Shown: positions 1 through 64,000 of the stretch, piece by piece
Layout of the letters: each line of letters starts with the position of its first letter
Numbering within the stretch: position 1 is the first letter of the stretch
Origin: Candidatus Latescibacterota bacterium
Lineage (GTDB): Bacteria; Latescibacterota; UBA2968; UBA8231
Direction: 5' to 3'
Assembly (NCBI GenBank): GCA_965243025.1
Contig: CBDETY010000003.1
Span: 3,680,001-3,744,000, forward strand
Length of the DNA stretch: 64,000 nt
Notes under the pieces: model-generated
Told to the model about the DNA's origin: nothing
Seen by the model: only the letters and a program-made list of their open reading frames with translations
Database searches by the model: none
Translations under genes and position numbers: made by a program

Positions 1-252
1 TGCGCCGCTGCTTCCCCCGCTGCGAGGTGAGCACAGACGATCGCGGTTCCGGAAAAAAGACAGGACTTTTTCATCCCGGGCCGACTCGGCGGCAGGTGCC
101 TTTCGATACAGGATCCAGACTGATTTGAGCATACTGTTTTTGCAGGCCCGCCGACAGTCGGACAACGGGTCACGGCCTCCCCTGAACTTCTCGAGGTCGA
201 AGCCGATTCCCGGTTCCCGGCTGCCCTCCTTCCCCGTCTCCGGACAGGTGAA

Positions 253-2874
253 ATGATCCACACCGCCACCGTCCTCGGGGTCTTCTTCCTGTCCGGCGTC
301 AGCGGCCTCGTCTACCAGGTCCTGTGGGTCCGGCTGTTCGGCAACGTCTTCGGAAACACGGTCCACTCCGCCGCGGCTGTGACCGCGGTGTTCATGTTCG
401 GGCTGGGCGTCGGAAGCTACCTGATCGGACGCTGGGGGGACCGGCTTTTCCTGTCCGATTCCAGGCGTCCGCTGCGGTTCTACGGGTACGCCGAGTTCCT
501 GATCGGTCTCTGGTGCCTGCTGGTGGCCATGGTCCTGCCCGAGCTCACCGCTCTCTCCGCCTGGGGGTCGACTTACGTCCCCGGCCGCAATGGCTGGTTC
601 GAGCTGTCGCCCGCATCCCACCTGCTCCGCTTCGGGGCCGCGGCAATCCTGCTCGCCCCGCCCACCCTGCTGATGGGCGGAACCCTGACGCTGCTGATCC
701 GCCATCTCGTTGCCCACGAGATCGGCCTTGCCGGCTGGAAGGTCGGGCTGCTGTACGGGTTCAACACCCTCGGAGCCGCGGCAGGCGCCTTTCTCACCGA
801 CCTCGCACTGGTTCCCCTCATCGGTGTCTTCAACACCGAGCTCGCCGCCGTCGCCCTCAACTGGGGAGCGGGAGCCGTGGCCCTGCTGTGCGCCAGCCGT
901 ATCTCCAGGCTGGCGGCGCCCGCTCCTGCCGAAGGGAACGACAGCCCAAGTCCGGAATCGTCGGGAACCGATACCCGACTCCTGCGGTTGACCGCCGCGG
1001 CCCTGTTTCTGTCCGGCTTCGCGGCGCTGGGTATGGAGATCGTCTGGTTCAGGTTGCTGATCTCCCTGCTGGGGGGATACCGGGCGGTCTTTTCGATCGT
1101 TCTCACGGTCATCCTGCTGGGGATCTGGCTCGGCGCCCTCCTCGGGGGAGCCGCCCACAGGCGCTGGGGCAGGCCCGCCCTCGCCTACGCCCTGACCCAG
1201 TCGCTGTTCGCCATCGCCACGGTTGGATTCGCCGCGGGGTACGACTCCGGGTTCATCGTGTCGTACGCGAACGCGGTCATGGACAGGTACGAACAGGCCT
1301 CGGAAGCGGGGCGCTGGCTGATGGACGTGTGGGCGAACTTCCGCGTCGCCCTGCTGCTCGTGGGGCTTCCCTCGCTCTGCCTGGGCTTCACCTTCCCGCT
1401 GGCCAACGGCCTGGTGCAGCGTTACCGGGGTTCGGTCGGGGCGCGGGCGGGCGCCCTCTACCTCTCCAACACGGCAGGCAACGTCGCCGGGGCCCTGGCC
1501 GCGGGCTTCCTGCTCCTGCCGCTGTTCGGTGTCCAGAACTGCTTCGCGATCCTCGCATCCCTCTCCGTGGCAGGGATCGCCCCCCTTGTCGCGGTCGCCC
1601 GAAACGACCGCCCCCCATCCCGTTCCGGGTGGGGGCCGTTGCTCGCCGGTCCCGCGGCAGCGGCGGCGGCGGTTGCCGCCTTCTGCTCCCTTCCGGCCGA
1701 CCACCTGCTTCTCCGCTCATTCGACTTCAGCCTCGCTTCGCGGGGGGAGCGCATCCTGACGGCGCACGAGGGGATCAACGAGACCCTGGTGGTCAGCGAA
1801 CGCAGCGGACAGGGAAGGCGGCTGCTCACGAACGGACACCCGATGTCATCGACCCTGCTGCTCAACCAGCGCTACATGAGGGCCGCGGCCCATATTCCGC
1901 TGCTGATGCACGAGGAGCCGGCCAGCGTCCTCAACATCGCCTTCGGGGTCGGCAACACCCTGCACGCCGCCTCGCTGCACCCGAGCGTGGAAAGACTCGA
2001 GGTCGCCGATCTTTCGCGCGGCATTCTCGAGCACGCCGGCTACTTCGAGGTTTCGAACAAAGGGGTGCTGAACGACCCGCGCGCAAGCGTATTCATCAAC
2101 GACGGCAGACAGCACCTGCTGATGCGGGAGGAGGGGGTTTACGACCTCATCGCGCTGGAACCGCCGCCGATCAACATGGCGGGAACCGCTTCTCTGTACA
2201 CGCGGGAATTCTACCGGCTGGCGCGCAGCCGCCTGCGCCCCGGGGGGTTCATGTCGCAGTGGCTGCCGGCCCACCAGCTGCCTGCGGAGGGGACGTTCTC
2301 CCTGATCCGCGCCTTCGTCGACCTCTTCCCCCGGGCGGTGCTGCTGGGATCGCACCGCAACCTGATTCTGCTGGGGATCCGGGGTCCGGCGCTCGAGCTG
2401 GATATCGAAGAAGTTGCCCGGCGTCTCGAGGAGCGCCCGGAAGTCGCAGAGGATCTCGGCTCGATCCTCATGGGGACCCCGACAGAGCTGGCCGGGACGT
2501 TCGTCGCTTCCGGCAGAACCCTGGAACGGCTGTCCGCCCCGGTGCCGGCCCTGGTCGACGACCGTCCGGTCAACGAGTACGCGGCGCGCTCGAACCTGAT
2601 GATCAACGTGCAGCCGCGCGAGCTGTTCGACCTCAGCGACGCGGCCGGCTGGTGCCCGAACTGCTTTTCCCCGCCGCACGCCGCCGGGGCTCTCTTGGAC
2701 CTTCCCGCCTACCTGGAAATCCTGCAGGAGATCTACCGCAGCGAGGCCTTTCTCGTCGATGCGGCACGACAGCCCGCCCCCCTGTTCATCGATCTCGAAC
2801 CGGAGCCGCGGCGCCGCGCCGTCTCGCGCTCACCTTTTCTCAGGATGATGCTTCCGAAGCTTGCCCGCCGCTGA
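253..2874 (+). CDS. Membrane-fused spermidine synthase-like (fused MFS/SpeE) SAM-dependent transferase
   Basis: 873 aa. Two repeated TM halves (SGxxxLxYQVLWxR...LYGFNTLGA; SGFAALGMEIVWFR...LYLSNTAG), then a Rossmann SAM-type domain (VLNIAFGVGNT, DGRQHL, YDLIALEPPP, LYTREFY, LRPGGFMSQWLP). Confidence 0.85.
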   Translation: MIHTATVLGVFFLSGVSGLVYQVLWVRLFGNVFGNTVHSAAAVTAVFMFGLGVGSYLIGRWGDRLFLSDSRRPLRFYGYAEFLIGLWCLLVAMVLPELTALSAWGSTYVPGRNGWFELSPASHLLRFGAAAILLAPPTLLMGGTLTLLIRHLVAHEIGLAGWKVGLLYGFNTLGAAAGAFLTDLALVPLIGVFNTELAAVALNWGAGAVALLCASRISRLAAPAPAEGNDSPSPESSGTDTRLLRLTAAALFLSGFAALGMEIVWFRLLISLLGGYRAVFSIVLTVILLGIWLGALLGGAAHRRWGRPALAYALTQSLFAIATVGFAAGYDSGFIVSYANAVMDRYEQASEAGRWLMDVWANFRVALLLVGLPSLCLGFTFPLANGLVQRYRGSVGARAGALYLSNTAGNVAGALAAGFLLLPLFGVQNCFAILASLSVAGIAPLVAVARNDRPPSRSGWGPLLAGPAAAAAAVAAFCSLPADHLLLRSFDFSLASRGERILTAHEGINETLVVSERSGQGRRLLTNGHPMSSTLLLNQRYMRAAAHIPLLMHEEPASVLNIAFGVGNTLHAASLHPSVERLEVADLSRGILEHAGYFEVSNKGVLNDPRASVFINDGRQHLLMREEGVYDLIALEPPPINMAGTASLYTREFYRLARSRLRPGGFMSQWLPAHQLPAEGTFSLIRAFVDLFPRAVLLGSHRNLILLGIRGPALELDIEEVARRLEERPEVAEDLGSILMGTPTELAGTFVASGRTLERLSAPVPALVDDRPVNEYAARSNLMINVQPRELFDLSDAAGWCPNCFSPPHAAGALLDLPAYLEILQEIYRSEAFLVDAARQPAPLFIDLEPEPRRRAVSRSPFLRMMLPKLARR

Positions 2875-2887
2875 AAGCCCGGCAGTT

Positions 2888-2908
2888 CCGCTTCCGGGAA
2901 GCGGCTTT
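2888..2908. terminator. Possible short hairpin terminator between convergent genes
   Basis: CCGCTTC-CGG-GAAGCGG followed by CTTT in the 32-bp gap between two convergent stop codons. The T-tract is weak. Confidence 0.3.
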
Positions 2909-4844
2909 ACTCTTCGGTTACCGTCACCAGCTGGCCGGAGGGGAACGGTCCCTCCAGGACCTGGTCCTTCCCAGATGGCCAGCGCACCGATATGCGGTCG
3001 GCCTCGGCCGCTTCCCCGAGTCCGAAATACAGGGGCATGTCGCTTTGCGACAGGTACCCCGACTGTCCGTCGTTGATCTTCCTGTAACTGGTTTCTCCCG
3101 CCGCGACCTCGACTACCGCCCCGATGCCGCTCCTGTTGGACTCGGTCCCCCGGAGCTGGACCGACAGGTAGCGGATCTGCCGTTTCTCGGAGAGGTTGCT
3201 GACCAGAACCATCGGCTCGGAGTTGAACTCGTTGGTGACGATGTCGAGGTCGCCGTCTCCCTCGAGGTCGAAGAAAACCGAGGCGCGCGAGCCGAGAGCC
3301 GCCCAGACCACGAACTCTCCGGTGCGGTCGGCGCAGTGCTCGTGGCCGGCGTTCGCCTCGTCGTCGCAGTCGAGGAGGAACCACGGCCTGGCGGTGCGCC
3401 CTGCGCGCCGCGGCTCGACCCCGAGAATGAACTCGGCATCGAGAAAGCCCTGCCCCGAGTTGTTGACCAGCAAACTGTTGATCCCGTACCGGAAGGGGTA
3501 GTTCATGCTCGATGCAATGAAGACGTCGTCGAAGCCGTCGGCGTTCAGGTCTCCGACGCTGAATCCCCAGGGCCACAGATTCTCGGCTCCGACGGCGTCG
3601 GATACCTCGGTGTACCCGCCTCCGCCGTCGTTGCGGTAGAAGGCGTTGCCGAACACGCTCATGCCTTCGTCGCGCAGGAACTCGGGCGGGTACTTCATGT
3701 TGGCCTTGCGCTTCTCCCTGTCCGGAGGGACATCGTCGCTCATGTCGGAGTGCATGTCGCTGACGAACATGTCGAAATCCCCGTCGTTGTCGAAGTCGAA
3801 GACCTTGGCGCACATCGCTCCCCACGGTGTTCTGGGGAAGACCTCCCGGCTTTTGAGGGCGAAGCGCTCGCCGCCCTGGTTTTCGTAGAGCTCGTCGTGG
3901 CCCTGCATGTCGAGGGTGTAGAGGTCGATCCAGCCGTCCTCGTTCACGTCGACCGGGGTTGCCGCCCCGGACCAGCCGGTGTCGACGAGGGCCATCTGCC
4001 CGGTGACGTCGGCGAAGCGGTTGCCCCCCTCGTTCCGGTACAGGATGCTGCGCTCGGTGCGCTCCGGTTTGAGGTGGCCGGCGAAGGCATCGCCGAAGGC
4101 TGCGAAATACTGGTACGACGCCGAGGAGTCGGGGTCGACGGCGTCGAGGGAGCCGGTGATCACCTCGTCCCTGGTGAAAACGCCGACGTTGCACAGGTAC
4201 AGGTCCAGCAGGCCGTCGCGGTCGTAGTCGAAGAAGACCGCCGCGGAGGAGTGGCCGCTGTAGGAGAGGCCCGCCGGTCCGGTGACGTCGGAGAACAGGC
4301 CGGAACCCCGGTTCTCGAAAAGGAAGTTGCCGCCCCGGACCGTGGTCGCGAACAGGTCGGGGTCGCCGTCGTTGTCGGTGTCCGCGAACGAGGCGGTGAC
4401 CCCGATGGGGGCGCTGATGTCGATACCAGGAGATGCGGCGGTCACATCCTCGAACCGGCCCCCTCCGGCGTTGCGCCACAGCTCGTTGGCACCCGCCTGG
4501 GTCGAGAAATAGATGTCGAGCTGCCCGTCTCCATCGACGTCGGCGACGGCGACGCCGTTGCCGTGGTCGTAATGGGATGGTTTGTACTTCAGACCGGTGT
4601 CGTCGGTGCAGGTGTTTGCGAAGGTGATCCCGCTCTCCTCGTAGCGATCGCTGAATGCGAAATCGACGAAAGCGTCGAAGCGGTCCGCCGTCTCCAGCTG
4701 TTGCAGCCTGCGAGATTCCATCCAGGATGGCTCTATGATCTCGAGCGGGACCGGCAGGGAGCGCGGCATCGATGCCGTCCCGCTCTCCGTGCCCAGCATG
4801 TATGCTCCGACTGCGACTGCGGCTGCGGCTGTTCTTGTATTCAT
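2907..4844 (-). CDS. CRTAC1-family protein (FG-GAP/VCBS repeats + ASPIC/UnbV C-terminal domain), secreted
   Basis: Repeated DxDxDGxxD motifs with RNxGGGRFxDVT. C-terminal SNRSGIGAVV...SGYLSQS...FGLG...VRWPSG. Ala-rich signal peptide. Confidence 0.88.
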   Translation of the reverse strand: MNTRTAAAAVAVGAYMLGTESGTASMPRSLPVPLEIIEPSWMESRRLQQLETADRFDAFVDFAFSDRYEESGITFANTCTDDTGLKYKPSHYDHGNGVAVADVDGDGQLDIYFSTQAGANELWRNAGGGRFEDVTAASPGIDISAPIGVTASFADTDNDGDPDLFATTVRGGNFLFENRGSGLFSDVTGPAGLSYSGHSSAAVFFDYDRDGLLDLYLCNVGVFTRDEVITGSLDAVDPDSSASYQYFAAFGDAFAGHLKPERTERSILYRNEGGNRFADVTGQMALVDTGWSGAATPVDVNEDGWIDLYTLDMQGHDELYENQGGERFALKSREVFPRTPWGAMCAKVFDFDNDGDFDMFVSDMHSDMSDDVPPDREKRKANMKYPPEFLRDEGMSVFGNAFYRNDGGGGYTEVSDAVGAENLWPWGFSVGDLNADGFDDVFIASSMNYPFRYGINSLLVNNSGQGFLDAEFILGVEPRRAGRTARPWFLLDCDDEANAGHEHCADRTGEFVVWAALGSRASVFFDLEGDGDLDIVTNEFNSEPMVLVSNLSEKRQIRYLSVQLRGTESNRSGIGAVVEVAAGETSYRKINDGQSGYLSQSDMPLYFGLGEAAEADRISVRWPSGKDQVLEGPFPSGQLVTVTEE

Positions 4845-4943
4845 GCGTGCGTCCTTACCCCACGCGGCTGCTGCTGCGATCCGGTTTCAAAACGGGCATG
4901 CCAGACTCCGGGCCGGTGGACCGGCCCCGGCAGAGTCCGGTTT

Positions 4944-6572
4944 CTATATCTTGGCCAGTTCGTCGTAGAAAACGCGAACCGCGTGCTTCTGGCGAAGCGT
5001 CCGCACGTAGTCGCTGAAGGCGCGCTTGCGTTTGCGGATCTTCACTATGGCCGCGGCGCGCCGGGCCGATTCGGAGTACGGCCGCAATACCGGCGCCTCC
5101 CGGCCGAGGATCTTGCATACCGAGTAGCCGCTGTGCGTCTTGACCGGACCGAACACCGCCCCGTCCTCCAGCCCCTCGGCGGTCTCGTAGAGCTTCCTGT
5201 GCCGGCTGTTCTTCGAAACGGTAATGCGGCCGTCGTGGTGGGCCATCCCCTCGCGGATGGTGTATTCCCGGGCGAGCGCCCCGGCGTCCTCTCCGGCGTC
5301 GAGCTGTTCCCTGATCCACTCCCCTTCCTCGGGGATACCGACGAGGATTTCGATGACTTCGATCTTTTCCTCGGTGTGGAATACCTCGGGGTGGTTGTCG
5401 TAGTAGCCGCGCGCCTCCTGCTCGCTGACAGTCACCAGGCGGTCGACGTTGCGCAGCCGCAGCTCCTGCATCAGTTGATCCTGGCGGTAGAGCTCCAGGG
5501 CGTCCAGGATCTTCTGATCCCGATCGATTCCCGCGGCAGTCGCCTCGGCGATGAACAGCTCCTGGGGAACGACCCCTTCCTCGAGGAAATTCACGAATGA
5601 TTCCGGATCGCTGAACTGCTCCGAATCCCGCTTGGCTTCGGGAACGAACTGCAGGAACTCGTCGAGTGTGATGCTCCCGCCTTTGTAGGTGCAGATCGGA
5701 AGCCGGCGGATGGCCTCCAGGTCCGCATCGAGCGAACCGCGCTCGCGCAGCACGGCCTCCACCGCCTCCATGTTGATTCGGGGCTCGAACACCTTGCTCA
5801 GCGAATCGGCGAGCACCTCCGCCCTCTCGGCCCGTTTCCGTCCGTACACCCCCTCGGCGACGAGGTCGCGGACCTCGTACAAGGGAACGGGGATCTCGTC
5901 GAGGACCTTGATGATGGTATAGCGCCACTTCTTCTCGTAGAGGAACCGCAGCGGCTCCGTGATCTCGCCTGCCTGAAGCTGGAAGATCCTCCGCAAAAAC
6001 TTCGAGGTGTCGTCCAACCTCATGTACTGGGGGACGACCCCGCCCTGGTCGCGCGTCTCCTTGTAGAGAGATCTCTGGCGCGCCAGCTCCCCGAAGTCCG
6101 CCCCGTCCAGTACCTCCTGCCGCGCGGCGAGCGCCTCCTCCTCCGTTTCCAGGAGGATACCGGCGATTCGCACCGCTCGATCGCGGCCTTCCAGCTTCTG
6201 TTGGGCGAGCAGTTCCTCTTCGCTGACCTCGACCTGGCGGTTGATGGCCAGTCGCTTGTACTCGGTCAGCACCTTCTGTCTGTGGAACACTTCGAGTTTC
6301 GCGACGAACCCCGGTTCGGCGCTGATGCCGGATTCTTCGGCCTCTTTGAGAAGCAGCTTCTTGTCGATGAGGCTTTCCAGCATCAGGCTGTCGGGAGCAG
6401 GCTCGGGTTTCCCCGACCTGCGGACATCTTCTACCGCCTCTCTGAAAACCCTGAGATCGTTTGCGGTCACATGCTGTCCCGCGATTTCGGCGAGCACCAC
6501 GTCCGCGGCGGATGCCATGTCGGTCCGGCACAGAACGGCGGCGCACGCCGCAAGAATGAGTTTTACAGGCAT
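4944..6572 (-). CDS. SurA/PrsA-like chaperone with two parvulin (PpiC-type) domains
   Basis: Signal peptide; VLAEIAGQHVT; LESLIDKKLLLKEA; GADFGELARQRS...GG; EARGYYDNHPEVF; GEDAGALAREYT; GPVKTHSGY. Confidence 0.85.
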   Translation of the reverse strand: MPVKLILAACAAVLCRTDMASAADVVLAEIAGQHVTANDLRVFREAVEDVRRSGKPEPAPDSLMLESLIDKKLLLKEAEESGISAEPGFVAKLEVFHRQKVLTEYKRLAINRQVEVSEEELLAQQKLEGRDRAVRIAGILLETEEEALAARQEVLDGADFGELARQRSLYKETRDQGGVVPQYMRLDDTSKFLRRIFQLQAGEITEPLRFLYEKKWRYTIIKVLDEIPVPLYEVRDLVAEGVYGRKRAERAEVLADSLSKVFEPRINMEAVEAVLRERGSLDADLEAIRRLPICTYKGGSITLDEFLQFVPEAKRDSEQFSDPESFVNFLEEGVVPQELFIAEATAAGIDRDQKILDALELYRQDQLMQELRLRNVDRLVTVSEQEARGYYDNHPEVFHTEEKIEVIEILVGIPEEGEWIREQLDAGEDAGALAREYTIREGMAHHDGRITVSKNSRHRKLYETAEGLEDGAVFGPVKTHSGYSVCKILGREAPVLRPYSESARRAAAIVKIRKRKRAFSDYVRTLRQKHAVRVFYDELAKI

Positions 6573-6600
6573 GGTCCTCGAGTCGTGCAGTTGGGTGTTT

Positions 6601-9225
6601 TCAATAGGTCAGGGCGACGGTGCGCAGGATTTCCCGGTCCTCGATCCCGGATCCATCGGTGTCGCTCCCGAGACGAAGGCGAACGGCGTACATACCTGGC
6701 GGAACGAGGTCTCCGGCTTCGTCCCGGCCATCCCACGGGATCGAGTAAGCGCCGGCGCTGACACTGCGCTGCTCTTCCAGGAGCCTGATCCTGCGGCCCC
6801 CGAGATCGAATATCTCCGCTTCGACCGCGGTGCTCGCACCGACCAGCATGAGCGTGAAATTCAGCGTCATCTCGTCGTTGACGCCATCGCCATTGGGGGA
6901 AAATACCGGCGGACTTACCGCGAGTTCGCCGAACAGCTCCTTGCGCTCCGGTTGGGCAACCACCTGCAGCGAGGTGCGGGTGACCTTCTCGTCGACGCGC
7001 TGCCACAGGCCGTCGCCCGAGCCGCGCAGCAGCGCCTGCAGGCGTCCTCCCGTGGAGTAGAGGGTACCCCGGAAATCGACCCGTACCGCCTCGGTTCCGG
7101 AAGGCACCTCTGGAAAGGAAAGGTGCAAGCTGTCGCCGCTGGCGAGAACCTCGACACCTTCCACCGCATGGCCGCCGGAATCACCACTTTCTTCGAAGGC
7201 GGAAGCGGGTCCGGCGGCCACCGACTCCCTTGCCGGATCGAAGGCCAGATCCATCCCGGCCGGCGGCAGCAGCAGCAGCTGGTTGAACGGATTGCCCTGA
7301 TCCTCGATATCGACCAACAGGAAAAACCCGCGCTCGACGCCCAGCGAATCCACACGGGAAGGGATCACCTGTCCGCGCAGGCTGTTGGCCACCGGATCGG
7401 AGAAGTTGACCCTGATGGATTTCAGCGTTGCCTGAGCGTTCGGATCCTCGGAAAGCAGCCTTGCCCGGATTGTCAGGAACTCGCGCGGCGAAGGGGAGGT
7501 GATCGCGCTTCCCGAGGCCGCTTCGTACGGTTCGCTCCACGGCTCCCAGTCGCTGCCGGCCACCTCCTCGGGAACGATATCCCCCTTCTGCGATTTGATG
7601 CGGATCTTGTTGTAGGCCGCTTCCGTGATTTCGGTTCCGTCCGCCTTGAAATAGTGCAGCAGGGTGTCGAGGGTGTTTCCCGTCCGCGTCTGGAGCTGGA
7701 CCCGCGTTCCCGGCGGCGTGTCGGCGTCCCACTCGATGGTGGTCAGGTTGCGGCTGCCCCCCAGCTGGATCAGGTCGGAAGTGAGCTCCACCTGCGGCTG
7801 GTATCCCTGCCCGATCAGCTGCATGTCGCCCACGTAGGCGACGACGTTGGCGGGGTATTCGTTCTTGCCGGCGCGCCGGTACTGGAGGCGGAAGAAGCGG
7901 GCCTTGACCGGCTCGAAACTGAAGTCGTAGAGATGAATCAGGCCGCTGGTGGCGGTGCGTTGCGGCAGGCCGTCGTTCTCCACCACGCGTTCCCATTTCA
8001 GCGATCCGTCGATTTCACGCGTGCCGTCCGAGAAATCGATCGCGAACCCCCCGAAGGTCCAGGCGTGCTCCCCGGCCCGGAAATTCAGGGACATCCGTTT
8101 TCCCTCTATCCAGAAGTAGGATCCGAGGTCGGCGACGAGGTCGACCAGAAACGAGGCGTCGTGCAGTCCCGAAGCGGCGAGGTTGAAGGCGAGATAGCTT
8201 TCGACCGTCCCGTCGAGGAGGATCTGCGGATTGAGATCCGCGGCGCCGAGAACGTGCGTGGTCGTATGCGAGAAGGAACCGCCACGGGTCAGGGTTTCCT
8301 TGAAAAGGTCGTCGCCGTCGCTCCATACCTCGAGCTCGGCGAGGCGCGGCCGCTCCCTGCGGAAGTACCGGACCGGGCCGCGGCGGCTTTCTTCGAGCTG
8401 GTCGTAGATCGACCTGGTAACGGCGAGCTCCCCGCCCGTTGACAGCAGCTTGGTGTATTCCACCACCCCGGTGTCCCCCGGCGCCTCCTGCCTCAGCAGC
8501 TCGAACTCTTCCCGCGATATCTCGCGTCCCTTCTCCAGGCCGGAGCCGTTTACCACAACCTGAACAAGACGCACGAGGCGCTTGCGGCGCTGCTCGAGGG
8601 GGAGGTTGGCCAGATCGATCTCGATCACCCGTTGGTTCACGTTCGCGTGCAGGGTCTGGTACACGCGCGTGAAGTCGATGGATGTGCCGGCTATCGCCTT
8701 GATCGGTTTCTGCCCGTCGGAGACCATCACGTCGAAGAGCTGGAACGGATCGCCCAGATCCTCATCGACGAAGCGGAGCACGATTTTGCTCGCGATCAGG
8801 GTTCGGCCCATGTCGACGGTGAACCACCACTGCAGACCGAGATTCCGGGCCGAGCCCGAAGTTGGCGCCGGCTCCCAGTAGGTCGTGAGATCGCCGTCGA
8901 ACAGGTTGACGACATCCTCCCGGTTGGTACCCGCGTCGACCGCGTCGAGCAGGACGATCTCTTCGGGGTCCTTCTTGAGGCTGGCCGGAGGGTTGAAGCG
9001 CAGGTTTTCGAGAATGTCATGCACGGCGTTGGTGTTGGTTCGCCAGTATCTCGGCCTGACCCCGTCTTCGTCGATCGCCAGGGTGCCGGTGGAAAATACC
9101 CAGTTGTCCCAGTGGGCCTGGCCGGCGACCACCACGGAACCGGGGCTCACGGTATGGCCGCTTTGCGATCCCGCGCTGCTGGCGAGCAACGCCATGGCCG
9201 AACAGACGACAGCGAGTCTCTTCAT
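6601..9225 (-). CDS. Secreted discoidin-like protein with C-terminal FlgD-Ig/CHU_C-like domain (tandem copy A)
   Basis: 874 aa. Signal peptide; NLFDGDLTTYWEP F5/8-like motif; C-terminal FSPNGDGVND...IFDLGGRRIR...WDGRDEAG...GMY. RBS AGAGGA. Confidence 0.8.
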   Translation of the reverse strand: MKRLAVVCSAMALLASSAGSQSGHTVSPGSVVVAGQAHWDNWVFSTGTLAIDEDGVRPRYWRTNTNAVHDILENLRFNPPASLKKDPEEIVLLDAVDAGTNREDVVNLFDGDLTTYWEPAPTSGSARNLGLQWWFTVDMGRTLIASKIVLRFVDEDLGDPFQLFDVMVSDGQKPIKAIAGTSIDFTRVYQTLHANVNQRVIEIDLANLPLEQRRKRLVRLVQVVVNGSGLEKGREISREEFELLRQEAPGDTGVVEYTKLLSTGGELAVTRSIYDQLEESRRGPVRYFRRERPRLAELEVWSDGDDLFKETLTRGGSFSHTTTHVLGAADLNPQILLDGTVESYLAFNLAASGLHDASFLVDLVADLGSYFWIEGKRMSLNFRAGEHAWTFGGFAIDFSDGTREIDGSLKWERVVENDGLPQRTATSGLIHLYDFSFEPVKARFFRLQYRRAGKNEYPANVVAYVGDMQLIGQGYQPQVELTSDLIQLGGSRNLTTIEWDADTPPGTRVQLQTRTGNTLDTLLHYFKADGTEITEAAYNKIRIKSQKGDIVPEEVAGSDWEPWSEPYEAASGSAITSPSPREFLTIRARLLSEDPNAQATLKSIRVNFSDPVANSLRGQVIPSRVDSLGVERGFFLLVDIEDQGNPFNQLLLLPPAGMDLAFDPARESVAAGPASAFEESGDSGGHAVEGVEVLASGDSLHLSFPEVPSGTEAVRVDFRGTLYSTGGRLQALLRGSGDGLWQRVDEKVTRTSLQVVAQPERKELFGELAVSPPVFSPNGDGVNDEMTLNFTLMLVGASTAVEAEIFDLGGRRIRLLEEQRSVSAGAYSIPWDGRDEAGDLVPPGMYAVRLRLGSDTDGSGIEDREILRTVALTY

Positions 9226-9349
9226 CGTGAATTCCTCTCTACTGTGCCAGCTTCATCAGTCGATCCCGGACAGCATTGCGAGATCTTCAATTTGTCCGGG
9301 ACGAATCCATTTTCCCGATCGATAAACTCAGTGCCCCGTCGCATATGTA

Positions 9350-9393
9350 AACCGGCGGCGGCGCACGCCGTTCAGAATGGGTATTTCAGGCAT
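9350..9393 (-). pseudogene. Decayed remnant of the 5' end of the parvulin chaperone gene, left by the duplication
   Basis: ATGCCTGAAATACCCATTCTGAACGGCGTGCGCCGCCG aligns to the chaperone start at 6572, ATGCCTGTAAAACTCATTCTTG-CGGCGTGCGCCGCCG, with a 1-nt frameshift. Confidence 0.7.
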
Positions 9394-9398
9394 GGTTT

Positions 9399-12020
9399 TC
9401 AATAGGTCAGGGCGACGGTGCGCAGGACCTCCCGGTCCTCGACTCCCGATCCATCGGTGTCGCTCCCGAGACGAAGGCGAACGGCGTACATACCTGGCGG
9501 AACGAGGTCTCCGGCTTCGTCGCGGCCATCCCACGGGATCGAGTAAGCGCCGGCGCTGACACTGCGCTGCTCTTCCAGGAGCCTGATCCTGCGGCCCCCG
9601 AGATCGAATATCTCCGCTTCGACCGCGGTGCTCGCACCCACCAGCATGAGCGTGAAATCCAGCGTCATCTCGTCGTTGACGCCATCGCCATTGGGAGAAA
9701 ATACCGGCGGACTTACCGCGAGTTCGCCGAACAGCTCCTTGCGCTCCGGTTGGGCAACCACCTGCAGCGAGGTGCGGGTGACCTTCTCGTCGACGCGCTG
9801 CCACAGGCCGTCGCCCGAGCCGCGCAGCAGCGCCTGCAGGCGTCCGCCGGTGGAGTAGAGGGTACCCCGGAAATCGACCCGTACCGCCTCGGTTCCGGAA
9901 GGCACCTCTGGAAATGAAAGGTGCAGACTGTCGCCGCTGGCAACCACCACGACCCCGTCCAGCTCCTGACCCGCTTCGCCACCCCCTTCCAAAAGGGAGG
10001 AGGAGCCGGCGAATACCGATTCGCGCAACGGATCGAAGCTCAGTTGCATCCCCGCCGGGGGCACCAGCAGCAACTCGTTGAACGGATTGTCCTGATCCTC
10101 GATGTCGACCAACAGGAAAAACCCGCGCTCGACGCCCAACGAATCCACACGGGAAGGGATCACCTGTCCGCGCAGGCTGTTGGCCACCGGGTCGGAGAAG
10201 TTGACCTCAATGGATTTCAGGGTGGCGTGAACTCCGGGATCCCCGGACAGCAAGGTCGCCCGAATCTTGAGGAACTCGCGCGGCGAAGGGGAGGTGATCG
10301 CGCTTCCCGAGGCCGCTTCGTACGGTTCGCTCCACGGCTCCCAGTCGCTGCCGGCCACCTCCTCGGGAACGATATCCCCCTTCTGCGATTTGATGCGGAT
10401 CTTGTTGTAGGCCGCTTCCGTGATTTCGGTTCCGTCCGCCTTGAAATAGTGCAGCAGGGTGTCGAGGGTGTTTCCCGTCCGCGTCTGGAGCTGGACCCGC
10501 GTTCCCGGCGGCGTGTCGGCGTCCCACTCGATGGTGGTCAGGTTGCGGCTGCCCCCCAGCTGGATCAGGTCGGAAGTGAGCTCCACCTGCGGCTGGTATC
10601 CCTGCCCGATCAGCTGCATGTCGCCCACGTAGGCGGAAACGTTGGCGGGGTATTCGTTCTTGCCGGCGCGCCGGTACTGGAGGCGGAAGAAGCGGGCCTT
10701 GACCGGCTCGAAATCGAAGTCGTAGAGGTGAACCAGGCCGCTGGTGGCGGTGCGTTGCGGGAGGCCGCCGCTTTCCACCACGCGTTTCCATTTCAGCGAT
10801 CCGTCGATTTCACGCGTGCCGTCCGAAAAATCGACTGCGAACCCCCCGAAGGTCCAGGCGTGCCCTCCGCCCCGGAAATTCAGGGACATCCGTTTTCCCT
10901 CTATCCAGAAGTAGGATCCGAGGTCGGCGACGAGGTCGACCAGAAACGAGGCGTCGTGCAGTCCCGAAGCGGCGAGGTTGAAGGCGAGATAGCTTTCGAT
11001 CGTCCCGTCGAGGAGGATCTGCGGATTGAGGTCCGCGGCGCCGAGAACGTGCGTGGTCGTATGCGAGAAGGAACCGCCACGGGTCAGGGTTTCCTTGAAA
11101 AGGTCGTCGCCGTCGCTCCATACCTCGAGCTCGGCGAGGCGCGGCCGCTCCCTGCGGAAGTACCGGACCGGGCCGCGGCGGCTTTCTTCGAGCTGGTCGT
11201 AGGTTCCCCTGGTAACGGCGAGCTCCCCGCCCGTTGACAGCAGCTTGGTGTATTCCACCACCCCGGTATCCCCAGGCGCCTCCTGCCTCAGCAGCTCGAA
11301 CTCTTCCCGCGATATCTCGCGTCCCTTCTCCAGGCCGGAGCCGTTTACCACAACCTGAACCAGACGTACCAAGCGCTTGCGGCGCTGCTCGAGGGGGAGG
11401 TTGGCCAGATCGATCTCGATCACCCGTTGGTTCACGTTCGGGTGCAGGGTCTGGTACACGCGCGTGAAGTCGATGGATTCACTGGCTATCGCCTTGATCG
11501 GCTTCTGCCCGTCGGAGACCATCACGTCGAAGAGCTGGAACGGATCGCCCAGATCCTCATCGACGAAGCGGAGCACGATTTTGCTCGCGATCAGGGTTCG
11601 GCCCATGTCGACGGTGAACCACCACTGCAGACCGAGATCCCGGGCCGAGCCCGAAGGCGGGGCCGGCTCCCAGTAGGTCGTGAGATCGCCGTCGAACAGG
11701 TTGACGACATCCTCCCGGTCGGTACCCGCTTCGACCGCGTCGAGCAGGACGATCTCTTCGGGGTCCTTCTTGAGGCTGGCCGGAGGGTTGAAGCGCAGGT
11801 TTTCGAGAATGTCATGCACGGCGTTGGTGTTGGTTCGCCAGTATCTCGGCCTGACCCCGTCTTCGTCGATCGCCAGGGTGCCGGTGGAAAACATCCAGCT
11901 CTCCCAGTGGGCCTGGCCGGCGACAACCACGGAACCGGGGCTCACGGTATGGCCGCTTTGCGATCCCGCGCTGCCGGCGAGCAGCGACATGGACAAACAG
12001 ACGACGGGGAGTCTCCTCAT
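9399..12020 (-). CDS. Secreted discoidin-like protein with C-terminal FlgD-Ig/CHU_C-like domain (tandem copy B)
   Basis: Paralog of 6601-9225. Start moved from 12041 to ATG 12020 (MRRLPVV) by alignment with copy A and RBS GAGGGA. Confidence 0.8.
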   Translation of the reverse strand: MRRLPVVCLSMSLLAGSAGSQSGHTVSPGSVVVAGQAHWESWMFSTGTLAIDEDGVRPRYWRTNTNAVHDILENLRFNPPASLKKDPEEIVLLDAVEAGTDREDVVNLFDGDLTTYWEPAPPSGSARDLGLQWWFTVDMGRTLIASKIVLRFVDEDLGDPFQLFDVMVSDGQKPIKAIASESIDFTRVYQTLHPNVNQRVIEIDLANLPLEQRRKRLVRLVQVVVNGSGLEKGREISREEFELLRQEAPGDTGVVEYTKLLSTGGELAVTRGTYDQLEESRRGPVRYFRRERPRLAELEVWSDGDDLFKETLTRGGSFSHTTTHVLGAADLNPQILLDGTIESYLAFNLAASGLHDASFLVDLVADLGSYFWIEGKRMSLNFRGGGHAWTFGGFAVDFSDGTREIDGSLKWKRVVESGGLPQRTATSGLVHLYDFDFEPVKARFFRLQYRRAGKNEYPANVSAYVGDMQLIGQGYQPQVELTSDLIQLGGSRNLTTIEWDADTPPGTRVQLQTRTGNTLDTLLHYFKADGTEITEAAYNKIRIKSQKGDIVPEEVAGSDWEPWSEPYEAASGSAITSPSPREFLKIRATLLSGDPGVHATLKSIEVNFSDPVANSLRGQVIPSRVDSLGVERGFFLLVDIEDQDNPFNELLLVPPAGMQLSFDPLRESVFAGSSSLLEGGGEAGQELDGVVVVASGDSLHLSFPEVPSGTEAVRVDFRGTLYSTGGRLQALLRGSGDGLWQRVDEKVTRTSLQVVAQPERKELFGELAVSPPVFSPNGDGVNDEMTLDFTLMLVGASTAVEAEIFDLGGRRIRLLEEQRSVSAGAYSIPWDGRDEAGDLVPPGMYAVRLRLGSDTDGSGVEDREVLRTVALTY

Positions 12021-12120
12021 CGCGAATCCCTCATTCTGCATTTCGCCTTGTGTCCATAAAGCCGGTTGGAGCCGTCACTGCGATCTCGCATACCCCAGGA
12101 GGGCAAGTCCAGTTCCCGGT

Positions 12121-14049
12121 TCAATAAACCAGGGCAAGGGCGGCAACCTCGGCATCGGGCTCATCATCCGCCTCGACTTCCAGCCGCAACAGGTACAAGC
12201 CGGGGGACAGCAGCCTGGCCTGTTCGTCCCGGCCGTCCCAGGTCGCCGAAAAACGGCCGCTGGTCCCGGCATCCACCGCAATATCCGCCACCCGCGCCCC
12301 CGCCAGATCGAACACCGCCAGCGAAACCGGAGCTCCCCCCACCAGGTTAACCAGATCGTATTCAACCGTCAGGAGGTCGTTGATCCCGTCGGCATTGGGG
12401 GTGAACGCCGACACTTCGAACGACCGGATGGTGCGAGTTCCTTCCATGACCGGGTTCACGCTGAGCGCGTTTCCCTCCACCAGAGGGTCGGCGTCTCCGG
12501 GGGTAACGCGCTGGCGGACTTCCGCCGGACGCTCGCTGTCGTAAATCCTGCCCGCGAACACCGTGCCCACCTGAAACACTTCGCTCCGAAACACCACCTC
12601 CATGAGCTCGCCCGAGGTCTCCAGGTCCACCCGGGGAATGTGCACGGAAAAGCTCTCGCCGTCCCACGGGGTCACGGAAAACTCCCCGGGGGACAGGACC
12701 GCCTGCCCGATGCGCACTTCGTCGACGTTTGCCGGAGACGCGGTGTATATCTGAACGCTGTCGAAACCGAGGTCGTCTCCCTGTATCCTCGGAAGCAGCT
12801 TGTAAGTGAACGACGTGGCCTCTCCGGGCCTGACCTCGTTGGGGTAAACCTCCGCCGCCACTTCGCTCGCCGAGGGCGGAGCCGACACCTCGAATTGCAG
12901 ATAGTCCAGGGCGGCCCCGGAAGATCCCTTTGAAGAGATGAAGTCCGCCTTTGTCTGCAGGAACCGACGGGGCTTGCCGTCCACATCCCCGCTCCGGCCT
13001 GCCCCGAAGTCGAAGGGTCCCCTCCAGAACCCCCAGTTCTCCCTGTCAGGCTTGATGCCCGCTTTCTCCCCTCCCTCCAAGCGGCTGTAGCTGCCCCGGT
13101 CCAGCAGGTTGCCGTCCCGGTCGAAGCGGGTCCGCTCATCGCCGCGGAAGGTGCGGCGCCAGTAGCTGTTGGGATCCTCGTCATCCCCGGTTCGCATGCT
13201 GAGCTCGATGGCAGCGCCCGGATCCTCGCTGCCGGACCAGGTGAGGTCGCCGAGAACGGAACGCCCACCCAGATCGAGGACATTCGAAAGGTAACCGGCT
13301 CTGGAAACAAAGCCGTCGCCGTAGATCTCGAACTCCGCTATCTCCCAGTCTCCTCTGGGAGACTCGAACAGCATCTCGGCGATCGGAACGTCGGGAAGCT
13401 CGATGTCGACGATCGGATCCCTGTTCCCGATCACGTTGTAGACCGGGTCGAAGTCGATAACCTCGAATCTTCCGGTGTGCTTGTAGGCCCGGGTTCCGCG
13501 TTTCCGGATGTCGCCGTCGTTGGTGCCAATGAAAAAATCCCTGACGAACCGTCTTTTCAGGAACTCCGGCCTCGGCTGGAATACGACCCGGCGGATGGGA
13601 TACAGATCGGCGAAATCGATCCAGATCGCCCACAAGAAACCGTCCTCTGAAAACCGCGAGGACCAGTTGTAAAAACCAAGAAAGGCGGTTCTCAAGTTCC
13701 CGTCCACGAGCCCCCCGACCCAGCGATCATCTTCCCAACCCTCAAGCGGATCGTAGAACCGCACATGGCCGCCGCGCTCGAGGATCCCGGGGGCAATGTT
13801 GACTTCGGGATCGAGACGGACCGGCGTCAGCGATTCGTTGATTTCGATATGGCGATGATTCCCGGAAAGTTCCTCGTCGACGTCAGCCCAGGAAAGCTGA
13901 ACGAAATCGATTCCCTCCTGGCTGGCCTTGTCCGGGACCGGAAGTTTCTCACCGCCGAGGCGGTAGACCGTGAGTGTGTCTACAGGGCCGGCTCCAAAAG
14001 CGCAGGCCACCAGGGCTCCAAGCGTACAGCGGAGGGAGTGAGGTTTCAT
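12121..14049 (-). CDS. Secreted ~640 aa discoidin-like/FlgD-Ig protein (paralog 1)
   Basis: Start MKPHSLR at 14049 preferred over 14127. Motifs LTVYRLGG, LVDGNLRTAF, WEIAEFEIYGDGF, RTGDDEDP, FTPNADGIND, WDGRD. Confidence 0.8.
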   Translation of the reverse strand: MKPHSLRCTLGALVACAFGAGPVDTLTVYRLGGEKLPVPDKASQEGIDFVQLSWADVDEELSGNHRHIEINESLTPVRLDPEVNIAPGILERGGHVRFYDPLEGWEDDRWVGGLVDGNLRTAFLGFYNWSSRFSEDGFLWAIWIDFADLYPIRRVVFQPRPEFLKRRFVRDFFIGTNDGDIRKRGTRAYKHTGRFEVIDFDPVYNVIGNRDPIVDIELPDVPIAEMLFESPRGDWEIAEFEIYGDGFVSRAGYLSNVLDLGGRSVLGDLTWSGSEDPGAAIELSMRTGDDEDPNSYWRRTFRGDERTRFDRDGNLLDRGSYSRLEGGEKAGIKPDRENWGFWRGPFDFGAGRSGDVDGKPRRFLQTKADFISSKGSSGAALDYLQFEVSAPPSASEVAAEVYPNEVRPGEATSFTYKLLPRIQGDDLGFDSVQIYTASPANVDEVRIGQAVLSPGEFSVTPWDGESFSVHIPRVDLETSGELMEVVFRSEVFQVGTVFAGRIYDSERPAEVRQRVTPGDADPLVEGNALSVNPVMEGTRTIRSFEVSAFTPNADGINDLLTVEYDLVNLVGGAPVSLAVFDLAGARVADIAVDAGTSGRFSATWDGRDEQARLLSPGLYLLRLEVEADDEPDAEVAALALVY

Positions 14050-14228
14050 GCGGCCTTCAAGTGCCTGCAGGGTGACGGGTCGACCTGGCGTCAACGCGCG
14101 ACCGGCAGGGGAATCGTCGCCGTTCACTTTCGGAAGAAACCTGAAGCAGGGAGGAGCAACTCCACAAAAGGCTCGCTCCCCCTTTCCTTCAGAAGTATTC
14201 CCAAGGGCCCGGTTCGCTGCCCGGCGCT

Positions 14229-16211
14229 TCAGTAGGCGATGGGAATTACGGCAACTTCGATATCGGTCTCTTCGTCCGCCTCGACCTCCAGCTTCAGCAG
14301 GTACAAGCCGGGAGAAAGCAGGCCGGCCTGGTCGTCGCGGCCATCCCAGGTCGCCGAAAAACGACCGCTGATCCCCGCATCCACCGCAATATCCGCAACC
14401 CGCACGCCCGCCAGATTGAACACCTCGAGCGCCACGGGAACACCCCCTGCCAGGTTCACCAGGTCGTATTCCACCTTCAGCAGGTCGTTTATCCCGTCGG
14501 CGTTCGGGGTGAAAGCGGACACCTCGAGCGCCTGGATGGTCCGTGTACCCACCATTCCCGGCGATACGCTGAGCGTATTCCCTTCCACCAGCGGATCCGC
14601 ATCACCCGCCGTAACCCGCTGGCGCACCTCCATCGGGCGGGTTGTGTCGAAAACACGGCCCGTAAACACGGTACCCACCTTGAACACCTCACCTTTGAAC
14701 ACCACTTCGATGAGCTCACCCGAGGACTGCAGGTCGACCCGGGGAATGTGCACGGAAAAGCTCTCGCCATCCCATGGCGTGACCGAGAACTCCCCCGGAG
14801 ACAGAACCGCGGACCCGATTCGCACCTCGTCGACGCTTGCCGGGGCCACCGGCGTCTGGATTTGAATGCTGTCGAAACCGAGGTCGTTCTCCTGCATCTC
14901 CGGGAGCAGCTTGTAGGTGAAGGAGGTCACCTGCCCCAGTTCCGATACCGTCGGCTCGATTTCGGCGAGTACCTGGCTGGCAACCGGCGGCGTCGACACC
15001 TCGAATTCAACAAAATCCAGCTTGCTTCCCGCCGAGCCGATTGTCGAGGAAAAATCCGCTTTGATCTGCACGAATTGCCTGGGCCTGTCGCTGACCAGGT
15101 CGCCGCGTCCGGCATCGAAATTCAGCAGGGTCGTCCAGAAACCCCAGTTCTCCCTGTCCGGGGTTATCGGCAACCTCTCGCCTCCTTCGAGCCGCTGGTA
15201 GGATGACCGGGTGAGTTCGTTCCCGCTGGCATCGAAGCGGGATTTCTCATCGCCGCGAAATGTCAGCCGCCAGTAGAAGTTCGGGTCTTCGTCGTCTCCT
15301 GTGCGCACGCTCAGGTCCACGGCCGCCCCTTCGTCAACCGAACCCGACCAGGTCAGGGTGCCGAGGCTCGAGCGCGCCCCGAGGTCGATGATGTTGGAAA
15401 TGTAGGCCGCCTGTGACACGAAACCGTCCCCGTAGATCTCGAGTTCAGCGAGTTCCCAGTTCCCCTCTCCGGCGGCCAGTACGAGCTCGGAAACAGGCTC
15501 GTCCGGCAGCTCGAGGTCGAGAACGGCTGTGGTGTTTTCCCTGATGTCGATCTTTACGTCGAAGTCGACGAAACGGTTCCCGCGCCAGGTCAGCCTGCCA
15601 TCCCGGGTGCCGTGCAAAGGGTCGAGAGCGAGGGTGGCAGGAGTTCTGTTGACCGGTGCGTTATTTGTACCGACCTGCAGGTTGGGCATGAAGCGGTCGA
15701 CATGGTGGTCGGGGGTAGGCTGCAGGACGAGCCGGCGGATCGGGAAGAAGCCCCGGAACTGAATCCACACGGTCTTGCAGCGCCGCGTCGCCGTGAAGGT
15801 ACCGCAATGGAGCCCGAAATCGGATCTCAGGCCGGTGTAGGCGGTTTCGTAATCGCCGTCAAAAGCCAGGTCGAGCAGTGGTTCGTCCTGCCAGCCGTAC
15901 CCATTGGAGGACTTGATTTCCGCACCGCGCGACCTGAGCAGCGGAGTGAGGTTTTCGGTCGGGTCGAGGCGTTGGGGTTGCAGAGGCCCGTCGGTCTCGA
16001 CGAGGAAAGCAGATCCGAACTTCTCCTCGTCCGCGTCGGCCCAGTTCAACTGAATGAACTCCACGCCGGGCTCGGAGGAGATTTCGGGAGGCGGGATCTC
16101 GGTCCCACCGATCCGGTAAATGGTCAGGGCATTGCCGTTCCTCGATCCCCCCGGGTTGAGAATCAGCAGGGCCGCAAGGGCCAGCGCATGACGGGCCGGA
16201 AAGGCGGTCAT
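14229..16211 (-). CDS. Secreted 660 aa discoidin-like/FlgD-Ig protein (paralog 2)
   Basis: Signal peptide; LAFDGDYETAY; WELAELEIYGDGF; FTPNADGIND; WDGRDD. RBS GAGGGG. Confidence 0.8.
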   Translation of the reverse strand: MTAFPARHALALAALLILNPGGSRNGNALTIYRIGGTEIPPPEISSEPGVEFIQLNWADADEEKFGSAFLVETDGPLQPQRLDPTENLTPLLRSRGAEIKSSNGYGWQDEPLLDLAFDGDYETAYTGLRSDFGLHCGTFTATRRCKTVWIQFRGFFPIRRLVLQPTPDHHVDRFMPNLQVGTNNAPVNRTPATLALDPLHGTRDGRLTWRGNRFVDFDVKIDIRENTTAVLDLELPDEPVSELVLAAGEGNWELAELEIYGDGFVSQAAYISNIIDLGARSSLGTLTWSGSVDEGAAVDLSVRTGDDEDPNFYWRLTFRGDEKSRFDASGNELTRSSYQRLEGGERLPITPDRENWGFWTTLLNFDAGRGDLVSDRPRQFVQIKADFSSTIGSAGSKLDFVEFEVSTPPVASQVLAEIEPTVSELGQVTSFTYKLLPEMQENDLGFDSIQIQTPVAPASVDEVRIGSAVLSPGEFSVTPWDGESFSVHIPRVDLQSSGELIEVVFKGEVFKVGTVFTGRVFDTTRPMEVRQRVTAGDADPLVEGNTLSVSPGMVGTRTIQALEVSAFTPNADGINDLLKVEYDLVNLAGGVPVALEVFNLAGVRVADIAVDAGISGRFSATWDGRDDQAGLLSPGLYLLKLEVEADEETDIEVAVIPIAY

Positions 16212-16238
16212 GTCATCCCCTCTCGATTGTTTGGAGAC

Positions 16239-18167
16239 TCAGTAAACGAGGGGCACCGACGCCACCGCGATATCGGTCTCCTCGTCCGCTTCAACTTTCA
16301 GTCTGATGAGGTATATACCCGGGGGCTGCAGCTGGTTTCCCTCTCTGCCGTCCCAGGTTGCGGTGAAACGGCCGCTTTCACCGGTGCCGGTTTCGTCTAT
16401 CTCGATGGCCGCGACGCGTTCGCCGGCAAGATTGTACACGCCAAGTTCGACAGGAACTGCCCCGGAGAGATTGACGAGATCGTACTCGATCTCGAGAACA
16501 TCGTTGACGCTGTCGCCATTCGGCGAGAATGGAGACACGATCAGGGCCTGAATCGCGCGGCCGCCGACCGTGGTCGGGGAAACGCTGAGCGAATTCCCTT
16601 CCACGAGCGGGTCAGCGTCCCCTTCAGTGACGCGTTGGCGAACTTCCAACGGCTTCTCGCTGTCGAACACTCTGCCGGAAAACACGGTGCCCACCTTGAA
16701 CACCTCGCTCCGGAACACTACCTCGATAAGCTCTCCCGACGACTGCAGGTCGACGCGGGGAATATGGACCGAGAAACTTTCGCCGTCGTATGGACTGACG
16801 TCGAACTCCCCCGGGGACAGAACCGCCGACCCGATGCGTACTTCGTCGACGCTGGCAGGGGCAAGGGGCGCCGAGATCTGGATACTGTCGAAACCGAGGT
16901 CGTCTCCCTGTATCCGGGGAAGCAGTTTGTAGGTAAAGGCCGTAGTCTCCCCGAGTTGGGCCTCCGGGGGGAAGATCTCGGCCATCACCTCACTCGCTAC
17001 CGGAGGCGTCGACACCTCGAATTGCAGAACGTCCAGAGAACTGCCGGCTGACCCTCTGGTCGAGAAAAAATCCGCCTTGACCTGCACGAACCGGCGAGGC
17101 TTCCCACCTACGAGGCCACTTCTGCCAAGAGCGAATTCCAGCGGCGCTGTCCAGAATTCCCAATTCTCGCTGTCCGGTGCGATGCCTCCCTTCTCACCAC
17201 CTTCCAACCGGTTGTAGCTGCGGCGATCCAGGGGTTTGCCCTCATGGTCGAAGCTGCTGCGCTCCTCACCCCGGAAGGTGAGGCGCCAGTACGAGTTGGG
17301 ATCCTCGTCATCCCCGGTGCGCATGCTGAGCTCGATACCGGCCCCGGGATCTTCGCTTCCCGACCAGGTGAGGTCGCCGAGGCTCGAGCGCCCGCCGAGG
17401 TCGACGATGTTCGAAACGTAATTCGCCCGGGCAGCATATCCGTCTCCATAGATCTCGAGCTCCGCAATTTCCCAATCTCCGGACGGGGACTCCACCAGCA
17501 TTTCGGCAATCGGAATATCAGGCAGTTCAAGATCGAGGATCGGGGTCCGATTCTCGGTAACGTTGTATACGACATCGAAGTCGAAGAACTTTCCGCCTCT
17601 CCAGGAGTGCCTGTACTCCCGGGTTCCCCGCTTGCGAATGTCGCCGTCGTTGGTCCCGATGACGTAGTCCTTGACGAAGCGCTCGTTCAGGAACTTTGGC
17701 GAAGGCTGAAAAACGACCCGGCGAATGGGAAACAGGCCGGCGAAATCGATCCAGATTCCCTTGTAGTACTGGCTTCCTGTCTGATCGCCTCTCACACCCT
17801 GAAAGGCGGTGTCGTAATCCCCGTCGAACAGGAAATCGAGGTCCGGCTGATCCTGCCAGCCGTAAGAATTGTTCAACTGGATCCGACCCCCGCGCTCCCG
17901 GATCAACGGCGTCAGATTGACGCTGGGATCGAGGCGGACAGGAGTCAGCGACCCGCTCGTCTCGAGCTGGTGAGAGCTTCCGAACAGATCGTCGTCGACA
18001 TCCGCCCAGAACAGCTGGACGAAATCGACTCCCTCCTCGTTTGCGGCTTCGGGAACGGACAGATCCTCCCCGCCAAGCCGGTAGATGGTGAGTGAATCCC
18101 CGGGCTCCGCCAGGATCAGGGCAAGACCTGGAAGGAATCTCCTAAGAATGGCAATCGTTGTCTTCAT
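16239..18167 (-). CDS. Secreted ~640 aa discoidin-like/FlgD-Ig protein (paralog 3)
   Basis: Start MKTTIAIL at 18167 (RBS GGGGGA) preferred over 18284, which lies inside the terminator. Motifs FLFDGDYDTAF, FSPNGDSVND, WDGRE. Confidence 0.8.
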   Translation of the reverse strand: MKTTIAILRRFLPGLALILAEPGDSLTIYRLGGEDLSVPEAANEEGVDFVQLFWADVDDDLFGSSHQLETSGSLTPVRLDPSVNLTPLIRERGGRIQLNNSYGWQDQPDLDFLFDGDYDTAFQGVRGDQTGSQYYKGIWIDFAGLFPIRRVVFQPSPKFLNERFVKDYVIGTNDGDIRKRGTREYRHSWRGGKFFDFDVVYNVTENRTPILDLELPDIPIAEMLVESPSGDWEIAELEIYGDGYAARANYVSNIVDLGGRSSLGDLTWSGSEDPGAGIELSMRTGDDEDPNSYWRLTFRGEERSSFDHEGKPLDRRSYNRLEGGEKGGIAPDSENWEFWTAPLEFALGRSGLVGGKPRRFVQVKADFFSTRGSAGSSLDVLQFEVSTPPVASEVMAEIFPPEAQLGETTAFTYKLLPRIQGDDLGFDSIQISAPLAPASVDEVRIGSAVLSPGEFDVSPYDGESFSVHIPRVDLQSSGELIEVVFRSEVFKVGTVFSGRVFDSEKPLEVRQRVTEGDADPLVEGNSLSVSPTTVGGRAIQALIVSPFSPNGDSVNDVLEIEYDLVNLSGAVPVELGVYNLAGERVAAIEIDETGTGESGRFTATWDGREGNQLQPPGIYLIRLKVEADEETDIAVASVPLVY

Positions 18168-18250
18168 CGAAATCCCCCGCTTTTCTCCAGCTGCCGGGCC
18201 GGAATCGAATTCCATCCAACGGGTTTCACGAAGAATGGCTGACTTCGGGA

Positions 18251-18287
18251 AATAAAAAAAGGGATGGACCCGTTTCGAGCCCATCCC
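18251..18287 (-). terminator. Rho-independent terminator after the 300 aa gene
   Basis: Minus strand reads GGGATGGGCTCG-AAA-CGGGTCCATCCC-TTTTTTTATT: a 12-bp stem (two G-U pairs) plus a U7 tract. Confidence 0.9.
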
Positions 18288-18308
18288 CGTACTTCAGAGA
18301 AACAAACC

Positions 18309-19211
18309 TTACCTGGAAACGGAGGCCTTGATCCGTCCCCAGCTGTCTTCTTCTACCGCTGTATCTGTGAAGTCTACAGTCTCATCGATCGGCAGAAGGA
18401 GGAAGTCAGCGAGGAAATCGGCGTCGCCGAAACTTTCCACGTTGGGTCCGATCGTCCAGCGGCCCCAACAGTTGCAGTCGTCGGTGAACTCGGCATCGCC
18501 GTCGTGAACCTGAACGCTCACGCCTATGATCTGGTCGGCCTCGAAGTCGTGAAGGATGCTCTCTTCAGCGGAGGTCCAGTTGTAGTCATCCCAGTAAAGC
18601 TGCCACCACTCGGCGTAGGTGCGCGCTTCCTGGTTGGAACCTGGAGTCCCGTCGACCCGGTGCGCCTGTTGCGACCACTCGGGGTCGCGGTACCAATCGC
18701 CCTGAGTCATCCAGAACCAGGTCCAGTTCTCGGAGAAACCTTCGTCGAATGCCCAGTGGTGGGTTTGGGCGTGACGGCCTTTCTGCCGCTGGGCTTCTTC
18801 GTCCGTCATGCCTTCGATGCTCCAGAAAGTCCCACCGCTGTGGTCGGCATCGATCACACCTTCGATGGTTTCGCCGCCGATGTGGATGTCGTCGAATTTT
18901 TCGAAGACATAGTAGATGCGGTCAGTTTCATCGTTGTAGGCTAGGGCCCAACGGAACGACAGGGAGGACGGATCGAGATCGCCCACGTAGTTCCAGGGAC
19001 GCTCGTCGCTCTGGACGACATCGACTTCGGTGATGAAGAACTCGGGCGGGAGGATATCCCACTCACCGAGATCGCCGTCGAGAACCGGCAGGGCGTTTTC
19101 GGGCCAGGCCCAGACAGCGCCCAGAAAATCCGGCGGATCGTGTGCCGTTGCAGTGCCGCTCAACGAGAAAACGAGAGCGCCGGCAAGCAGCAATGAGGAA
19201 AGCTTCTTCAC
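18309..19211 (-). CDS. Secreted acidic CBM9/DOMON-like protein with C-terminal TAVExxSWGxIK tail
   Basis: 300 aa, GTG start with strong RBS AAGGAG and clear signal peptide. Motifs VLDGDLGEW, AYNDETDRIY..FEKFDD, IDADHSGG, IIGVSVQVHDGD. Ends TAVEEDSWGRIKASVSR. Confidence 0.75.
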   Translation of the reverse strand: MKKLSSLLLAGALVFSLSGTATAHDPPDFLGAVWAWPENALPVLDGDLGEWDILPPEFFITEVDVVQSDERPWNYVGDLDPSSLSFRWALAYNDETDRIYYVFEKFDDIHIGGETIEGVIDADHSGGTFWSIEGMTDEEAQRQKGRHAQTHHWAFDEGFSENWTWFWMTQGDWYRDPEWSQQAHRVDGTPGSNQEARTYAEWWQLYWDDYNWTSAEESILHDFEADQIIGVSVQVHDGDAEFTDDCNCWGRWTIGPNVESFGDADFLADFLLLPIDETVDFTDTAVEEDSWGRIKASVSR

Positions 19212-19369
19212 AGTCAGACTCCTTCAGCTAAGGGATGGAGGGGGTTGATTCATGCAAATACAGGAACAACGAAAGTCCGATTCAAGCCTTTTGACTGACC
19301 GGTCAACCTCCTTGCCGCTGTCCCCTCTCGACCGGGACTCGGAGGTATCCGCCTGAGTCAAGATGCTAA

Positions 19370-19398
19370 TAACTACGTAATCGACCATCGAATGTCAA
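19370..19398 (-). promoter_or_regulatory. Putative sigma70-type promoter for the 300 aa gene
   Basis: Perfect TTGACA (19398-19393), 17-nt spacer, then TAGTTA (imperfect -10), in an AT-rich intergenic region. Confidence 0.45.
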
Positions 19399-19474
19399 GG
19401 ATTAAGTTGAGGGCCGGCGGGGTTTCCGCGCCGGAGTTGATCAGCCTTAACTTCATATTTTGCAATAGGTTGTA

Positions 19475-22435
19475 CTAATCCAGTCCCGCGAATATCGACA
19501 CGAAGGTCAACCCGGCCGTCTCGGTCTTCCGCGACCCGTCCACCACTTCGAGGGAACGCCGGTCGATGCGGATACCCCCCTGCAGGGTCAGGCCGTAGCC
19601 GAGATACTCGCTCCTGTTGGTAAGCTGGAGGGCGAGGACGGAGCCCAGGAAATCACCGGTGAACCGGCCTGCTGCAATGTCGTCCTCGTCCTCTATCAGA
19701 CTGTAGTAGAACCGCTGCTCGTAGCCGAGTTGAAGCCGGGTATGGCGCAGCAGGGGAAAACTGGCCTGCAGAAATATCAGTCCATCCCACGTGCGCCTCT
19801 CGACCAGGTCTCTCCCGAATGGCGTCTCTCGCAGGAACTCGCTCTTGACCCGGGGGTCGAGCTGGAACATTCCCAGGTCGAAAACGTAATCCGCCTTGTT
19901 GATGATCCCGAAAAACCCGGAACTCTCACGCCCGTTGCGCCCCTCCGGTCCCAGTGGGTCGAACAGCACGACAGGTGCCCCGTCCCCGTCCAGCAGCCTT
20001 TCGCCGTTTTCATCGAGTGCGAATTCGACTTCTGCGTTGCGCTGGCGCCAGCGGTCCCACTTGAACCTGTGCATGGTTGCCCAGCCGCGGGAGCTGGCAT
20101 AGCTCCATTCGGCGTAGAGGGTGTTTATCCATGTGTCCCGCGCCGCCAGTCGGTCTTCAATCGGCGTCAGCCGCCCCGCGCTCTCCGAAGCCAGGCCGAA
20201 GTCGGCTCTTGGTATGACCCACTGGACCAGGTGGTCGGGTATGTCGTCCCTGGCAAGCTTCAGCATGTCGAACAGACGGACCCGCCCCCAGCCGGGGTTG
20301 TCGTGATCGAGAGCGAACATCGCGTACGAGGTGACGTTCTCGCGCTCGCTCTTCCGCAGTTCCTGCCGAAGCTGCCCGAGGCGCACCTTGGCATCCGGGC
20401 CGAACTGCAGGCCGCCGTAGGCGTTGTAACCGTGATGGTCCTTCTTGTACGGGTAGTCCGGGTCGTCGTCGTTCTCGAAACGCTCAACCCAGCCGTTGTT
20501 GTTGAGATCGATTCCGTAGAGGAATTCGGGACGGTCACTCCGGTAGCGGAGAAACGGCTCGTCGTAGTCCGGGAAGAGGTTGCGGCGGTCGAATATGTTG
20601 TTCTGGTTGAAATCGGAGATGAAATCCCCGTTCTCGTCGTACCCGGGGAACACTTCCGGATCGGCCCGACCCCTGGGTTCGGTCGTGGTCGCCTGGAGTC
20701 CCTCCTGGGGTATCAGGCTGCCTTCACCGATTCGCAGCTGGTCGGGGTGTCTGTCGTTGTCGTCGTTGTCGTCGACGAAGTCGTAGAGCTCGTTGGTGGC
20801 CTCGGGCGAGTAATCGGTGTTGCCCGCCTCGCGCAGCGGCAGCACGCTGGTCGAATACTCGTCATCCATGCCGAATCCCTCGACGAACAGGGACGCCGGC
20901 CCGCTGCGCCACGAAAGATTGGCCAGCCAGCCGAGTGCGTGTCTGTCCCCCTGGATGCCGGATATTGCGCGGTGCTCCTTGCGGTTGATTGCCGGGTACT
21001 TGCGGTACTGGGTGTTCAAATTGGCCTCGCCGTAGAAGTCGAAACCGTGAAAATCCCTGATTTCGGTTGTCAAACCGACGATCTGCGTCGCCGTGGGAAT
21101 TCCGTAATCGAACACCACCTCGCGCTGGTTCAGCTGATTCTTGATGTTGCCTTCGGCGCGCGCCGCGACGCGGAATTGAGGCACTCCGAAGCGGTCGGTC
21201 TGACGGTTGGAGCTCATCTCCACGCGGTAGTCGTTGGCGAGCACCAGCCGCACCCGCACGTTGCGGATATTGTCGATCGCCGCCTCGGCTTCGTCTGTCG
21301 TGAGGTCGAGTTGCTGCTGCAGCCTTGCGCGCAGCGTCCCCGATTCATCGTCGCCTTCCCCGGGAGCCAGCACGTACCGCAACAGGATGTCCTCGGGGCC
21401 GTCGGCGGTCAGGAATCCCTGCAGAACCTTGCCCCCTTCGATTGACGGACGAAATCCGAGATCGTTGGCAGAGAAAGTGGTGTCTGTCGCCACCATCATC
21501 TCCTCGCCTTCGATGAGGGTTTCGCGCAGGAGAGTGGTCGTGATTTCGATGTCATCGCTGAACAGGACCGCTCCCCCCTCGTTGTCTTCCGGGGAATCGT
21601 CAGCCAGGCGGAGTACCAGCAGATCGAGGCGTTGACCGAGCTGTTCGCTGTTCAGCCTGCCCGTGAAGGCGTTGCCCTCGAACGCACCGGCGGCGCCTGT
21701 TCCGTTGTGGCTGTTGACGAAGGTCATTCCCAGGGTCAGAAAATCGCTGACGTCAGCGGTGGTCCTGACCGCGGCGAGGTTCGTGAAATGCTGAAAAGTG
21801 GATGAACCCGCCCCGAGCATGGGGAAGGAGATGCGCGAGAAAAGGCCGGTGGTGTGAAATCGCTCCGCCGTGTACTCGGTCACAACCCCGTTGAAACCCG
21901 CCTTGCGGAAGGTCATCGGGGTCAGGGTCATGTTGATCTCGTCTCCGACCATGACGGTGAAACCGCGGCCGCGGCTGATGTCCGATGCGATTACCAGGCG
22001 GTTGAACCAGTTGTGGTAGCGGCTTGCCGAAACGATGCGCGACGAACTGGAAATCACCGGCTGCACCTGCTGCCAGCTGTACACCACCCACCCCCGGGTG
22101 ACCAGGTCCCCGAAGAAATCGTAGTAGTAGTCACCCTCGAGGCCGGCATTTACATAGCGCTGCTGCCGGCGCTTTGCCCAGTTGGTGTACGACCACTGCT
22201 GGCGCCCGTACTCGCTGAAATGCGCCGGACCGAGATACCACCTCTGAATGGCGGGATCGAGGGCGTCCATGTAGTTGGAAACCCCCGGTGTGCGGTACAA
22301 CAGGCGGCCACCCACCCGGTCGCCCAGCCTGCCGCCATAATCGGCAGCTTGCCCTCGCAGTGGAGATTGCCCGAGCAGGAGCAGACAGAACGCCCCCGCC
22401 AGAGCGGCCGTCACATGACCGTTGCGCGGGTTCAT
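19475..22435 (-). CDS. Large exported protein, probable outer-membrane beta-rich protein with Ca-binding acidic repeats (paralog B)
   Basis: 986 aa. Signal peptide then DYGGRLG; LTPMTFRKAGFNG; DDNDDNDRHPD; DENGDFISDFNQN; GIDLNNNGW; amphipathic beta-strand pattern in the C-terminal third. Confidence 0.65.
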   Translation of the reverse strand: MNPRNGHVTAALAGAFCLLLLGQSPLRGQAADYGGRLGDRVGGRLLYRTPGVSNYMDALDPAIQRWYLGPAHFSEYGRQQWSYTNWAKRRQQRYVNAGLEGDYYYDFFGDLVTRGWVVYSWQQVQPVISSSSRIVSASRYHNWFNRLVIASDISRGRGFTVMVGDEINMTLTPMTFRKAGFNGVVTEYTAERFHTTGLFSRISFPMLGAGSSTFQHFTNLAAVRTTADVSDFLTLGMTFVNSHNGTGAAGAFEGNAFTGRLNSEQLGQRLDLLVLRLADDSPEDNEGGAVLFSDDIEITTTLLRETLIEGEEMMVATDTTFSANDLGFRPSIEGGKVLQGFLTADGPEDILLRYVLAPGEGDDESGTLRARLQQQLDLTTDEAEAAIDNIRNVRVRLVLANDYRVEMSSNRQTDRFGVPQFRVAARAEGNIKNQLNQREVVFDYGIPTATQIVGLTTEIRDFHGFDFYGEANLNTQYRKYPAINRKEHRAISGIQGDRHALGWLANLSWRSGPASLFVEGFGMDDEYSTSVLPLREAGNTDYSPEATNELYDFVDDNDDNDRHPDQLRIGEGSLIPQEGLQATTTEPRGRADPEVFPGYDENGDFISDFNQNNIFDRRNLFPDYDEPFLRYRSDRPEFLYGIDLNNNGWVERFENDDDPDYPYKKDHHGYNAYGGLQFGPDAKVRLGQLRQELRKSERENVTSYAMFALDHDNPGWGRVRLFDMLKLARDDIPDHLVQWVIPRADFGLASESAGRLTPIEDRLAARDTWINTLYAEWSYASSRGWATMHRFKWDRWRQRNAEVEFALDENGERLLDGDGAPVVLFDPLGPEGRNGRESSGFFGIINKADYVFDLGMFQLDPRVKSEFLRETPFGRDLVERRTWDGLIFLQASFPLLRHTRLQLGYEQRFYYSLIEDEDDIAAGRFTGDFLGSVLALQLTNRSEYLGYGLTLQGGIRIDRRSLEVVDGSRKTETAGLTFVSIFAGLD

Positions 22436-22437
22436 TT

Positions 22438-25215
22438 CTACTCCACTCCAGCGTAGATCGTCATGAAGCTCGTGGTTTCCGTTCTGCCTTCGGACATCTT
22501 TTCGAACACACCCGGCGAACTCTGTTCCACGGCCTCCGAAAGGATACGGCCGACCCGGAAACCGATCTGGGTGGTCAGCCGGTAGCCCAGGTATTGCGAG
22601 TTGTTGGTCAGTTGCAGGGCGAAGATCGCCGAGCGTTGATCACCCGTCGGCCCGGTGATCCCCAGGTCGACCATCTCGTCTTCATCCGTCTCCTGGTCGG
22701 CAAACTGAGCCAGCTCGACGCCTCCTGTAACGACGCTCCTGCTGAGCACCGGAAACTGGGCGAGGAGGATCGCCAGGCCCGTCCATTCCTTCCGGTCGTC
22801 CATCTCCTTCAGAAATGCATCCTGCCGCAGGAGTTCGCTCTTCAGCTTCGGCTGCAGGTCGAGGTTCCCGATGGAGTAGTCAGCCTCGATCTTGTTGATA
22901 ATCCCGATGAAGTTGGTCGTGCCGTTCAGCTCGCGCCCCTCGATGTCCTGCGCTTCTTTCGAAACCTGATTGTAAAACTCGTACTTCATCTTGTTGACCA
23001 ACTTCAGCCGCGGAATCGCCGTATAGTCGAACCCCAGCCAGGCTGTGTTTATCCACGTGTCCGGCGCGTTGAGGAGATCCTCGACGAGCGGTTGGGGGGG
23101 AGCACTGCGGAAGGGGGACGGTGCCCTGCGGTCGTCGGGGATGGTATCGGCGGCCCGCTTGAGCATGTCGAACACCCGCACTCGGCCCAGCCGGGCAAAA
23201 TCCTTGTCGAAGGTGAACATCCCGTAGGTCGTGCGGTTGTCGCGTTTGTCCGAGAGCATGCGCTCGTCAAGGCGTCCCACGAACACGCGCGTCTCCGGGG
23301 TCAGGTGGGTGCCTGCAAAGAAGTTGTAGCCGCGGCGGTCCGCTTTGTACGGATAGTCGGGCAACTCATCGTCCTCGAAGCGATCGATCCAGCCGTTGTT
23401 GTTCAGGTCGATCCCGAACAGGTACTCCGGGCGGTCGACGTGGTGGCGCAGGAAAGGCTCTTCATAGTCGGCGATGATGTTGGGAACCGAGGTGTTGTCG
23501 TTCTGGTTGAAGTCGGAGATGAAGTCGTTGTTCTCGTCCCAACCGGGAAAGACATTGAAGTCCGCGGCCTGGCTGCCGACTCGAGCCCAGTCGGGCCTGC
23601 TGTCCTGATCGTCGTTGTCCTCGACGAACTCGTAAACCGAATTCAGGGGAAAGTCGTAGGTGAAATCTCCCTCGTCGTCGGTCACGTAAGCACTTGTCGA
23701 GTAGTCGTGATCTATTGTATACAGCTCGGCGAACCCGAAGTAGGGATATTCCTGTTTGGACAACGTGAAGATGCCCGCATCCGCTTGCTCGGACGAAATT
23801 TCATGGCCCTCGTCCGCCGCAAAAAGCGCCGCGTTCGGATACTGCGCATAGCGGATATTGCGGTCCCACTCGCCGTAGAAATCAAACCCGGCTATATCCG
23901 TCCCCTCGATGGTGAATCCCCCGACGAGGTTGGCGGTCGGCAATCCGTAGTTGAACTTCACGACCTGGACATTCGAGATGTCCCTGATGTTTCCCGCCGC
24001 CCGCTTGACGTTGAGCAGCACCGGCTCGGACTCGTCGATGACCGTGGCGGTCAAAGGCGCCGCCGGAACCGGGCGGCGCCCCGTCTGCCGGTTGGACCAC
24101 ATGTCGATCCGGTAGTCGTTGGCGAGGAGGTACTCGAACTCTACGTCGACGATGCTGGTCAGGTCCGGGCCGACGTACGCCGGATCGGTGAAGTCGTAGT
24201 TGATCACGATCCGTTCGCTGCCGTCGGCGGCAAGGAATCCTTCGCGCTCGAGACCGCCGAAAATGGTCGGCCACTCCGTTCCGGAACGGACCACCTCCTC
24301 GAGGGTGAAGACAGTTTCCATACCGGTCTCGAAGTCCCTGCTGCGGATGCGGATGTCGTGGCTGAAAAGCGCCGCTCCGCCCTCGTTGTCGTCAGGGCTG
24401 TCGTCGCTGAGAACGATGGCCACCGCAGAGACCGGGGTGCTGCTCTGTCCCGCGGTCAGGTTTCCGGCGACGAAGTTCCCGGTGAACATGTCGAGGGAGG
24501 TGTTGGCTCCGCGGGCGTCTACCAACGTACCTCCCAGGGTGATGAAATCGCCGACCTGCACCGTGGCGCGGCCACCGACGAGGCTGGTGGAGTTGGTCCG
24601 CTTGCGGGGGGTATTGGTGGTTCCCGCGGCCGGGTCGCTGATGCGGGAAGCGATGACCGTGGCGGCGTATTTGTCCGCCGCGAAATCGATCTGGAGACCG
24701 TTGAAGTCCGGCTTGGAGAAGGTCATCGGCGTGAGGGTCGTGCGGATCCGGTTGCCCAGGGTGATCGCGTAGGCGTACTGGCCCTTGGCGTCGCTGCTGA
24801 CAGCGAGGCTGCTGAAGAAGTTGTCGAACCTGCTGCCCTTGAAGATTCCCGAGCCCTCCTGCTGCGGCTGGTCCTGGCGCCAGTCGTAGATCAGCCAGCC
24901 CCTGCTGACGTAGTCTCCGAAGAAATCGTAGAAGTAATCTCCCTCCAGGGCTGTATTGACATAGCGCTGATAATGAGTGCGCGCGTAGTTGGAGTATTCC
25001 CACTGGCGCCAGCGGTATTCATTATACAGTTCCTGAGGCACGTACCATCTCTTTACCGTCGGATCCAAAGCTCCGAAGACCACTCCCGGCCCCTTGGGCT
25101 CGAACGACACAGCACCCCCCCGTTGGACCCCGAGGCGGCTGCCGTAATCCTGTGCCAAAGTCGCCGTCGCGGTCACGGCCAGGAACGCAATTACCGATCC
25201 TGCACGGATATTCAA
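22438..25215 (-). CDS. Large exported protein, probable outer-membrane beta-rich protein with Ca-binding acidic repeats (paralog A)
   Basis: 925 aa, collinear with 19475-22435 (DYGSRLG, LEGDYFYDFFG, LTPMTFSKPDFNG, DDSPDDNEGGA, GIDLNNNGW). 2-bp gap to the next gene. RBS AGGGAGGAG, TTG start. Confidence 0.65.
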   Translation of the reverse strand: MNIRAGSVIAFLAVTATATLAQDYGSRLGVQRGGAVSFEPKGPGVVFGALDPTVKRWYVPQELYNEYRWRQWEYSNYARTHYQRYVNTALEGDYFYDFFGDYVSRGWLIYDWRQDQPQQEGSGIFKGSRFDNFFSSLAVSSDAKGQYAYAITLGNRIRTTLTPMTFSKPDFNGLQIDFAADKYAATVIASRISDPAAGTTNTPRKRTNSTSLVGGRATVQVGDFITLGGTLVDARGANTSLDMFTGNFVAGNLTAGQSSTPVSAVAIVLSDDSPDDNEGGAALFSHDIRIRSRDFETGMETVFTLEEVVRSGTEWPTIFGGLEREGFLAADGSERIVINYDFTDPAYVGPDLTSIVDVEFEYLLANDYRIDMWSNRQTGRRPVPAAPLTATVIDESEPVLLNVKRAAGNIRDISNVQVVKFNYGLPTANLVGGFTIEGTDIAGFDFYGEWDRNIRYAQYPNAALFAADEGHEISSEQADAGIFTLSKQEYPYFGFAELYTIDHDYSTSAYVTDDEGDFTYDFPLNSVYEFVEDNDDQDSRPDWARVGSQAADFNVFPGWDENNDFISDFNQNDNTSVPNIIADYEEPFLRHHVDRPEYLFGIDLNNNGWIDRFEDDELPDYPYKADRRGYNFFAGTHLTPETRVFVGRLDERMLSDKRDNRTTYGMFTFDKDFARLGRVRVFDMLKRAADTIPDDRRAPSPFRSAPPQPLVEDLLNAPDTWINTAWLGFDYTAIPRLKLVNKMKYEFYNQVSKEAQDIEGRELNGTTNFIGIINKIEADYSIGNLDLQPKLKSELLRQDAFLKEMDDRKEWTGLAILLAQFPVLSRSVVTGGVELAQFADQETDEDEMVDLGITGPTGDQRSAIFALQLTNNSQYLGYRLTTQIGFRVGRILSEAVEQSSPGVFEKMSEGRTETTSFMTIYAGVE

Positions 25216-25261
25216 GGCTGACTCCTCCCTTGGTTACAGCTGAAACTCTGGTAGTCCCGGC

Positions 25262-27502
25262 TCAGAAAGCCAGGCTGACTATACCTGGTATCTTTTCCAC
25301 CCCGGTTCCGGCGTCGAGGGTGACGACGAAGATGTAGTTTCCAGGAGGCATCAGATCTCCCGCTTCGTTGCGACCGTCCCAATGCTGGGTGAAACGGCCG
25401 CTGGACTTGAGCCCGCTGTAGATTCTGATGCGCCTCCCCGACAGGTCGTAGATTGCGAAATCGAGCTGGGTGGGTCTGGCGATGTTGGTGATATCACAGG
25501 CTATCGACACGGATTCGTTGATGCCGTCCCCGTTTGGTGAAAACGCCGCCGGGGTCGCCGTGACGTTGACCAGCAGCTTGTCGATGACCGGTACATCGAC
25601 GAACAGGTTGCGCAACACCGGTGTTCCGATCGGGTCGGTGTCGGGGTCGGTTTGCCCTGAACGGCTCAGGTCCGCTGCATTTCCCGGCTCGAGTGGCTGA
25701 CCGAAGACCGGATCCTGCTCGTTCAGGGCCTCCCCGCTGAAGCGGGTTCCGACCCGCAGGACGGTGCTGTGAAAATCGACCCGCAACAGGGTGCCGGTTT
25801 CATCGATGTGCGGGAATTCCAGTGTGAAGCCGCTGGTGTCGTTTTCCACGACGGTGAAATCGCCTGCGGCCGCGGGAGTATCGGTTACCGACATGCCGGT
25901 GAAATCGCTCTCGTGGCGAACCGCACCGTCAGCTGAAAAGATCTGCACCGAGCCGATGTTCCGGGTCTGCAGCGGAGTGGTGATGCGCAGGCTGCCGAAC
26001 CCGAGATCCAGACCCTTGCTCGTGTAGAGGACGGCGTAGGTGAAAGCGGTTTCCTCTCCGAGAATCGCCGAACGGGGAAAGATCTCCGCAAGAAGTGAAT
26101 CGGCAAACACCGGACGCGAAACGTCGAAACCCAGCCCCCCGATGCCGGTTGCCGAATCGAAGGTTTCGTTGGCGAAGCCGATCCTGAACTGGAAGTAGCG
26201 CCTTGTACCGCTGGTGACGATGGGAACGCCCGCGGTCGCCTCCTCGAGAGCTGCCTCGTCCACGACCCCGTTCATAGTGTAAGGGGGGGACCAGGCGCTC
26301 CAGTTGGTCAGGTCGTCCCTGATCGCGGACCTGGCGTCCTGGTCCAGGCCGAAATAGGAGGCGTTGTCGAGGGTGATCGATTGCCGCTCCTCGAGGGAAA
26401 GGTTGTTGAAGGTCAGCAGCGATTCGCGGCCGTCCCCGTCGGGATTGTCGAGCACGGTCTCGATCAAGGCTGCCAGGTCGGCGTCCTCGACCTCGGATGC
26501 AGGCTTCCAGGGGGCGTCGATCGGGATATCCTCCACGGTCGCCCCGCGGCGCACGACCCTGCCGGAGGGCTGCACGCCGATGCGGGTGTACTCGACCGGA
26601 TCGGGATCGTTGCCCGAACGAGTCTGGATGAATACCTGGGAACGATCCGGGTCTCCGAGCTGTTCCTGGGTCCAACGGATGTTTCCGAGAATGGCGCGCT
26701 CACCGAAGTCGAAAACGTTCGAGACGTAGGTGGCCTGGGGTACGAAGCCATCGCTGAAAACCTGCATCTCCGCGATCTCGAAGCCAACGGAGGACAGGGA
26801 TTTCAGCCGGATGTGGCGGACGAACTGGGTCGGTATTCTCAGGTCGACGACAGCCTCCTCGTTCTGTCCTTCGAGGGCGATCGTTTCCCAGATCAGGGCC
26901 CCGTCTCGCACCGATTCCGGGGCGCCGTCGTTGACGAACAGTTCGTAACCCTTGATGAACTCGCGCTGGTTGGGAAATGCCGGGGCCGGGTAATCCTCGG
27001 CGGCGTTGCGCGGAAAGAAACGGAAGCGGTTGACGCCGAATACCGACCCGAGATCGAACTGCATGATCAACCCGAACGCGCCGGCGCTCGATCCGGCCGA
27101 CAGCGCCTTAACCTCGAGAGCGGTGTTGCCGTCGCCGTCGTACATGTTGGGAAAGTTGCCCTCGAGCGTGCGAAAAGAAGGCAGCGGCGTGAAAACCTGC
27201 CCGCCTCGATCGACAACTCCCAGGAGAATGTTGTCGGAGGTGTCGGCCTGCTGCGGAAAGATCCAGCCAGGTCTGTCGAGCAGGTCAAAGTCGATAACCC
27301 CACCCGGGGTGTTGGTTTCATCGACGTTCCTGTCGTCGAGAATCACGGTGGCAGGAATATCCCCTCCACCGCTTTCCCAAGGCAGGCCGGTAACCCCGAC
27401 GACCATGGATTCGGTCGTGGCATCTGAAACTCCGGCCGAGAGGAGGGCAAACGCACAGATTGCTGCAAAAACCGGGGCTCGGGCAGCGTCGAGTTTGGTC
27501 AT
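25262..27502 (-). CDS. Secreted 746 aa discoidin-like/FlgD-Ig protein (divergent paralog, first gene of the cluster)
   Basis: Signal peptide; NMYDGDGNTA; FDLGSVFGVNRFRFFP; FEIAEMQVFSDGF; RSGNDPDP; FSPNGDGINE; WDGRNEAG...PGNY. Confidence 0.8.
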   Translation of the reverse strand: MTKLDAARAPVFAAICAFALLSAGVSDATTESMVVGVTGLPWESGGGDIPATVILDDRNVDETNTPGGVIDFDLLDRPGWIFPQQADTSDNILLGVVDRGGQVFTPLPSFRTLEGNFPNMYDGDGNTALEVKALSAGSSAGAFGLIMQFDLGSVFGVNRFRFFPRNAAEDYPAPAFPNQREFIKGYELFVNDGAPESVRDGALIWETIALEGQNEEAVVDLRIPTQFVRHIRLKSLSSVGFEIAEMQVFSDGFVPQATYVSNVFDFGERAILGNIRWTQEQLGDPDRSQVFIQTRSGNDPDPVEYTRIGVQPSGRVVRRGATVEDIPIDAPWKPASEVEDADLAALIETVLDNPDGDGRESLLTFNNLSLEERQSITLDNASYFGLDQDARSAIRDDLTNWSAWSPPYTMNGVVDEAALEEATAGVPIVTSGTRRYFQFRIGFANETFDSATGIGGLGFDVSRPVFADSLLAEIFPRSAILGEETAFTYAVLYTSKGLDLGFGSLRITTPLQTRNIGSVQIFSADGAVRHESDFTGMSVTDTPAAAGDFTVVENDTSGFTLEFPHIDETGTLLRVDFHSTVLRVGTRFSGEALNEQDPVFGQPLEPGNAADLSRSGQTDPDTDPIGTPVLRNLFVDVPVIDKLLVNVTATPAAFSPNGDGINESVSIACDITNIARPTQLDFAIYDLSGRRIRIYSGLKSSGRFTQHWDGRNEAGDLMPPGNYIFVVTLDAGTGVEKIPGIVSLAF

Positions 27503-27700
27503 ATTCGATGGCTTCTCCGGGCAGGTGGAGACCGGATCGATTATGATTTATGGGAAGGGTGAGTGTAGTTTGTATGGCAACCGGGACATGCGCCCACGGG
27601 AACGAGCGTGGTGCAAATGAACAGCGAAAAAGTCGGGTGGTCAAGTAATTAAATGTATCGTGACAACGTTCCGGTCGTCTGGGGAGGATCTGCCGACAGG
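27503..27700. promoter_or_regulatory. AT-rich divergent promoter region
   Basis: Lies between divergent genes and is AT-rich. TTGACC on the minus strand at 27644-27639, but no clean -10. Confidence 0.35.
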
Positions 27701-27755
27701 TATGTCAACACCCTTTCCTGAATGGCCTTCGGTCCGCGGCGACAAAAAGCCTCAA

Positions 27756-29561
27756 GTGCCTGTAAAGACACGTCTTGCATCGATTTTTCGGGTCCTGTCC
27801 GCGGCTCTTGGAATCCTGGCCTGCTCCCCGGAACCCGAGGATTCCGCAGATGATGGCCTCGATCCTGCGGCGCGCAGCGCCCTGGCGCAGCACTCCGAGG
27901 CGGCGGTGCAGAATCCCGGCCAGCCGCAGGCCCATTACAACCTCGGGGTTGCCCTTGCCCGCGCCGGCCGTCACGAGGAAGCCGAAGCGAGTTACCGGCG
28001 GGCGCTTGAACTCGAACCGGAGTACGCCCTCAGCTATCAGGGGCTGGGCCAGCTCGCCTTCCGCCGCGGCGCCAACGATATCGCCGCCAGTTACTTTCGC
28101 CGCGCCGTCGCCGTCGACAGCACACTCGCCGTGGCCCACAACAACCTCGGCCACATACACCACCGCAAGGGAGATGTAGAGGTTGCGGTCCGACACTACG
28201 AACGCGCCGTCCGCCACGAACCCGGACATGCCCAGTACCTGCTGAACCTCGGTCTCGCCTATCGCGCCCTCGGCCGCTTCGACCGCTCCCTGGCGATGGT
28301 GGAGCGCGCCGCCTCCCTCGACAGCACCCTGCAGAACCTCGAGGTCATTCTCGCTTCTCTGTACCTCGCCGACCAGCGCCTTCCCGAGGCCCTCTCCTCG
28401 TACCGGGACCTGGTCGACAAGGGCGGCGGCGCCGGCGCGCACACGGGCCTCGGCGACGTGTACGCCATGCTGTCCGACCTCGACAAGTCCGCGGCCCAGT
28501 ACCGAAGGGTGCTGCAGCTCGATCCGGACAATCCGGAGGTGCATCACAAGCTGGCCAGGGTGCTCGACTTCCAGGGGAACCTGCCCGAGGCGATCCAACT
28601 GCTCGAGAAGGCGGTGCGCCTCGATGAAACCTCGGTTCCCGCCCTGCAGTCCCTGGCCCTGCTCTACGGAAAGGAATCGCGCACCGAGGACGCGGAACGC
28701 GCCCTGTCGAAGGCCAGGGCCCTCGACGGAGACAACGTCGACACTCTGCTGCTTCTGGGAGAGCTGTACACGCGCCAGGGGCGCTACGACGAAGCCGAAC
28801 CGGCCCTCGCCGCGGCGCGCGACCGCGAGCCCTCCCGGGGGGAATGCTGGCGCCTGCTGGGGCTGCTTTACAATGACTGGGGCCGCGGCCCGGAGGCCGA
28901 GAGCGCCCTGCGCAAGGCGGTGGAGCTCGACCCGGCGGCAGCTCCAACGCATTTCAACCTCGCCGCGGCGCTGCGCGGCCTCGGAAAGGGAGCCGCGGCC
29001 GACAGCAGCATGCGGCGCTTCGAGATGCTGCGCGGGATCTCGGAGGAGGTCGCCGAGAGGAAGGGGACGCTGCACCAGACTCCCGGCGACATCCAGAAAC
29101 GGCTGACCCTGGCGCGACATCACCTGATGCTCGGTCAGAGGGAGCAGGCCCGGGTGCAGTACCAGGCCGTCCTCGCTTTGGACCCGTCCCGTGCCGAGGC
29201 CCGACTGGCGCTGGTTCGCATGTACGTCGAGCTGGGCCGGACTCCAACCGCCCTCAGGCTCTGCATGGAGGGGATCGAGCGCTATCCCGACCACCCCGAT
29301 CTCGACCGGCTTTATTTCGCCGCCGGGCAGGTGTATTTCACCGCGGGCCGCCCGAGCGAGGCAGAAGCTGCCTGGAAGCGGGCGCTCGAGCTCGACCCCG
29401 GGTACGACGAGGTGCATTTCGTGCTCGGGGCCCTGTACGAAAGCACGGGGCGCGAAGACCTTGCCGGGGATGCCTACCGTTCGTTCCTGCAGCGTTGGGA
29501 TTCCGATTCGCCCAAGGCGGCCGCCGCCCGGAAAGGCCTGGAGCGCCTCGCCTCCCGCTGA
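27756..29561 (+). CDS. Tetratricopeptide-repeat lipoprotein
   Basis: Many TPRs (AHYNLGVAL...YRRALELEP; AHNNLG; KRALELDP). Lipobox ILAC. ORF is open from 27660 and the start is uncertain. Confidence 0.88.
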   Translation: MPVKTRLASIFRVLSAALGILACSPEPEDSADDGLDPAARSALAQHSEAAVQNPGQPQAHYNLGVALARAGRHEEAEASYRRALELEPEYALSYQGLGQLAFRRGANDIAASYFRRAVAVDSTLAVAHNNLGHIHHRKGDVEVAVRHYERAVRHEPGHAQYLLNLGLAYRALGRFDRSLAMVERAASLDSTLQNLEVILASLYLADQRLPEALSSYRDLVDKGGGAGAHTGLGDVYAMLSDLDKSAAQYRRVLQLDPDNPEVHHKLARVLDFQGNLPEAIQLLEKAVRLDETSVPALQSLALLYGKESRTEDAERALSKARALDGDNVDTLLLLGELYTRQGRYDEAEPALAAARDREPSRGECWRLLGLLYNDWGRGPEAESALRKAVELDPAAAPTHFNLAAALRGLGKGAAADSSMRRFEMLRGISEEVAERKGTLHQTPGDIQKRLTLARHHLMLGQREQARVQYQAVLALDPSRAEARLALVRMYVELGRTPTALRLCMEGIERYPDHPDLDRLYFAAGQVYFTAGRPSEAEAAWKRALELDPGYDEVHFVLGALYESTGREDLAGDAYRSFLQRWDSDSPKAAAARKGLERLASR

Positions 29562-31357
29562 TGGCGGTCGCGCGCACGGCTGCGGTTCTCGCTGTCTTCG
29601 CAGCGACAGGCTGCCAGGAGGCCACCCCGCCGCACAGCCCGCCCCCCGCGGACGGCGCCGAGGCCGCCGGATCTCCCGTGAGGTTTGTCGACATCGCCGC
29701 CGAATCCGGCCTCGCCTTCCGGCACACCAACGGGGCGACCCCGCACAAGTACTTCCCGGAAACCGCAGGCGGAGGGGGCATGTTGTGGGATTTCGACGAC
29801 GACGGCCTCCTCGACATCTACCTCGTCAACAGCGGCTGGGTCGTGGAGGAAGACCGGGGGGAACCGGTGTACAACGCACTCTACCACAACACCGGCGCCG
29901 GAAGACTCGCGGAGGTAGCTGCCCGCGCCGGGGTCGATGACGCCGGCTACGGCATGGGCTGCGCCGCCGGCGATTACGACAACGACGGCGACCCGGATCT
30001 CTTCGTCACCAACTACGGACCGAACAGCTTCTTCAGGAACGACGGCGCCAGCCAACCTTCCGGGCACGTTTCGTTCGCCGAGGTATCGCAGCGTCTCGAG
30101 GTCGCCGACGGTCGCTGGGGAACGGGCAGCGCCTTCGCCGACTACGACCGCGACGGGGATCTCGATCTCTACGTCGCCAACTACGTCGACTACGTACCGA
30201 AACGGGATGTCGGGGCCTCGGTTCCGAACCTGCCGGCTCAGGATCTCGCCGGCTACGAAGGAGACATCCCGGCCTACCCACATCCGGGTGCCTTCCGCGG
30301 CAGCGCCGACATACTGTACCGCAACGACGGAGACCCGGGATTCCGCCAGGTGACGCGCGAAGCCGGCGTCCACGACGATAGCGGCAAGGGGCTCGGGGTG
30401 ATCTTCGGGGACTGCAACGGCGACGGCTGGCCCGATCTCTACGTCGCCAACGACCTGGTCCGCAACTTCCTGTTCATCAACAACGGGGACGGCACCTTCG
30501 AGGAGGCGGCCCTGCGCGCCGGGACCTCCTTCGGGCAGGACGGGAAAGTCGAGGCCGGCATGGGCGCGGACTTCGGCGACTACGACAACGACGGGGACCT
30601 CGACATTACCGTGACCAACTTCCAGAAGGAGCCGAACAGCCTCTACCGCAACGAGGGCAACGGCTTCTTCGCCAACGAGACCTTCGCCTCGGGAATCGGA
30701 CTGATCTCGCTGCCCCCCCTGGGTTTCGGGACCGGCTTTTTCGATTTCGACAACGACGGGCTTCTCGACCTTTTCGCTGCCAACGGACACGTCCTCGACA
30801 ACGTCGAGCTGTTCGACCGGTCGACGACCTACCCCCAGGCCAACCAGCTGCTGCGCAACCTCGGGCCCGGCAGGTACGGCAAGTTCACCTTCGCCGACGT
30901 CACGGCCGCTTCGGGGCCGGGGATGCAGCTGGTGCAACCGAGCCGGGGCAGCGCCTCCGGGGACTTCGACAACGACGGGGACGTCGACCTGCTGGTCGTC
31001 AATCTCGGGGAACCCGCGGTGCTGCTGCGCAACGACGGCGGCAACCGCGGCAACTGGCTTGCGATCGAAGCGGAGGGCGTGGCCAGCAACCGCGACGGCA
31101 TCGGCGCCCGCATCCGCGTCGTGTCCGGCGGCCTCGCCCAGACCAGGGAAGTGCGGGGAAGCCGCAGCTACCTTTCGCAGAGCGACCTGCGCGTGCACTT
31201 CGGGCTTGGCGAACGCACCCTCGCCGACAGCATCCTCATCTCCTGGCCGGCCGGCGGAAGCGACCTGGTTACCGGGGTTCGCGCCAACCAGTTCCTGGTG
31301 ATTCGCGAGGGCTCCGGCAGTAGCGGCCGCGACCGGGCGCAGGCGGGCTCGCTTTGA
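29561..31357 (+). CDS. CRTAC1-family FG-GAP/ASPIC-UnbV lipoprotein
   Basis: TGATG coupling to the TPR gene; ATGC lipobox; DFDDDG and DYDNDGD repeats; AGMGADFGD; SNRDGIGA...SYLSQS...HFGLG. Confidence 0.9.
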   Translation: MAVARTAAVLAVFAATGCQEATPPHSPPPADGAEAAGSPVRFVDIAAESGLAFRHTNGATPHKYFPETAGGGGMLWDFDDDGLLDIYLVNSGWVVEEDRGEPVYNALYHNTGAGRLAEVAARAGVDDAGYGMGCAAGDYDNDGDPDLFVTNYGPNSFFRNDGASQPSGHVSFAEVSQRLEVADGRWGTGSAFADYDRDGDLDLYVANYVDYVPKRDVGASVPNLPAQDLAGYEGDIPAYPHPGAFRGSADILYRNDGDPGFRQVTREAGVHDDSGKGLGVIFGDCNGDGWPDLYVANDLVRNFLFINNGDGTFEEAALRAGTSFGQDGKVEAGMGADFGDYDNDGDLDITVTNFQKEPNSLYRNEGNGFFANETFASGIGLISLPPLGFGTGFFDFDNDGLLDLFAANGHVLDNVELFDRSTTYPQANQLLRNLGPGRYGKFTFADVTAASGPGMQLVQPSRGSASGDFDNDGDVDLLVVNLGEPAVLLRNDGGNRGNWLAIEAEGVASNRDGIGARIRVVSGGLAQTREVRGSRSYLSQSDLRVHFGLGERTLADSILISWPAGGSDLVTGVRANQFLVIREGSGSSGRDRAQAGSL

Positions 31358-31515
31358 CCCCGGAACCGGACCGCGGCGACCTGCCGTCCGCTGGCACTGA
31401 CAAGCTCCCGGCGCAAAGCCTCCCGCGGTGAGTCGGGCGCAAATGACACCGATGAAGGGGCGGTGCATCCGGTGAAGCTTCCCCATCTGCAACGACCCCG
31501 CGACCGCGGAAGGGG

Positions 31516-33463
31516 GTGAACCCTGCCCGGGCAGCGATTTCCCTTCCGGGCCGTCGGCGTCGGCGCCCTGATGGCCTTTGTCATAGCCACTTTGTTCCCC
31601 TACGGCGTCCTCGTCAGGGGCACCTCCATCGGCCCCACCGATTTCATCACCTCGGAGTCGCTGTTACTGCTGTTCCTCCTGGTCGTCGTCAACACCCCGG
31701 CGAGGTTGCTGCTGCCGCGGTTTGCCTTCTCGGCTCAGGAGCTGGTCGTCATCTACGCGATGATGATCGCCGCTTCCGCGGTCCCCATCATCGGCGTTAC
31801 CGCCCAGCTGATTCCCTTTCTGCCGGGCGTCTACTACTTCGCCACCCCCGAGAACCACTGGGACGAGCTGATCCACCCCTACGTGAAATCCTGGCTGGTC
31901 CCCCAGGACGAGGCCGCAATCCGCTACTTCTTCGAGGGCCTGCCGAAAGGTCTTTCCATCCCGTGGGAAGCGTGGATGGTCCCGCTGCTGATGTGGGGGT
32001 CCTTCATGCTCTCCCTCTACCTGATGATGATCGCGGTGGCGACGCTGATGCACAGGCGCTGGCAGGACGAACGACTCGTCTACCCGCTCGTGCAGCTCCC
32101 CCTCGAAATGGTGTCCGAGGACGGCGGCTCACCTGTGAACCGGTTCCTCAAAAGCCCGCTCATGTGGCTGGGGTTCGCCATACCGTTCGTCCTGTTCAGC
32201 ATCTCCGGTCTCCACGCTCATTTTCCCGCCATTCCCGACCTCGAGCTCAGCACCCGGATACCGCTGTTCTACGGCATGAAGGGATTGGGGTACGCCCAGG
32301 ACGAGGTCTTCGTCTCGTTGCGCTTCCTCCTCATCGGGCTGAGCTACTTCGTCCCTCTCGAAGTTTCGTTCAGCCTGTGGTTCTTCTACCTGCTCAACCA
32401 CCTGCAGGCCGGCCTCTTCACGCGCATCGGTTTCGACGTGCCCGGTTTCCAGGAGCTGCACTCCGAAGGCACCATCGCCAGCGCCCACCAGGGCATGGGG
32501 GCGATGATCGCCCTCGTGGCGGTTTCCCTGTGGACGGCGAGAGGACACCTGGCCGGCGCATTCCGTTCCGCATTCTCCAGGAGCCCTGCCGGGGACGGCG
32601 AGGAGATGCTGCGCTACCGCACCTGTGTCTGGATGCTGCTCGCGGCGGCGGCTTACGCGGTGGTCTGGCTGAACGCCGCAGGGGTGCCGGTCGCCGTCGC
32701 CGTGGCCCTGCTTGCGGTGGCGTTCGCCGTCTTCATCGGTCTGACGCGGGTGGTCGCCGAAGGGGGGATCGGTTACGGCCGGGCGACCATGACCCCGATG
32801 GGATTTACCGTGCACCTGTTCGGGACTGCCCGGATAGGTCCGGAAGGGCTGACCCATTTCGCCCTTGCCCACGGCTGGGGGGGAGACATCCGCACCACGG
32901 TGATGACCTCGGCGGCGAACGGCCTCAAGCTCGCAACCGCAACCCGAACCCGGCAGCAGCCGCTGTTCTGGGCGATCCTCGTCGCGGTGACAGTGGCGCT
33001 GGCCGGATCCGCCTGGACCGTGATTGCGGCAGGCTACGCCCACGGCGGGATCAACCTGCACTACTGGTTCTACGGCTATTTCGGACAGTGGGCTTACGAG
33101 CAGCTTGCGATCAAGCAGCTCAACCCGATACCGGACTGGAACATCCTCGGGCCCCGGGGGCTGTTCACCGCCCTCGGGGCCGGCAGTATGGGGATGCTGA
33201 TGTTCCTCCGCCACCGGTTTCTCGGCTGGCCGCTGCACTACATCGGCTTTCCGGTCGCCGGCACCTACGTCATGTTCTTCTCCTGGTTCGGCCTTTTCAC
33301 GGGCTGGCTGCTCAAGCTCGTCATCCTCAGGTACGGGGGCGGCCGTCTCTACCTGCGCCTGCGTCCCTTCTTTCTGGGGATGGTGCTGGGGAATATCGTC
33401 TGTGCCGGCTTCTGGATGGGGGTGACCCTGATCACCGGCGTGCGCGCCCCTGTTCCCCTTTGA
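31516..33463 (+). CDS. DUF6785/DUF6784-like polytopic membrane protein (possible transporter); 5' end ambiguous or frameshifted
   Basis: Main ORF 31571-33463 has about 16 hydrophobic segments and motifs RRWQDERLVYPLVQLP, FEVSFSLWFFYL-like, GWPLHYIG, RPFFLGMVLG. See the finding on its start. Confidence 0.75.
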
Positions 33464-33583
33464 GGGCCGGGGAACGGGGGGCCTGCCATCGCCGCGACCG
33501 GGAGAACCGCCCCGGTGCCCCGGCGCGGTGCCGCACCGGGCCGCACCTTTTGCCGCTGCCGGCGGCGAATCCGCTTTTCCCTG

Positions 33584-35791
33584 TTATCTCTTCAGGTCGC
33601 CGAACCTGAGCACCGGGGGCGAGACGATCCTGAATTCGGGGTTTCCCTCTTCGATTTCCAGGAAGGAATCCATCGGAACCCCGGTGAACGCCTGTGTCTC
33701 GCCGGAAGCGGGCCAGTACACCTCCAGCATGTCGACCTTTTCCGCGGCCCCCAGGCCGATCGTCTGACGCAGGGGATTGGCGCCGAACGAGCCGCCGCTG
33801 TTGACGTGCTTGTAGATCGCGCGGCTTCCCTGCCCGCCGCTGACGTCGACGCGGATGCGGGCGCCGATGGCGGAACGGTTGGAACCGGTTCCGGTGAGGC
33901 GAACGGCGATCCAGTGGTTGCCGAACCCGGGGTTCTCGTAGAAGCTGTCGAAGTAACCGTCTCCCTTGTACGCCCCGCCCATCTGCTCGAAGACATCCTG
34001 GTCGCCGTCGTTGTCGAAATCGGCGAAGGCGACGCCGTGGCCTTTCTGCAGGTGGCCGAACCCCCCTGCCGTGGTCACGTCGGCGAAGCGTTCACCGACG
34101 ACGTTGAGGTACATGAGATTGGGCATCAGCTCGGCGTAGTCGGTATCTCCGGTCCCGAGGTAGAAGTCGCAGAAACCGTCGTTGTCGAGGTCCCCGAAGT
34201 TGGCGCCCATCGGTTTCGTCGGTTTGACGAGGTTGCTCTGCCGGGCGACGTCGACGAAACCGCCCCGGCCGTCGCCGCGGTACAGCCGCGACAGCCCGGC
34301 GCGGAAGGCAAGGCCGAGGTAGGATGCGGCGACGTCGGCAACCCCGGCCTCGTAGGAGGCGACGTACAGGTCGAGGTGGCCGTCGTTGTCGTAGTCCCAG
34401 AACCAGCAGGGAAAGCTGTACCTCGGGCCGGCTACCCCGAGGTCGGCGGCGACGTCGGTGAACCGGCCGCCGGCGTTGTTGCGGTACATGCGGTTGGCGG
34501 CGCCGAGGTTCGAGACGTACAGGTCGGGGAAGCCGTCGGCGTCGTAGTCCCCCCAGACCACCGCTTTCGCATAGCGGTCGTTGACCACGCCGGCGGCCGA
34601 GGCGACTTCGGAAAAGGTGCCGTCCCCTTCGTTGCGGAACAGCTGCGACGGGGATATCTGCCAGTCCGAGGATTCGTTGCCGATGTAGACGTCGACGTCG
34701 CCGTCGTTGTCGAAATCCGCCCAGGATCCGGTCTGCGTCGGGTAGTGCCCTTCCCCCATTCCCGCCGCATAGGTCGCGTCGGAAAACCTGGCGCTTCCAT
34801 CCGGCGCGTCCGACAGGTTGCGCAGCAGAGAGTTGGGGTGGCGGCCCGATTCGGCGAACCACCCTCCGCGAAGCACGAGGAGGTCGAGCCGGCCGTCGTT
34901 GTCGTAGTCGGCCTGCACGAGATTGAGGCCCCCGACGATACCGGTGAGATGGGCTTTCTCCGTCTCGTCTGCAAAGACACCCGAGCTGTTGCGCAGGAAC
35001 CGCAGCTGGCCCGCGATGTCGGAGGTCGACACGACGAGGTCGAGCAGACCGTCGTTGTCGAAGTCGTCGGCCACGGCGCCCCCCGACAGGGAGAAGGTTC
35101 CGACTCCCAGGGGCGGACCGATGTTGGTGAAACGCGGGAACTCCGCCTCCGACTCGAAGGCCGAGGGAGGAATCAGGTAGCGGTGGGGAACCCCGGAGGG
35201 GTACTCGCCGACCGTCATGCAGGCGATGTTGAGCAGCCATGTCGCCTCGAGCCGCAGGGCGGTTGCGCTCTCCGGGGTGGAGGCGAGGAGGCGCTCGAGC
35301 CGGGCGATCGCCTGCCGCGACCCCTCCTGTTCCCGGTGCACCCCGCCCCCCTGAATCGGCAGCAGGCAGCTGTCCGGAGAATGCCGCAGGCAGCAGTTCT
35401 CGGTCTCCCCCAGGCGCAGGTACGCCAGCGCCAGGCGCATGCCGACGGCGTTGCGGAAATCGGAGGCGCCGCGCCCGGCGAGCAGGCGGTCGGCCTCGGA
35501 AAGGCGCGCGATCGCCGCGGCTTCCTCGCCGAGGAACAGCTCCGCCACCCCGAGATCGAAGTTCAGCCTGGCGCGCTCCGGGACCGGCGCGGCCGCCGGC
35601 AGGGAGGCGAGCTCTTTGCGCAAGCGCTCCGCTTCCGCCGCTCCCTGGTAGGGATTGCCCGCCAGGGTGGCGTCGCTCACCGCCCTGAGCTCGCCGAGCA
35701 TGCGTTCGTGCGAGGGCCCGGCGGCCCATCCGGTTGCGGCGGCGGCCCCCAAAAGGAGGAAGGCTGTTGCGATCATCGAAGGAGGTTTCAT
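33584..35791 (-). CDS. CRTAC1-family protein with N-terminal helical/TPR-like Cys-His domain
   Basis: Start MKPPSMIATAFLL at 35791. GETENCC...HSPDSCLLPI..GGVH...WLLNIA; FG-GAP repeats; GHLQKGHG; SGGSFG ASPIC tail. Confidence 0.87.
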   Translation of the reverse strand: MKPPSMIATAFLLLGAAAATGWAAGPSHERMLGELRAVSDATLAGNPYQGAAEAERLRKELASLPAAAPVPERARLNFDLGVAELFLGEEAAAIARLSEADRLLAGRGASDFRNAVGMRLALAYLRLGETENCCLRHSPDSCLLPIQGGGVHREQEGSRQAIARLERLLASTPESATALRLEATWLLNIACMTVGEYPSGVPHRYLIPPSAFESEAEFPRFTNIGPPLGVGTFSLSGGAVADDFDNDGLLDLVVSTSDIAGQLRFLRNSSGVFADETEKAHLTGIVGGLNLVQADYDNDGRLDLLVLRGGWFAESGRHPNSLLRNLSDAPDGSARFSDATYAAGMGEGHYPTQTGSWADFDNDGDVDVYIGNESSDWQISPSQLFRNEGDGTFSEVASAAGVVNDRYAKAVVWGDYDADGFPDLYVSNLGAANRMYRNNAGGRFTDVAADLGVAGPRYSFPCWFWDYDNDGHLDLYVASYEAGVADVAASYLGLAFRAGLSRLYRGDGRGGFVDVARQSNLVKPTKPMGANFGDLDNDGFCDFYLGTGDTDYAELMPNLMYLNVVGERFADVTTAGGFGHLQKGHGVAFADFDNDGDQDVFEQMGGAYKGDGYFDSFYENPGFGNHWIAVRLTGTGSNRSAIGARIRVDVSGGQGSRAIYKHVNSGGSFGANPLRQTIGLGAAEKVDMLEVYWPASGETQAFTGVPMDSFLEIEEGNPEFRIVSPPVLRFGDLKR

Positions 35792-36008
35792 GGATTGCGG
35801 CAGCTGTTTACCCGAGGGTTTCGAAAATACCTTCCGCCATTCCCTCTTCCAATCGCCGCCCACATTCCCCTGTCCCGACCAATGCGGGGACATGGCGTCC
35901 GTGCGCCCACCGGTGCGGTTCCGCATCTTTTCCCGGGAAGCATCAAAAAGGAAATCTCGACGCGAGGACGGTTTGTCAGCCCCTGTTCCGGCAGACTTCT
36001 GCAATACG

Positions 36009-37508
36009 GTGCGCACATCGATACCGGCGGCGTTGCTCGCCGTATCCCTGGCTTCCTGCTCGGAGGAGGTCGACGAGAACACCGCCCTGGGAATACGGCA
36101 CTTCACCACGGGCGATCTCACCGTCGCCCTGGAGGCCCTCCAGGCAGCCGACCGCGAGGGAACCGCCGACGAGGTGACCTACAGCTACCTGGCTCGCACC
36201 CACCTCGGCCTCGGCAAGTACGGCGAGGCGCACGAGGCGATAGAAAAGGGGATCGCCCTGGACCCGGAACAGGCCCAGCTGCACGAAATCCACGGCTCCG
36301 TGCATGCGGCCCGTTATGCCGCCCGCGCCTGGACGGAGATCCAGGACCGGGATGCCGAGGATGCGGTCAACGCCTACACCAGGGCCATCGAGCTCGGTCC
36401 CGGCCGTCCCTCTCCCCATTACAACCTCGGCGTCATGCACAGCTACCGCGACAGCTCAAGGCTGGCCGAGGCGGCCTTCCGCGCCGCCCTGAAAGCCGAT
36501 CCGGCAATGGCCCAGGCTCACAAGAAGCTCGGCCGGATCCTGCGCCACAAAGGCCGCGCCGAAGAGGCGGCCGGAGCGTTCGAGCAGGCGGTCCGGAACG
36601 CCCCGGACGACTCCGAAGCCCACTACCGCCTCGGGTTGTCATACCGGGACCTGGGGCGCTTCGAGGAGGCCGCCGGGGTAATGGAGAAGGCGGTCGAGCT
36701 CAATCCCCGGGCCCCCAAGCTGCGCCTTACCCTGGGGAACCTTTACATGCGCCTGGGCAGGCGCGAGGACGGCAGGCGCGAGATGGAGCGCTCCGAGGAG
36801 CTCCGCCGTGAGATGCAGGGGCTGCACGCCGAGATCACCCCTCCGGACGGCCCCGTCGTTTCCATCGGCACCCTCCGCGACCACTACCACCTCGGCTACA
36901 AATACATGCTTGCCGGCGACCTGCCCAACGCCCTGCTGGAGTTCCGGCGCGCGATGGAAATCGATCCCGAACACAGGGACTCCATAACCGGTCTGGCGAT
37001 GGTCCTGACGCAGCTGGGACGACTTGACGAAGCCGCGGTCCAATTCGAGAAGAGCTCCGACCTCGACCCGGGCGACCCGCTGGGACACGCGCGTCTCGGA
37101 CGCCTCTACCTGGAACTCGGAGAGCTCGCCGCATCCCTGCGCTCCTTCGAGAAATCCGCCGAGCTCGACAGCACCATACCCGAGACCTTCAACAGCCTGG
37201 GAATGGTCGCCGCGCGCATGGACGACCCCGGGGAGGCGGTCGCCTACTTCTCCAAGGCGCTGGAACTGAAGCCGGATTACGTCGAAGCGCAGATCGGCAT
37301 CGGAGTCACCCACTTCCGGCTCGGCCGCCTCGAGGCCGCGGCGGCGGCGTATGAACGGGCGCTCGAGCTCGACCCGGACAACCCCCGCGTCCTCGTGTAC
37401 CTCGGGGATACATGCAGGAAGCTCGGCAGGCTCGAAGAGAGCGAGAAGCTGTACGAGCGGGCGCGGGCGCTGAGGCGGGAGCAGGTGGAAGCTTCGGGGT
37501 CGGGATAG
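36009..37508 (+). CDS. Tetratricopeptide-repeat lipoprotein
   Basis: Likely GTG start at 36009 (MRTSIPAALLAVSLASC lipobox); multiple TPRs. The upstream ORF extension overlaps the divergent gene. Confidence 0.87.
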   Translation: MRTSIPAALLAVSLASCSEEVDENTALGIRHFTTGDLTVALEALQAADREGTADEVTYSYLARTHLGLGKYGEAHEAIEKGIALDPEQAQLHEIHGSVHAARYAARAWTEIQDRDAEDAVNAYTRAIELGPGRPSPHYNLGVMHSYRDSSRLAEAAFRAALKADPAMAQAHKKLGRILRHKGRAEEAAGAFEQAVRNAPDDSEAHYRLGLSYRDLGRFEEAAGVMEKAVELNPRAPKLRLTLGNLYMRLGRREDGRREMERSEELRREMQGLHAEITPPDGPVVSIGTLRDHYHLGYKYMLAGDLPNALLEFRRAMEIDPEHRDSITGLAMVLTQLGRLDEAAVQFEKSSDLDPGDPLGHARLGRLYLELGELAASLRSFEKSAELDSTIPETFNSLGMVAARMDDPGEAVAYFSKALELKPDYVEAQIGIGVTHFRLGRLEAAAAAYERALELDPDNPRVLVYLGDTCRKLGRLEESEKLYERARALRREQVEASGSG

Positions 37509-37728
37509 CCGGTTCAGCCAGGGGCGCTGCCGGGACACTCGCCGCCACCACCTCGCCGGCACATCGGGGGCATCCCCCCGGGGGGAGCGCCGACAACCCT
37601 TCCGCGAACCATCGCCGCCGCCGGTCCGGGTTGCCGGACCTTCCGCAGCGGCGGCACCGTCCCTCGCCGTTCCGCCCGGGCGAGAGGCAGATCACCGGCC
37701 TGTTCGGGCCGTGATGGATCCGGGGGGC

Positions 37729-40260
37729 CTACATGCCGGGGACGCGGTTCGCCAGCCTCCTCAGGATCTCCCTGGCGTTGTGTTCATCCGGATCGATGAG
37801 CAGGGCCCGGCGCAGCTGCTTTACCGCCGCCCCCCACTTCTCCTGGACCAGGGCGACCACCCCGAGGAACATGTGGCGCCGCGCCTCGAAGCGGCGGTCG
37901 AGCTGTTTCGCCGTCTCGGCGTCGACGCCGTCGAGGTACGGAACGATGGTCGGCGACAGTTGGACGGAGACGCTGCGGAGCGCCGGCATCCCCCGGCTGG
38001 TCCCTTTCCGCTTGCGCTCGGAAAAGCTGATGTAGGGACGATCGTCGGTGTTCGTGGGACCGGTGCCCGCATAGGCCGCCAGCCCCGCTTCGCCGAGGGC
38101 CAACGTGCTGAGCAATGAGACGGCGTCGCCGAGAAAGACTTCCTGCAGCTGCCGGGCGACCGCAGTTTCCCGCAGCCTCGAGTTCAGCTGTTCGATGTCG
38201 ATGTGCAGTCTCTCCGGGGTGGCGAGCATCACCGCGTAGCTTCGCGTCAGCCACAGGGAGGCGTGGGGAAACACCGCCCTGAAGGTGCGCAGGATCATCT
38301 TGAAATCCGCCACCGTGAGGCCGTGAAGGGGCAGCCACTGGGCGACGATCCCCCCGGGGTTGAGCCGCTGCCGGCACAGCCGGTAGAACTCCTCCGTGTA
38401 AAGGACCCAGCTGTCCGCCGTTCCTGGATGGGTGGCGTCGGCGATGACCAGGTCGTAGGTGCGCTCGCTGCGCAGTACGTGGTTGCGGCCGTCCTCGGGA
38501 ATCAGCTCGAGAACTCCCTGCCCGAAACGCTCGTAGACCTCGTTGTTGTGGTCGGTGAAGTGAATCCCCGCATCCACGACCGCGGGCACGACCTCGACGC
38601 AGTCGATGCGCCGGGGACCGTACCCCTCCACCGTGGCCAGGGTGATGCCGCCGCCGAAGGCGATTACGAGGACCTCCCCGGGGTCGGGGTGAACGACCAT
38701 CGGCAGGGTCCCGAGAAGGCGGAATGTCTGCAGGGAGGAGAAGTCGGTCGGCACCTCTCCCCCGCCGTTGATCATGAGCAGACGGTAGCCGCCCTCCGCC
38801 GCGTGGACGGTGACGGTGCCCCCGGCGTCCTCGTCGAAGTGGACCATGCGGGTGTTGCCGTGGCTCCAGGCCATCATCGTCTCGATCAGGTTCCCGGGCA
38901 TCACCCCTTTCCACAGCAGGAAGAACCCCCCGGCCAGAACCGGGGGCACCAGCTTGCGGCGCAGGCCCGCGGCGCTCCACAGGACGAGCAGCAGACCCGC
39001 GGCCAGGTTGATCAGCGCCAGGAACTCGAGCGACAACTGCGTGCCCAGCCCGGGAATGAGCAGGAAGCCTGCGGCGAAGGCGCCGAAGATCGCCCCGGTC
39101 GTGTTGACCGCGTAGATGTCGCCGACCTCGGTTCCGACCACCCCGATCCGCCGCACCCGGATCCTGGCGACGAGGGGAAACAGGAACCCCATCAGGAAGG
39201 TCGGGACGAACATCACCATGGCGGCGGCGGTGAACAGCATGGCGATGTGGTCTTCCCACTCCGGCCTGGGGAAGGCGGAGACCAGCCTTGGCAAACCGGC
39301 GACGGCGGCTACCGAAACCACGCCGAAAACTCCGAGGAGAAGCTCGATGACCCCGAAGGCGTACACCCTGTCGCGCAGGCGGTCCGCCCAGCGGGCGCCC
39401 GCAGCCGAGCCGGCGGCGATGCCGGCCAGAAAGGTTATGACGATGGTGCTCAAGGTCTGCACGGTGGCGCTCGTCAGGGTCGTCTGCAGCAACCGGGTCC
39501 AGACAATCTCGTAGCCCAGGGCCGCGAATCCCGACAGGGCGAACACCGCCGGCACCGCTATCTCCAGGCGCCGCGGCACGGGATCGGCGGAGAGAGCGGG
39601 CTCCTTTCCCTCCGGTTCCGGCGGGGGGCTCTCCGGTGCGGCGACCCGCTCGATCAGCAGGGCGGCGGCGGCAATCGCGAGGTTGGCGGCGGCGGCGGCG
39701 AACACCGTCCCCCGCACCCCCAGGTGCTCCATCAGGAAGAAGGCGGCGGCGAAACAGCCGAGCGCCGCCCCGGCGGTGTTGATGCTGTAGAGGGAACCCA
39801 GTTGCCAGCCGGCCGCAGAGATGTGGCGCACGGCGAAACGGCACAGGGCGGGAAGGGTGCCCCCCATCAGGGTCGTCGGCGGCAGCAGGATCAGGAAGCC
39901 CAGGACGAAGCGCGCCAGCGCGAACATCATGGGCCGGCCCTCGAGCAGCTGGTAGAGGGCGGTGTGAAGGTCGTCGAGACCGGTCAGGATCCACGGGAAG
40001 GCCAGCGAGAACAGACCGATGCCCAGCTCGAGGAGGGCGTAGATCCGCAGTCCGCGGCCGCGGCTGTCGGCGACGCGTCCGAAAAGGGCGCTGCCCAGCG
40101 CCAGCCCGGCCATGAAGGCGGTGAGAACGGTGCTGACGGCGAAAACGCTGACTCCGAAGACGACGATCAGCATGCGCACCCAGACCACCTGGTACACGAG
40201 GGTGCAGGCCCCGGACAGGAAGAACAGGGCGGCGACCAGCAGCGGGGTGCTCCTGTTCAC
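37729..40260 (-). CDS. Membrane-fused spermidine synthase-like (fused MFS/SpeE) SAM-dependent transferase
   Basis: 843 aa paralog of 253-2874. SGACTLVYQVVWVR; VLVIAFGGGIT; DGRNHV; YDLVIADATHP; LYTEEFY; LNPGGIVAQWLP; C-terminal TPR. Confidence 0.87.
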   Translation of the reverse strand: MNRSTPLLVAALFFLSGACTLVYQVVWVRMLIVVFGVSVFAVSTVLTAFMAGLALGSALFGRVADSRGRGLRIYALLELGIGLFSLAFPWILTGLDDLHTALYQLLEGRPMMFALARFVLGFLILLPPTTLMGGTLPALCRFAVRHISAAGWQLGSLYSINTAGAALGCFAAAFFLMEHLGVRGTVFAAAAANLAIAAAALLIERVAAPESPPPEPEGKEPALSADPVPRRLEIAVPAVFALSGFAALGYEIVWTRLLQTTLTSATVQTLSTIVITFLAGIAAGSAAGARWADRLRDRVYAFGVIELLLGVFGVVSVAAVAGLPRLVSAFPRPEWEDHIAMLFTAAAMVMFVPTFLMGFLFPLVARIRVRRIGVVGTEVGDIYAVNTTGAIFGAFAAGFLLIPGLGTQLSLEFLALINLAAGLLLVLWSAAGLRRKLVPPVLAGGFFLLWKGVMPGNLIETMMAWSHGNTRMVHFDEDAGGTVTVHAAEGGYRLLMINGGGEVPTDFSSLQTFRLLGTLPMVVHPDPGEVLVIAFGGGITLATVEGYGPRRIDCVEVVPAVVDAGIHFTDHNNEVYERFGQGVLELIPEDGRNHVLRSERTYDLVIADATHPGTADSWVLYTEEFYRLCRQRLNPGGIVAQWLPLHGLTVADFKMILRTFRAVFPHASLWLTRSYAVMLATPERLHIDIEQLNSRLRETAVARQLQEVFLGDAVSLLSTLALGEAGLAAYAGTGPTNTDDRPYISFSERKRKGTSRGMPALRSVSVQLSPTIVPYLDGVDAETAKQLDRRFEARRHMFLGVVALVQEKWGAAVKQLRRALLIDPDEHNAREILRRLANRVPGM

Positions 40261-40443
40261 CGGCTCTCCCCGACTTCAGGCGGCTTCATGAAGCGACCGG
40301 CAAGTCCGGCGCGGTCCGGCGGTCTGCCCCGGAACACAGCGGCCCCGGCACCCCCCGGTTCCAACTCCACGGGATGTCGCAGGCCGGTGCGGCGGCCCTC
40401 GCCGGCGGTCGATTGACTCGCATCCATTCTTCCCATCCCCGGG

Positions 40444-42186
40444 TCAGCGCCGGAACGGCGTGCTCTCCACGATTCCCGCGCCCTCGCGAACGAGGTGGTA
40501 AGCCCCCGCGGCGAGCCCCTGCACTTCCTCCACCCTGCCGCTGGGCCAACGGATGGTGGCGCGGGCGGGGCCGCCTTCCCCGGGAAGCCCGACCCGCAGC
40601 CGCGGATCCTGGCTCGCCAGGTAGGAGGACCCTGCGTGAACCTCGCGCAGCAGCCTGCGCCCCCCGGCCTCGATCAGGACCCGGGCGCCGTAGGCGTCGC
40701 GGTTGGACTCCGGCGGAGAGCCTTCCAGGCGCAGGCCGAGGGAGGGGTTCCCCTGGCCGACCGCGTTTTCGAGGAGCAGCGCCTGCGAGCCGTTGTTGTT
40801 GACGACGACGTCGTCGTCGCCGTCGCCGTCGATGTCGGCAGCGGCCAGGCCGCGGCCGGCGCGCCTGGGAAGCCCGTCTCCACCCCTCGAAGCAAGGACC
40901 TCGCGGAAGCTGCCGCCGGTGTTTTCGAAAAGCAGGTCGTCCTGCTCGAAGGAGCTGCCTTCCTTGACGAGGGCGATATTGTCGATGACGTGGCCGTTGG
41001 CGACGACGAGGTCGAGGTCGCTGTCGAGATCGAAGTCGAGAAAGCAGGTCCCGAAGCCGACGTAGGCGAGGGTGGACGCCCCCAGGCCGCTGCCGTAGCT
41101 GACCTCCATCACCGCGCTGCCGCCGTCGTTTCGATACAGCGAGTTGGTCTGGGCTTCGAGGTTGGTCACCGTGATGTCGAGATCGAGGTCGCCGTCGTAG
41201 TCCCCCATGTCGGTCCCCATCCCGGCCTCGGCCACCGCGTCGTACCCGAAAGCGGCCCCGTAGTAGATCGCCTCCTCGGTGAAGCCGGGGCTGCCTTCCT
41301 CCAGGTGGTTGATGTAGAGGAAGTTGGCGGTGCCGTCGTTGGCGACGTAGAGATCGGAATCGCCGTCCCCCTCGAAATCTCCGGCGACGACCCCGAGCCC
41401 CTTGCCGGAGCAATCGGTGATTCCCAGCTCGCCGGATACGTCGGCGAAGCTGCCGGTGCCGTCGTTGCGCAGCAGCCTGTCGCAGAGACCCCCGTAGGCC
41501 TGGGGTCCGCAGTAGACCTCGACACCCGACCGCCTGCACGGGGTGAAGGTCACCTGGTCGAAATCGACGTATCCGGCGACGTAGAGATCGAGGTCGCCGT
41601 CGAGGTCGAAATCGAAGAAGGTGGCCGACGTCGACCACCCGGGAATGTCGATCCCCGCAGCCGGGCCGGCTTCTTCGAAGACGCCGTCGCCGCGGTTCCT
41701 GAAAAGGAGATCCGCCCCGTAGTTCCCCACGAAGAGATCCGGGTCCCCGTCGTTCTCGACATCCCCCACTGCCATCCCCATTCCGTACCCTTCGTCCCCC
41801 GTCCGCGCGGTGTCGGTGACGTCGGTGAACGACCCGAACCCGTCGTTGCGGAAGAACCGGTTGCGGGGAGGAACCCCTGGGTCAGGGGTCCCCGGAAGGG
41901 GGGCGCCGTTCAGCAGGTAGAGGTCGAAGTCCCCGTCCTGGTCGTGATCGATGAAGCCGGCCCCCGAACCCATGATCTCCACTATGTACCGTTTCCCCGT
42001 GAACCCGGTGAAATGCCGGAACTCGACTCCGCGCTCCTGCGCGACGTCGCGAAAAATGACCCGCGAACCGGCCGCCGGCGCCGGCGTCCCCCCCGGCTTT
42101 TCTGTAGCCGTCGTACCGGAATCCCCGTTGCAGCCCGGCAACGACGCCGCGGCGGCGGCGACGAGAACCTCCAGCCGCAGTCCCAT
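40444..42186 (-). CDS. CRTAC1-family FG-GAP/ASPIC-UnbV lipoprotein
   Basis: Lipobox LPGC; EIMGSGAG; YCGPQAY; AGMGTDMGD; SNRDAYGA...SSYLASQ. Alternative TTG start at 42207. Confidence 0.9.
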   Translation of the reverse strand: MGLRLEVLVAAAAASLPGCNGDSGTTATEKPGGTPAPAAGSRVIFRDVAQERGVEFRHFTGFTGKRYIVEIMGSGAGFIDHDQDGDFDLYLLNGAPLPGTPDPGVPPRNRFFRNDGFGSFTDVTDTARTGDEGYGMGMAVGDVENDGDPDLFVGNYGADLLFRNRGDGVFEEAGPAAGIDIPGWSTSATFFDFDLDGDLDLYVAGYVDFDQVTFTPCRRSGVEVYCGPQAYGGLCDRLLRNDGTGSFADVSGELGITDCSGKGLGVVAGDFEGDGDSDLYVANDGTANFLYINHLEEGSPGFTEEAIYYGAAFGYDAVAEAGMGTDMGDYDGDLDLDITVTNLEAQTNSLYRNDGGSAVMEVSYGSGLGASTLAYVGFGTCFLDFDLDSDLDLVVANGHVIDNIALVKEGSSFEQDDLLFENTGGSFREVLASRGGDGLPRRAGRGLAAADIDGDGDDDVVVNNNGSQALLLENAVGQGNPSLGLRLEGSPPESNRDAYGARVLIEAGGRRLLREVHAGSSYLASQDPRLRVGLPGEGGPARATIRWPSGRVEEVQGLAAGAYHLVREGAGIVESTPFRR

Positions 42187-42207
42187 CCTCCAACCTGTCC
42201 ACCCCAA

Positions 42208-43518
42208 CTAGCGCCCCGCCCCGGCCGGCTCCCCCGGGGCCTGTTCCCCGGACAGCTTGCGGACCAGCGCTCCCAGTGCGGGAAAGTGCGGGGAGCGGGC
42301 GCGCAGGGTGCGCAGCTCTGCGGCGGCTTCGAAGCGGCGGTCCATGGCGACATAGACCTCGATCAGCTCGGCGCGGGCTGCGTGGTCGCCCGGATCGACG
42401 GCGACCCGTTCCCTGAGCTTCTGCGACCGCTGTTCAAGGGGCAGAATCGCCTTGAAGCGGTCCGCGGCCGCGCGCGCGCCCTCCCGGTCGCCGAGGCGGC
42501 GGAGCGAAACAGCCAGCGCCCGCAACGCGGGGGCGTGCCCGGGGGAGATCTCCAGCGCCTTCTCGAGATGGACCCTGGCGAGGGAGTGGTCGCCCAGCTG
42601 CTGCGCTGCGAGCCCGCGGTGCCGGTGCGCCTCGGCGCGGTGCCGGGTTTCGGTTCCGTCCCCCCTGGCCAGCGGCCGCTCGAGGACTTCCATGGACCTC
42701 TCGAACTCGCCCAGGCGGTAGAGCAGCACCCCCAGCTCGACGAGGAGCAGGGGATCTTCCTCGCGCAGCGCCAGCCCCATCTCGAGGGCCCGGCGCGCCT
42801 CCTCGAGCGCGTTGGCCGCCAATGCGTACTCGAAGATCTTGTAGAGAACATGGGAGTGCCGGGGGTCCGCCGGAGAGCCTTCGAGCAGACCGTGGTATTC
42901 CCACAGCGACTCCCGGGCTCCCTCGATCCTGCCGCCGAGATACAGCGCCTCGGCGAGCCAGATCCTGCCCGAGTGGTTCCCCGGCTCGAGGTCCACACCC
43001 GCCCGCAGGTCGCCCCGCGCGGATTCGTAGTCTCCCAGCTGCAGAAAGGTGTGCCCCCTCAGGCGATGGAAGGTCCCGTTCCCCGGGGCCTTGGCGATCG
43101 CCCGGGAAAATCTATCGATGGCGGCATCCGGTCTCTGCTCGCGAAGGAGAATGCTCCCGACGGCGTGATCCAGGCCCGAATCGAGCGGCCCCGGACTGGC
43201 TGCCTCCGCCGCCAGCAGCATCCGCTTGGCGCGCTGGAACAGTTCCGCAGCCTCGGGGTCGTTCCGCTGCTTCTTCTCGAGCTCCTGCGCCTGGGTGAAG
43301 AAGATCCTGCCCAGCAGGTAGGTGAAGCGGTGATTCCCGGAGTCCTGCCGCATCCCGGCCTCGCAGACCCTGGCCGCCTCGGCGAGCCTCCCCTTCCCGA
43401 ACAGTTCCAGGGCCCGCGCGTAACGGCCGTCACCCCCCTGTCCGGCATCGCCTGGATCGACGTATCCGGCGTCGAGCAGGAAGGCGAGAACGGCGGCGGC
43501 GAGCCGGCTAGGTCCCAT
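42208..43518 (-). CDS. Tetratricopeptide-repeat protein, exported
   Basis: 436 aa; signal-like N-terminus; TPR helices (FSRAIAKAP, LEKALEISP). Directly upstream of the CRTAC1 gene. Confidence 0.82.
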   Translation of the reverse strand: MGPSRLAAAVLAFLLDAGYVDPGDAGQGGDGRYARALELFGKGRLAEAARVCEAGMRQDSGNHRFTYLLGRIFFTQAQELEKKQRNDPEAAELFQRAKRMLLAAEAASPGPLDSGLDHAVGSILLREQRPDAAIDRFSRAIAKAPGNGTFHRLRGHTFLQLGDYESARGDLRAGVDLEPGNHSGRIWLAEALYLGGRIEGARESLWEYHGLLEGSPADPRHSHVLYKIFEYALAANALEEARRALEMGLALREEDPLLLVELGVLLYRLGEFERSMEVLERPLARGDGTETRHRAEAHRHRGLAAQQLGDHSLARVHLEKALEISPGHAPALRALAVSLRRLGDREGARAAADRFKAILPLEQRSQKLRERVAVDPGDHAARAELIEVYVAMDRRFEAAAELRTLRARSPHFPALGALVRKLSGEQAPGEPAGAGR

Positions 43519-44043
43519 GTGAAATGTCGATCGGCGTCAACTCCGGGTGCTTCCGTGCTTTTCCCTGACTCTGTCCTGGTTGGTTCGAAAGTAACCATTG
43601 GGTCGAAGGCGGGCGAAAGCGGCGGGGCCGGCAATTCTTGCCCGCAACGTCGACAACTCCTTTCGTACGACCCGACTCGAAGCGCGTGCATCGCCGATCC
43701 GGGAAAACGGATACCCGTGGGGCCGGCTGCGCCGGTCCGCGCGCCGCATCTTCGCCACCGACGACGCCAACATGCTCATTCCCGCGCACCGGAGAAGCGG
43801 CCCGGCCCCCCTGGACGGCAGGTGTTCCGCCATCCCGGATCCCCCCCGGGTGCTGCGGGGGTCCGCGGGGGGCTCCGTCAGGCCGGCGCAGCTGCGCCCT
43901 CGCCGCCGCCATGACCGGCCCTCCCGCCCTCCGGAAAAACGGGGAGGCCGCGCACCTGTGGGCGCGGTTCAGCCGCGACCTCGGGGACCGGCCCGGGGCC
44001 GAGGCGCTGCTGCCGCGCCTCCTGAGAGCGCACAGCGGGCAGG

Positions 44044-45582
44044 ATGACGGCCCGCCGCTCCATCGTCTTGTGCGCCCTCCTCGGACTCGCCGGGGCCCTG
44101 GCTGCCCCGGCCGCCGTGGAAGCGCGGCCGCGGATGCTGCCGGCCGGCGCCGTCGCCGACGCCCTGGCCGCCGCCGCGGCCGGAGACTCGGTGCGCTTCG
44201 ACAGCGCCATGGTGCGCGGACAGGTCTTCGCCGTCCTGGACACGGTCAGGGGCAGAGTCCGGTTCCGGGGGGTGCAGTTCCTTGGCGGCTTCGCCCTCGA
44301 CAGGGTGGCGTTTTCGGGCCCGGTCCTGTTCGAGGACTGCGAGTTCCGGAAGGGGGCTTCCTTTCTCGAGTCCAGGTTCGAGCAACCGGCCCTGTTCCGG
44401 CGCTGCAGCTTCGGCCGGCACACCAGCTTCAACAAGGCGGTTCTCAGCGCCGCCGACTTCGAGCTCAGCCGCTTCTCAGGCCCGGCGACCTTCGTCGACG
44501 CCCGTTTCGAAGGGGACGCCTCCTTCGACCACGCGCAGTTCGAGGACGTCTATTTCGACCGCTCGAGGTTCGCCGCTTCCGCCAGCTTCACCGACGCCGC
44601 CATCGCTCTCGAGGCCTCGTTCAAGGAGGCGGTCTTCGGCGAGGCGGTTTTCGCGGGGACGCGCTTCGGCGAGGAAACGCTGTTCCGCAACTGCCGCTTC
44701 GACGGACCGGCCCGGTTCGACAGGGCGCGCTTCCGCAGGCGCGTCCATTTCAACGGCGCCGACTTTTTCCGACACGCTTCGTTCCGCGACATAACCTTCG
44801 TTCGCGGGGGCGCGTTCGCGGGGGCCCGCTTCGCCGGCGGCGTCTCCTTCGCCGGCAGCCGTTTCCGGTCCGACCTCGACCTGTCCGGCGCCGCCGCCGA
44901 CGCGCAGGTGTCCCTGAACGCCGCTTTTTCCGGCGACCTGATTCTGCACGACGCCTCTCTCTCCACCCTCGACCTCGCCGGATATACGGCAACCGGGGGT
45001 GCCGATTCGACGGCTGCCTCCCCGCGGGTGTTCCTGGAGGGGGCGCGCTTCGACAACCTGCGTTTGTCCTGGGAGGATATCCGCGGCCGCATCGCCGCCC
45101 GCGACAGCACGCAGGCCGCCCCCCTTGCGGAGCAGTACGCCGGGGTTGCCCACCACCTCCGGAAGCGGGGACTCGAGCGCGAAGCGGACGCCGCCGTGGC
45201 GGAGTGGAGGGACCACCTGCGCACGAGCCTGGGCTGGACCTCGCCGCGACGCTGGCTGCTCGAGCTGTTCAACGCGACCTCGCGCTACGGAAACAGCCTT
45301 GCCCGCCTGGGGGCAACCGGTTTCGTCCTGCTGATATCGTTCACCCTTCTCTACTGGCTGGGGCGCGGCCGGCTTGCCGGGGAGCCCGGCGCAGGCACCG
45401 CCGGCATCGGCGACTGTTTCATCCTCAGCCTTGCGGCCTTCGCCCATCTCGGGGGAGCATCGCGGTGGCGGACAAACGGCGGGCTGCGGCTGCTGCAGCT
45501 GCTCGAAGGGGTCGTCGGCTGGCTGTACTGGGCGGCTCTCGTCGCCGTCGGCCTGCGCCTCCTGCTGCGGGGGTTCGTCTGA
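44044..45582 (+). CDS. Pentapeptide-repeat protein with C-terminal 2TM ion-channel-like segment
   Basis: Signal peptide; many AxFxxAxFxG repeats; C-terminal SRYGNSLAR-TM-pore-like helix-LQLLEGVVGW-TM. Confidence 0.8.
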   Translation: MTARRSIVLCALLGLAGALAAPAAVEARPRMLPAGAVADALAAAAAGDSVRFDSAMVRGQVFAVLDTVRGRVRFRGVQFLGGFALDRVAFSGPVLFEDCEFRKGASFLESRFEQPALFRRCSFGRHTSFNKAVLSAADFELSRFSGPATFVDARFEGDASFDHAQFEDVYFDRSRFAASASFTDAAIALEASFKEAVFGEAVFAGTRFGEETLFRNCRFDGPARFDRARFRRRVHFNGADFFRHASFRDITFVRGGAFAGARFAGGVSFAGSRFRSDLDLSGAAADAQVSLNAAFSGDLILHDASLSTLDLAGYTATGGADSTAASPRVFLEGARFDNLRLSWEDIRGRIAARDSTQAAPLAEQYAGVAHHLRKRGLEREADAAVAEWRDHLRTSLGWTSPRRWLLELFNATSRYGNSLARLGATGFVLLISFTLLYWLGRGRLAGEPGAGTAGIGDCFILSLAAFAHLGGASRWRTNGGLRLLQLLEGVVGWLYWAALVAVGLRLLLRGFV

Positions 45583-45602
45583 GCTCCCCCGCGCTTTCGC
45601 CC

Positions 45603-47291
45603 ATGGCCGGGCACGGCCCAGCCCGGGCGCTGCTGTGCGCCCTTCTCGCCCTGGCAGGATGCGGGAAAGACAGCGGCCCGCCGGACGGAATCGAGGTGAC
45701 CTTCCGGGACGCGGCGGCCGAGGCCGGGGTCGACTTCGTGCACTTCAACGGTTTTTCCGGGGACTACTACTACTACGAGACCTTCGGCTCGGGGGCCGCC
45801 TTCTTCGATTTCGACGCCGACGGCTGGCTCGACATCTACCTCGTCAACGGCTCGGTGCTGACCGACACGGTGCCGGCCGTCACCCCGGTGAACCGGCTCT
45901 ACCGCAACCTGTCGGGCGCCGGCCCGGACGACCCCGGCGCGAAACCACCGCTCCGCTTCGCCGACGCAACCGCGGGGTCCGGCGCCGATGACCGCGGCTA
46001 CGGCATGGGAGTCGCCGCCGCCGACGCGGACAACGACGGCGACCAGGATCTCTACGTAACCAACGCCGGGGGCAACCGCCTGCTTCTCAACGAGGAAGGA
46101 TCGGGACGTTTCGACGACGCCACCGCCGAAGCCGGGGCCGGCGACTCCCGCTGGGGCACGGCCTGCGCCTTCCTCGACTACGACGGCGACGGCGACCTCG
46201 ACCTCTTCGTCGTCAACTACGTCGACTTCGACATCTGGGAAAACCCGGTCTGCAAGAAGGGAAAGCACCGGTCCTACTGCGACCCCGACACCTACGACCC
46301 GGTCGAGGACGTCCTCTACCGGAACGACCGGGGCCGCTTCACCGACGTCAGCCGCGCCAGCGGCATCACCCTGTCGGGGCGCGGCCTGGGGGTGGCGCTG
46401 TCGGACTACGACCTCGACGGCGACACCGACGTCTACGTCGCCAACGACGGCACCATGAACTTCCTCTACGAGAACCAGCCCGGCGGCTTCGTCGAGGTCG
46501 GGCTGTACTCGGGGGGGCGCTACAACCGGGACGGACTCGCCGAAGCGGGGATGGGCGTCGACTTCGGCGACGTGCAGAACGACGGCAGGCAGGACCTGTT
46601 CGTCACCAACTTCACCAATGAAACCAACACCCTCTACGTCAACGACGGCCAGGGGGAGCTGCACGACCTGACCGAGCGCTTCGGCCTCACCGGCCCGTCC
46701 CTGAAGCCGCTGGGGTTCGGCACCCGGTTCCTCGACTACGACAACGACCGCTTCCTCGACCTGTTCGTCGCCAACGGCCACGTCATGGACATCATCGCCG
46801 AGGTCGAGCCGGAGCTCAGCTACCCGCAGCCGAACCAGGTGTTCCGCAACCTCGGAGGAAGGGGTTTCTCCGAGACCTCGGCGGGCCTCGGGACAGGCCT
46901 CGAGGTGGTCGCCGTCAGCCGCGCCGCCGCGGCGGGGGACTGCGACAACGACGGCGACCAGGACCTGCTGGTGACCAACGTCTCCGGCCCGCCGACCCTG
47001 CTGGTAAACGAAGGGGGCAACCGCAACAACTGGCTCCTCCTCGAGCTCGTCGGGGCCGGGCACCGCGACGCCCTCGGGGCCCGGGTGACGGTCACCGCCG
47101 GAGGCCGGCGGATGCTGCGCGAGCGGCAGTCGGGGGCGAGCTACCTGTCGAGCCACGATCCGCGCCTGCACTTCGGCCTCGGGAGATCCGAGGCCGCCCG
47201 CGTCGAGATCGTCTGGCCCGGCGGGCGCCGCCAGGTTCTCGAGGAGGTCCCGGCCAACCGCATTCTGCGGGTGCGGGAAGGCCAGGGCTGA
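45603..47291 (+). CDS. CRTAC1-family FG-GAP/ASPIC-UnbV lipoprotein
   Basis: Real portion of ORF 43638-47291, starting MAGHGPARALL...LAGC. ETFGSGAA; YCDPDTY; AGMGVDFGD; SYLSSHDPRLHFGLG. Confidence 0.9.
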   Translation: MAGHGPARALLCALLALAGCGKDSGPPDGIEVTFRDAAAEAGVDFVHFNGFSGDYYYYETFGSGAAFFDFDADGWLDIYLVNGSVLTDTVPAVTPVNRLYRNLSGAGPDDPGAKPPLRFADATAGSGADDRGYGMGVAAADADNDGDQDLYVTNAGGNRLLLNEEGSGRFDDATAEAGAGDSRWGTACAFLDYDGDGDLDLFVVNYVDFDIWENPVCKKGKHRSYCDPDTYDPVEDVLYRNDRGRFTDVSRASGITLSGRGLGVALSDYDLDGDTDVYVANDGTMNFLYENQPGGFVEVGLYSGGRYNRDGLAEAGMGVDFGDVQNDGRQDLFVTNFTNETNTLYVNDGQGELHDLTERFGLTGPSLKPLGFGTRFLDYDNDRFLDLFVANGHVMDIIAEVEPELSYPQPNQVFRNLGGRGFSETSAGLGTGLEVVAVSRAAAAGDCDNDGDQDLLVTNVSGPPTLLVNEGGNRNNWLLLELVGAGHRDALGARVTVTAGGRRMLRERQSGASYLSSHDPRLHFGLGRSEAARVEIVWPGGRRQVLEEVPANRILRVREGQG

Positions 47292-47292
47292 G

Positions 47293-49218
47293 GTGAGGTC
47301 GCCGTTCAGTCTCACCGGGCTCGCCATCGGTACCGGGTTGAGCCTCGCCGTAGGAGTGCTGGCCCCGTACGGGCTGATGCTGCGCTACTGGCGCATGGGG
47401 TTCAACCCCTCTTCGCAGGGGGCCATCTTCCTCTTCTTCATCCTCGTCTTCGCCGTCAACGGGCTGGTCGGCCTGATCGGACGCCGCTTCGAGCTGTCGC
47501 GCGCCGACCTCGTGCTCGTCTACTGCATGCTGCTGATGGCGGTGACCCTGCCGACCTGGGGGCTGATGTTCTTCCTGATCGGCACCATGGTCTACCCCTA
47601 CTACTACGCCACCACCGAAAACCGCTACGCCGAGCTGTTTCACGACCTCATCCCCTCCTGGATCGTTCCCCAGGACGCCCGCGCCATCTCCCTGTATTAC
47701 GAGGGCCTCCCCAAGGGCGCCCCGATCCCCTGGGGGCCATGGCTCGAGCCGCTCGCCTGGTGGTTCCTCCTGATCATGGCGATCGGGTTCATGCTGATCT
47801 GCCTCAGCAGCATCCTCCATCGCCAGTGGTCGGTCCACGAACGCCTCACCTATCCGATGATGCAGCTTCCCCAGAGCATGATCGAGAAAGGGGAGGATCC
47901 CATGCAGCGGATCGCCCCCTTCTTCAAGGACCCGGCGATGTGGCTCGGCTTCGCTCTGCCGGTGATCTTCTTCAGCAGCGCCGGCCTCCATCACTTCTTC
48001 CCCGCTGTTCCCGACTTCCCATTCTTCCACGAGGGGTTCCGCTGGTTCCGCAACAGCGTCTCCCTGGTTTTCGCCTTCAGCTTCGCCTGGGTCGGGTTCT
48101 TCTACCTCGCCAATCTCGAGATAACCTTCAGCGTCTGGTTCTTCTACCTCTTCTGCAAGCTCGAGGAGGGGATCTTCAGGATTCTCGGGATCGCCAGCAC
48201 CGAGAAGCTCAGCTCCTACGAGTTCAGCCAGCCCGCCGACCTCACCCATCAGTCGACGGGGGCCGTGGTCGTGCTCGTGCTCTTCGCCCTGTGGACGGCG
48301 CGCTCCCACCTGCGGCAGGTCGCCCTGAAGCTGATCCGCCCGGCCGAGGGGATCGACGACGGCGAAGAGATGCTCGGTTACCGCGCCGCGGTGCTCGGTT
48401 TCGCCGGCAGCCTCGTCGTCGTCTGCGCCTGGCTGTGGCGCTCGGGGGTGCCGCTTCCGGTGGTGCCGGTCCTGGTGGGAATCAGCCTCGTCTTCTGGAT
48501 CCTCGTCGCCCGGGCGGCGTCCACCGCCGGGGTCGCCACGGTGCGCAGTCCGATCGTTCCGGCGTACTTCATCATATCGGCGCTGGGAGCGCCGCTGCTG
48601 GGCGCCAAGGGGCTCGTCGCCCTGAACTTCACCTTCATCTGGCAGGGGGAATCGCGCACCTCCCCGATGGTCGCCTGCGCCCACGGCCTCAAGCTCGCCG
48701 AGATGGTGCAGGGGTCGAAGAGGCTGCTGTTCTGGGGGCTGATGCTCGCCCTCGCCTGCAGCTTCTGCGCCTCGGCCTTCATGGTGCTGCGCATGTGCTA
48801 CACCTACGGGGCCATCAACCTCTACCACATCGACTGGGCCGGCGCCCACGGGTGGCCCAACATGGCGCGCTCGATCACCGAGCTGCCAGGGGCCGACCTC
48901 CGGGGCTGGGTGTTCAAGGGGATCGGAGCGTTCGTCGAAGGGCTCCTGGTCTGGGCCCAGCAGCGCTGGTTCTGGTGGCCGCTGCACCCGCTCGGGTTCG
49001 CCATCGGGGTCGGCTGGCTCACCGGCCACATCTGGTTTTCGGCGATGGTCTCGTGGGGGCTGAAGCTGACCATCCTGCACTACTGGGGCGCCTCGATGTT
49101 CCAGCGCCTCAAACCCTTCTTCCTCGGGATGATCGTCGGGGAGTGCTGTGTCAACGGCGGCTGGGGGTTCCTGTTCTGGCTGCTCGGGGAGCAGGCGAAG
49201 ATCCTGACCTTCATGTAG
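47293..49218 (+). CDS. DUF6785/DUF6784-like polytopic membrane protein (possible transporter)
   Basis: 641 aa paralog of 31571-33463 (RQWSVHERLTYPMMQLP, LEITFSVWFFYL, WWPLHPLG, KPFFLGMIVG). 1 bp after the CRTAC1 stop. Confidence 0.78.
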   Translation: MRSPFSLTGLAIGTGLSLAVGVLAPYGLMLRYWRMGFNPSSQGAIFLFFILVFAVNGLVGLIGRRFELSRADLVLVYCMLLMAVTLPTWGLMFFLIGTMVYPYYYATTENRYAELFHDLIPSWIVPQDARAISLYYEGLPKGAPIPWGPWLEPLAWWFLLIMAIGFMLICLSSILHRQWSVHERLTYPMMQLPQSMIEKGEDPMQRIAPFFKDPAMWLGFALPVIFFSSAGLHHFFPAVPDFPFFHEGFRWFRNSVSLVFAFSFAWVGFFYLANLEITFSVWFFYLFCKLEEGIFRILGIASTEKLSSYEFSQPADLTHQSTGAVVVLVLFALWTARSHLRQVALKLIRPAEGIDDGEEMLGYRAAVLGFAGSLVVVCAWLWRSGVPLPVVPVLVGISLVFWILVARAASTAGVATVRSPIVPAYFIISALGAPLLGAKGLVALNFTFIWQGESRTSPMVACAHGLKLAEMVQGSKRLLFWGLMLALACSFCASAFMVLRMCYTYGAINLYHIDWAGAHGWPNMARSITELPGADLRGWVFKGIGAFVEGLLVWAQQRWFWWPLHPLGFAIGVGWLTGHIWFSAMVSWGLKLTILHYWGASMFQRLKPFFLGMIVGECCVNGGWGFLFWLLGEQAKILTFM

Positions 49219-49236
49219 CAGCGCGGCGAGCGCCGG

Positions 49237-50718
49237 CTACTCCGTCGTGTAGTAGCCGTAGAAGATCATCATCTCGTCCTCGCTGAGCAGGCCGTACCCC
49301 AACTCGCGGTCGGTCTGGTTGTCGTAGGTCGCCGAGAGCCTCAGCCCCTGCCCCGCCTCGATCACCAGCGGCGTGTCGAGCCTCAGGATGGGCGGATGCT
49401 CCCAGTCGTAGGAGACGTACACGAGCTCGCCGTCGCGCGGCCCCCCGATCATCTCGGCGCGGAACTCCACCATGTGCTGGTGGGCGTGGGAGAACATCTG
49501 GAAGACGAGGCGGCGCTCGTCGAAGATCCGCTCGTCGATCAGCGTCGTGACCTGCTTCGGGGGCAGGCTGATGTCGCTGTTGCTCAGCGAGAAGATCTCG
49601 ACTTCCCTCTCGACCTCGGCTGGATCGAGGGTATGCAGGTTGATGTAGATCTCCCCCTTGGCCCCCTCGACGCTGCCTGCCGTGTAGTGGCTGTCGAGAT
49701 CGAGTCCCTCCCCGGCGGGAAGGCGCAGCGCCGCTCCCGGGGGAAAGTGCAGATCGACGCGGGGCCACTGGCTGATCGCGATCGGCACGTGGTAGGGCAT
49801 GGTCACCATGTTCAACGGGATGTAGCCCCCCCGGTCGCGGATGTCGCGGAAGACGAAAGGCTCGGGGAAGGCCTCGGGGAGGATGTTCTCCCGCAGGGTG
49901 TAGAGGCCGAAGTGGTGGCTGCCCTCGCTGGCGGCGATCTCGATGCGGCTGATGAAGATGTCCTCGTCGTTGTCGAGCGGGTCGTAGGAGAAGAACTCGC
50001 GCTCGTATTCGGTGGGGACGTCGAACGGCCCGAGGTGGAGCTGGAGGCCCCGGGCCGGCGGCGGCAGCGGCGCGAACGGCAGCGCCTCCCAGCGCTCCTC
50101 GTCCTCGAGCAGGGCGGGATCTGCGACCACCCCCTCCCTCGGGGCGCCGGCGACGATCCAGCGGCGTATGAACTCGATCTCGCCGTTGGTCAGCGGCTTT
50201 CCCCCGGGCGGCATCAGGGCGCCGTAGAACGGGTGGTCGGCGTAGAAGTGGGCCTCGTTGGGGGCGTTGATCTTCTCCCAGAGGAAGCTGCGGTAGAGAC
50301 CGGCGAGGCCCTGGTCGCTGACCAGAAGGAGGTTGTCGCCGGCAGCGGCCTGGTTGTTGGGGACCCTGTTGAACAGCTGCTCCCAGGCGACGTCCGGCGT
50401 CAGCACGAGGCCGGACTGGCGGGCGAACGAGGTGCCCGCGGCGTGGCAGCCGGCGCAGTTGGCCGCGAGGATGTCGTCGCGGATGATCTCCCAGGTCGCG
50501 ACCTCCCCGGGAGAGTGGGGCGGCTCGCCGCCGCAGCCCGCCAGCGCCAGGCAGAGGGCGAGCGCCCGGAACGACCGGGGAAGCAGGCCGGTCCCGGGAA
50601 CGCACCGCGGGGGATCCGGACGTCCGCCCGGGCGCCCCGATGCGGGGCGGCGCCGGGCCGGGAGAGCTGCCTTCCGGCCGGTTTCCGGGGCCCTCAGAAA
50701 TCCCGCGTGAAGCCGCAT
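49237..50718 (-). CDS. Lipoprotein: c-type cytochrome fused to a copper type II (PHM/DBH-like) monooxygenase domain
   Basis: Lipobox LAGC; CAGCH; MPPGG...IRRWIVAGA; SHHFGLY; DSHY; SHAHQHM; EDEMMIFY. The true start is probably nearer 50590. Confidence 0.72.
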   Translation of the reverse strand: MRLHAGFLRAPETGRKAALPARRRPASGRPGGRPDPPRCVPGTGLLPRSFRALALCLALAGCGGEPPHSPGEVATWEIIRDDILAANCAGCHAAGTSFARQSGLVLTPDVAWEQLFNRVPNNQAAAGDNLLLVSDQGLAGLYRSFLWEKINAPNEAHFYADHPFYGALMPPGGKPLTNGEIEFIRRWIVAGAPREGVVADPALLEDEERWEALPFAPLPPPARGLQLHLGPFDVPTEYEREFFSYDPLDNDEDIFISRIEIAASEGSHHFGLYTLRENILPEAFPEPFVFRDIRDRGGYIPLNMVTMPYHVPIAISQWPRVDLHFPPGAALRLPAGEGLDLDSHYTAGSVEGAKGEIYINLHTLDPAEVEREVEIFSLSNSDISLPPKQVTTLIDERIFDERRLVFQMFSHAHQHMVEFRAEMIGGPRDGELVYVSYDWEHPPILRLDTPLVIEAGQGLRLSATYDNQTDRELGYGLLSEDEMMIFYGYYTTE

Positions 50719-51491
50719 GTCCAGCCGCCGTCGACGACGACGGTGTGGCCGTTGATGTAGGAGGCCATGTCCGAGGCGAGGAACAGCGCCGCGTTGGCGA
50801 TGTCCTCCACCTGGCCGGGGCGGCCGCTCGGCACGAACGAGAGCAGCTGCCTGCCCTTCTCGTTGTAGCTGCCGTCGTCGCGGTAGAAGAGGGTGCGGGT
50901 GGCGTCGGTAACCGTCGATCCGGGGGCTATGGCGTTGACGCGGATGCCGTGACGCCCCAGCTCGAGGGCCATGGCCTCGGCGAGGCTGATCACCGCGGCC
51001 TTGCCGACGACGTGGCCGATCTGGTTGCGGATCGGCACCATGCCGGCGATCGAGGCGATGTTGATGATCGATCCCGACTTCTGCCCGATCATGCGCAGGG
51101 CGGCGTACTTGGAGCAGTAGTAGGTGCCGTTGATGTCGACGTCCATCATCCTGACGAAGAGGTCGTCGTCGTATTCCTCGACGGTGCGGCGCTCACCCGG
51201 CTTCGACGGGTTGTAGGCGGCGTTGTTGACGAGGATGTCGATGCGGCCTGCCCGCGCCGCGGCATGATCGATCATCGCCCGCACCTCGTCGAGGCGGCTG
51301 ATGTCGCAGTGCACGTACGACGCCGCGTCTCCGAGGCCGGCGGCCGTCTCCTCCCCCACCTCGTCGAGGATGTCGCCGATGACGACGGTGGCCCCGTGGG
51401 CGACGAAGTCCTCGGCGATCTTCCTGCCGATGCCGCGGGCGGCCCCCGTGATCACGGCGACGCGGTCCTTTAGGTCGAGTCTGTTGTCCAC
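50694..51491 (-). CDS. Short-chain dehydrogenase/reductase (SDR)
   Basis: TGAARGIG; NNA; NIASIAG; HVVGK in place of YxxxK; IRVNAIAPG; VDGG. Confidence 0.92.
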   Translation of the reverse strand: MDNRLDLKDRVAVITGAARGIGRKIAEDFVAHGATVVIGDILDEVGEETAAGLGDAASYVHCDISRLDEVRAMIDHAAARAGRIDILVNNAAYNPSKPGERRTVEEYDDDLFVRMMDVDINGTYYCSKYAALRMIGQKSGSIINIASIAGMVPIRNQIGHVVGKAAVISLAEAMALELGRHGIRVNAIAPGSTVTDATRTLFYRDDGSYNEKGRQLLSFVPSGRPGQVEDIANAALFLASDMASYINGHTVVVDGGWTCGFTRDF

Positions 51492-51592
51492 GATCCGCTC
51501 TCCTGAAATCGGCGGCTTTCCCGAAGCCGCGCCTGCTTTCGGACTCTCCCACTATTGCACCATATTTCCGCCCTCTTGGCAAGGAGGAGCCC

Positions 51593-52390
51593 ATGCTGAC
51601 CCCCGAACAGAAACGGTATTTCGAGACCTTCGGTTTTCTCGTCCTGCGCCGGGTGTTCGAAAGCCGGGAGATCGACGAGCTGCGCGGCGAGTCGGAGCGC
51701 CTGCTCGCCGCCAACCGCGAAGGGCGGCCGTTCGACGGCAGCAGGCGGCAGGCGATGATCCCCTTCTTCGAGTACAGCCCCCGCCTGCGCGACTTCATCG
51801 AGGACGACCGCATCTGGGCGATCGGGGAGGACCTGCTGGGACCTGAGTTCCACCTGAACGCGACCGAGGCCAACCTGCACGTCGGCGACACGAAGTGGCA
51901 CGGGGGGGGACCCGAGCCGGACCGGCTGCCCTCGATCAAGATCGCCTTCTACCTCGAGCCGACGACCCGGGACACCGGCGCGGTGCGCCTGATCCCGGGG
52001 TCGAACAACCCGGAGTACAGGCGGTATCTCCAGGTCCTCAACGAGCAGGGTGAAGACCTCTCGGAGCAGCCGTTGGGGGTTTCCGCCCCCGACCTGCCCT
52101 GCCACGTCGCCGAGACCGAGCCGGGCGACCTCGTCGTCTTCCCTGAGAGCACCTGGCACGGAGCCTTCGGCGGCGCCCCCGGGCGCAGCCAGCACGCCAT
52201 CAACTTCACGAAGAATCCCGGGAACGAGGAGGAGCGCGCCTGGCTCAGGAGCAACTACGAGAGCTGGCTCTACTCCCTGCACCCGGTACCCGAGCTGATC
52301 GAGAGCGACCGCCCGCGTCTGCGCAGGCTCGTCGCCCCCCTGGTGGAGATGGGGTTCGGGTCCCCGGAGCCGACCCCCATCTTCGAATAA
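51593..52390 (+). CDS. Phytanoyl-CoA dioxygenase (PhyH) family Fe(II)/2OG enzyme with HxG motif
   Basis: RBS AAGGAGGAG; FETFGFLVLR; GDTKWHGG; IKIAFYL; GAVRLIPGS; PGDLVVF...WHG...R. Confidence 0.88.
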   Translation: MLTPEQKRYFETFGFLVLRRVFESREIDELRGESERLLAANREGRPFDGSRRQAMIPFFEYSPRLRDFIEDDRIWAIGEDLLGPEFHLNATEANLHVGDTKWHGGGPEPDRLPSIKIAFYLEPTTRDTGAVRLIPGSNNPEYRRYLQVLNEQGEDLSEQPLGVSAPDLPCHVAETEPGDLVVFPESTWHGAFGGAPGRSQHAINFTKNPGNEEERAWLRSNYESWLYSLHPVPELIESDRPRLRRLVAPLVEMGFGSPEPTPIFE

Positions 52391-52411
52391 CCCCTTCCTG
52401 GAGCAGCAGAG

Positions 52412-53674
52412 ATGAGGATCACCGAGATCGAAGCGATACCCCTGCGCCTGCCGTACGAAGCCCGCATCCGCAAGCGCTACCACCACTTCTCCATGTCGGA
52501 GGAGGTGACGGTCTACAAGTTCCACACCGACGCCGGGCTCACCGGCCTCGGGGAGAACCCGGGGCCGCCGTTCGCGCAGGAGCTGCTCGACCCCTACCTC
52601 GGCAGCGACCCCTTCGACCACGTGATGAGCACCGGCCGCTTCAACCTCGACATGGCCTGCTACGACCTCATGGGAAAGCAGCTCGGCATCCCCGCCTGGA
52701 AGCTGCTCGGGCAGCAGCGGCGGCAATGGGTGAGCATGGGCTGGTGGATGCCCTGCATGTCCCCGGAGGATTCGGCCGCCGAAGTGGAGGAGGCCGCCTC
52801 ACTCGGGTACCGGGGCCTCAAGTGCAAGGCGCGCCCCTTCTACGACGTCGTCGAGCAGGCGCGGGCGATGCAGGAGGCCGCGCCCCCGGACTTCCGCGTC
52901 GAGTTCGACTTCAACGGCGCCCTGATCAACGTCGAGAAGGCCCTGCCGGTGCTGCGGGAGCTGGAGAACATCCCGGTGGTCAAGGGGGTGGAGGAGCCGA
53001 TCTTCGCCCACGACGTCGAGGGCTGGCGGCGGCTCCACCGGCAGGTCCGCATCCCCTTCTACCTGCACGGGGTCGGCACCGTTCTCGACGGGCCCTCGCG
53101 GCAGCCGTCGGGGCCCTGGCTCGGCCTGCGCGCCGGCGACTTCGACGGCGCCCTGTGCAGCCACGAGAACATCCGCAACGCCATGGCCGCTTCCTGGACC
53201 TTCGCCTCGGCCAACACCCCGATCCTGCTGCAGTACGTCGGCACCGGCATCACCGCGGCCTTCGCCTGCCAGCTCGGCGCCGTCATGCACACGGCGATGC
53301 TGCCCGGCGTCACCACCAGCCACGCCTACGAGGACGACCTGATCACAGAGGCGCACAGCGTGCAGCGCGGCTTCATGAAGGTTCCCGAAGGTCCCGGCCT
53401 CGGGGTCGAGCTCGACGAGGACGCGGTTGCACGCTACCGCGGCACCCCGGTCCCGGAGTGGCCGCGCTGGGTCTCGGTGGTCTCGTTCCCCGGCGGCCTC
53501 AGGCATTACTACCGCGACCTGCGGCAGGCCGAGGGGCTGATGAAGCTCGGCGTCGACGAGGCCTTCGCCCCGGGGGTGCGCCTCGACGAGTGGGAGGACG
53601 ACGGCAGCGACGCCTTCGACCGCGCCTGGAGGCAGCTCAGGGAGCGGGACGAGCCGATCTGGGAAACGGAGTAG
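52412..53674 (+). CDS. Mandelate racemase/muconate lactonizing (enolase superfamily) enzyme
   Basis: MRITEIE; TDAGLTGLGE; DMACYDLMGK...WKLLG; KCK; DFN; EEP; VPEGPGLGVELD. Confidence 0.9.
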   Translation: MRITEIEAIPLRLPYEARIRKRYHHFSMSEEVTVYKFHTDAGLTGLGENPGPPFAQELLDPYLGSDPFDHVMSTGRFNLDMACYDLMGKQLGIPAWKLLGQQRRQWVSMGWWMPCMSPEDSAAEVEEAASLGYRGLKCKARPFYDVVEQARAMQEAAPPDFRVEFDFNGALINVEKALPVLRELENIPVVKGVEEPIFAHDVEGWRRLHRQVRIPFYLHGVGTVLDGPSRQPSGPWLGLRAGDFDGALCSHENIRNAMAASWTFASANTPILLQYVGTGITAAFACQLGAVMHTAMLPGVTTSHAYEDDLITEAHSVQRGFMKVPEGPGLGVELDEDAVARYRGTPVPEWPRWVSVVSFPGGLRHYYRDLRQAEGLMKLGVDEAFAPGVRLDEWEDDGSDAFDRAWRQLRERDEPIWETE

Positions 53675-53678
53675 GTAC

Positions 53679-54539
53679 CTACGACCCGGCGCTGGCGAAC
53701 TGCCCCATCTGGTCGAGATTCTCCCTGCCGGTCCGCTGCGCCCTCCTGAGATCGTTTTCGGTGACGGTCAGGTAGTCGCTGGTCTGCCCGCTCTGCCTGA
53801 TGAACGGCTCGGCGTACCCCGTGCGCCCGAACCAGCCGTGGTACCCGGCGAACGACTCGATCCGCTTGCGCGAGAACTGCGGGCCGTGCCCCTGGGTTTC
53901 GTACAGGGCCTCGGCCTCGATCCGCCGCGCCACCTGGTCGGAGATGTCGACGAACAGGTCGATGTCCGTCCAGCCGAACTCGACCCCGATGTAGTAGACC
54001 TGGGCAACCTGGTGCAGTGAGCGCTCCCGGCGCTTGTCGGGCTGGGCGGCGCGCGCCATCGCCTGCTGGACGAGCTGGCCCGCGAGCGGGTGGTCGGCGT
54101 CCCACAGGCTGAACATGTTCCTGTGGGGGTAGTTGTAGGGGGCGTGGGTGATGACGATGTGAGGGCGGATCTCGTAGAAGATGTCGGTCAGGGCCTCGAT
54201 CAGCTGCGGCGACGATTCGAGGGGGTGGTCGGCGAACGGCAGGACGCGGGCGTCCACGATCCCGAACAGGGCGCAGACCCGCTGCAGCTCTTCCCGCTTG
54301 CGCTCCGCCTGCTCGCCGCGGGGACGCTCGAGGATCTCGGCGCGGCGTTCCCCGGCGGGCTTGCGCATCTCGTCCTCGAGCTCCTCGTCGTGGGTGGTGA
54401 CGCCGTCGCTCAGGGATACCACGGTGACGCTGTCCCCGCGCTCGACGTGGTGGGCCGAGGTCCCCAGGGTGTAGGTCACGTCGTGCGGGTGGGCGGTGAT
54501 CGTCAGCAGGCGCAGGGCGGTCGGTCCGTCATCGTTCAT
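53679..54539 (-). CDS. PIG-L/LmbE family deacetylase
   Basis: Start MNDDG at 54539 (RBS AGGAG). AHPHD; SDG; RPHIVITH; DH; FVDISD; YETQ; YAEPF. Confidence 0.85.
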   Translation of the reverse strand: MNDDGPTALRLLTITAHPHDVTYTLGTSAHHVERGDSVTVVSLSDGVTTHDEELEDEMRKPAGERRAEILERPRGEQAERKREELQRVCALFGIVDARVLPFADHPLESSPQLIEALTDIFYEIRPHIVITHAPYNYPHRNMFSLWDADHPLAGQLVQQAMARAAQPDKRRERSLHQVAQVYYIGVEFGWTDIDLFVDISDQVARRIEAEALYETQGHGPQFSRKRIESFAGYHGWFGRTGYAEPFIRQSGQTSDYLTVTENDLRRAQRTGRENLDQMGQFASAGS

Positions 54540-54640
54540 TTGTGGTTCTCCTGTGGTTGCTCCGCTCAGGCGGCCGGTGATGGTGAATCGTTTACGGGCC
54601 AGGGGGGCCGCCATTTCCCTGCCGGGGGGCGACCTGGGGG

Positions 54641-56707
54641 TCAGTCAATCGAGACCCGCTGGATGTGACCGTACCCGGGGGGCGCGTCGACCGGCTGCTC
54701 CCGGGCAACCACCTCGGCGGCCCGGGGACCGCAGGTGAACCGGTACGGCCCCGGCTCGGGAAGCACGAACCAGCTCCTCCCGTCCCTGTCGGCGCGAACC
54801 CCGAACGGCTCCACCGCCTGGCGGGCGAGCGGCTCGACGAAGACCGGCGCCCCCGGCCGCCGGGTCTCGACGATCACCTCGGGAAGGCGCCGGGGGTTGA
54901 GCGGCCCGACGTCCCGGCCGGCGAGCCGGCGGTAGAGGCCGCGCGACCACTGGCGGGTCGCGGTCTCGACGACGAGGGGCTTTTCCGGGTCGCACCAGTT
55001 GAGGTAGAGGGCGGCCTTGCCCCATGCCGCCTGCGTGCCCTCGCCGAACGGGTCGATGCGGGCGTCGGTCCCGGACTGGGAGGGCCAGCTGACCCGCGGC
55101 TCGACCGGGGCCGCCAGGCTCCCGGGGACGTTTTCCGTGAAACCGCGGTAATCCATGTCGGCGAGGAAGAAGGTCTGCAGGCCGTGGATGTCGCGCCCCG
55201 GCATGCTCAGCAGGAAGTCCCGCCACCCCTCCATCATCGGCGGCTCTCCGTCGAAGTCCCAGCGGCCGGACTCGAAGATGCCGGCCTCCCCGACCCGCAC
55301 CGGCTTGCGCGGAAGCGCCGGGTCGCTGCGCACCGCCTCGATCGCCGCCTCGATCTGCTCCAGGCCGCTGAACAGGCGGTAGCAGTCGATCAGCTCGACG
55401 AGCTCGGAGTCGGCGATCCCCGGGTCGAAGGTGACCTCGGCGACGCGGGTGCGGTCGAGCTCCTTCACCTTGCGCAGCAGGGGCACGCAGAAGGCGGGGT
55501 CGCGGGCGTCGGTGACGTCCCAGAACAGGATCGAGGGGTGGTTGCGCGTCCTGCGGATCCAGGCGTCGGCCACGGCGAGGTGGTTCTCCATCACCAGGCG
55601 CGCTTCCGACTCGTCGAGATCCTCCGGAAAGACCTGGCCTGTGCCGACGCAGAAGTTGGCGCCGACGACGAAGGTCCCCGACTCGTCGGCGACGTCGTAG
55701 AAGACCGACGGCGGGTCGTAGCGGTGGTGCTCGACGATGCTGACGTTGGCCGCGGCGAGGTCGGTGAACTTCCGCGTCAGCCACTGGCGCTCGTACACGT
55801 AGGGCATGGTGTGGTCGCCCCAGGGCATCAGCTGCTCGCCGTTGAGCAGCAGCAGCTTTCCGTCGGCGCGGACCTCGCGAAAGCCGAAGCGGACGATGTC
55901 GCGGTCGACGGGGCCCTGCCGGTCCGAGGAGAGGTCGATGCGCAGGAAGTAGAGCACCGGCTCCCCGTACGGCGGACGCCCCCAGGGCACGGCATCCGCC
56001 CACTCTTCGGTGCAGCCGACCACGGCGGTTTCGCCGGGTCCGACTTCGACTTCCCGCGGGGGCAGCCTCAGCAGGGTCTCGCCGGCGCGCGCCACCTCCC
56101 AGGCGACCAGGCCGCGGAACGGCCCGGCGCCGTCGTTGCGAACCGACACCTCGGCCGACAGGGTCTTCTCCCATACCGAGGTGGTCACGTACGGATCGGC
56201 GAGGTGGACGGATGGCCGGCAGCGCAGCCAGGCGTCCCCCTCGATGCCGACGGTGGCGGCGCTTGTGCGCCAGAAGCGGGTGTCGAGGGCCATCTCCGCG
56301 GCCTCGCTGAGCTCCCGGGCGCCGGGGTGGGCGTAGCGGCCGCGGCAGGAGTGGGTGAACAGGAGCAGCTCGTGCTCCGAGCCGGGAGCGGCGCGTTCCG
56401 TCAGGTCGATGAGCCAGGGCAGGCGCAGGTGGTGGTGCTCGCCGACGGCGGCACCGTTCAGATAAGCGCGACCGTAGTGGCGCACGCGGTCGAGGTCGAG
56501 GAGAAGGCGGCGCCCGTCCCCGGTCTCCCAGTCCCCCGGCACCGACAGCGACGTCCGGTACCACCCGGAGACGGGCGGATCCTCCTCGAACTCGCGCGAC
56601 CGGTGCGGCACCCGCACCCGGCGCCAGCCCCCCTCGGGAGCGGCGCCGTCCCCCCCTTCGGCGAACTCCCACTCGCCGTTGAGCAGCAGGCTGCGGCGCG
56701 GGCTCAT
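54641..56707 (-). CDS. Glycoside hydrolase family 2-like protein
   Basis: Real part of the 1484 aa ORF, starting MSPRRSLLLNGEWEF with an ATGA overlap. GWYRT; LNG..VGEH; FGFREV...LLNG; FYDVADESG; RNHPSILFW. Confidence 0.8.
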   Translation of the reverse strand: MSPRRSLLLNGEWEFAEGGDGAAPEGGWRRVRVPHRSREFEEDPPVSGWYRTSLSVPGDWETGDGRRLLLDLDRVRHYGRAYLNGAAVGEHHHLRLPWLIDLTERAAPGSEHELLLFTHSCRGRYAHPGARELSEAAEMALDTRFWRTSAATVGIEGDAWLRCRPSVHLADPYVTTSVWEKTLSAEVSVRNDGAGPFRGLVAWEVARAGETLLRLPPREVEVGPGETAVVGCTEEWADAVPWGRPPYGEPVLYFLRIDLSSDRQGPVDRDIVRFGFREVRADGKLLLLNGEQLMPWGDHTMPYVYERQWLTRKFTDLAAANVSIVEHHRYDPPSVFYDVADESGTFVVGANFCVGTGQVFPEDLDESEARLVMENHLAVADAWIRRTRNHPSILFWDVTDARDPAFCVPLLRKVKELDRTRVAEVTFDPGIADSELVELIDCYRLFSGLEQIEAAIEAVRSDPALPRKPVRVGEAGIFESGRWDFDGEPPMMEGWRDFLLSMPGRDIHGLQTFFLADMDYRGFTENVPGSLAAPVEPRVSWPSQSGTDARIDPFGEGTQAAWGKAALYLNWCDPEKPLVVETATRQWSRGLYRRLAGRDVGPLNPRRLPEVIVETRRPGAPVFVEPLARQAVEPFGVRADRDGRSWFVLPEPGPYRFTCGPRAAEVVAREQPVDAPPGYGHIQRVSID

Positions 56708-57468
56708 CGCAGGACCTCGTCGAACCACTCCTTGGTCCGCTCGAGCTTTTCGAGGATGGCGGGGAACTCGCCGCCGTGGGCGATCAGCCGCGCCCCGCGC
56801 TCGTGAAGCTGCCCGATCATCTCCCGGTCGAGGGCGGGGCGGCCCCAGACCTTGTCGTGCCTGGCCGCGGCCTCGGCGACCCGGTCCTCGGCTTCCTCGA
56901 GGGTCATCGAGCCGTCGTACTGCAACCTCAGGGAGAGGTCGCCCGGGCCCACGAACAGGCCGTCCACCCCTTCCACCGCGGCGATCGCGTCGACATTGGC
57001 GACCGCCTGCGGCGACTCGATCTGGACGACGATGAAGGTCTCCTCGTTCGCCTGCCGCGGGTAGTCGGCTCCTGCCTGCAGGGCGTAGTCGCTGTCGAGC
57101 CCGGCGCCGTCGAAGCCGCGGTTCCCCAGCGGCGGGAACCGGGTCGCCTCGACGATCCAGCGCGCGTCCTCCTCGGTGGTGACGTGGGGAAACATCAGGC
57201 CTGTGGCGCCGTCTTCGAGGTAGCGGTAGAGGCGCACCCGCTCCAGGGTCGGCGAGCGCAGCAAACAGTCGATGTCGAACAGGTGGAAGAAGGCCATCAT
57301 CCCCTGCACTTCCCTCTGCTCCATGGCCCGGTGCTCGAGGTCGAACCAGATGCAGTCGAAGCCGAAGTGGGCGGCGTGGCGGACGTAGGAAGGAATGAAG
57401 CTGCCGAGGCCGCAGATGCGCACCGTTTCTCCGGCGCGGATGCGGGCCAGTACCTTGCTCTTTCTCAT
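56704..57468 (-). CDS. HpcH/HpaI aldolase family protein
   Basis: GFDCIWFDLEH; GATGLMFPHV; RFPPLGNRG; VQIES; VEGVDGLFVGPGDLS. Confidence 0.92.
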   Translation of the reverse strand: MRKSKVLARIRAGETVRICGLGSFIPSYVRHAAHFGFDCIWFDLEHRAMEQREVQGMMAFFHLFDIDCLLRSPTLERVRLYRYLEDGATGLMFPHVTTEEDARWIVEATRFPPLGNRGFDGAGLDSDYALQAGADYPRQANEETFIVVQIESPQAVANVDAIAAVEGVDGLFVGPGDLSLRLQYDGSMTLEEAEDRVAEAAARHDKVWGRPALDREMIGQLHERGARLIAHGGEFPAILEKLERTKEWFDEVLR

Positions 57469-57595
57469 GGATGAACCTTTCTACGGGGAAGTCGCGCCGC
57501 TCTGGTGCCGCGCGGCGCGCTGAATCAAGTTCATGGCCGCGGGTGCCCGCAAGGAGAAGCGGGTCACGCCCACCCGGAAAGAGGCAAACGGAACG

Positions 57596-59059
57596 ATGAA
57601 AGTCGCAACGGGAACCATCAGCCACGAAACCAGCACCTTCACCACCGTCGAGACCAACTGGGACAGCTACCGCAACCAGCGCTTCGGGTACCTGCGCGGC
57701 CGGGAGGTCTTCGACAAGTTCCGCGGCAGCAACACCGCGGTCGGCGGCTTTCTCGCCGGGGCCGAGGAGCACGGCTTCGAGCTGGTGCCGACGATCTTCG
57801 CCTGCGCCCACCCGAGCGGCCCGACGCCGCGGGCGATCTTCGACGAGATCCTCGGCGACATGCTCTCCTCGATGCGGGATATCGGCCCGGTCGACGGGGT
57901 GCTCCTCGACGTGCACGGGTCGATGGCCGCCGAGGGGATCGACGACTGCGAAGGCCGCATCTTCGCCGCGGTGCGCGACCTCGTCGGTCCGTCGGTTCCC
58001 GTCATCGCCCAGCTCGACATCCACTCGAACGTGTCCAGGCGCATGGTGGAAACCGTCGACGTCCTGCTCGGCCACCGCACCTATCCAGAGATCGACCAGG
58101 ACGAGCGCGCCCGCCAGTGCGCCGGCATCCTCCACCGCATGCTGACCCGGGGCCTGAAACCTGCCCTCGCCCTGCGCCAGCTGCCGCTCTGCTGGGGGCT
58201 GAACCAGGTGACCGCGCACCCGCCGATGAGCGCCGCCATCGCCGAGCTCGAGCGCATCGAGGCGCTGCCCGGGGTGGTCTGCTGCTCGATCGCCACCTGC
58301 TACCCCCTCGCCGACCATCCCGACATGGGGGCTTCCGTCTACCTGGCGACCGACGGCGACTGCGGCCGCGCGCAGGAGCTTGCCGACGAACTGGGAGCCT
58401 GGATCTGGGAACGGCGGGCCCAGTGGCCGGGCTCGTCGCTGACCACCGCCGAAGCCATCGTCGAGGCCGACCGGATCGGTCGCTACCCGGCGATCTTCGC
58501 CGACCGCAACGACAACACCGGCGGCGGCTCTCCCGGCGACAGCACCGGACAGCTGCGCACCTTTCTCGAGGCCGGCCTGCGGGACGCCGCGGTGCTCTAC
58601 ATCGTCGATCCCGATGCCGCGGCCATATGCCACGAGGCCGGCATCGGGGCCACCGTGGAGATGAGGGTCGGCGCAAAATCGACGCCGCTGCAGGGAGAGC
58701 CTGTGGAGATGAGAGCGGAGGTGGCCGCCCTGTCGGACGGGCGCTTCACCTACCGAGGGCCCCGCAACGCCGGACTGGACGGTTTCATGGGGCCGTGCGC
58801 GCACATCGTCCAGGACGGGGTGCGCGTCATCCTCGTCAGCGAGCGCGAGCAGCCGTTCGACACCGCACTGTGCGAGTCGCTGGCTCTCGACCCCCGCGAG
58901 ATGCGCTACCTCGGCATCAAGTCCTCCGCCCACTTCCGCGCCGGGTTCGAGCCGTTCGCCGGCAGCATCCAGGTCGTGACCGAGCCCTCCGTCCACTCCG
59001 CCGAGGCGGTGGAGTTCCGGCGGCTGGGGCGGAGAGTCTACCCCTTCTCCGATTTCTGA
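57596..59059 (+). CDS. M81 family (MlrC-like) metallopeptidase
   Basis: Start MKVATG; HETSTF; LDVHGSM; LDIHSN; DNTGGGSPGDST; KSSAHFRAGF. Confidence 0.9.
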   Translation: MKVATGTISHETSTFTTVETNWDSYRNQRFGYLRGREVFDKFRGSNTAVGGFLAGAEEHGFELVPTIFACAHPSGPTPRAIFDEILGDMLSSMRDIGPVDGVLLDVHGSMAAEGIDDCEGRIFAAVRDLVGPSVPVIAQLDIHSNVSRRMVETVDVLLGHRTYPEIDQDERARQCAGILHRMLTRGLKPALALRQLPLCWGLNQVTAHPPMSAAIAELERIEALPGVVCCSIATCYPLADHPDMGASVYLATDGDCGRAQELADELGAWIWERRAQWPGSSLTTAEAIVEADRIGRYPAIFADRNDNTGGGSPGDSTGQLRTFLEAGLRDAAVLYIVDPDAAAICHEAGIGATVEMRVGAKSTPLQGEPVEMRAEVAALSDGRFTYRGPRNAGLDGFMGPCAHIVQDGVRVILVSEREQPFDTALCESLALDPREMRYLGIKSSAHFRAGFEPFAGSIQVVTEPSVHSAEAVEFRRLGRRVYPFSDF

Positions 59060-59284
59060 AGCGGAAGTCCCGGCCGGGTGCGATTCTACCCGCACAGATC
59101 AAATCACGGTCCGGCGCCCGAGCGCGCGATTCTCGTGAATCCGGCCCCCGTTGCAGACCCGCGTGACTCACTGCCTGCCACGACACGCTCAGGCCCTTTC
59201 CGAACCGGGTGCTTCGGCGCCCTCGTTTGTTCGACTGCACAGGCGCCATTGCACCGTCGACCGGGGCGGTCCCCCCGGATACGG

Positions 59285-61945
59285 ATGTTGGAAGCTCGCC
59301 TGACAGCGGCGCTGGCGGCCGCCCTCCTGGCCGCCATCCCTGGCCGGGCAGGAGCCGCCGGGGCCCTTTCCTTCGAAGACGCCTCGGCGAGCCTGCGGGG
59401 CCATCACCCGGAGGAGCGCTCCCGCGACATCGGCTGGAACGGGGCGGCCTGGTTCGATTTCGACCGCGACGGCCTTCTCGACCTGTTCGTCGCGCGCGGC
59501 ACCTCGCAGAGCAACGCCCTGTTCCGCAACCTCGGGGACGGCACTTTCGCCGACGTCGCCTCCGGGGCCGGGGTCGCCAACGGCAGCGGCAGCGGCGCCG
59601 CCGTGGCGGGCGACATCGACAACGACGGCTTTCAGGACCTCATCGTCACCGGGGCCCGCCGCAGCCGTCCCGGCGGCACCACCGCGGCCAGGCTCTACCA
59701 CAACCAGGGGGACGGGACCTTCGCCGACATCACCGCGGCTTCCGGCGTCGCCGGACTGCGCACCATGGTCGGGGCCGCCTGGGGGGACGTCGACCGGGAC
59801 GGCCTGCTCGACCTCTACATCGGCGGCGGCGAGGTCGCCGCCCAGGGGAGCCGCCTGTTCCTCAACAACGGCGACGGCACCTTCGCCGACATCAGCGCCC
59901 TTACGGGAATCGACGAGTCGGACGGCAACATCCTCGGGTTGTTCAGCGACTTCGACGGCGACGGCTGGCCCGACCTGTTCGCCGCCCGCTTCAGCGGCAC
60001 GCAGTCGATCGCCCTGTGGCGCAACAACCGCGACTACACCTTCACCGACGTGCACGCCGAGGCCGGGTTGACCGACATCGGCGCCTGGATGGGGTGGGCC
60101 CCCGGGGACGTCGACAACGACGGCGACATCGACCTGTTCCTCACCAACTACGGGGGGGCCAGGGAGTTCCTCGGCCGCCTCTGGCCGCACGCCCTGTTCC
60201 TCAACAACGGAGACGGCACCTACGCCAACATGGCCGCTGACGCCGGCGCCGGCGCCTACGAGTTCGCATGGGGCTCCACCATGCAGGATTTCGACAACGA
60301 CGGGTTCATCGACCTGTTCTTCGCCGGCGCCGACCCCTTCAACGAGCAGGTGGGCCCGGGATGGGGGAACCCGGGACGGCTGCTGCTCAACAACGGGACA
60401 GGCACTGACGGGCAGGCGACTTTCAGGGATGCTTCCCAAGCCGTGCCCGTCGACCTCAGCAGTCACTACACCTCGTCGGTGGCCGCCGCCGACTACGACA
60501 GCGACGGCTGGGTGGACGTCGCCGTAACCACCGAGAGCTTCAACGGCTTCACCTCGAGGCCGGTGCTGCTGCGCAACCTCGGGACCGGGGGCACCTGGCT
60601 CACCGTCGAACTGCAGGGAACCGCCGCCAACCGCGACGCCGTCGGGGCCCGGGTCGAGGTCGATAGCGGCGGGCTCCTCCAGGTTCGCGAGCTGTACGCG
60701 GGTTCGGGATTCCTGTCGATGGACAGCCAGCGGCTGCATTTCGGCCTCGGCGGGGCCGGCTCGGTCGACCGGGTGCGCGTGACCTGGCCGTCCGGCCACG
60801 TCCAGGTCCTGGAGCAGGTCGTTGCCAACCGGCGCATCTTTCTGGCCGAACCGCCGGAGGCGGAACTCCCGCTGAAGATCCGCTGGCAGTCCCCCCTGCC
60901 CGACACCATCGCCGCGGGCAGCGAGGTCGCCCTCGACGCCGTTCTCCTGCTCGAGGAAGGGGAGGCGCGCGTCAGCGCCGACCTCGGCCGGCTCGGCGGC
61001 CCTTCCGAACAGCCGCTGGAACCCCTCGGAGACGGGCGCCACCGCCTCGAGGTCCGCTTCACCGCCAGCCTGGAGAACGGCCTGGCCCCGTTGCTGTTCC
61101 GCATCGGGGAAACAGTCGGGGAGGCGAAGACCCACCTCGAACCGGTCGCCCTGCTGCCCCCCGGCGACCTCCTGCTGTTCGGCGACGAGCTGGCTGAAGA
61201 CTGGGACTTCGACTTCGGCTCGCTGCGCCCCGAACCGGGGTCCGAACAGGTCTTCGAGGGAACAAGCGGACTGACCGTCAACTCCTCCCTGGGATTCTAC
61301 GATTTCGAGTTCGAGCCGGACCTGCCCCTGAAGGGGTTCGGGTACGAGCTGCGCTTCGCCTTCCATCCCGGAGACGTCGAGTTCACTCCCGGCACCAGCT
61401 TCAAGGTTTCCTTCGGCAGGAGATCGACCCTGTGGGAGACGCAGCTGCTGCTCCAGAACGGCGGCTCCGAAATCGACCTGGAGCGCAAGGAGTGGCAGCA
61501 GGTCGTCGTGCCGCTCGCCCCCTTCGGCGCCGACTACGTCGTGGAGCGGTTCTTCTTCTCCGGGTTCATGCGCGGCACCTTCCACATCGACGACTTGCGT
61601 CTCGCCGCCCTGTCCCCCGCGGCCCCGACAGCGGTGGTCGAACCCCTCGCAGGAGCCGCTCCGGCCGCTTTCGCCCTGCACCAGAACGCCCCCAACCCTT
61701 TCAACAGCGAGACCGTCATCCGTTTCGATCTCGACCGCGGCAGCGAGCGCACCCTCCTCGAGGTCTACAACAGCTCCGGACAGAGGGTGGCCGCCCTGCC
61801 CCTGGGCCGCAGGCCCGCCGGGGCCTGGAGCCTGCGCTGGGACGGCCGCGGAGACCGCGGGGAAAGGCTCGGCAGCGGGGTTTACCTTTACCGCCTGCGA
61901 ACCGACCGCGCCGACGCGGCGCGCAAACTCCTGATCCTGAGGTAG
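59285..61945 (+). CDS. Secreted FG-GAP/ASPIC-UnbV protein with extra beta domains and C-terminal FlgD-Ig/T9SS-type-A-like domain
   Basis: Start MLEARL; signal peptide; FG-GAP repeats; ANRDAVGA...LHFGLG; PTAV...ALHQNAPNPFNSETVIRF...WDGRG...SGVYLYRL...RKLLILR. Confidence 0.85.
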   Translation: MLEARLTAALAAALLAAIPGRAGAAGALSFEDASASLRGHHPEERSRDIGWNGAAWFDFDRDGLLDLFVARGTSQSNALFRNLGDGTFADVASGAGVANGSGSGAAVAGDIDNDGFQDLIVTGARRSRPGGTTAARLYHNQGDGTFADITAASGVAGLRTMVGAAWGDVDRDGLLDLYIGGGEVAAQGSRLFLNNGDGTFADISALTGIDESDGNILGLFSDFDGDGWPDLFAARFSGTQSIALWRNNRDYTFTDVHAEAGLTDIGAWMGWAPGDVDNDGDIDLFLTNYGGAREFLGRLWPHALFLNNGDGTYANMAADAGAGAYEFAWGSTMQDFDNDGFIDLFFAGADPFNEQVGPGWGNPGRLLLNNGTGTDGQATFRDASQAVPVDLSSHYTSSVAAADYDSDGWVDVAVTTESFNGFTSRPVLLRNLGTGGTWLTVELQGTAANRDAVGARVEVDSGGLLQVRELYAGSGFLSMDSQRLHFGLGGAGSVDRVRVTWPSGHVQVLEQVVANRRIFLAEPPEAELPLKIRWQSPLPDTIAAGSEVALDAVLLLEEGEARVSADLGRLGGPSEQPLEPLGDGRHRLEVRFTASLENGLAPLLFRIGETVGEAKTHLEPVALLPPGDLLLFGDELAEDWDFDFGSLRPEPGSEQVFEGTSGLTVNSSLGFYDFEFEPDLPLKGFGYELRFAFHPGDVEFTPGTSFKVSFGRRSTLWETQLLLQNGGSEIDLERKEWQQVVVPLAPFGADYVVERFFFSGFMRGTFHIDDLRLAALSPAAPTAVVEPLAGAAPAAFALHQNAPNPFNSETVIRFDLDRGSERTLLEVYNSSGQRVAALPLGRRPAGAWSLRWDGRGDRGERLGSGVYLYRLRTDRADAARKLLILR

Positions 61946-61951
61946 ACCGCC

Positions 61952-63529
61952 ATGCCCCAGCCCCGCATCATGTTCGAGAACGACTCGCGCCACACCCTCA
62001 TCTACATGTACGAGCCCCCGATCGCGGTGGAGGACCACCGGCAGGCGGTCGACGAGCTGCTCGGCACCCCGGTGGAAGCGCTGCTGTTCAACCTCGGCTA
62101 CGGCAACGCCTTCCTGCACGGCACCGAGTCCGGCGACCGCTGGGGCCCGGACGCCTTCGCCACCCAGCCGTTCCGCCCCGGCGGCGGCAGGCAGTGGGAG
62201 CACGTCGTCTTCATGCGCGCCTACCGCAACGCCGCGCAGCTGATCGCCGAGGGGAACGACCCGCTGCGCCTGGTCTGCGAGCGCGCCCACGAGCACGGGC
62301 TGCTGTTGTACCCGTCGCTGCAGGCCAACGCCGCCCTGCCGGAAAAGGAGCTCACCATCGGCGCCGGGGCCGGTCCCGACGGCTTTTCCGGGGCGGAGCT
62401 GGGGGACTACAGGCACGCCGAGGTGCGGGCCCGCCGGCTCGCCCTGATCGAGGAGGTGGTCGGCAACTACGACGTCGACGGCTTCGAGCTGAACCTCGGG
62501 CATTACGCCGGCAGCCGTTTCTTCCACCCGGAGTTCGCCGCCGGCCGGGGGAGGGAGGTCTTCTCCGGGTTCATCGCCGAGGTGAGCGCCGCGGTGCGCG
62601 GCAGCGGCCCGGACCGCGAGCTGGCGGTGCGGATGCCGGCGGACCCCGGGCGCTGCGGGCAGCTGGGGCTCGACCCGGCCGAGTGGTGCCGGCAGGGGCT
62701 GGTCGACGTGATCCTGGGGGAAAGCACGGCCGGGGCCTCGGTCACCGATCCCACCGTCGATTTCCGGCCGCTGCTCGAATGCGCCGAGGGGAGCGGCTGC
62801 CGGGTGCACGGGGTCCTGCGCAACCACGTCGACTCCGACCGCCTGTACACCGCCCCGATCCAGATGATCCGGGCGGCGGCCTGCAACTACTGGGAGCAGG
62901 GGGTCGACGGCCTGTGCTGCGCCCACTGGTGCGGCAACTGGCCGTACGGGCCGGAGTTCTACGAGCAGCTGCGCGAGCTGCCCTTCCCGGAGGTGATGGC
63001 GGCAAGGGACAAGATCTACGCGGTCCCGACGGTCACCGGGCGCTCCCCCGAACCTGCGGACGGCAACCAGCTGCCCGCCCCCCTCGAGCCCGGCGTCCCG
63101 GTCCGCCTGCAGGTACCGGTCAGCGACGACCTGCCCCGGCAGGAGGCGGCCGGGCGCCTGCACGAGGTGATCCTGAGAATCCGCGTCACCCGCGTCACCG
63201 AGCGCGACCGCTTACGCTTCCGCCTGAACGGGAGCGAGCTGCCCGCGGACCGCCTGCGCAGGATCGACCACGTCTACCAGATCAGCGCGCCCCGCTTCCG
63301 CTCGCACTCGAGCTACTGGTTCGTGTTCAAGCCCGGCCCCGGGGAGCTGCCTCTGCGCGGCGGCAACGAGATCGAGGTGACCCTGCTGGAACGGGACCCG
63401 GAGCTGACCCCGGAAATGGAGGTGCGCGACGTCGAGCTCGAGATCCGCTACCTGCGCGGCAGGAGCTACCACCGCGGGGAGCACAACACCGACCCGGACC
63501 TGGGGCCCTACCAGCACGCCGGCACCTGA
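61952..63529 (+). CDS. TIM-barrel glycosyl hydrolase-like (GHL10-like) protein
   Basis: RIMFENDS; DPLRLVCERAHEHGL; DYRHAEVR...LIEEVVGNYDVDGFELN; RAAACNYWEQGVDG. No signal peptide. Confidence 0.65.
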   Translation: MPQPRIMFENDSRHTLIYMYEPPIAVEDHRQAVDELLGTPVEALLFNLGYGNAFLHGTESGDRWGPDAFATQPFRPGGGRQWEHVVFMRAYRNAAQLIAEGNDPLRLVCERAHEHGLLLYPSLQANAALPEKELTIGAGAGPDGFSGAELGDYRHAEVRARRLALIEEVVGNYDVDGFELNLGHYAGSRFFHPEFAAGRGREVFSGFIAEVSAAVRGSGPDRELAVRMPADPGRCGQLGLDPAEWCRQGLVDVILGESTAGASVTDPTVDFRPLLECAEGSGCRVHGVLRNHVDSDRLYTAPIQMIRAAACNYWEQGVDGLCCAHWCGNWPYGPEFYEQLRELPFPEVMAARDKIYAVPTVTGRSPEPADGNQLPAPLEPGVPVRLQVPVSDDLPRQEAAGRLHEVILRIRVTRVTERDRLRFRLNGSELPADRLRRIDHVYQISAPRFRSHSSYWFVFKPGPGELPLRGGNEIEVTLLERDPELTPEMEVRDVELEIRYLRGRSYHRGEHNTDPDLGPYQHAGT

Positions 63530-63639
63530 ACCACTCTGAAGCAGAGATCCGTCGCCACGGGCCGGCGTCCAGCCTTGGGCAGCCGCGGCCAGCCCTGGGC
63601 AGCCGTTGTTTCCTGAAGGAGCCTCGGGATTCGCCGCTG

Positions 63640-64000
63640 CTACACGGAATCGACGAACTCGAGGATTGCCCGGGCCAGCTCCCGCGGCTTGTGAAAGCCG
63701 ATGTCGTGGATGGTGTCGGGTATCCAGCGCACGCGGCTGCCGGAGATGGCATCGGCGGCCAGTTTCACCAGGCGCCTGCGGTCGCGGGCGAAATCGCCGT
63801 CGGTTTCCGGGCTCCCGGGACCGGCGGGAACTATCAGCGTCGGGCACCGGATGCGCGGCCAGAGACCGGAGGAAGGGTCGTCCCACATGGCGCGCAGGAT
63901 CTGTGCATGGTTGCCGGGGCGCAGTATGTCGTGAATCCGCCCGTCGCGCTCGTCGACCATGGTCTGCACGATACGCTCCACCTCGCTGTTCCAGCAGACC
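63640..64000 (-). CDS. Alpha/beta hydrolase, C-terminal part (runs off the window end)
   Basis: IRCPTLIV...WIPDTIHD....PRELARAILEFV matches the typical catalytic-His tail. Confidence 0.75.
   Translation of the reverse strand, partial: VCWNSEVERIVQTMVDERDGRIHDILRPGNHAQILRAMWDDPSSGLWPRIRCPTLIVPAGPGSPETDGDFARDRRRLVKLAADAISGSRVRWIPDTIHDIGFHKPRELARAILEFVDSV

Follow-up and report, generated by a model that had tools for sequence, protein, structure and literature searches.

[quoted passage not shown] Type-B cargo of the T9SS combines a Sec signal with a C-terminal domain of the CHU_C/TIGR04131 family and, according to a passage of PMC9143113, binds PorP-like barrels for anchorage at the surface, while TXSScan, in a passage of PMC4793230, found the T9SS only in Bacteroidetes. 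Cargo-shuttle pairs of Flavobacterium johnsoniae are specific, although three orphan substrates use one shuttle, and a barrel gene directly downstream of a cargo gene has been described (PMC12618676). PULs join SusC/SusD to surface glycan-binding proteins and occur as many paralogous loci per genome, and chaperone-usher pili are made from a barrel, a dedicated periplasmic chaperone, one highly expressed small subunit and several larger binding subunits. SlpA, the giant barrel of Deinococcus-Thermus (8ae1; SlpA_C, PF21620), carries an SLH domain and a coiled-coil stalk.

The window, the whole 64,000-nucleotide stretch analysed here, contains ten co-oriented minus-strand genes, as the earlier note had listed them. 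The first encodes a 746-aa cargo protein (A type; 25262..27502), in which a signal peptide (by hydropathy) and some 600 residues without a Pfam family precede a FlgD_ig/CHU_C domain at 651-732. Two large paralogs follow, of 925 aa (22438..25215; signal peptide by hydropathy) and 986 aa (19475..22435), the second starting 2 nt past the stop of the first. After a 263-bp intergenic region (19212..19474) come the gene for a 300-aa protein with a signal peptide (D type; 18309..19211) and a hairpin resembling an intrinsic terminator (18260..18288). Three E-type cargo genes of about 650 codons (16239..18167, 642 aa; 14229..16211, 660 aa; 12121..14127, longest ORF 668 aa with a signal-peptide-like start at Met27) lead to two H-type cargo genes of 880 aa (9399..12041) and 874 aa (6601..9225), and the block closes with an exported parvulin-type prolyl isomerase/chaperone of 542 aa with two rotamase stretches (4944..6572). 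The latter is formally an enzyme, the one point at which the description of the ten products as unrecognisable as enzymes has to be amended. Past the parvulin gene, the anticipated CRTAC1/ASPIC-UnbV FG-GAP protein of 645 aa lies on the same strand (2907..4844; six FG-GAP_3 stretches and UnbV_ASPIC by Pfam), and at the other end a plus-strand gene for a 633-aa TPR protein (27660..29561) diverges from the cassette.

A hydrophobic N-terminal stretch consistent with export is present in ten of ten cassette proteins by a hydropathy heuristic (10-residue Kyte-Doolittle mean of at least 2.17 with 1-3 K/R ahead), compared with values of at most 1.92 in six of six presumed cytoplasmic proteins of the same window. 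Because the 13-bp hairpin at 18288-18260 falls inside the longest ORF of the first E-type gene (16239-18284, 681 aa), this gene most likely starts at ATG 18167 and would encode 642 aa, not 681. The three E-type proteins are 58-64% identical among themselves and about 27% identical to the 746-aa protein over most of its length, and the 874-aa gene, judging from the 93% identity of the products, arose from the 880-aa gene by recent tandem duplication.

Eighty of 361 related loci were kept for analysis, and gene content was counted in the 43 that have at least 7 kb on both sides. The A type is present in all 43, the E type in 42, the D and H types in 37 each and the parvulin in 35; two barrels occur in 33, and the CRTAC1-type gene, in 17, is a frequent but not constant neighbour. 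The A-type gene lies directly upstream of a barrel gene in 56 of the 59 loci with at least 2.5 kb of upstream sequence, while two long barrel ORFs are found in 51 of the 80 loci, ordered 925-like then 986-like in 42 of these 51. Genes for TPR proteins, in some cases with a PMT_2 (GT-C) N-terminus, are also found repeatedly within or next to related cassettes, often just before the D-type gene. The recurrence of the gene set in related loci is more than chance, and the ten-gene block is a cassette conserved in Latescibacterota and Gemmatimonadota, where single MAGs have several copies: at least six loci in assembly JAJDVZ01, for example, and at least two on one 5.6-Mb contig. These copy numbers per MAG are lower bounds, as the analysis retained only 80 of the 361 loci. 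Averaged over loci, identity to the window protein is 0.56 for the barrel, 0.39 for the A and E types, 0.33 for D, 0.32 for H and 0.29 for the parvulin, so that the platform is conserved and the binders are variable. Scattered homologs without synteny, or large proteins that model as soluble enzymes or as known TonB-dependent or T9SS components, would have spoken against the earlier proposal of a surface-assembly locus; instead, synteny is strongly conserved in the 43 loci, and the large paralogs model as barrels with no such family match. Neither the barrel family nor the cassette appears to have been described before.

The two large paralogs, which share 37% identity over their full length, had been proposed as outer-membrane proteins, and both model as outer-membrane beta-barrels (AF2, Foldseek). 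The barrel model (pLDDT 65, pTM 0.60) has long antiparallel strands, about 24 as counted from its strand list. In the 925-aa protein a beta-rich domain, modelled with high confidence, is inserted at residues ~239-416, roughly one third along the barrel; an N-terminal region (residues ~20-100) is conserved, and three acidic loops resembling EF-hands (~533-616) are invariant. The best Foldseek matches, namely SlpA (8ae1_A, E 1.2e-7), LptD, MtrB and FimD, are all outer-membrane barrels, with TM-scores of at most 0.35, and the likeness to SlpA, LptD and MtrB is only a generic one of fold. Neither paralog matches any family in Pfam (E up to 10) or NCBIfam (E up to 0.1), PorP/SprF included, and these libraries yielded no usher and no SusC/SusD, as the earlier note had it, nor any TonB-dependent receptor or named T9SS component for the large paralogs. 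Compared with PorP/SprF, which are about one third of their size, the cassette barrels have no detectable sequence relation, are 925-986 aa long with some 24 strands, usually occur as a paralogous pair and carry the acidic loops.

All six tailed proteins match FlgD_ig and CHU_C at the extreme C-terminus. The FlgD-like tail recognised in the earlier note is thereby confirmed, whereas its statement that no Por/Spr motifs are present has to be revised, since CHU_C is the type-B sorting-domain family of the T9SS. Only two of the six tailed proteins of the window reach the Pfam cut-off for CHU_C, which is 27 bits; the 746-aa protein scores 34.2. With E limited to 0.01, 40 of 40 A- and E-type relatives and 28 of 30 H-type relatives match CHU_C. 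Among the listed relatives of the 746-aa protein, 114 of 120 have CHU_C as a precomputed domain, and one public record calls a relative a [quoted passage not shown]. The tails fall short of the NCBI cut-offs (24.9 bits against 35 for TIGR04131; 19.9 against 23 for TIGR04183). Tails of different types are almost equally alike within a locus and between loci (0.393 vs 0.378, 0.345 vs 0.334 and 0.346 vs 0.338), unlike the specific cargo-shuttle pairs of F. johnsoniae; being hardly locus-specific, they point to recognition by a general machinery, not by one private to each locus, and the notion of a self-contained machine is left unsupported. Cassette cargo thus resembles type-B cargo in its Sec signal and C-terminal domain family, in its adhesin-like, non-enzymatic character, in the barrel gene directly downstream and in that several cargoes may share one barrel, as the orphan substrates do. 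It differs in tails that lie below the NCBIfam cut-offs and are not locus-specific, in the added parvulin and CBM9-fold protein, and in host phyla not known experimentally to run a T9SS.

The label "lectin-like" given earlier to these proteins holds well for the 880- and 874-aa pair, which exceed the Pfam cut-off for F5_F8_type_C (34.1 and 31.9 bits against 28.2), and less firmly for the 746- and 650-aa types, which match CBM32/CBM47 structures only marginally in profile searches (E 0.002-0.07). In the 880-aa protein one discoidin/CBM32-like module spans residues 114-212 and a second is seen by profile match; in the 746-aa protein a weak CBM32/47-like module lies near residues 100-235. F5_F8_type_C is present in 30 of 30 H-type proteins, and profiles of the A/E and H types alike match CBM32/47 structures, supporting the prediction that the tailed proteins carry discoidin/CBM32-type modules.

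The 300-aa protein is of another kind and has no CHU_C/FlgD_ig tail. Its model superposes on the CBM9 module of Thermotoga maritima Xyn10A (1i82_A, E 5.9e-9, TM 0.73 on target), a fold shared with the Caldicellulosiruptor module 7nwo and the wider DOMON type. The window's own protein has no Pfam match, a distant relative reaches CBM9_1 (29.2 bits against 23.4), and in the nearest ESM Atlas clusters CBM9_1 is present in 13%, 37% and 100% of members. Unlike CBM9, the 300-aa protein is stand-alone and secreted, not an enzyme module, and is about 90 residues larger. It further differs in that His24, the predicted first residue of the mature protein, is invariant, as is a DxDH motif in the CBM9-fold body, and in a C-terminal W-G-x-I-K motif exclusive to its family; this last motif, singled out in the earlier note, is found just once across the six reading frames of the window. 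Ahead of the gene, a promoter-like site (TTGACA-N17-TAGTTA) and a ribosome-binding site (AAGGAG) were seen by eye, neither being called by a consensus scan. About 20 nt past its stop lies the terminator-like hairpin, with a 13-bp stem, eight G-C pairs and a T run. Such a hairpin follows the D-type gene in 22 of 51 loci, compared with 0 of 129 barrel, 0 of 70 E-type, 1 of 52 H-type, 0 of 46 parvulin and 3 of 70 A-type genes, and this strong, conserved terminator fits the idea that the 300-aa protein is an abundant subunit.

From these observations we infer, tentatively and at somewhat less than even confidence, that the cassette is a multi-copy surface lectin-display or glycan-capture module that builds a lectin-bearing outer-membrane structure, whose likely use would be the binding of polysaccharides or other glycan-coated surfaces. 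The earlier interpretation is thereby retained in part: the barrels, the synteny and the lectin-type modules are supported and the idea of an abundant subunit fits, but the absence of Por/Spr motifs and the self-contained machine are unsupported. In the proposed sequence of events, all ten proteins would be exported by Sec, judging from the heuristic signal peptides, and the parvulin may keep the large barrel precursors, the multi-domain cargo or both competent in the periplasm. The 925- and 986-aa proteins would insert as outer-membrane barrels of about 24 strands, as modelled, and the six CBM32-like proteins would cross the outer membrane by means of their type-B-like (CHU_C/FlgD-Ig) C-terminal domain, the tail being read by a general machinery, most likely a T9SS of the host, as family membership and lack of locus specificity suggest. 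Gene order suggests that the cargo may then pass to the barrel whose gene directly follows the first cargo gene, and stay attached there; by analogy, this barrel would play the part of PorP/SprF for type-B cargo in Bacteroidota. The CBM9-fold protein, probably made in excess from its own promoter-terminator unit, would serve as an abundant glycan-end-binding partner that docks by its conserved C-terminal motif.

Glycan uptake would agree with the lectin-display reading in all but the role of the barrels, which, in a functional counterpart of a Bacteroidota PUL, would be gated oligosaccharide import channels fed by the tailed lectin-like proteins, with the CBM9-fold protein capturing chain ends on the cell surface or within the periplasm. 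The many copies per genome, the CBM-type modules throughout the cassette and a barrel adjoining surface proteins with such modules recall PULs, and the carriers belong to the FCB group and are saccharolytic. With some 24 strands, an inserted domain and a conserved N-terminal region, a possible gate for a pore, the large barrel looks more elaborate than anchoring would require, which favours a channel role. A passage of PMC4454575 presents Latescibacteria as saccharolytic and proposes only "non-specific porins" for outer-membrane passage. Flanking genes, in the window and in related loci, encode among others a sulfatase, an ABC permease, an enolase-superfamily dehydratase, an SDR, an AraC regulator, a GH2-like domain and an HpcH aldolase, and DUF6785/6784 membrane proteins lie beside many loci (16 loci by blastp clustering; 21 ORFs by phmmer). 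However, the individual flanking enzyme families are each seen in just 3-6 of the 80 loci, and the cassette, unlike a PUL, has no lipoprotein signals, no sensor-regulator and no internal CAZymes, Pfam finding no glycoside hydrolase or lyase inside it in the window. Pfam and NCBIfam also reveal neither a Plug or TonB-dependent receptor domain nor a SusD-like protein in it, so that uptake would have no known energy coupling. The barrel is moreover the most conserved component, whereas one would expect channels specific for a substrate to change along with their lectins. Import is a credible but unlikely account.

A self-contained secretion or assembly machine, in which the barrel pair is a usher-like translocon, the parvulin a dedicated chaperone and the FlgD-Ig tail is read by the barrel with no T9SS involved, appears rather improbable to us. 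The same six families do occur together in almost every locus, 35 of 43 loci have a dedicated chaperone gene, and the hairpin after the presumed major-subunit gene completes a likeness to chaperone-usher pili. A barrel of about 24 strands with a beta-rich domain a third of the way in resembles the usher layout; FimD and PapC rank 16th and 19th in the Foldseek search (E about 5e-5), and generic tails with a highly conserved barrel would fit direct recognition. A T9SS is not demonstrated in these phyla, and literature searches joining T9SS with Latescibacter* found no paper. Against this, there is no usher or PapD-like match in Pfam or NCBIfam, the chaperone is a parvulin, the subunits have complete Ig-like tails instead of pilin folds, the usher matches are weaker than those to LptD, SlpA and MtrB, the tail family is one that known T9SS systems read, and no energy source is evident. 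Still less probable, in our judgement, is a purely structural role, with the barrels as abundant SlpA/OmpM-like envelope proteins and the Ig-tailed proteins as a variable surface coat or S-layer-like array without specific nutrient capture. Trimeric SlpA is the top structural match, the paralogous copies in a genome are several and variable, and SlpA_C is matched below threshold in 10 of 27 divergent barrel relatives, always over positions 226-330 of the profile (at best E 2e-7 and 30.2 bits, where the cut-off is 35). Yet the window's own barrels do not match SlpA_C even at E up to 10, the barrel-family profiles retrieve no SlpA chain among PDB sequences, and the TM-score to SlpA is only 0.26. 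No SLH or other cell-wall-binding domain was found by Pfam, nor do the barrels have a coiled-coil stalk, and the cargo bears carbohydrate-binding-type modules, not known S-layer domains.

The surface lectin-display or glycan-capture reading accordingly remains the one we prefer, and the cassette may provide two little-studied phyla with a means of holding on to polysaccharides.

The cassette consists of ten minus-strand open reading frames at 4944-27502, all of which lie exactly where the earlier note had placed them, and its ten-gene observation therefore stands. In transcription order, the first gene encodes a 746-aa protein (A-type; 25262-27502, minus strand) and is followed after 46 bp by barrel 1 (925 aa; 22438-25215, minus) and, only 2 nt beyond the barrel 1 stop, by the start of barrel 2 (986 aa; 19475-22435, minus), the two paralogs being 37% identical over their full length. 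A 263-bp gap precedes the gene of a 300-aa protein (D-type; 18309-19211, minus). On the same strand follow three genes for ~650-aa proteins (E-type; 58-64% identical mutually), two genes for 880- and 874-aa proteins (H-type; 6601-12041, 93% protein identity) and, as the last cassette gene, one for a 542-aa parvulin with two rotamase stretches in Pfam, while a CRTAC1/ASPIC-UnbV gene stands 3' of the parvulin. For the 681-aa E-type frame, the presence of a terminator hairpin within the longest reading frame makes the ATG at 18167 the probable start. The two H-type genes arose by recent tandem duplication; an identical 18-nt hairpin-like stretch occurs in them at 7587 and 10382. By hydropathy, an N-terminal hydrophobic stretch is present in all ten cassette proteins and in none of six presumed cytoplasmic controls from the window, and, taken as a heuristic for Sec signal peptides, this check was positive in all six A-, E- and H-type proteins. 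An Rfam search of the whole window returned no match, and a sigma-70 consensus scan found no promoter ahead of the cassette genes.

Scanning one genome per species yielded 361 loci with a barrel relative, and the window proteins were mapped onto all open reading frames of the best 80 of these 361, taken with 10-kb flanks. Of the 59 loci with sufficient sequence on the 5' side, 56 have an A-type gene, read from the same strand, immediately before the barrel gene. In the 43 loci whose flanks extend 7 kb or more in each direction, A-type genes occur in 43, E-type in 42, D-type in 37, H-type in 37, parvulin in 35 and CRTAC1 in 17, and all five non-barrel families are found together in 25. Two long barrel frames are present in 51 of the 80 loci, 42 of them ordered 925-like then 986-like. 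The order of modules varies (ABBDEE, DEHABBJ, ABDEJH, HBABE) while the set remains constant. Mean identity to the window protein across loci is highest for the barrel (0.56, versus 0.29-0.39 for the other components). As many as six of the best 80 loci come from one assembly, and one 5.6-Mb contig carries two. The cassette is thus real and strongly conserved.

It is also apparently undescribed. In the collection of papers searched, none joins T9SS with Latescibacter* and none describes such loci; "FlgD Ig-like" with Gemmatimonadota gave no paper, T9SS with Gemmatimonadota and the D-type motif strings gave nothing relevant, and no account of loci of this kind came from combining Latescibacter* either with polysaccharide utilisation or with C-terminal domain plus outer membrane. 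By hand count, the submitters labelled the best 80 of the 361 loci as Latescibacterota (40), Gemmatimonadota, including -etes, -aceae and Gemmatimonas (32), or other (8), with single loci labelled Myxococcales, Planctomycetota, Bryobacterales and Handelsmanbacteria. Several pairs of loci, with L009, L010 and L011 among them, agree in gene order and almost exactly in match statistics, yet one member is labelled Gemmatimonadota and the other Latescibacterota. The labels are therefore soft, and submitters' phylum names are an unreliable guide to the range of the cassette.

The barrels constitute a new family of giant outer-membrane barrels for which neither Pfam nor NCBIfam holds a model. The 925-aa protein matches no Pfam family at E <= 10, the 986-aa protein has a single chance-level TGT_C2 match at that threshold, and neither matches an NCBIfam family at E <= 0.1. 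A word-indexed search gave 698 relatives at E <= 0.001 among 7999 scored candidates; the 120 relatives listed carry no Pfam domain and are all named "hypothetical protein". A profile search of 1.84 billion representatives gave 938 clusters (50% identity) at E <= 0.001, of which 338 reach E <= 1e-30. Profiles A1 and A3 of the family recovered nothing meaningful among PDB sequences (0 hits and 3 hits at E >= 0.2, respectively). The DUF6029 identity considered for the 986-aa protein was discarded, as its nearest named ESM Atlas cluster reaches only 0.89, short of the score from which a match counts there as more than a lead, and Pfam gives no DUF6029 match.

An AlphaFold2 model of the barrel, built on 35 sequences (pLDDT 65, pTM 0.60), consists of long antiparallel strands, about 24 as counted from the strand list, with a well-predicted beta-rich insertion at residues ~239-416. 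Residues ~20-145 and 519-622 are highly conserved yet poorly predicted. The latter segment contains three invariant acidic loops (D533-D538, D560-N572 and D603-D616), the last of which fits the EF-hand calcium-loop pattern. Foldseek searches of the PDB with this model returned only outer-membrane barrels, including SlpA (8ae1_A, E 1.2e-7), LptD, MtrB, FimD/PapC, TonB-dependent receptors and porins, with TM-scores on large barrels all <= 0.35. On the model, then, the outer-membrane barrel fold class of both proteins is clear, and no family can be assigned. The likeness to MtrB raised the idea of an extracellular electron conduit, which was rejected since no haem-binding motif was seen by eye in the cassette translations.

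The six A-, E- and H-type proteins end in a common tail: FlgD_ig and CHU_C of Pfam both match the same last 70-90 residues in all six. FlgD_ig lies at or above its cut-off in five of them, and CHU_C (PF13585) exceeds its cut-off of 27 bits in the 746-aa (34.2 bits) and 681-aa (27.2 bits) proteins and falls below it in the other four (21.7-25.8 bits). The assignment is consistent among relatives, with CHU_C matching 40 of 40 A/E-type and 28 of 30 H-type proteins at E <= 0.01; precomputed PF13585 matches occur in 114 of 120 relatives of the 746-aa protein among the matches listed, and one NCBI record names such a relative [quoted passage not shown]. In NCBIfam, the best tail reaches 24.9 bits with the type-B model TIGR04131 (cut-off 35) and 19.9 bits with the type-A model (cut-off 23). 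Locus-specific tails would have been a sign of private recognition between a tailed protein and its barrel, an idea rejected because within-locus likeness of tails on different cargo types hardly exceeds that between loci (0.393 versus 0.378, 0.345 versus 0.334, 0.346 versus 0.338). These values argue against a strictly "cognate" pairing, and the tail accordingly resembles a generic signal. Outside the cassette, a 955-aa CRTAC1-type protein (59078-61945, plus) with FG-GAP_3 and UnbV_ASPIC also ends in FlgD_ig (E 8.8e-12), which shows a tail of this kind in use elsewhere in the window.

Ahead of their tails, all 30 H-type proteins examined carry an F5/8 type C (discoidin) module, and at two places the profile of their family matches CBM32 modules from glycosidases of solved structure. 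The A- and E-type proteins have no Pfam family outside the tail; their profile gives marginal, mutually consistent matches to CBM47/CBM32 lectin modules at positions 100-235 (E 0.002-0.07). Searching the PDB by sequence with the 746- and 880-aa proteins returned FlgD Ig domains and noise only.

The 300-aa protein, which has 47 database relatives, adopts a CBM9 fold in its AlphaFold2 model (pLDDT 84.9, pTM 0.82), with Foldseek matches to 1i82_A (E 5.9e-9, TM 0.73 on the target) and 7nwo (E 1.3e-8), and weaker superposition of haem-binding DOMON-type subunits. The window protein itself has no Pfam match at E <= 10 and no NCBIfam match, and by sequence its family finds only noise and FlgD Ig domains in the PDB. 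The distant relative P0167 reaches Pfam CBM9_1 at 29.2 bits (cut-off 23.4), and CBM9_1 occurs in 13-100% of the members of the nearest ESM Atlas clusters. In the D-type alignment, W173 is invariant and W51 nearly so, residues that may correspond to the sugar-clamping tryptophans of CBM9. His24, directly after the predicted signal-peptidase site, is invariant in 31 of 31 aligned members, as is a DxDH motif at residues 121-125 (n=31). Proteins with a copper histidine brace are typified by an N-terminal histidine. The putative C-terminal docking motif W-G-x-I-K occurs in the last 15 residues of 50 of 56 D-type frames and in 0 of 6872 other frames across the 80 loci, a distribution that led us to reject it as a sorting signal common to several families.

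The surroundings of the D-type gene set it apart from its neighbors. By eye, its upstream gap shows a ribosome-binding site, AAGGAG, and a TTGACA-type hexamer of good quality; 3' of the gene lies a G+C-rich hairpin with a 13-bp stem and a T run. Counted across loci with our own hairpin-finder script, terminator-like hairpins occur 3' of the D-type gene in 22 of 51 loci, compared with 0 of 129 barrel, 0 of 70 E-type, 1 of 52 H-type, 3 of 70 A-type and 0 of 46 parvulin genes. An upstream gap of its own together with a terminator is the signature, at the level of sequence, of a gene probably expressed above its neighbors. The segment 18001-20000, which covers this gene and its gap, has the lowest G+C of the window (0.581, versus 0.60-0.71 elsewhere).

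Frequent neighbors of the cassette are TPR proteins, some with a PMT_2 glycosyltransferase-type N-terminus, DUF6785/6784 membrane proteins and CRTAC1 proteins. About three copies of a second gene module lie in the window, at 27660-49218 and also at 253-2874. It comprises TPR proteins (27660-29561, plus; 35655-37508, plus; 42208-43518, minus), CRTAC1/ASPIC-UnbV FG-GAP proteins (29495-31357, plus; 33584-36121, minus; 40444-42207, minus; and the C-terminal part of 43638-47291, plus), DUF6785+DUF6784 proteins (31571-33463 and 47293-49218, both plus) and spermidine-synthase-like fusion proteins (253-2874, plus; 37729-40260, minus). Families of this module also flank the cassette in related loci. 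Many related loci place a TPR protein between the barrel and the D-type gene, as at 6459-8660 of locus L066, some with an N-terminal PMT_2 (GT-C glycosyltransferase-type) membrane domain, unlike the window, where the TPR gene is divergent and upstream of the A-type gene. The PMT_2-bearing neighbors hint at glycosylation of exported proteins.

Within this module, a pentapeptide-repeat frame (44044-45582, plus), whose family recurs in nine related loci, lies inside the 1217-aa frame 43638-47291 (plus) in a different reading frame. Because FG-GAP and UnbV_ASPIC match only the C-terminal third of the 1217-aa frame, the true CRTAC1 gene probably starts after ~45.6 kb. Further along, 50694-59095 holds a cluster of sugar-acid-type catabolic genes encoding an SDR (50694-51491, minus), a PhyH dioxygenase (51593-52390, plus), an enolase-superfamily protein (52412-53674, plus), a PIG-L deacetylase (53679-54614, minus), an HpcH/HpaI aldolase (56704-57468, minus) and an M81/MlrC peptidase (57533-59059, plus), with a GH2-like TIM-barrel match inside a long frame at 54641-59095 (minus). 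Gene models at 54641-59095 are uncertain because this long minus-strand frame overlaps other calls.

The closest known logic to that of the cassette is the T9SS type-B cargo with its adjacent barrel. PorP/SprF barrels are far smaller than the 925- and 986-aa proteins. [quoted passage not shown] The cassette likewise places type-B-like, non-enzymatic cargo before a barrel, and its logic is that of type-B-tailed, adhesin-like cargo plus an adjacent barrel; unlike PorP/SprF, its barrels are usually duplicated and show no Pfam or NCBIfam sequence match to PorP/SprF. We tentatively favor a surface lectin-display or glycan-capture module as the best single account, one that we would not yet call probable. 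In such a module, the type-B-like tail would direct export of the CBM32-like proteins that bear it, the barrel pair would hold them, the parvulin would assist folding, and the CBM9-fold 300-aa protein would serve as an abundant glycan-binding partner.

Other accounts share parts of this evidence. A PUL-like import channel seems unlikely; no Plug, TonB_dep_Rec or SusD match was found in any of 11 proteins with Pfam or NCBIfam, and the cassette is therefore not a SusC/SusD locus. Less likely still is the self-contained, usher-like machine proposed by the earlier note. Its outer-membrane platform, variable set of putative glycan-binding proteins, abundant subunit and sorting tail agree with the predictions presented here. 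Its statement that Por/Spr motifs are missing was wrong, since the tails match CHU_C, the T9SS type-B sorting-domain family, and self-containment is unsupported. Neither Pfam nor NCBIfam gives an usher or PapD-like match, so this is not a chaperone-usher locus, and the likeness of the barrel model to FimD (3rfz_B, E 4.4e-5, TM 0.21/0.24) and PapC (2vqi_B) is generic only.

A structural coat like that of SlpA is very improbable. SlpA is, on the model, the nearest fold of the barrel and not its family: the likeness is one of fold only (8ae1_A, TM 0.26), SlpA_C (PF21620) and SLH have no match in the window barrels, and barrel-family profiles retrieve no SlpA chain from the sequences of the PDB. 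SlpA_C does appear below threshold in 10 of 27 divergent barrel relatives (16.7-30.2 bits, cut-off 35), in one profile region. A bolder reading, to which we give little credence, is an outer-membrane assembly system, hitherto unrecognised and independent of T9SS, in the Latescibacterota/Gemmatimonadota lineage. Here, a heteromeric 24-strand barrel pair of the new family would be both translocon and platform for FlgD-Ig-tailed proteins, with its own parvulin chaperone, and the abundant 300-aa CBM9-fold subunit, with its invariant N-terminal histidine and DxDH, would be a new histidine-brace-like metal-binding protein that works on the polysaccharide captured. Scanning the 50 other frames of the window gave no match to a T9SS family. 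As to the range of T9SS, the cited part of PMC11285876 allows for its possible presence in further FCB phyla, Gemmatimonadetes among them, and that of PMC4793230 (TXSScan) places it in Bacteroidetes only.

Latescibacterota and their Gemmatimonadota-labelled relatives are widespread, uncultured and saccharolytic; for the handling of polymers at the outer membrane, a 2015 analysis of Latescibacteria genomes proposed, in its cited passages, non-specific porins only (PMC4454575). The cassette offers defined objects for testing, namely the barrel family for structure, the lectin-like and CBM9-fold proteins for glycan binding and the conserved N-terminal histidine for metal binding. Present in several copies per genome, the cassette could be these bacteria's counterpart of the Bacteroidota PUL, and, with a far larger barrel of quite another kind, it would carry the type IX secretion rule of "type-B cargo plus cognate barrel" outside Bacteroidota.
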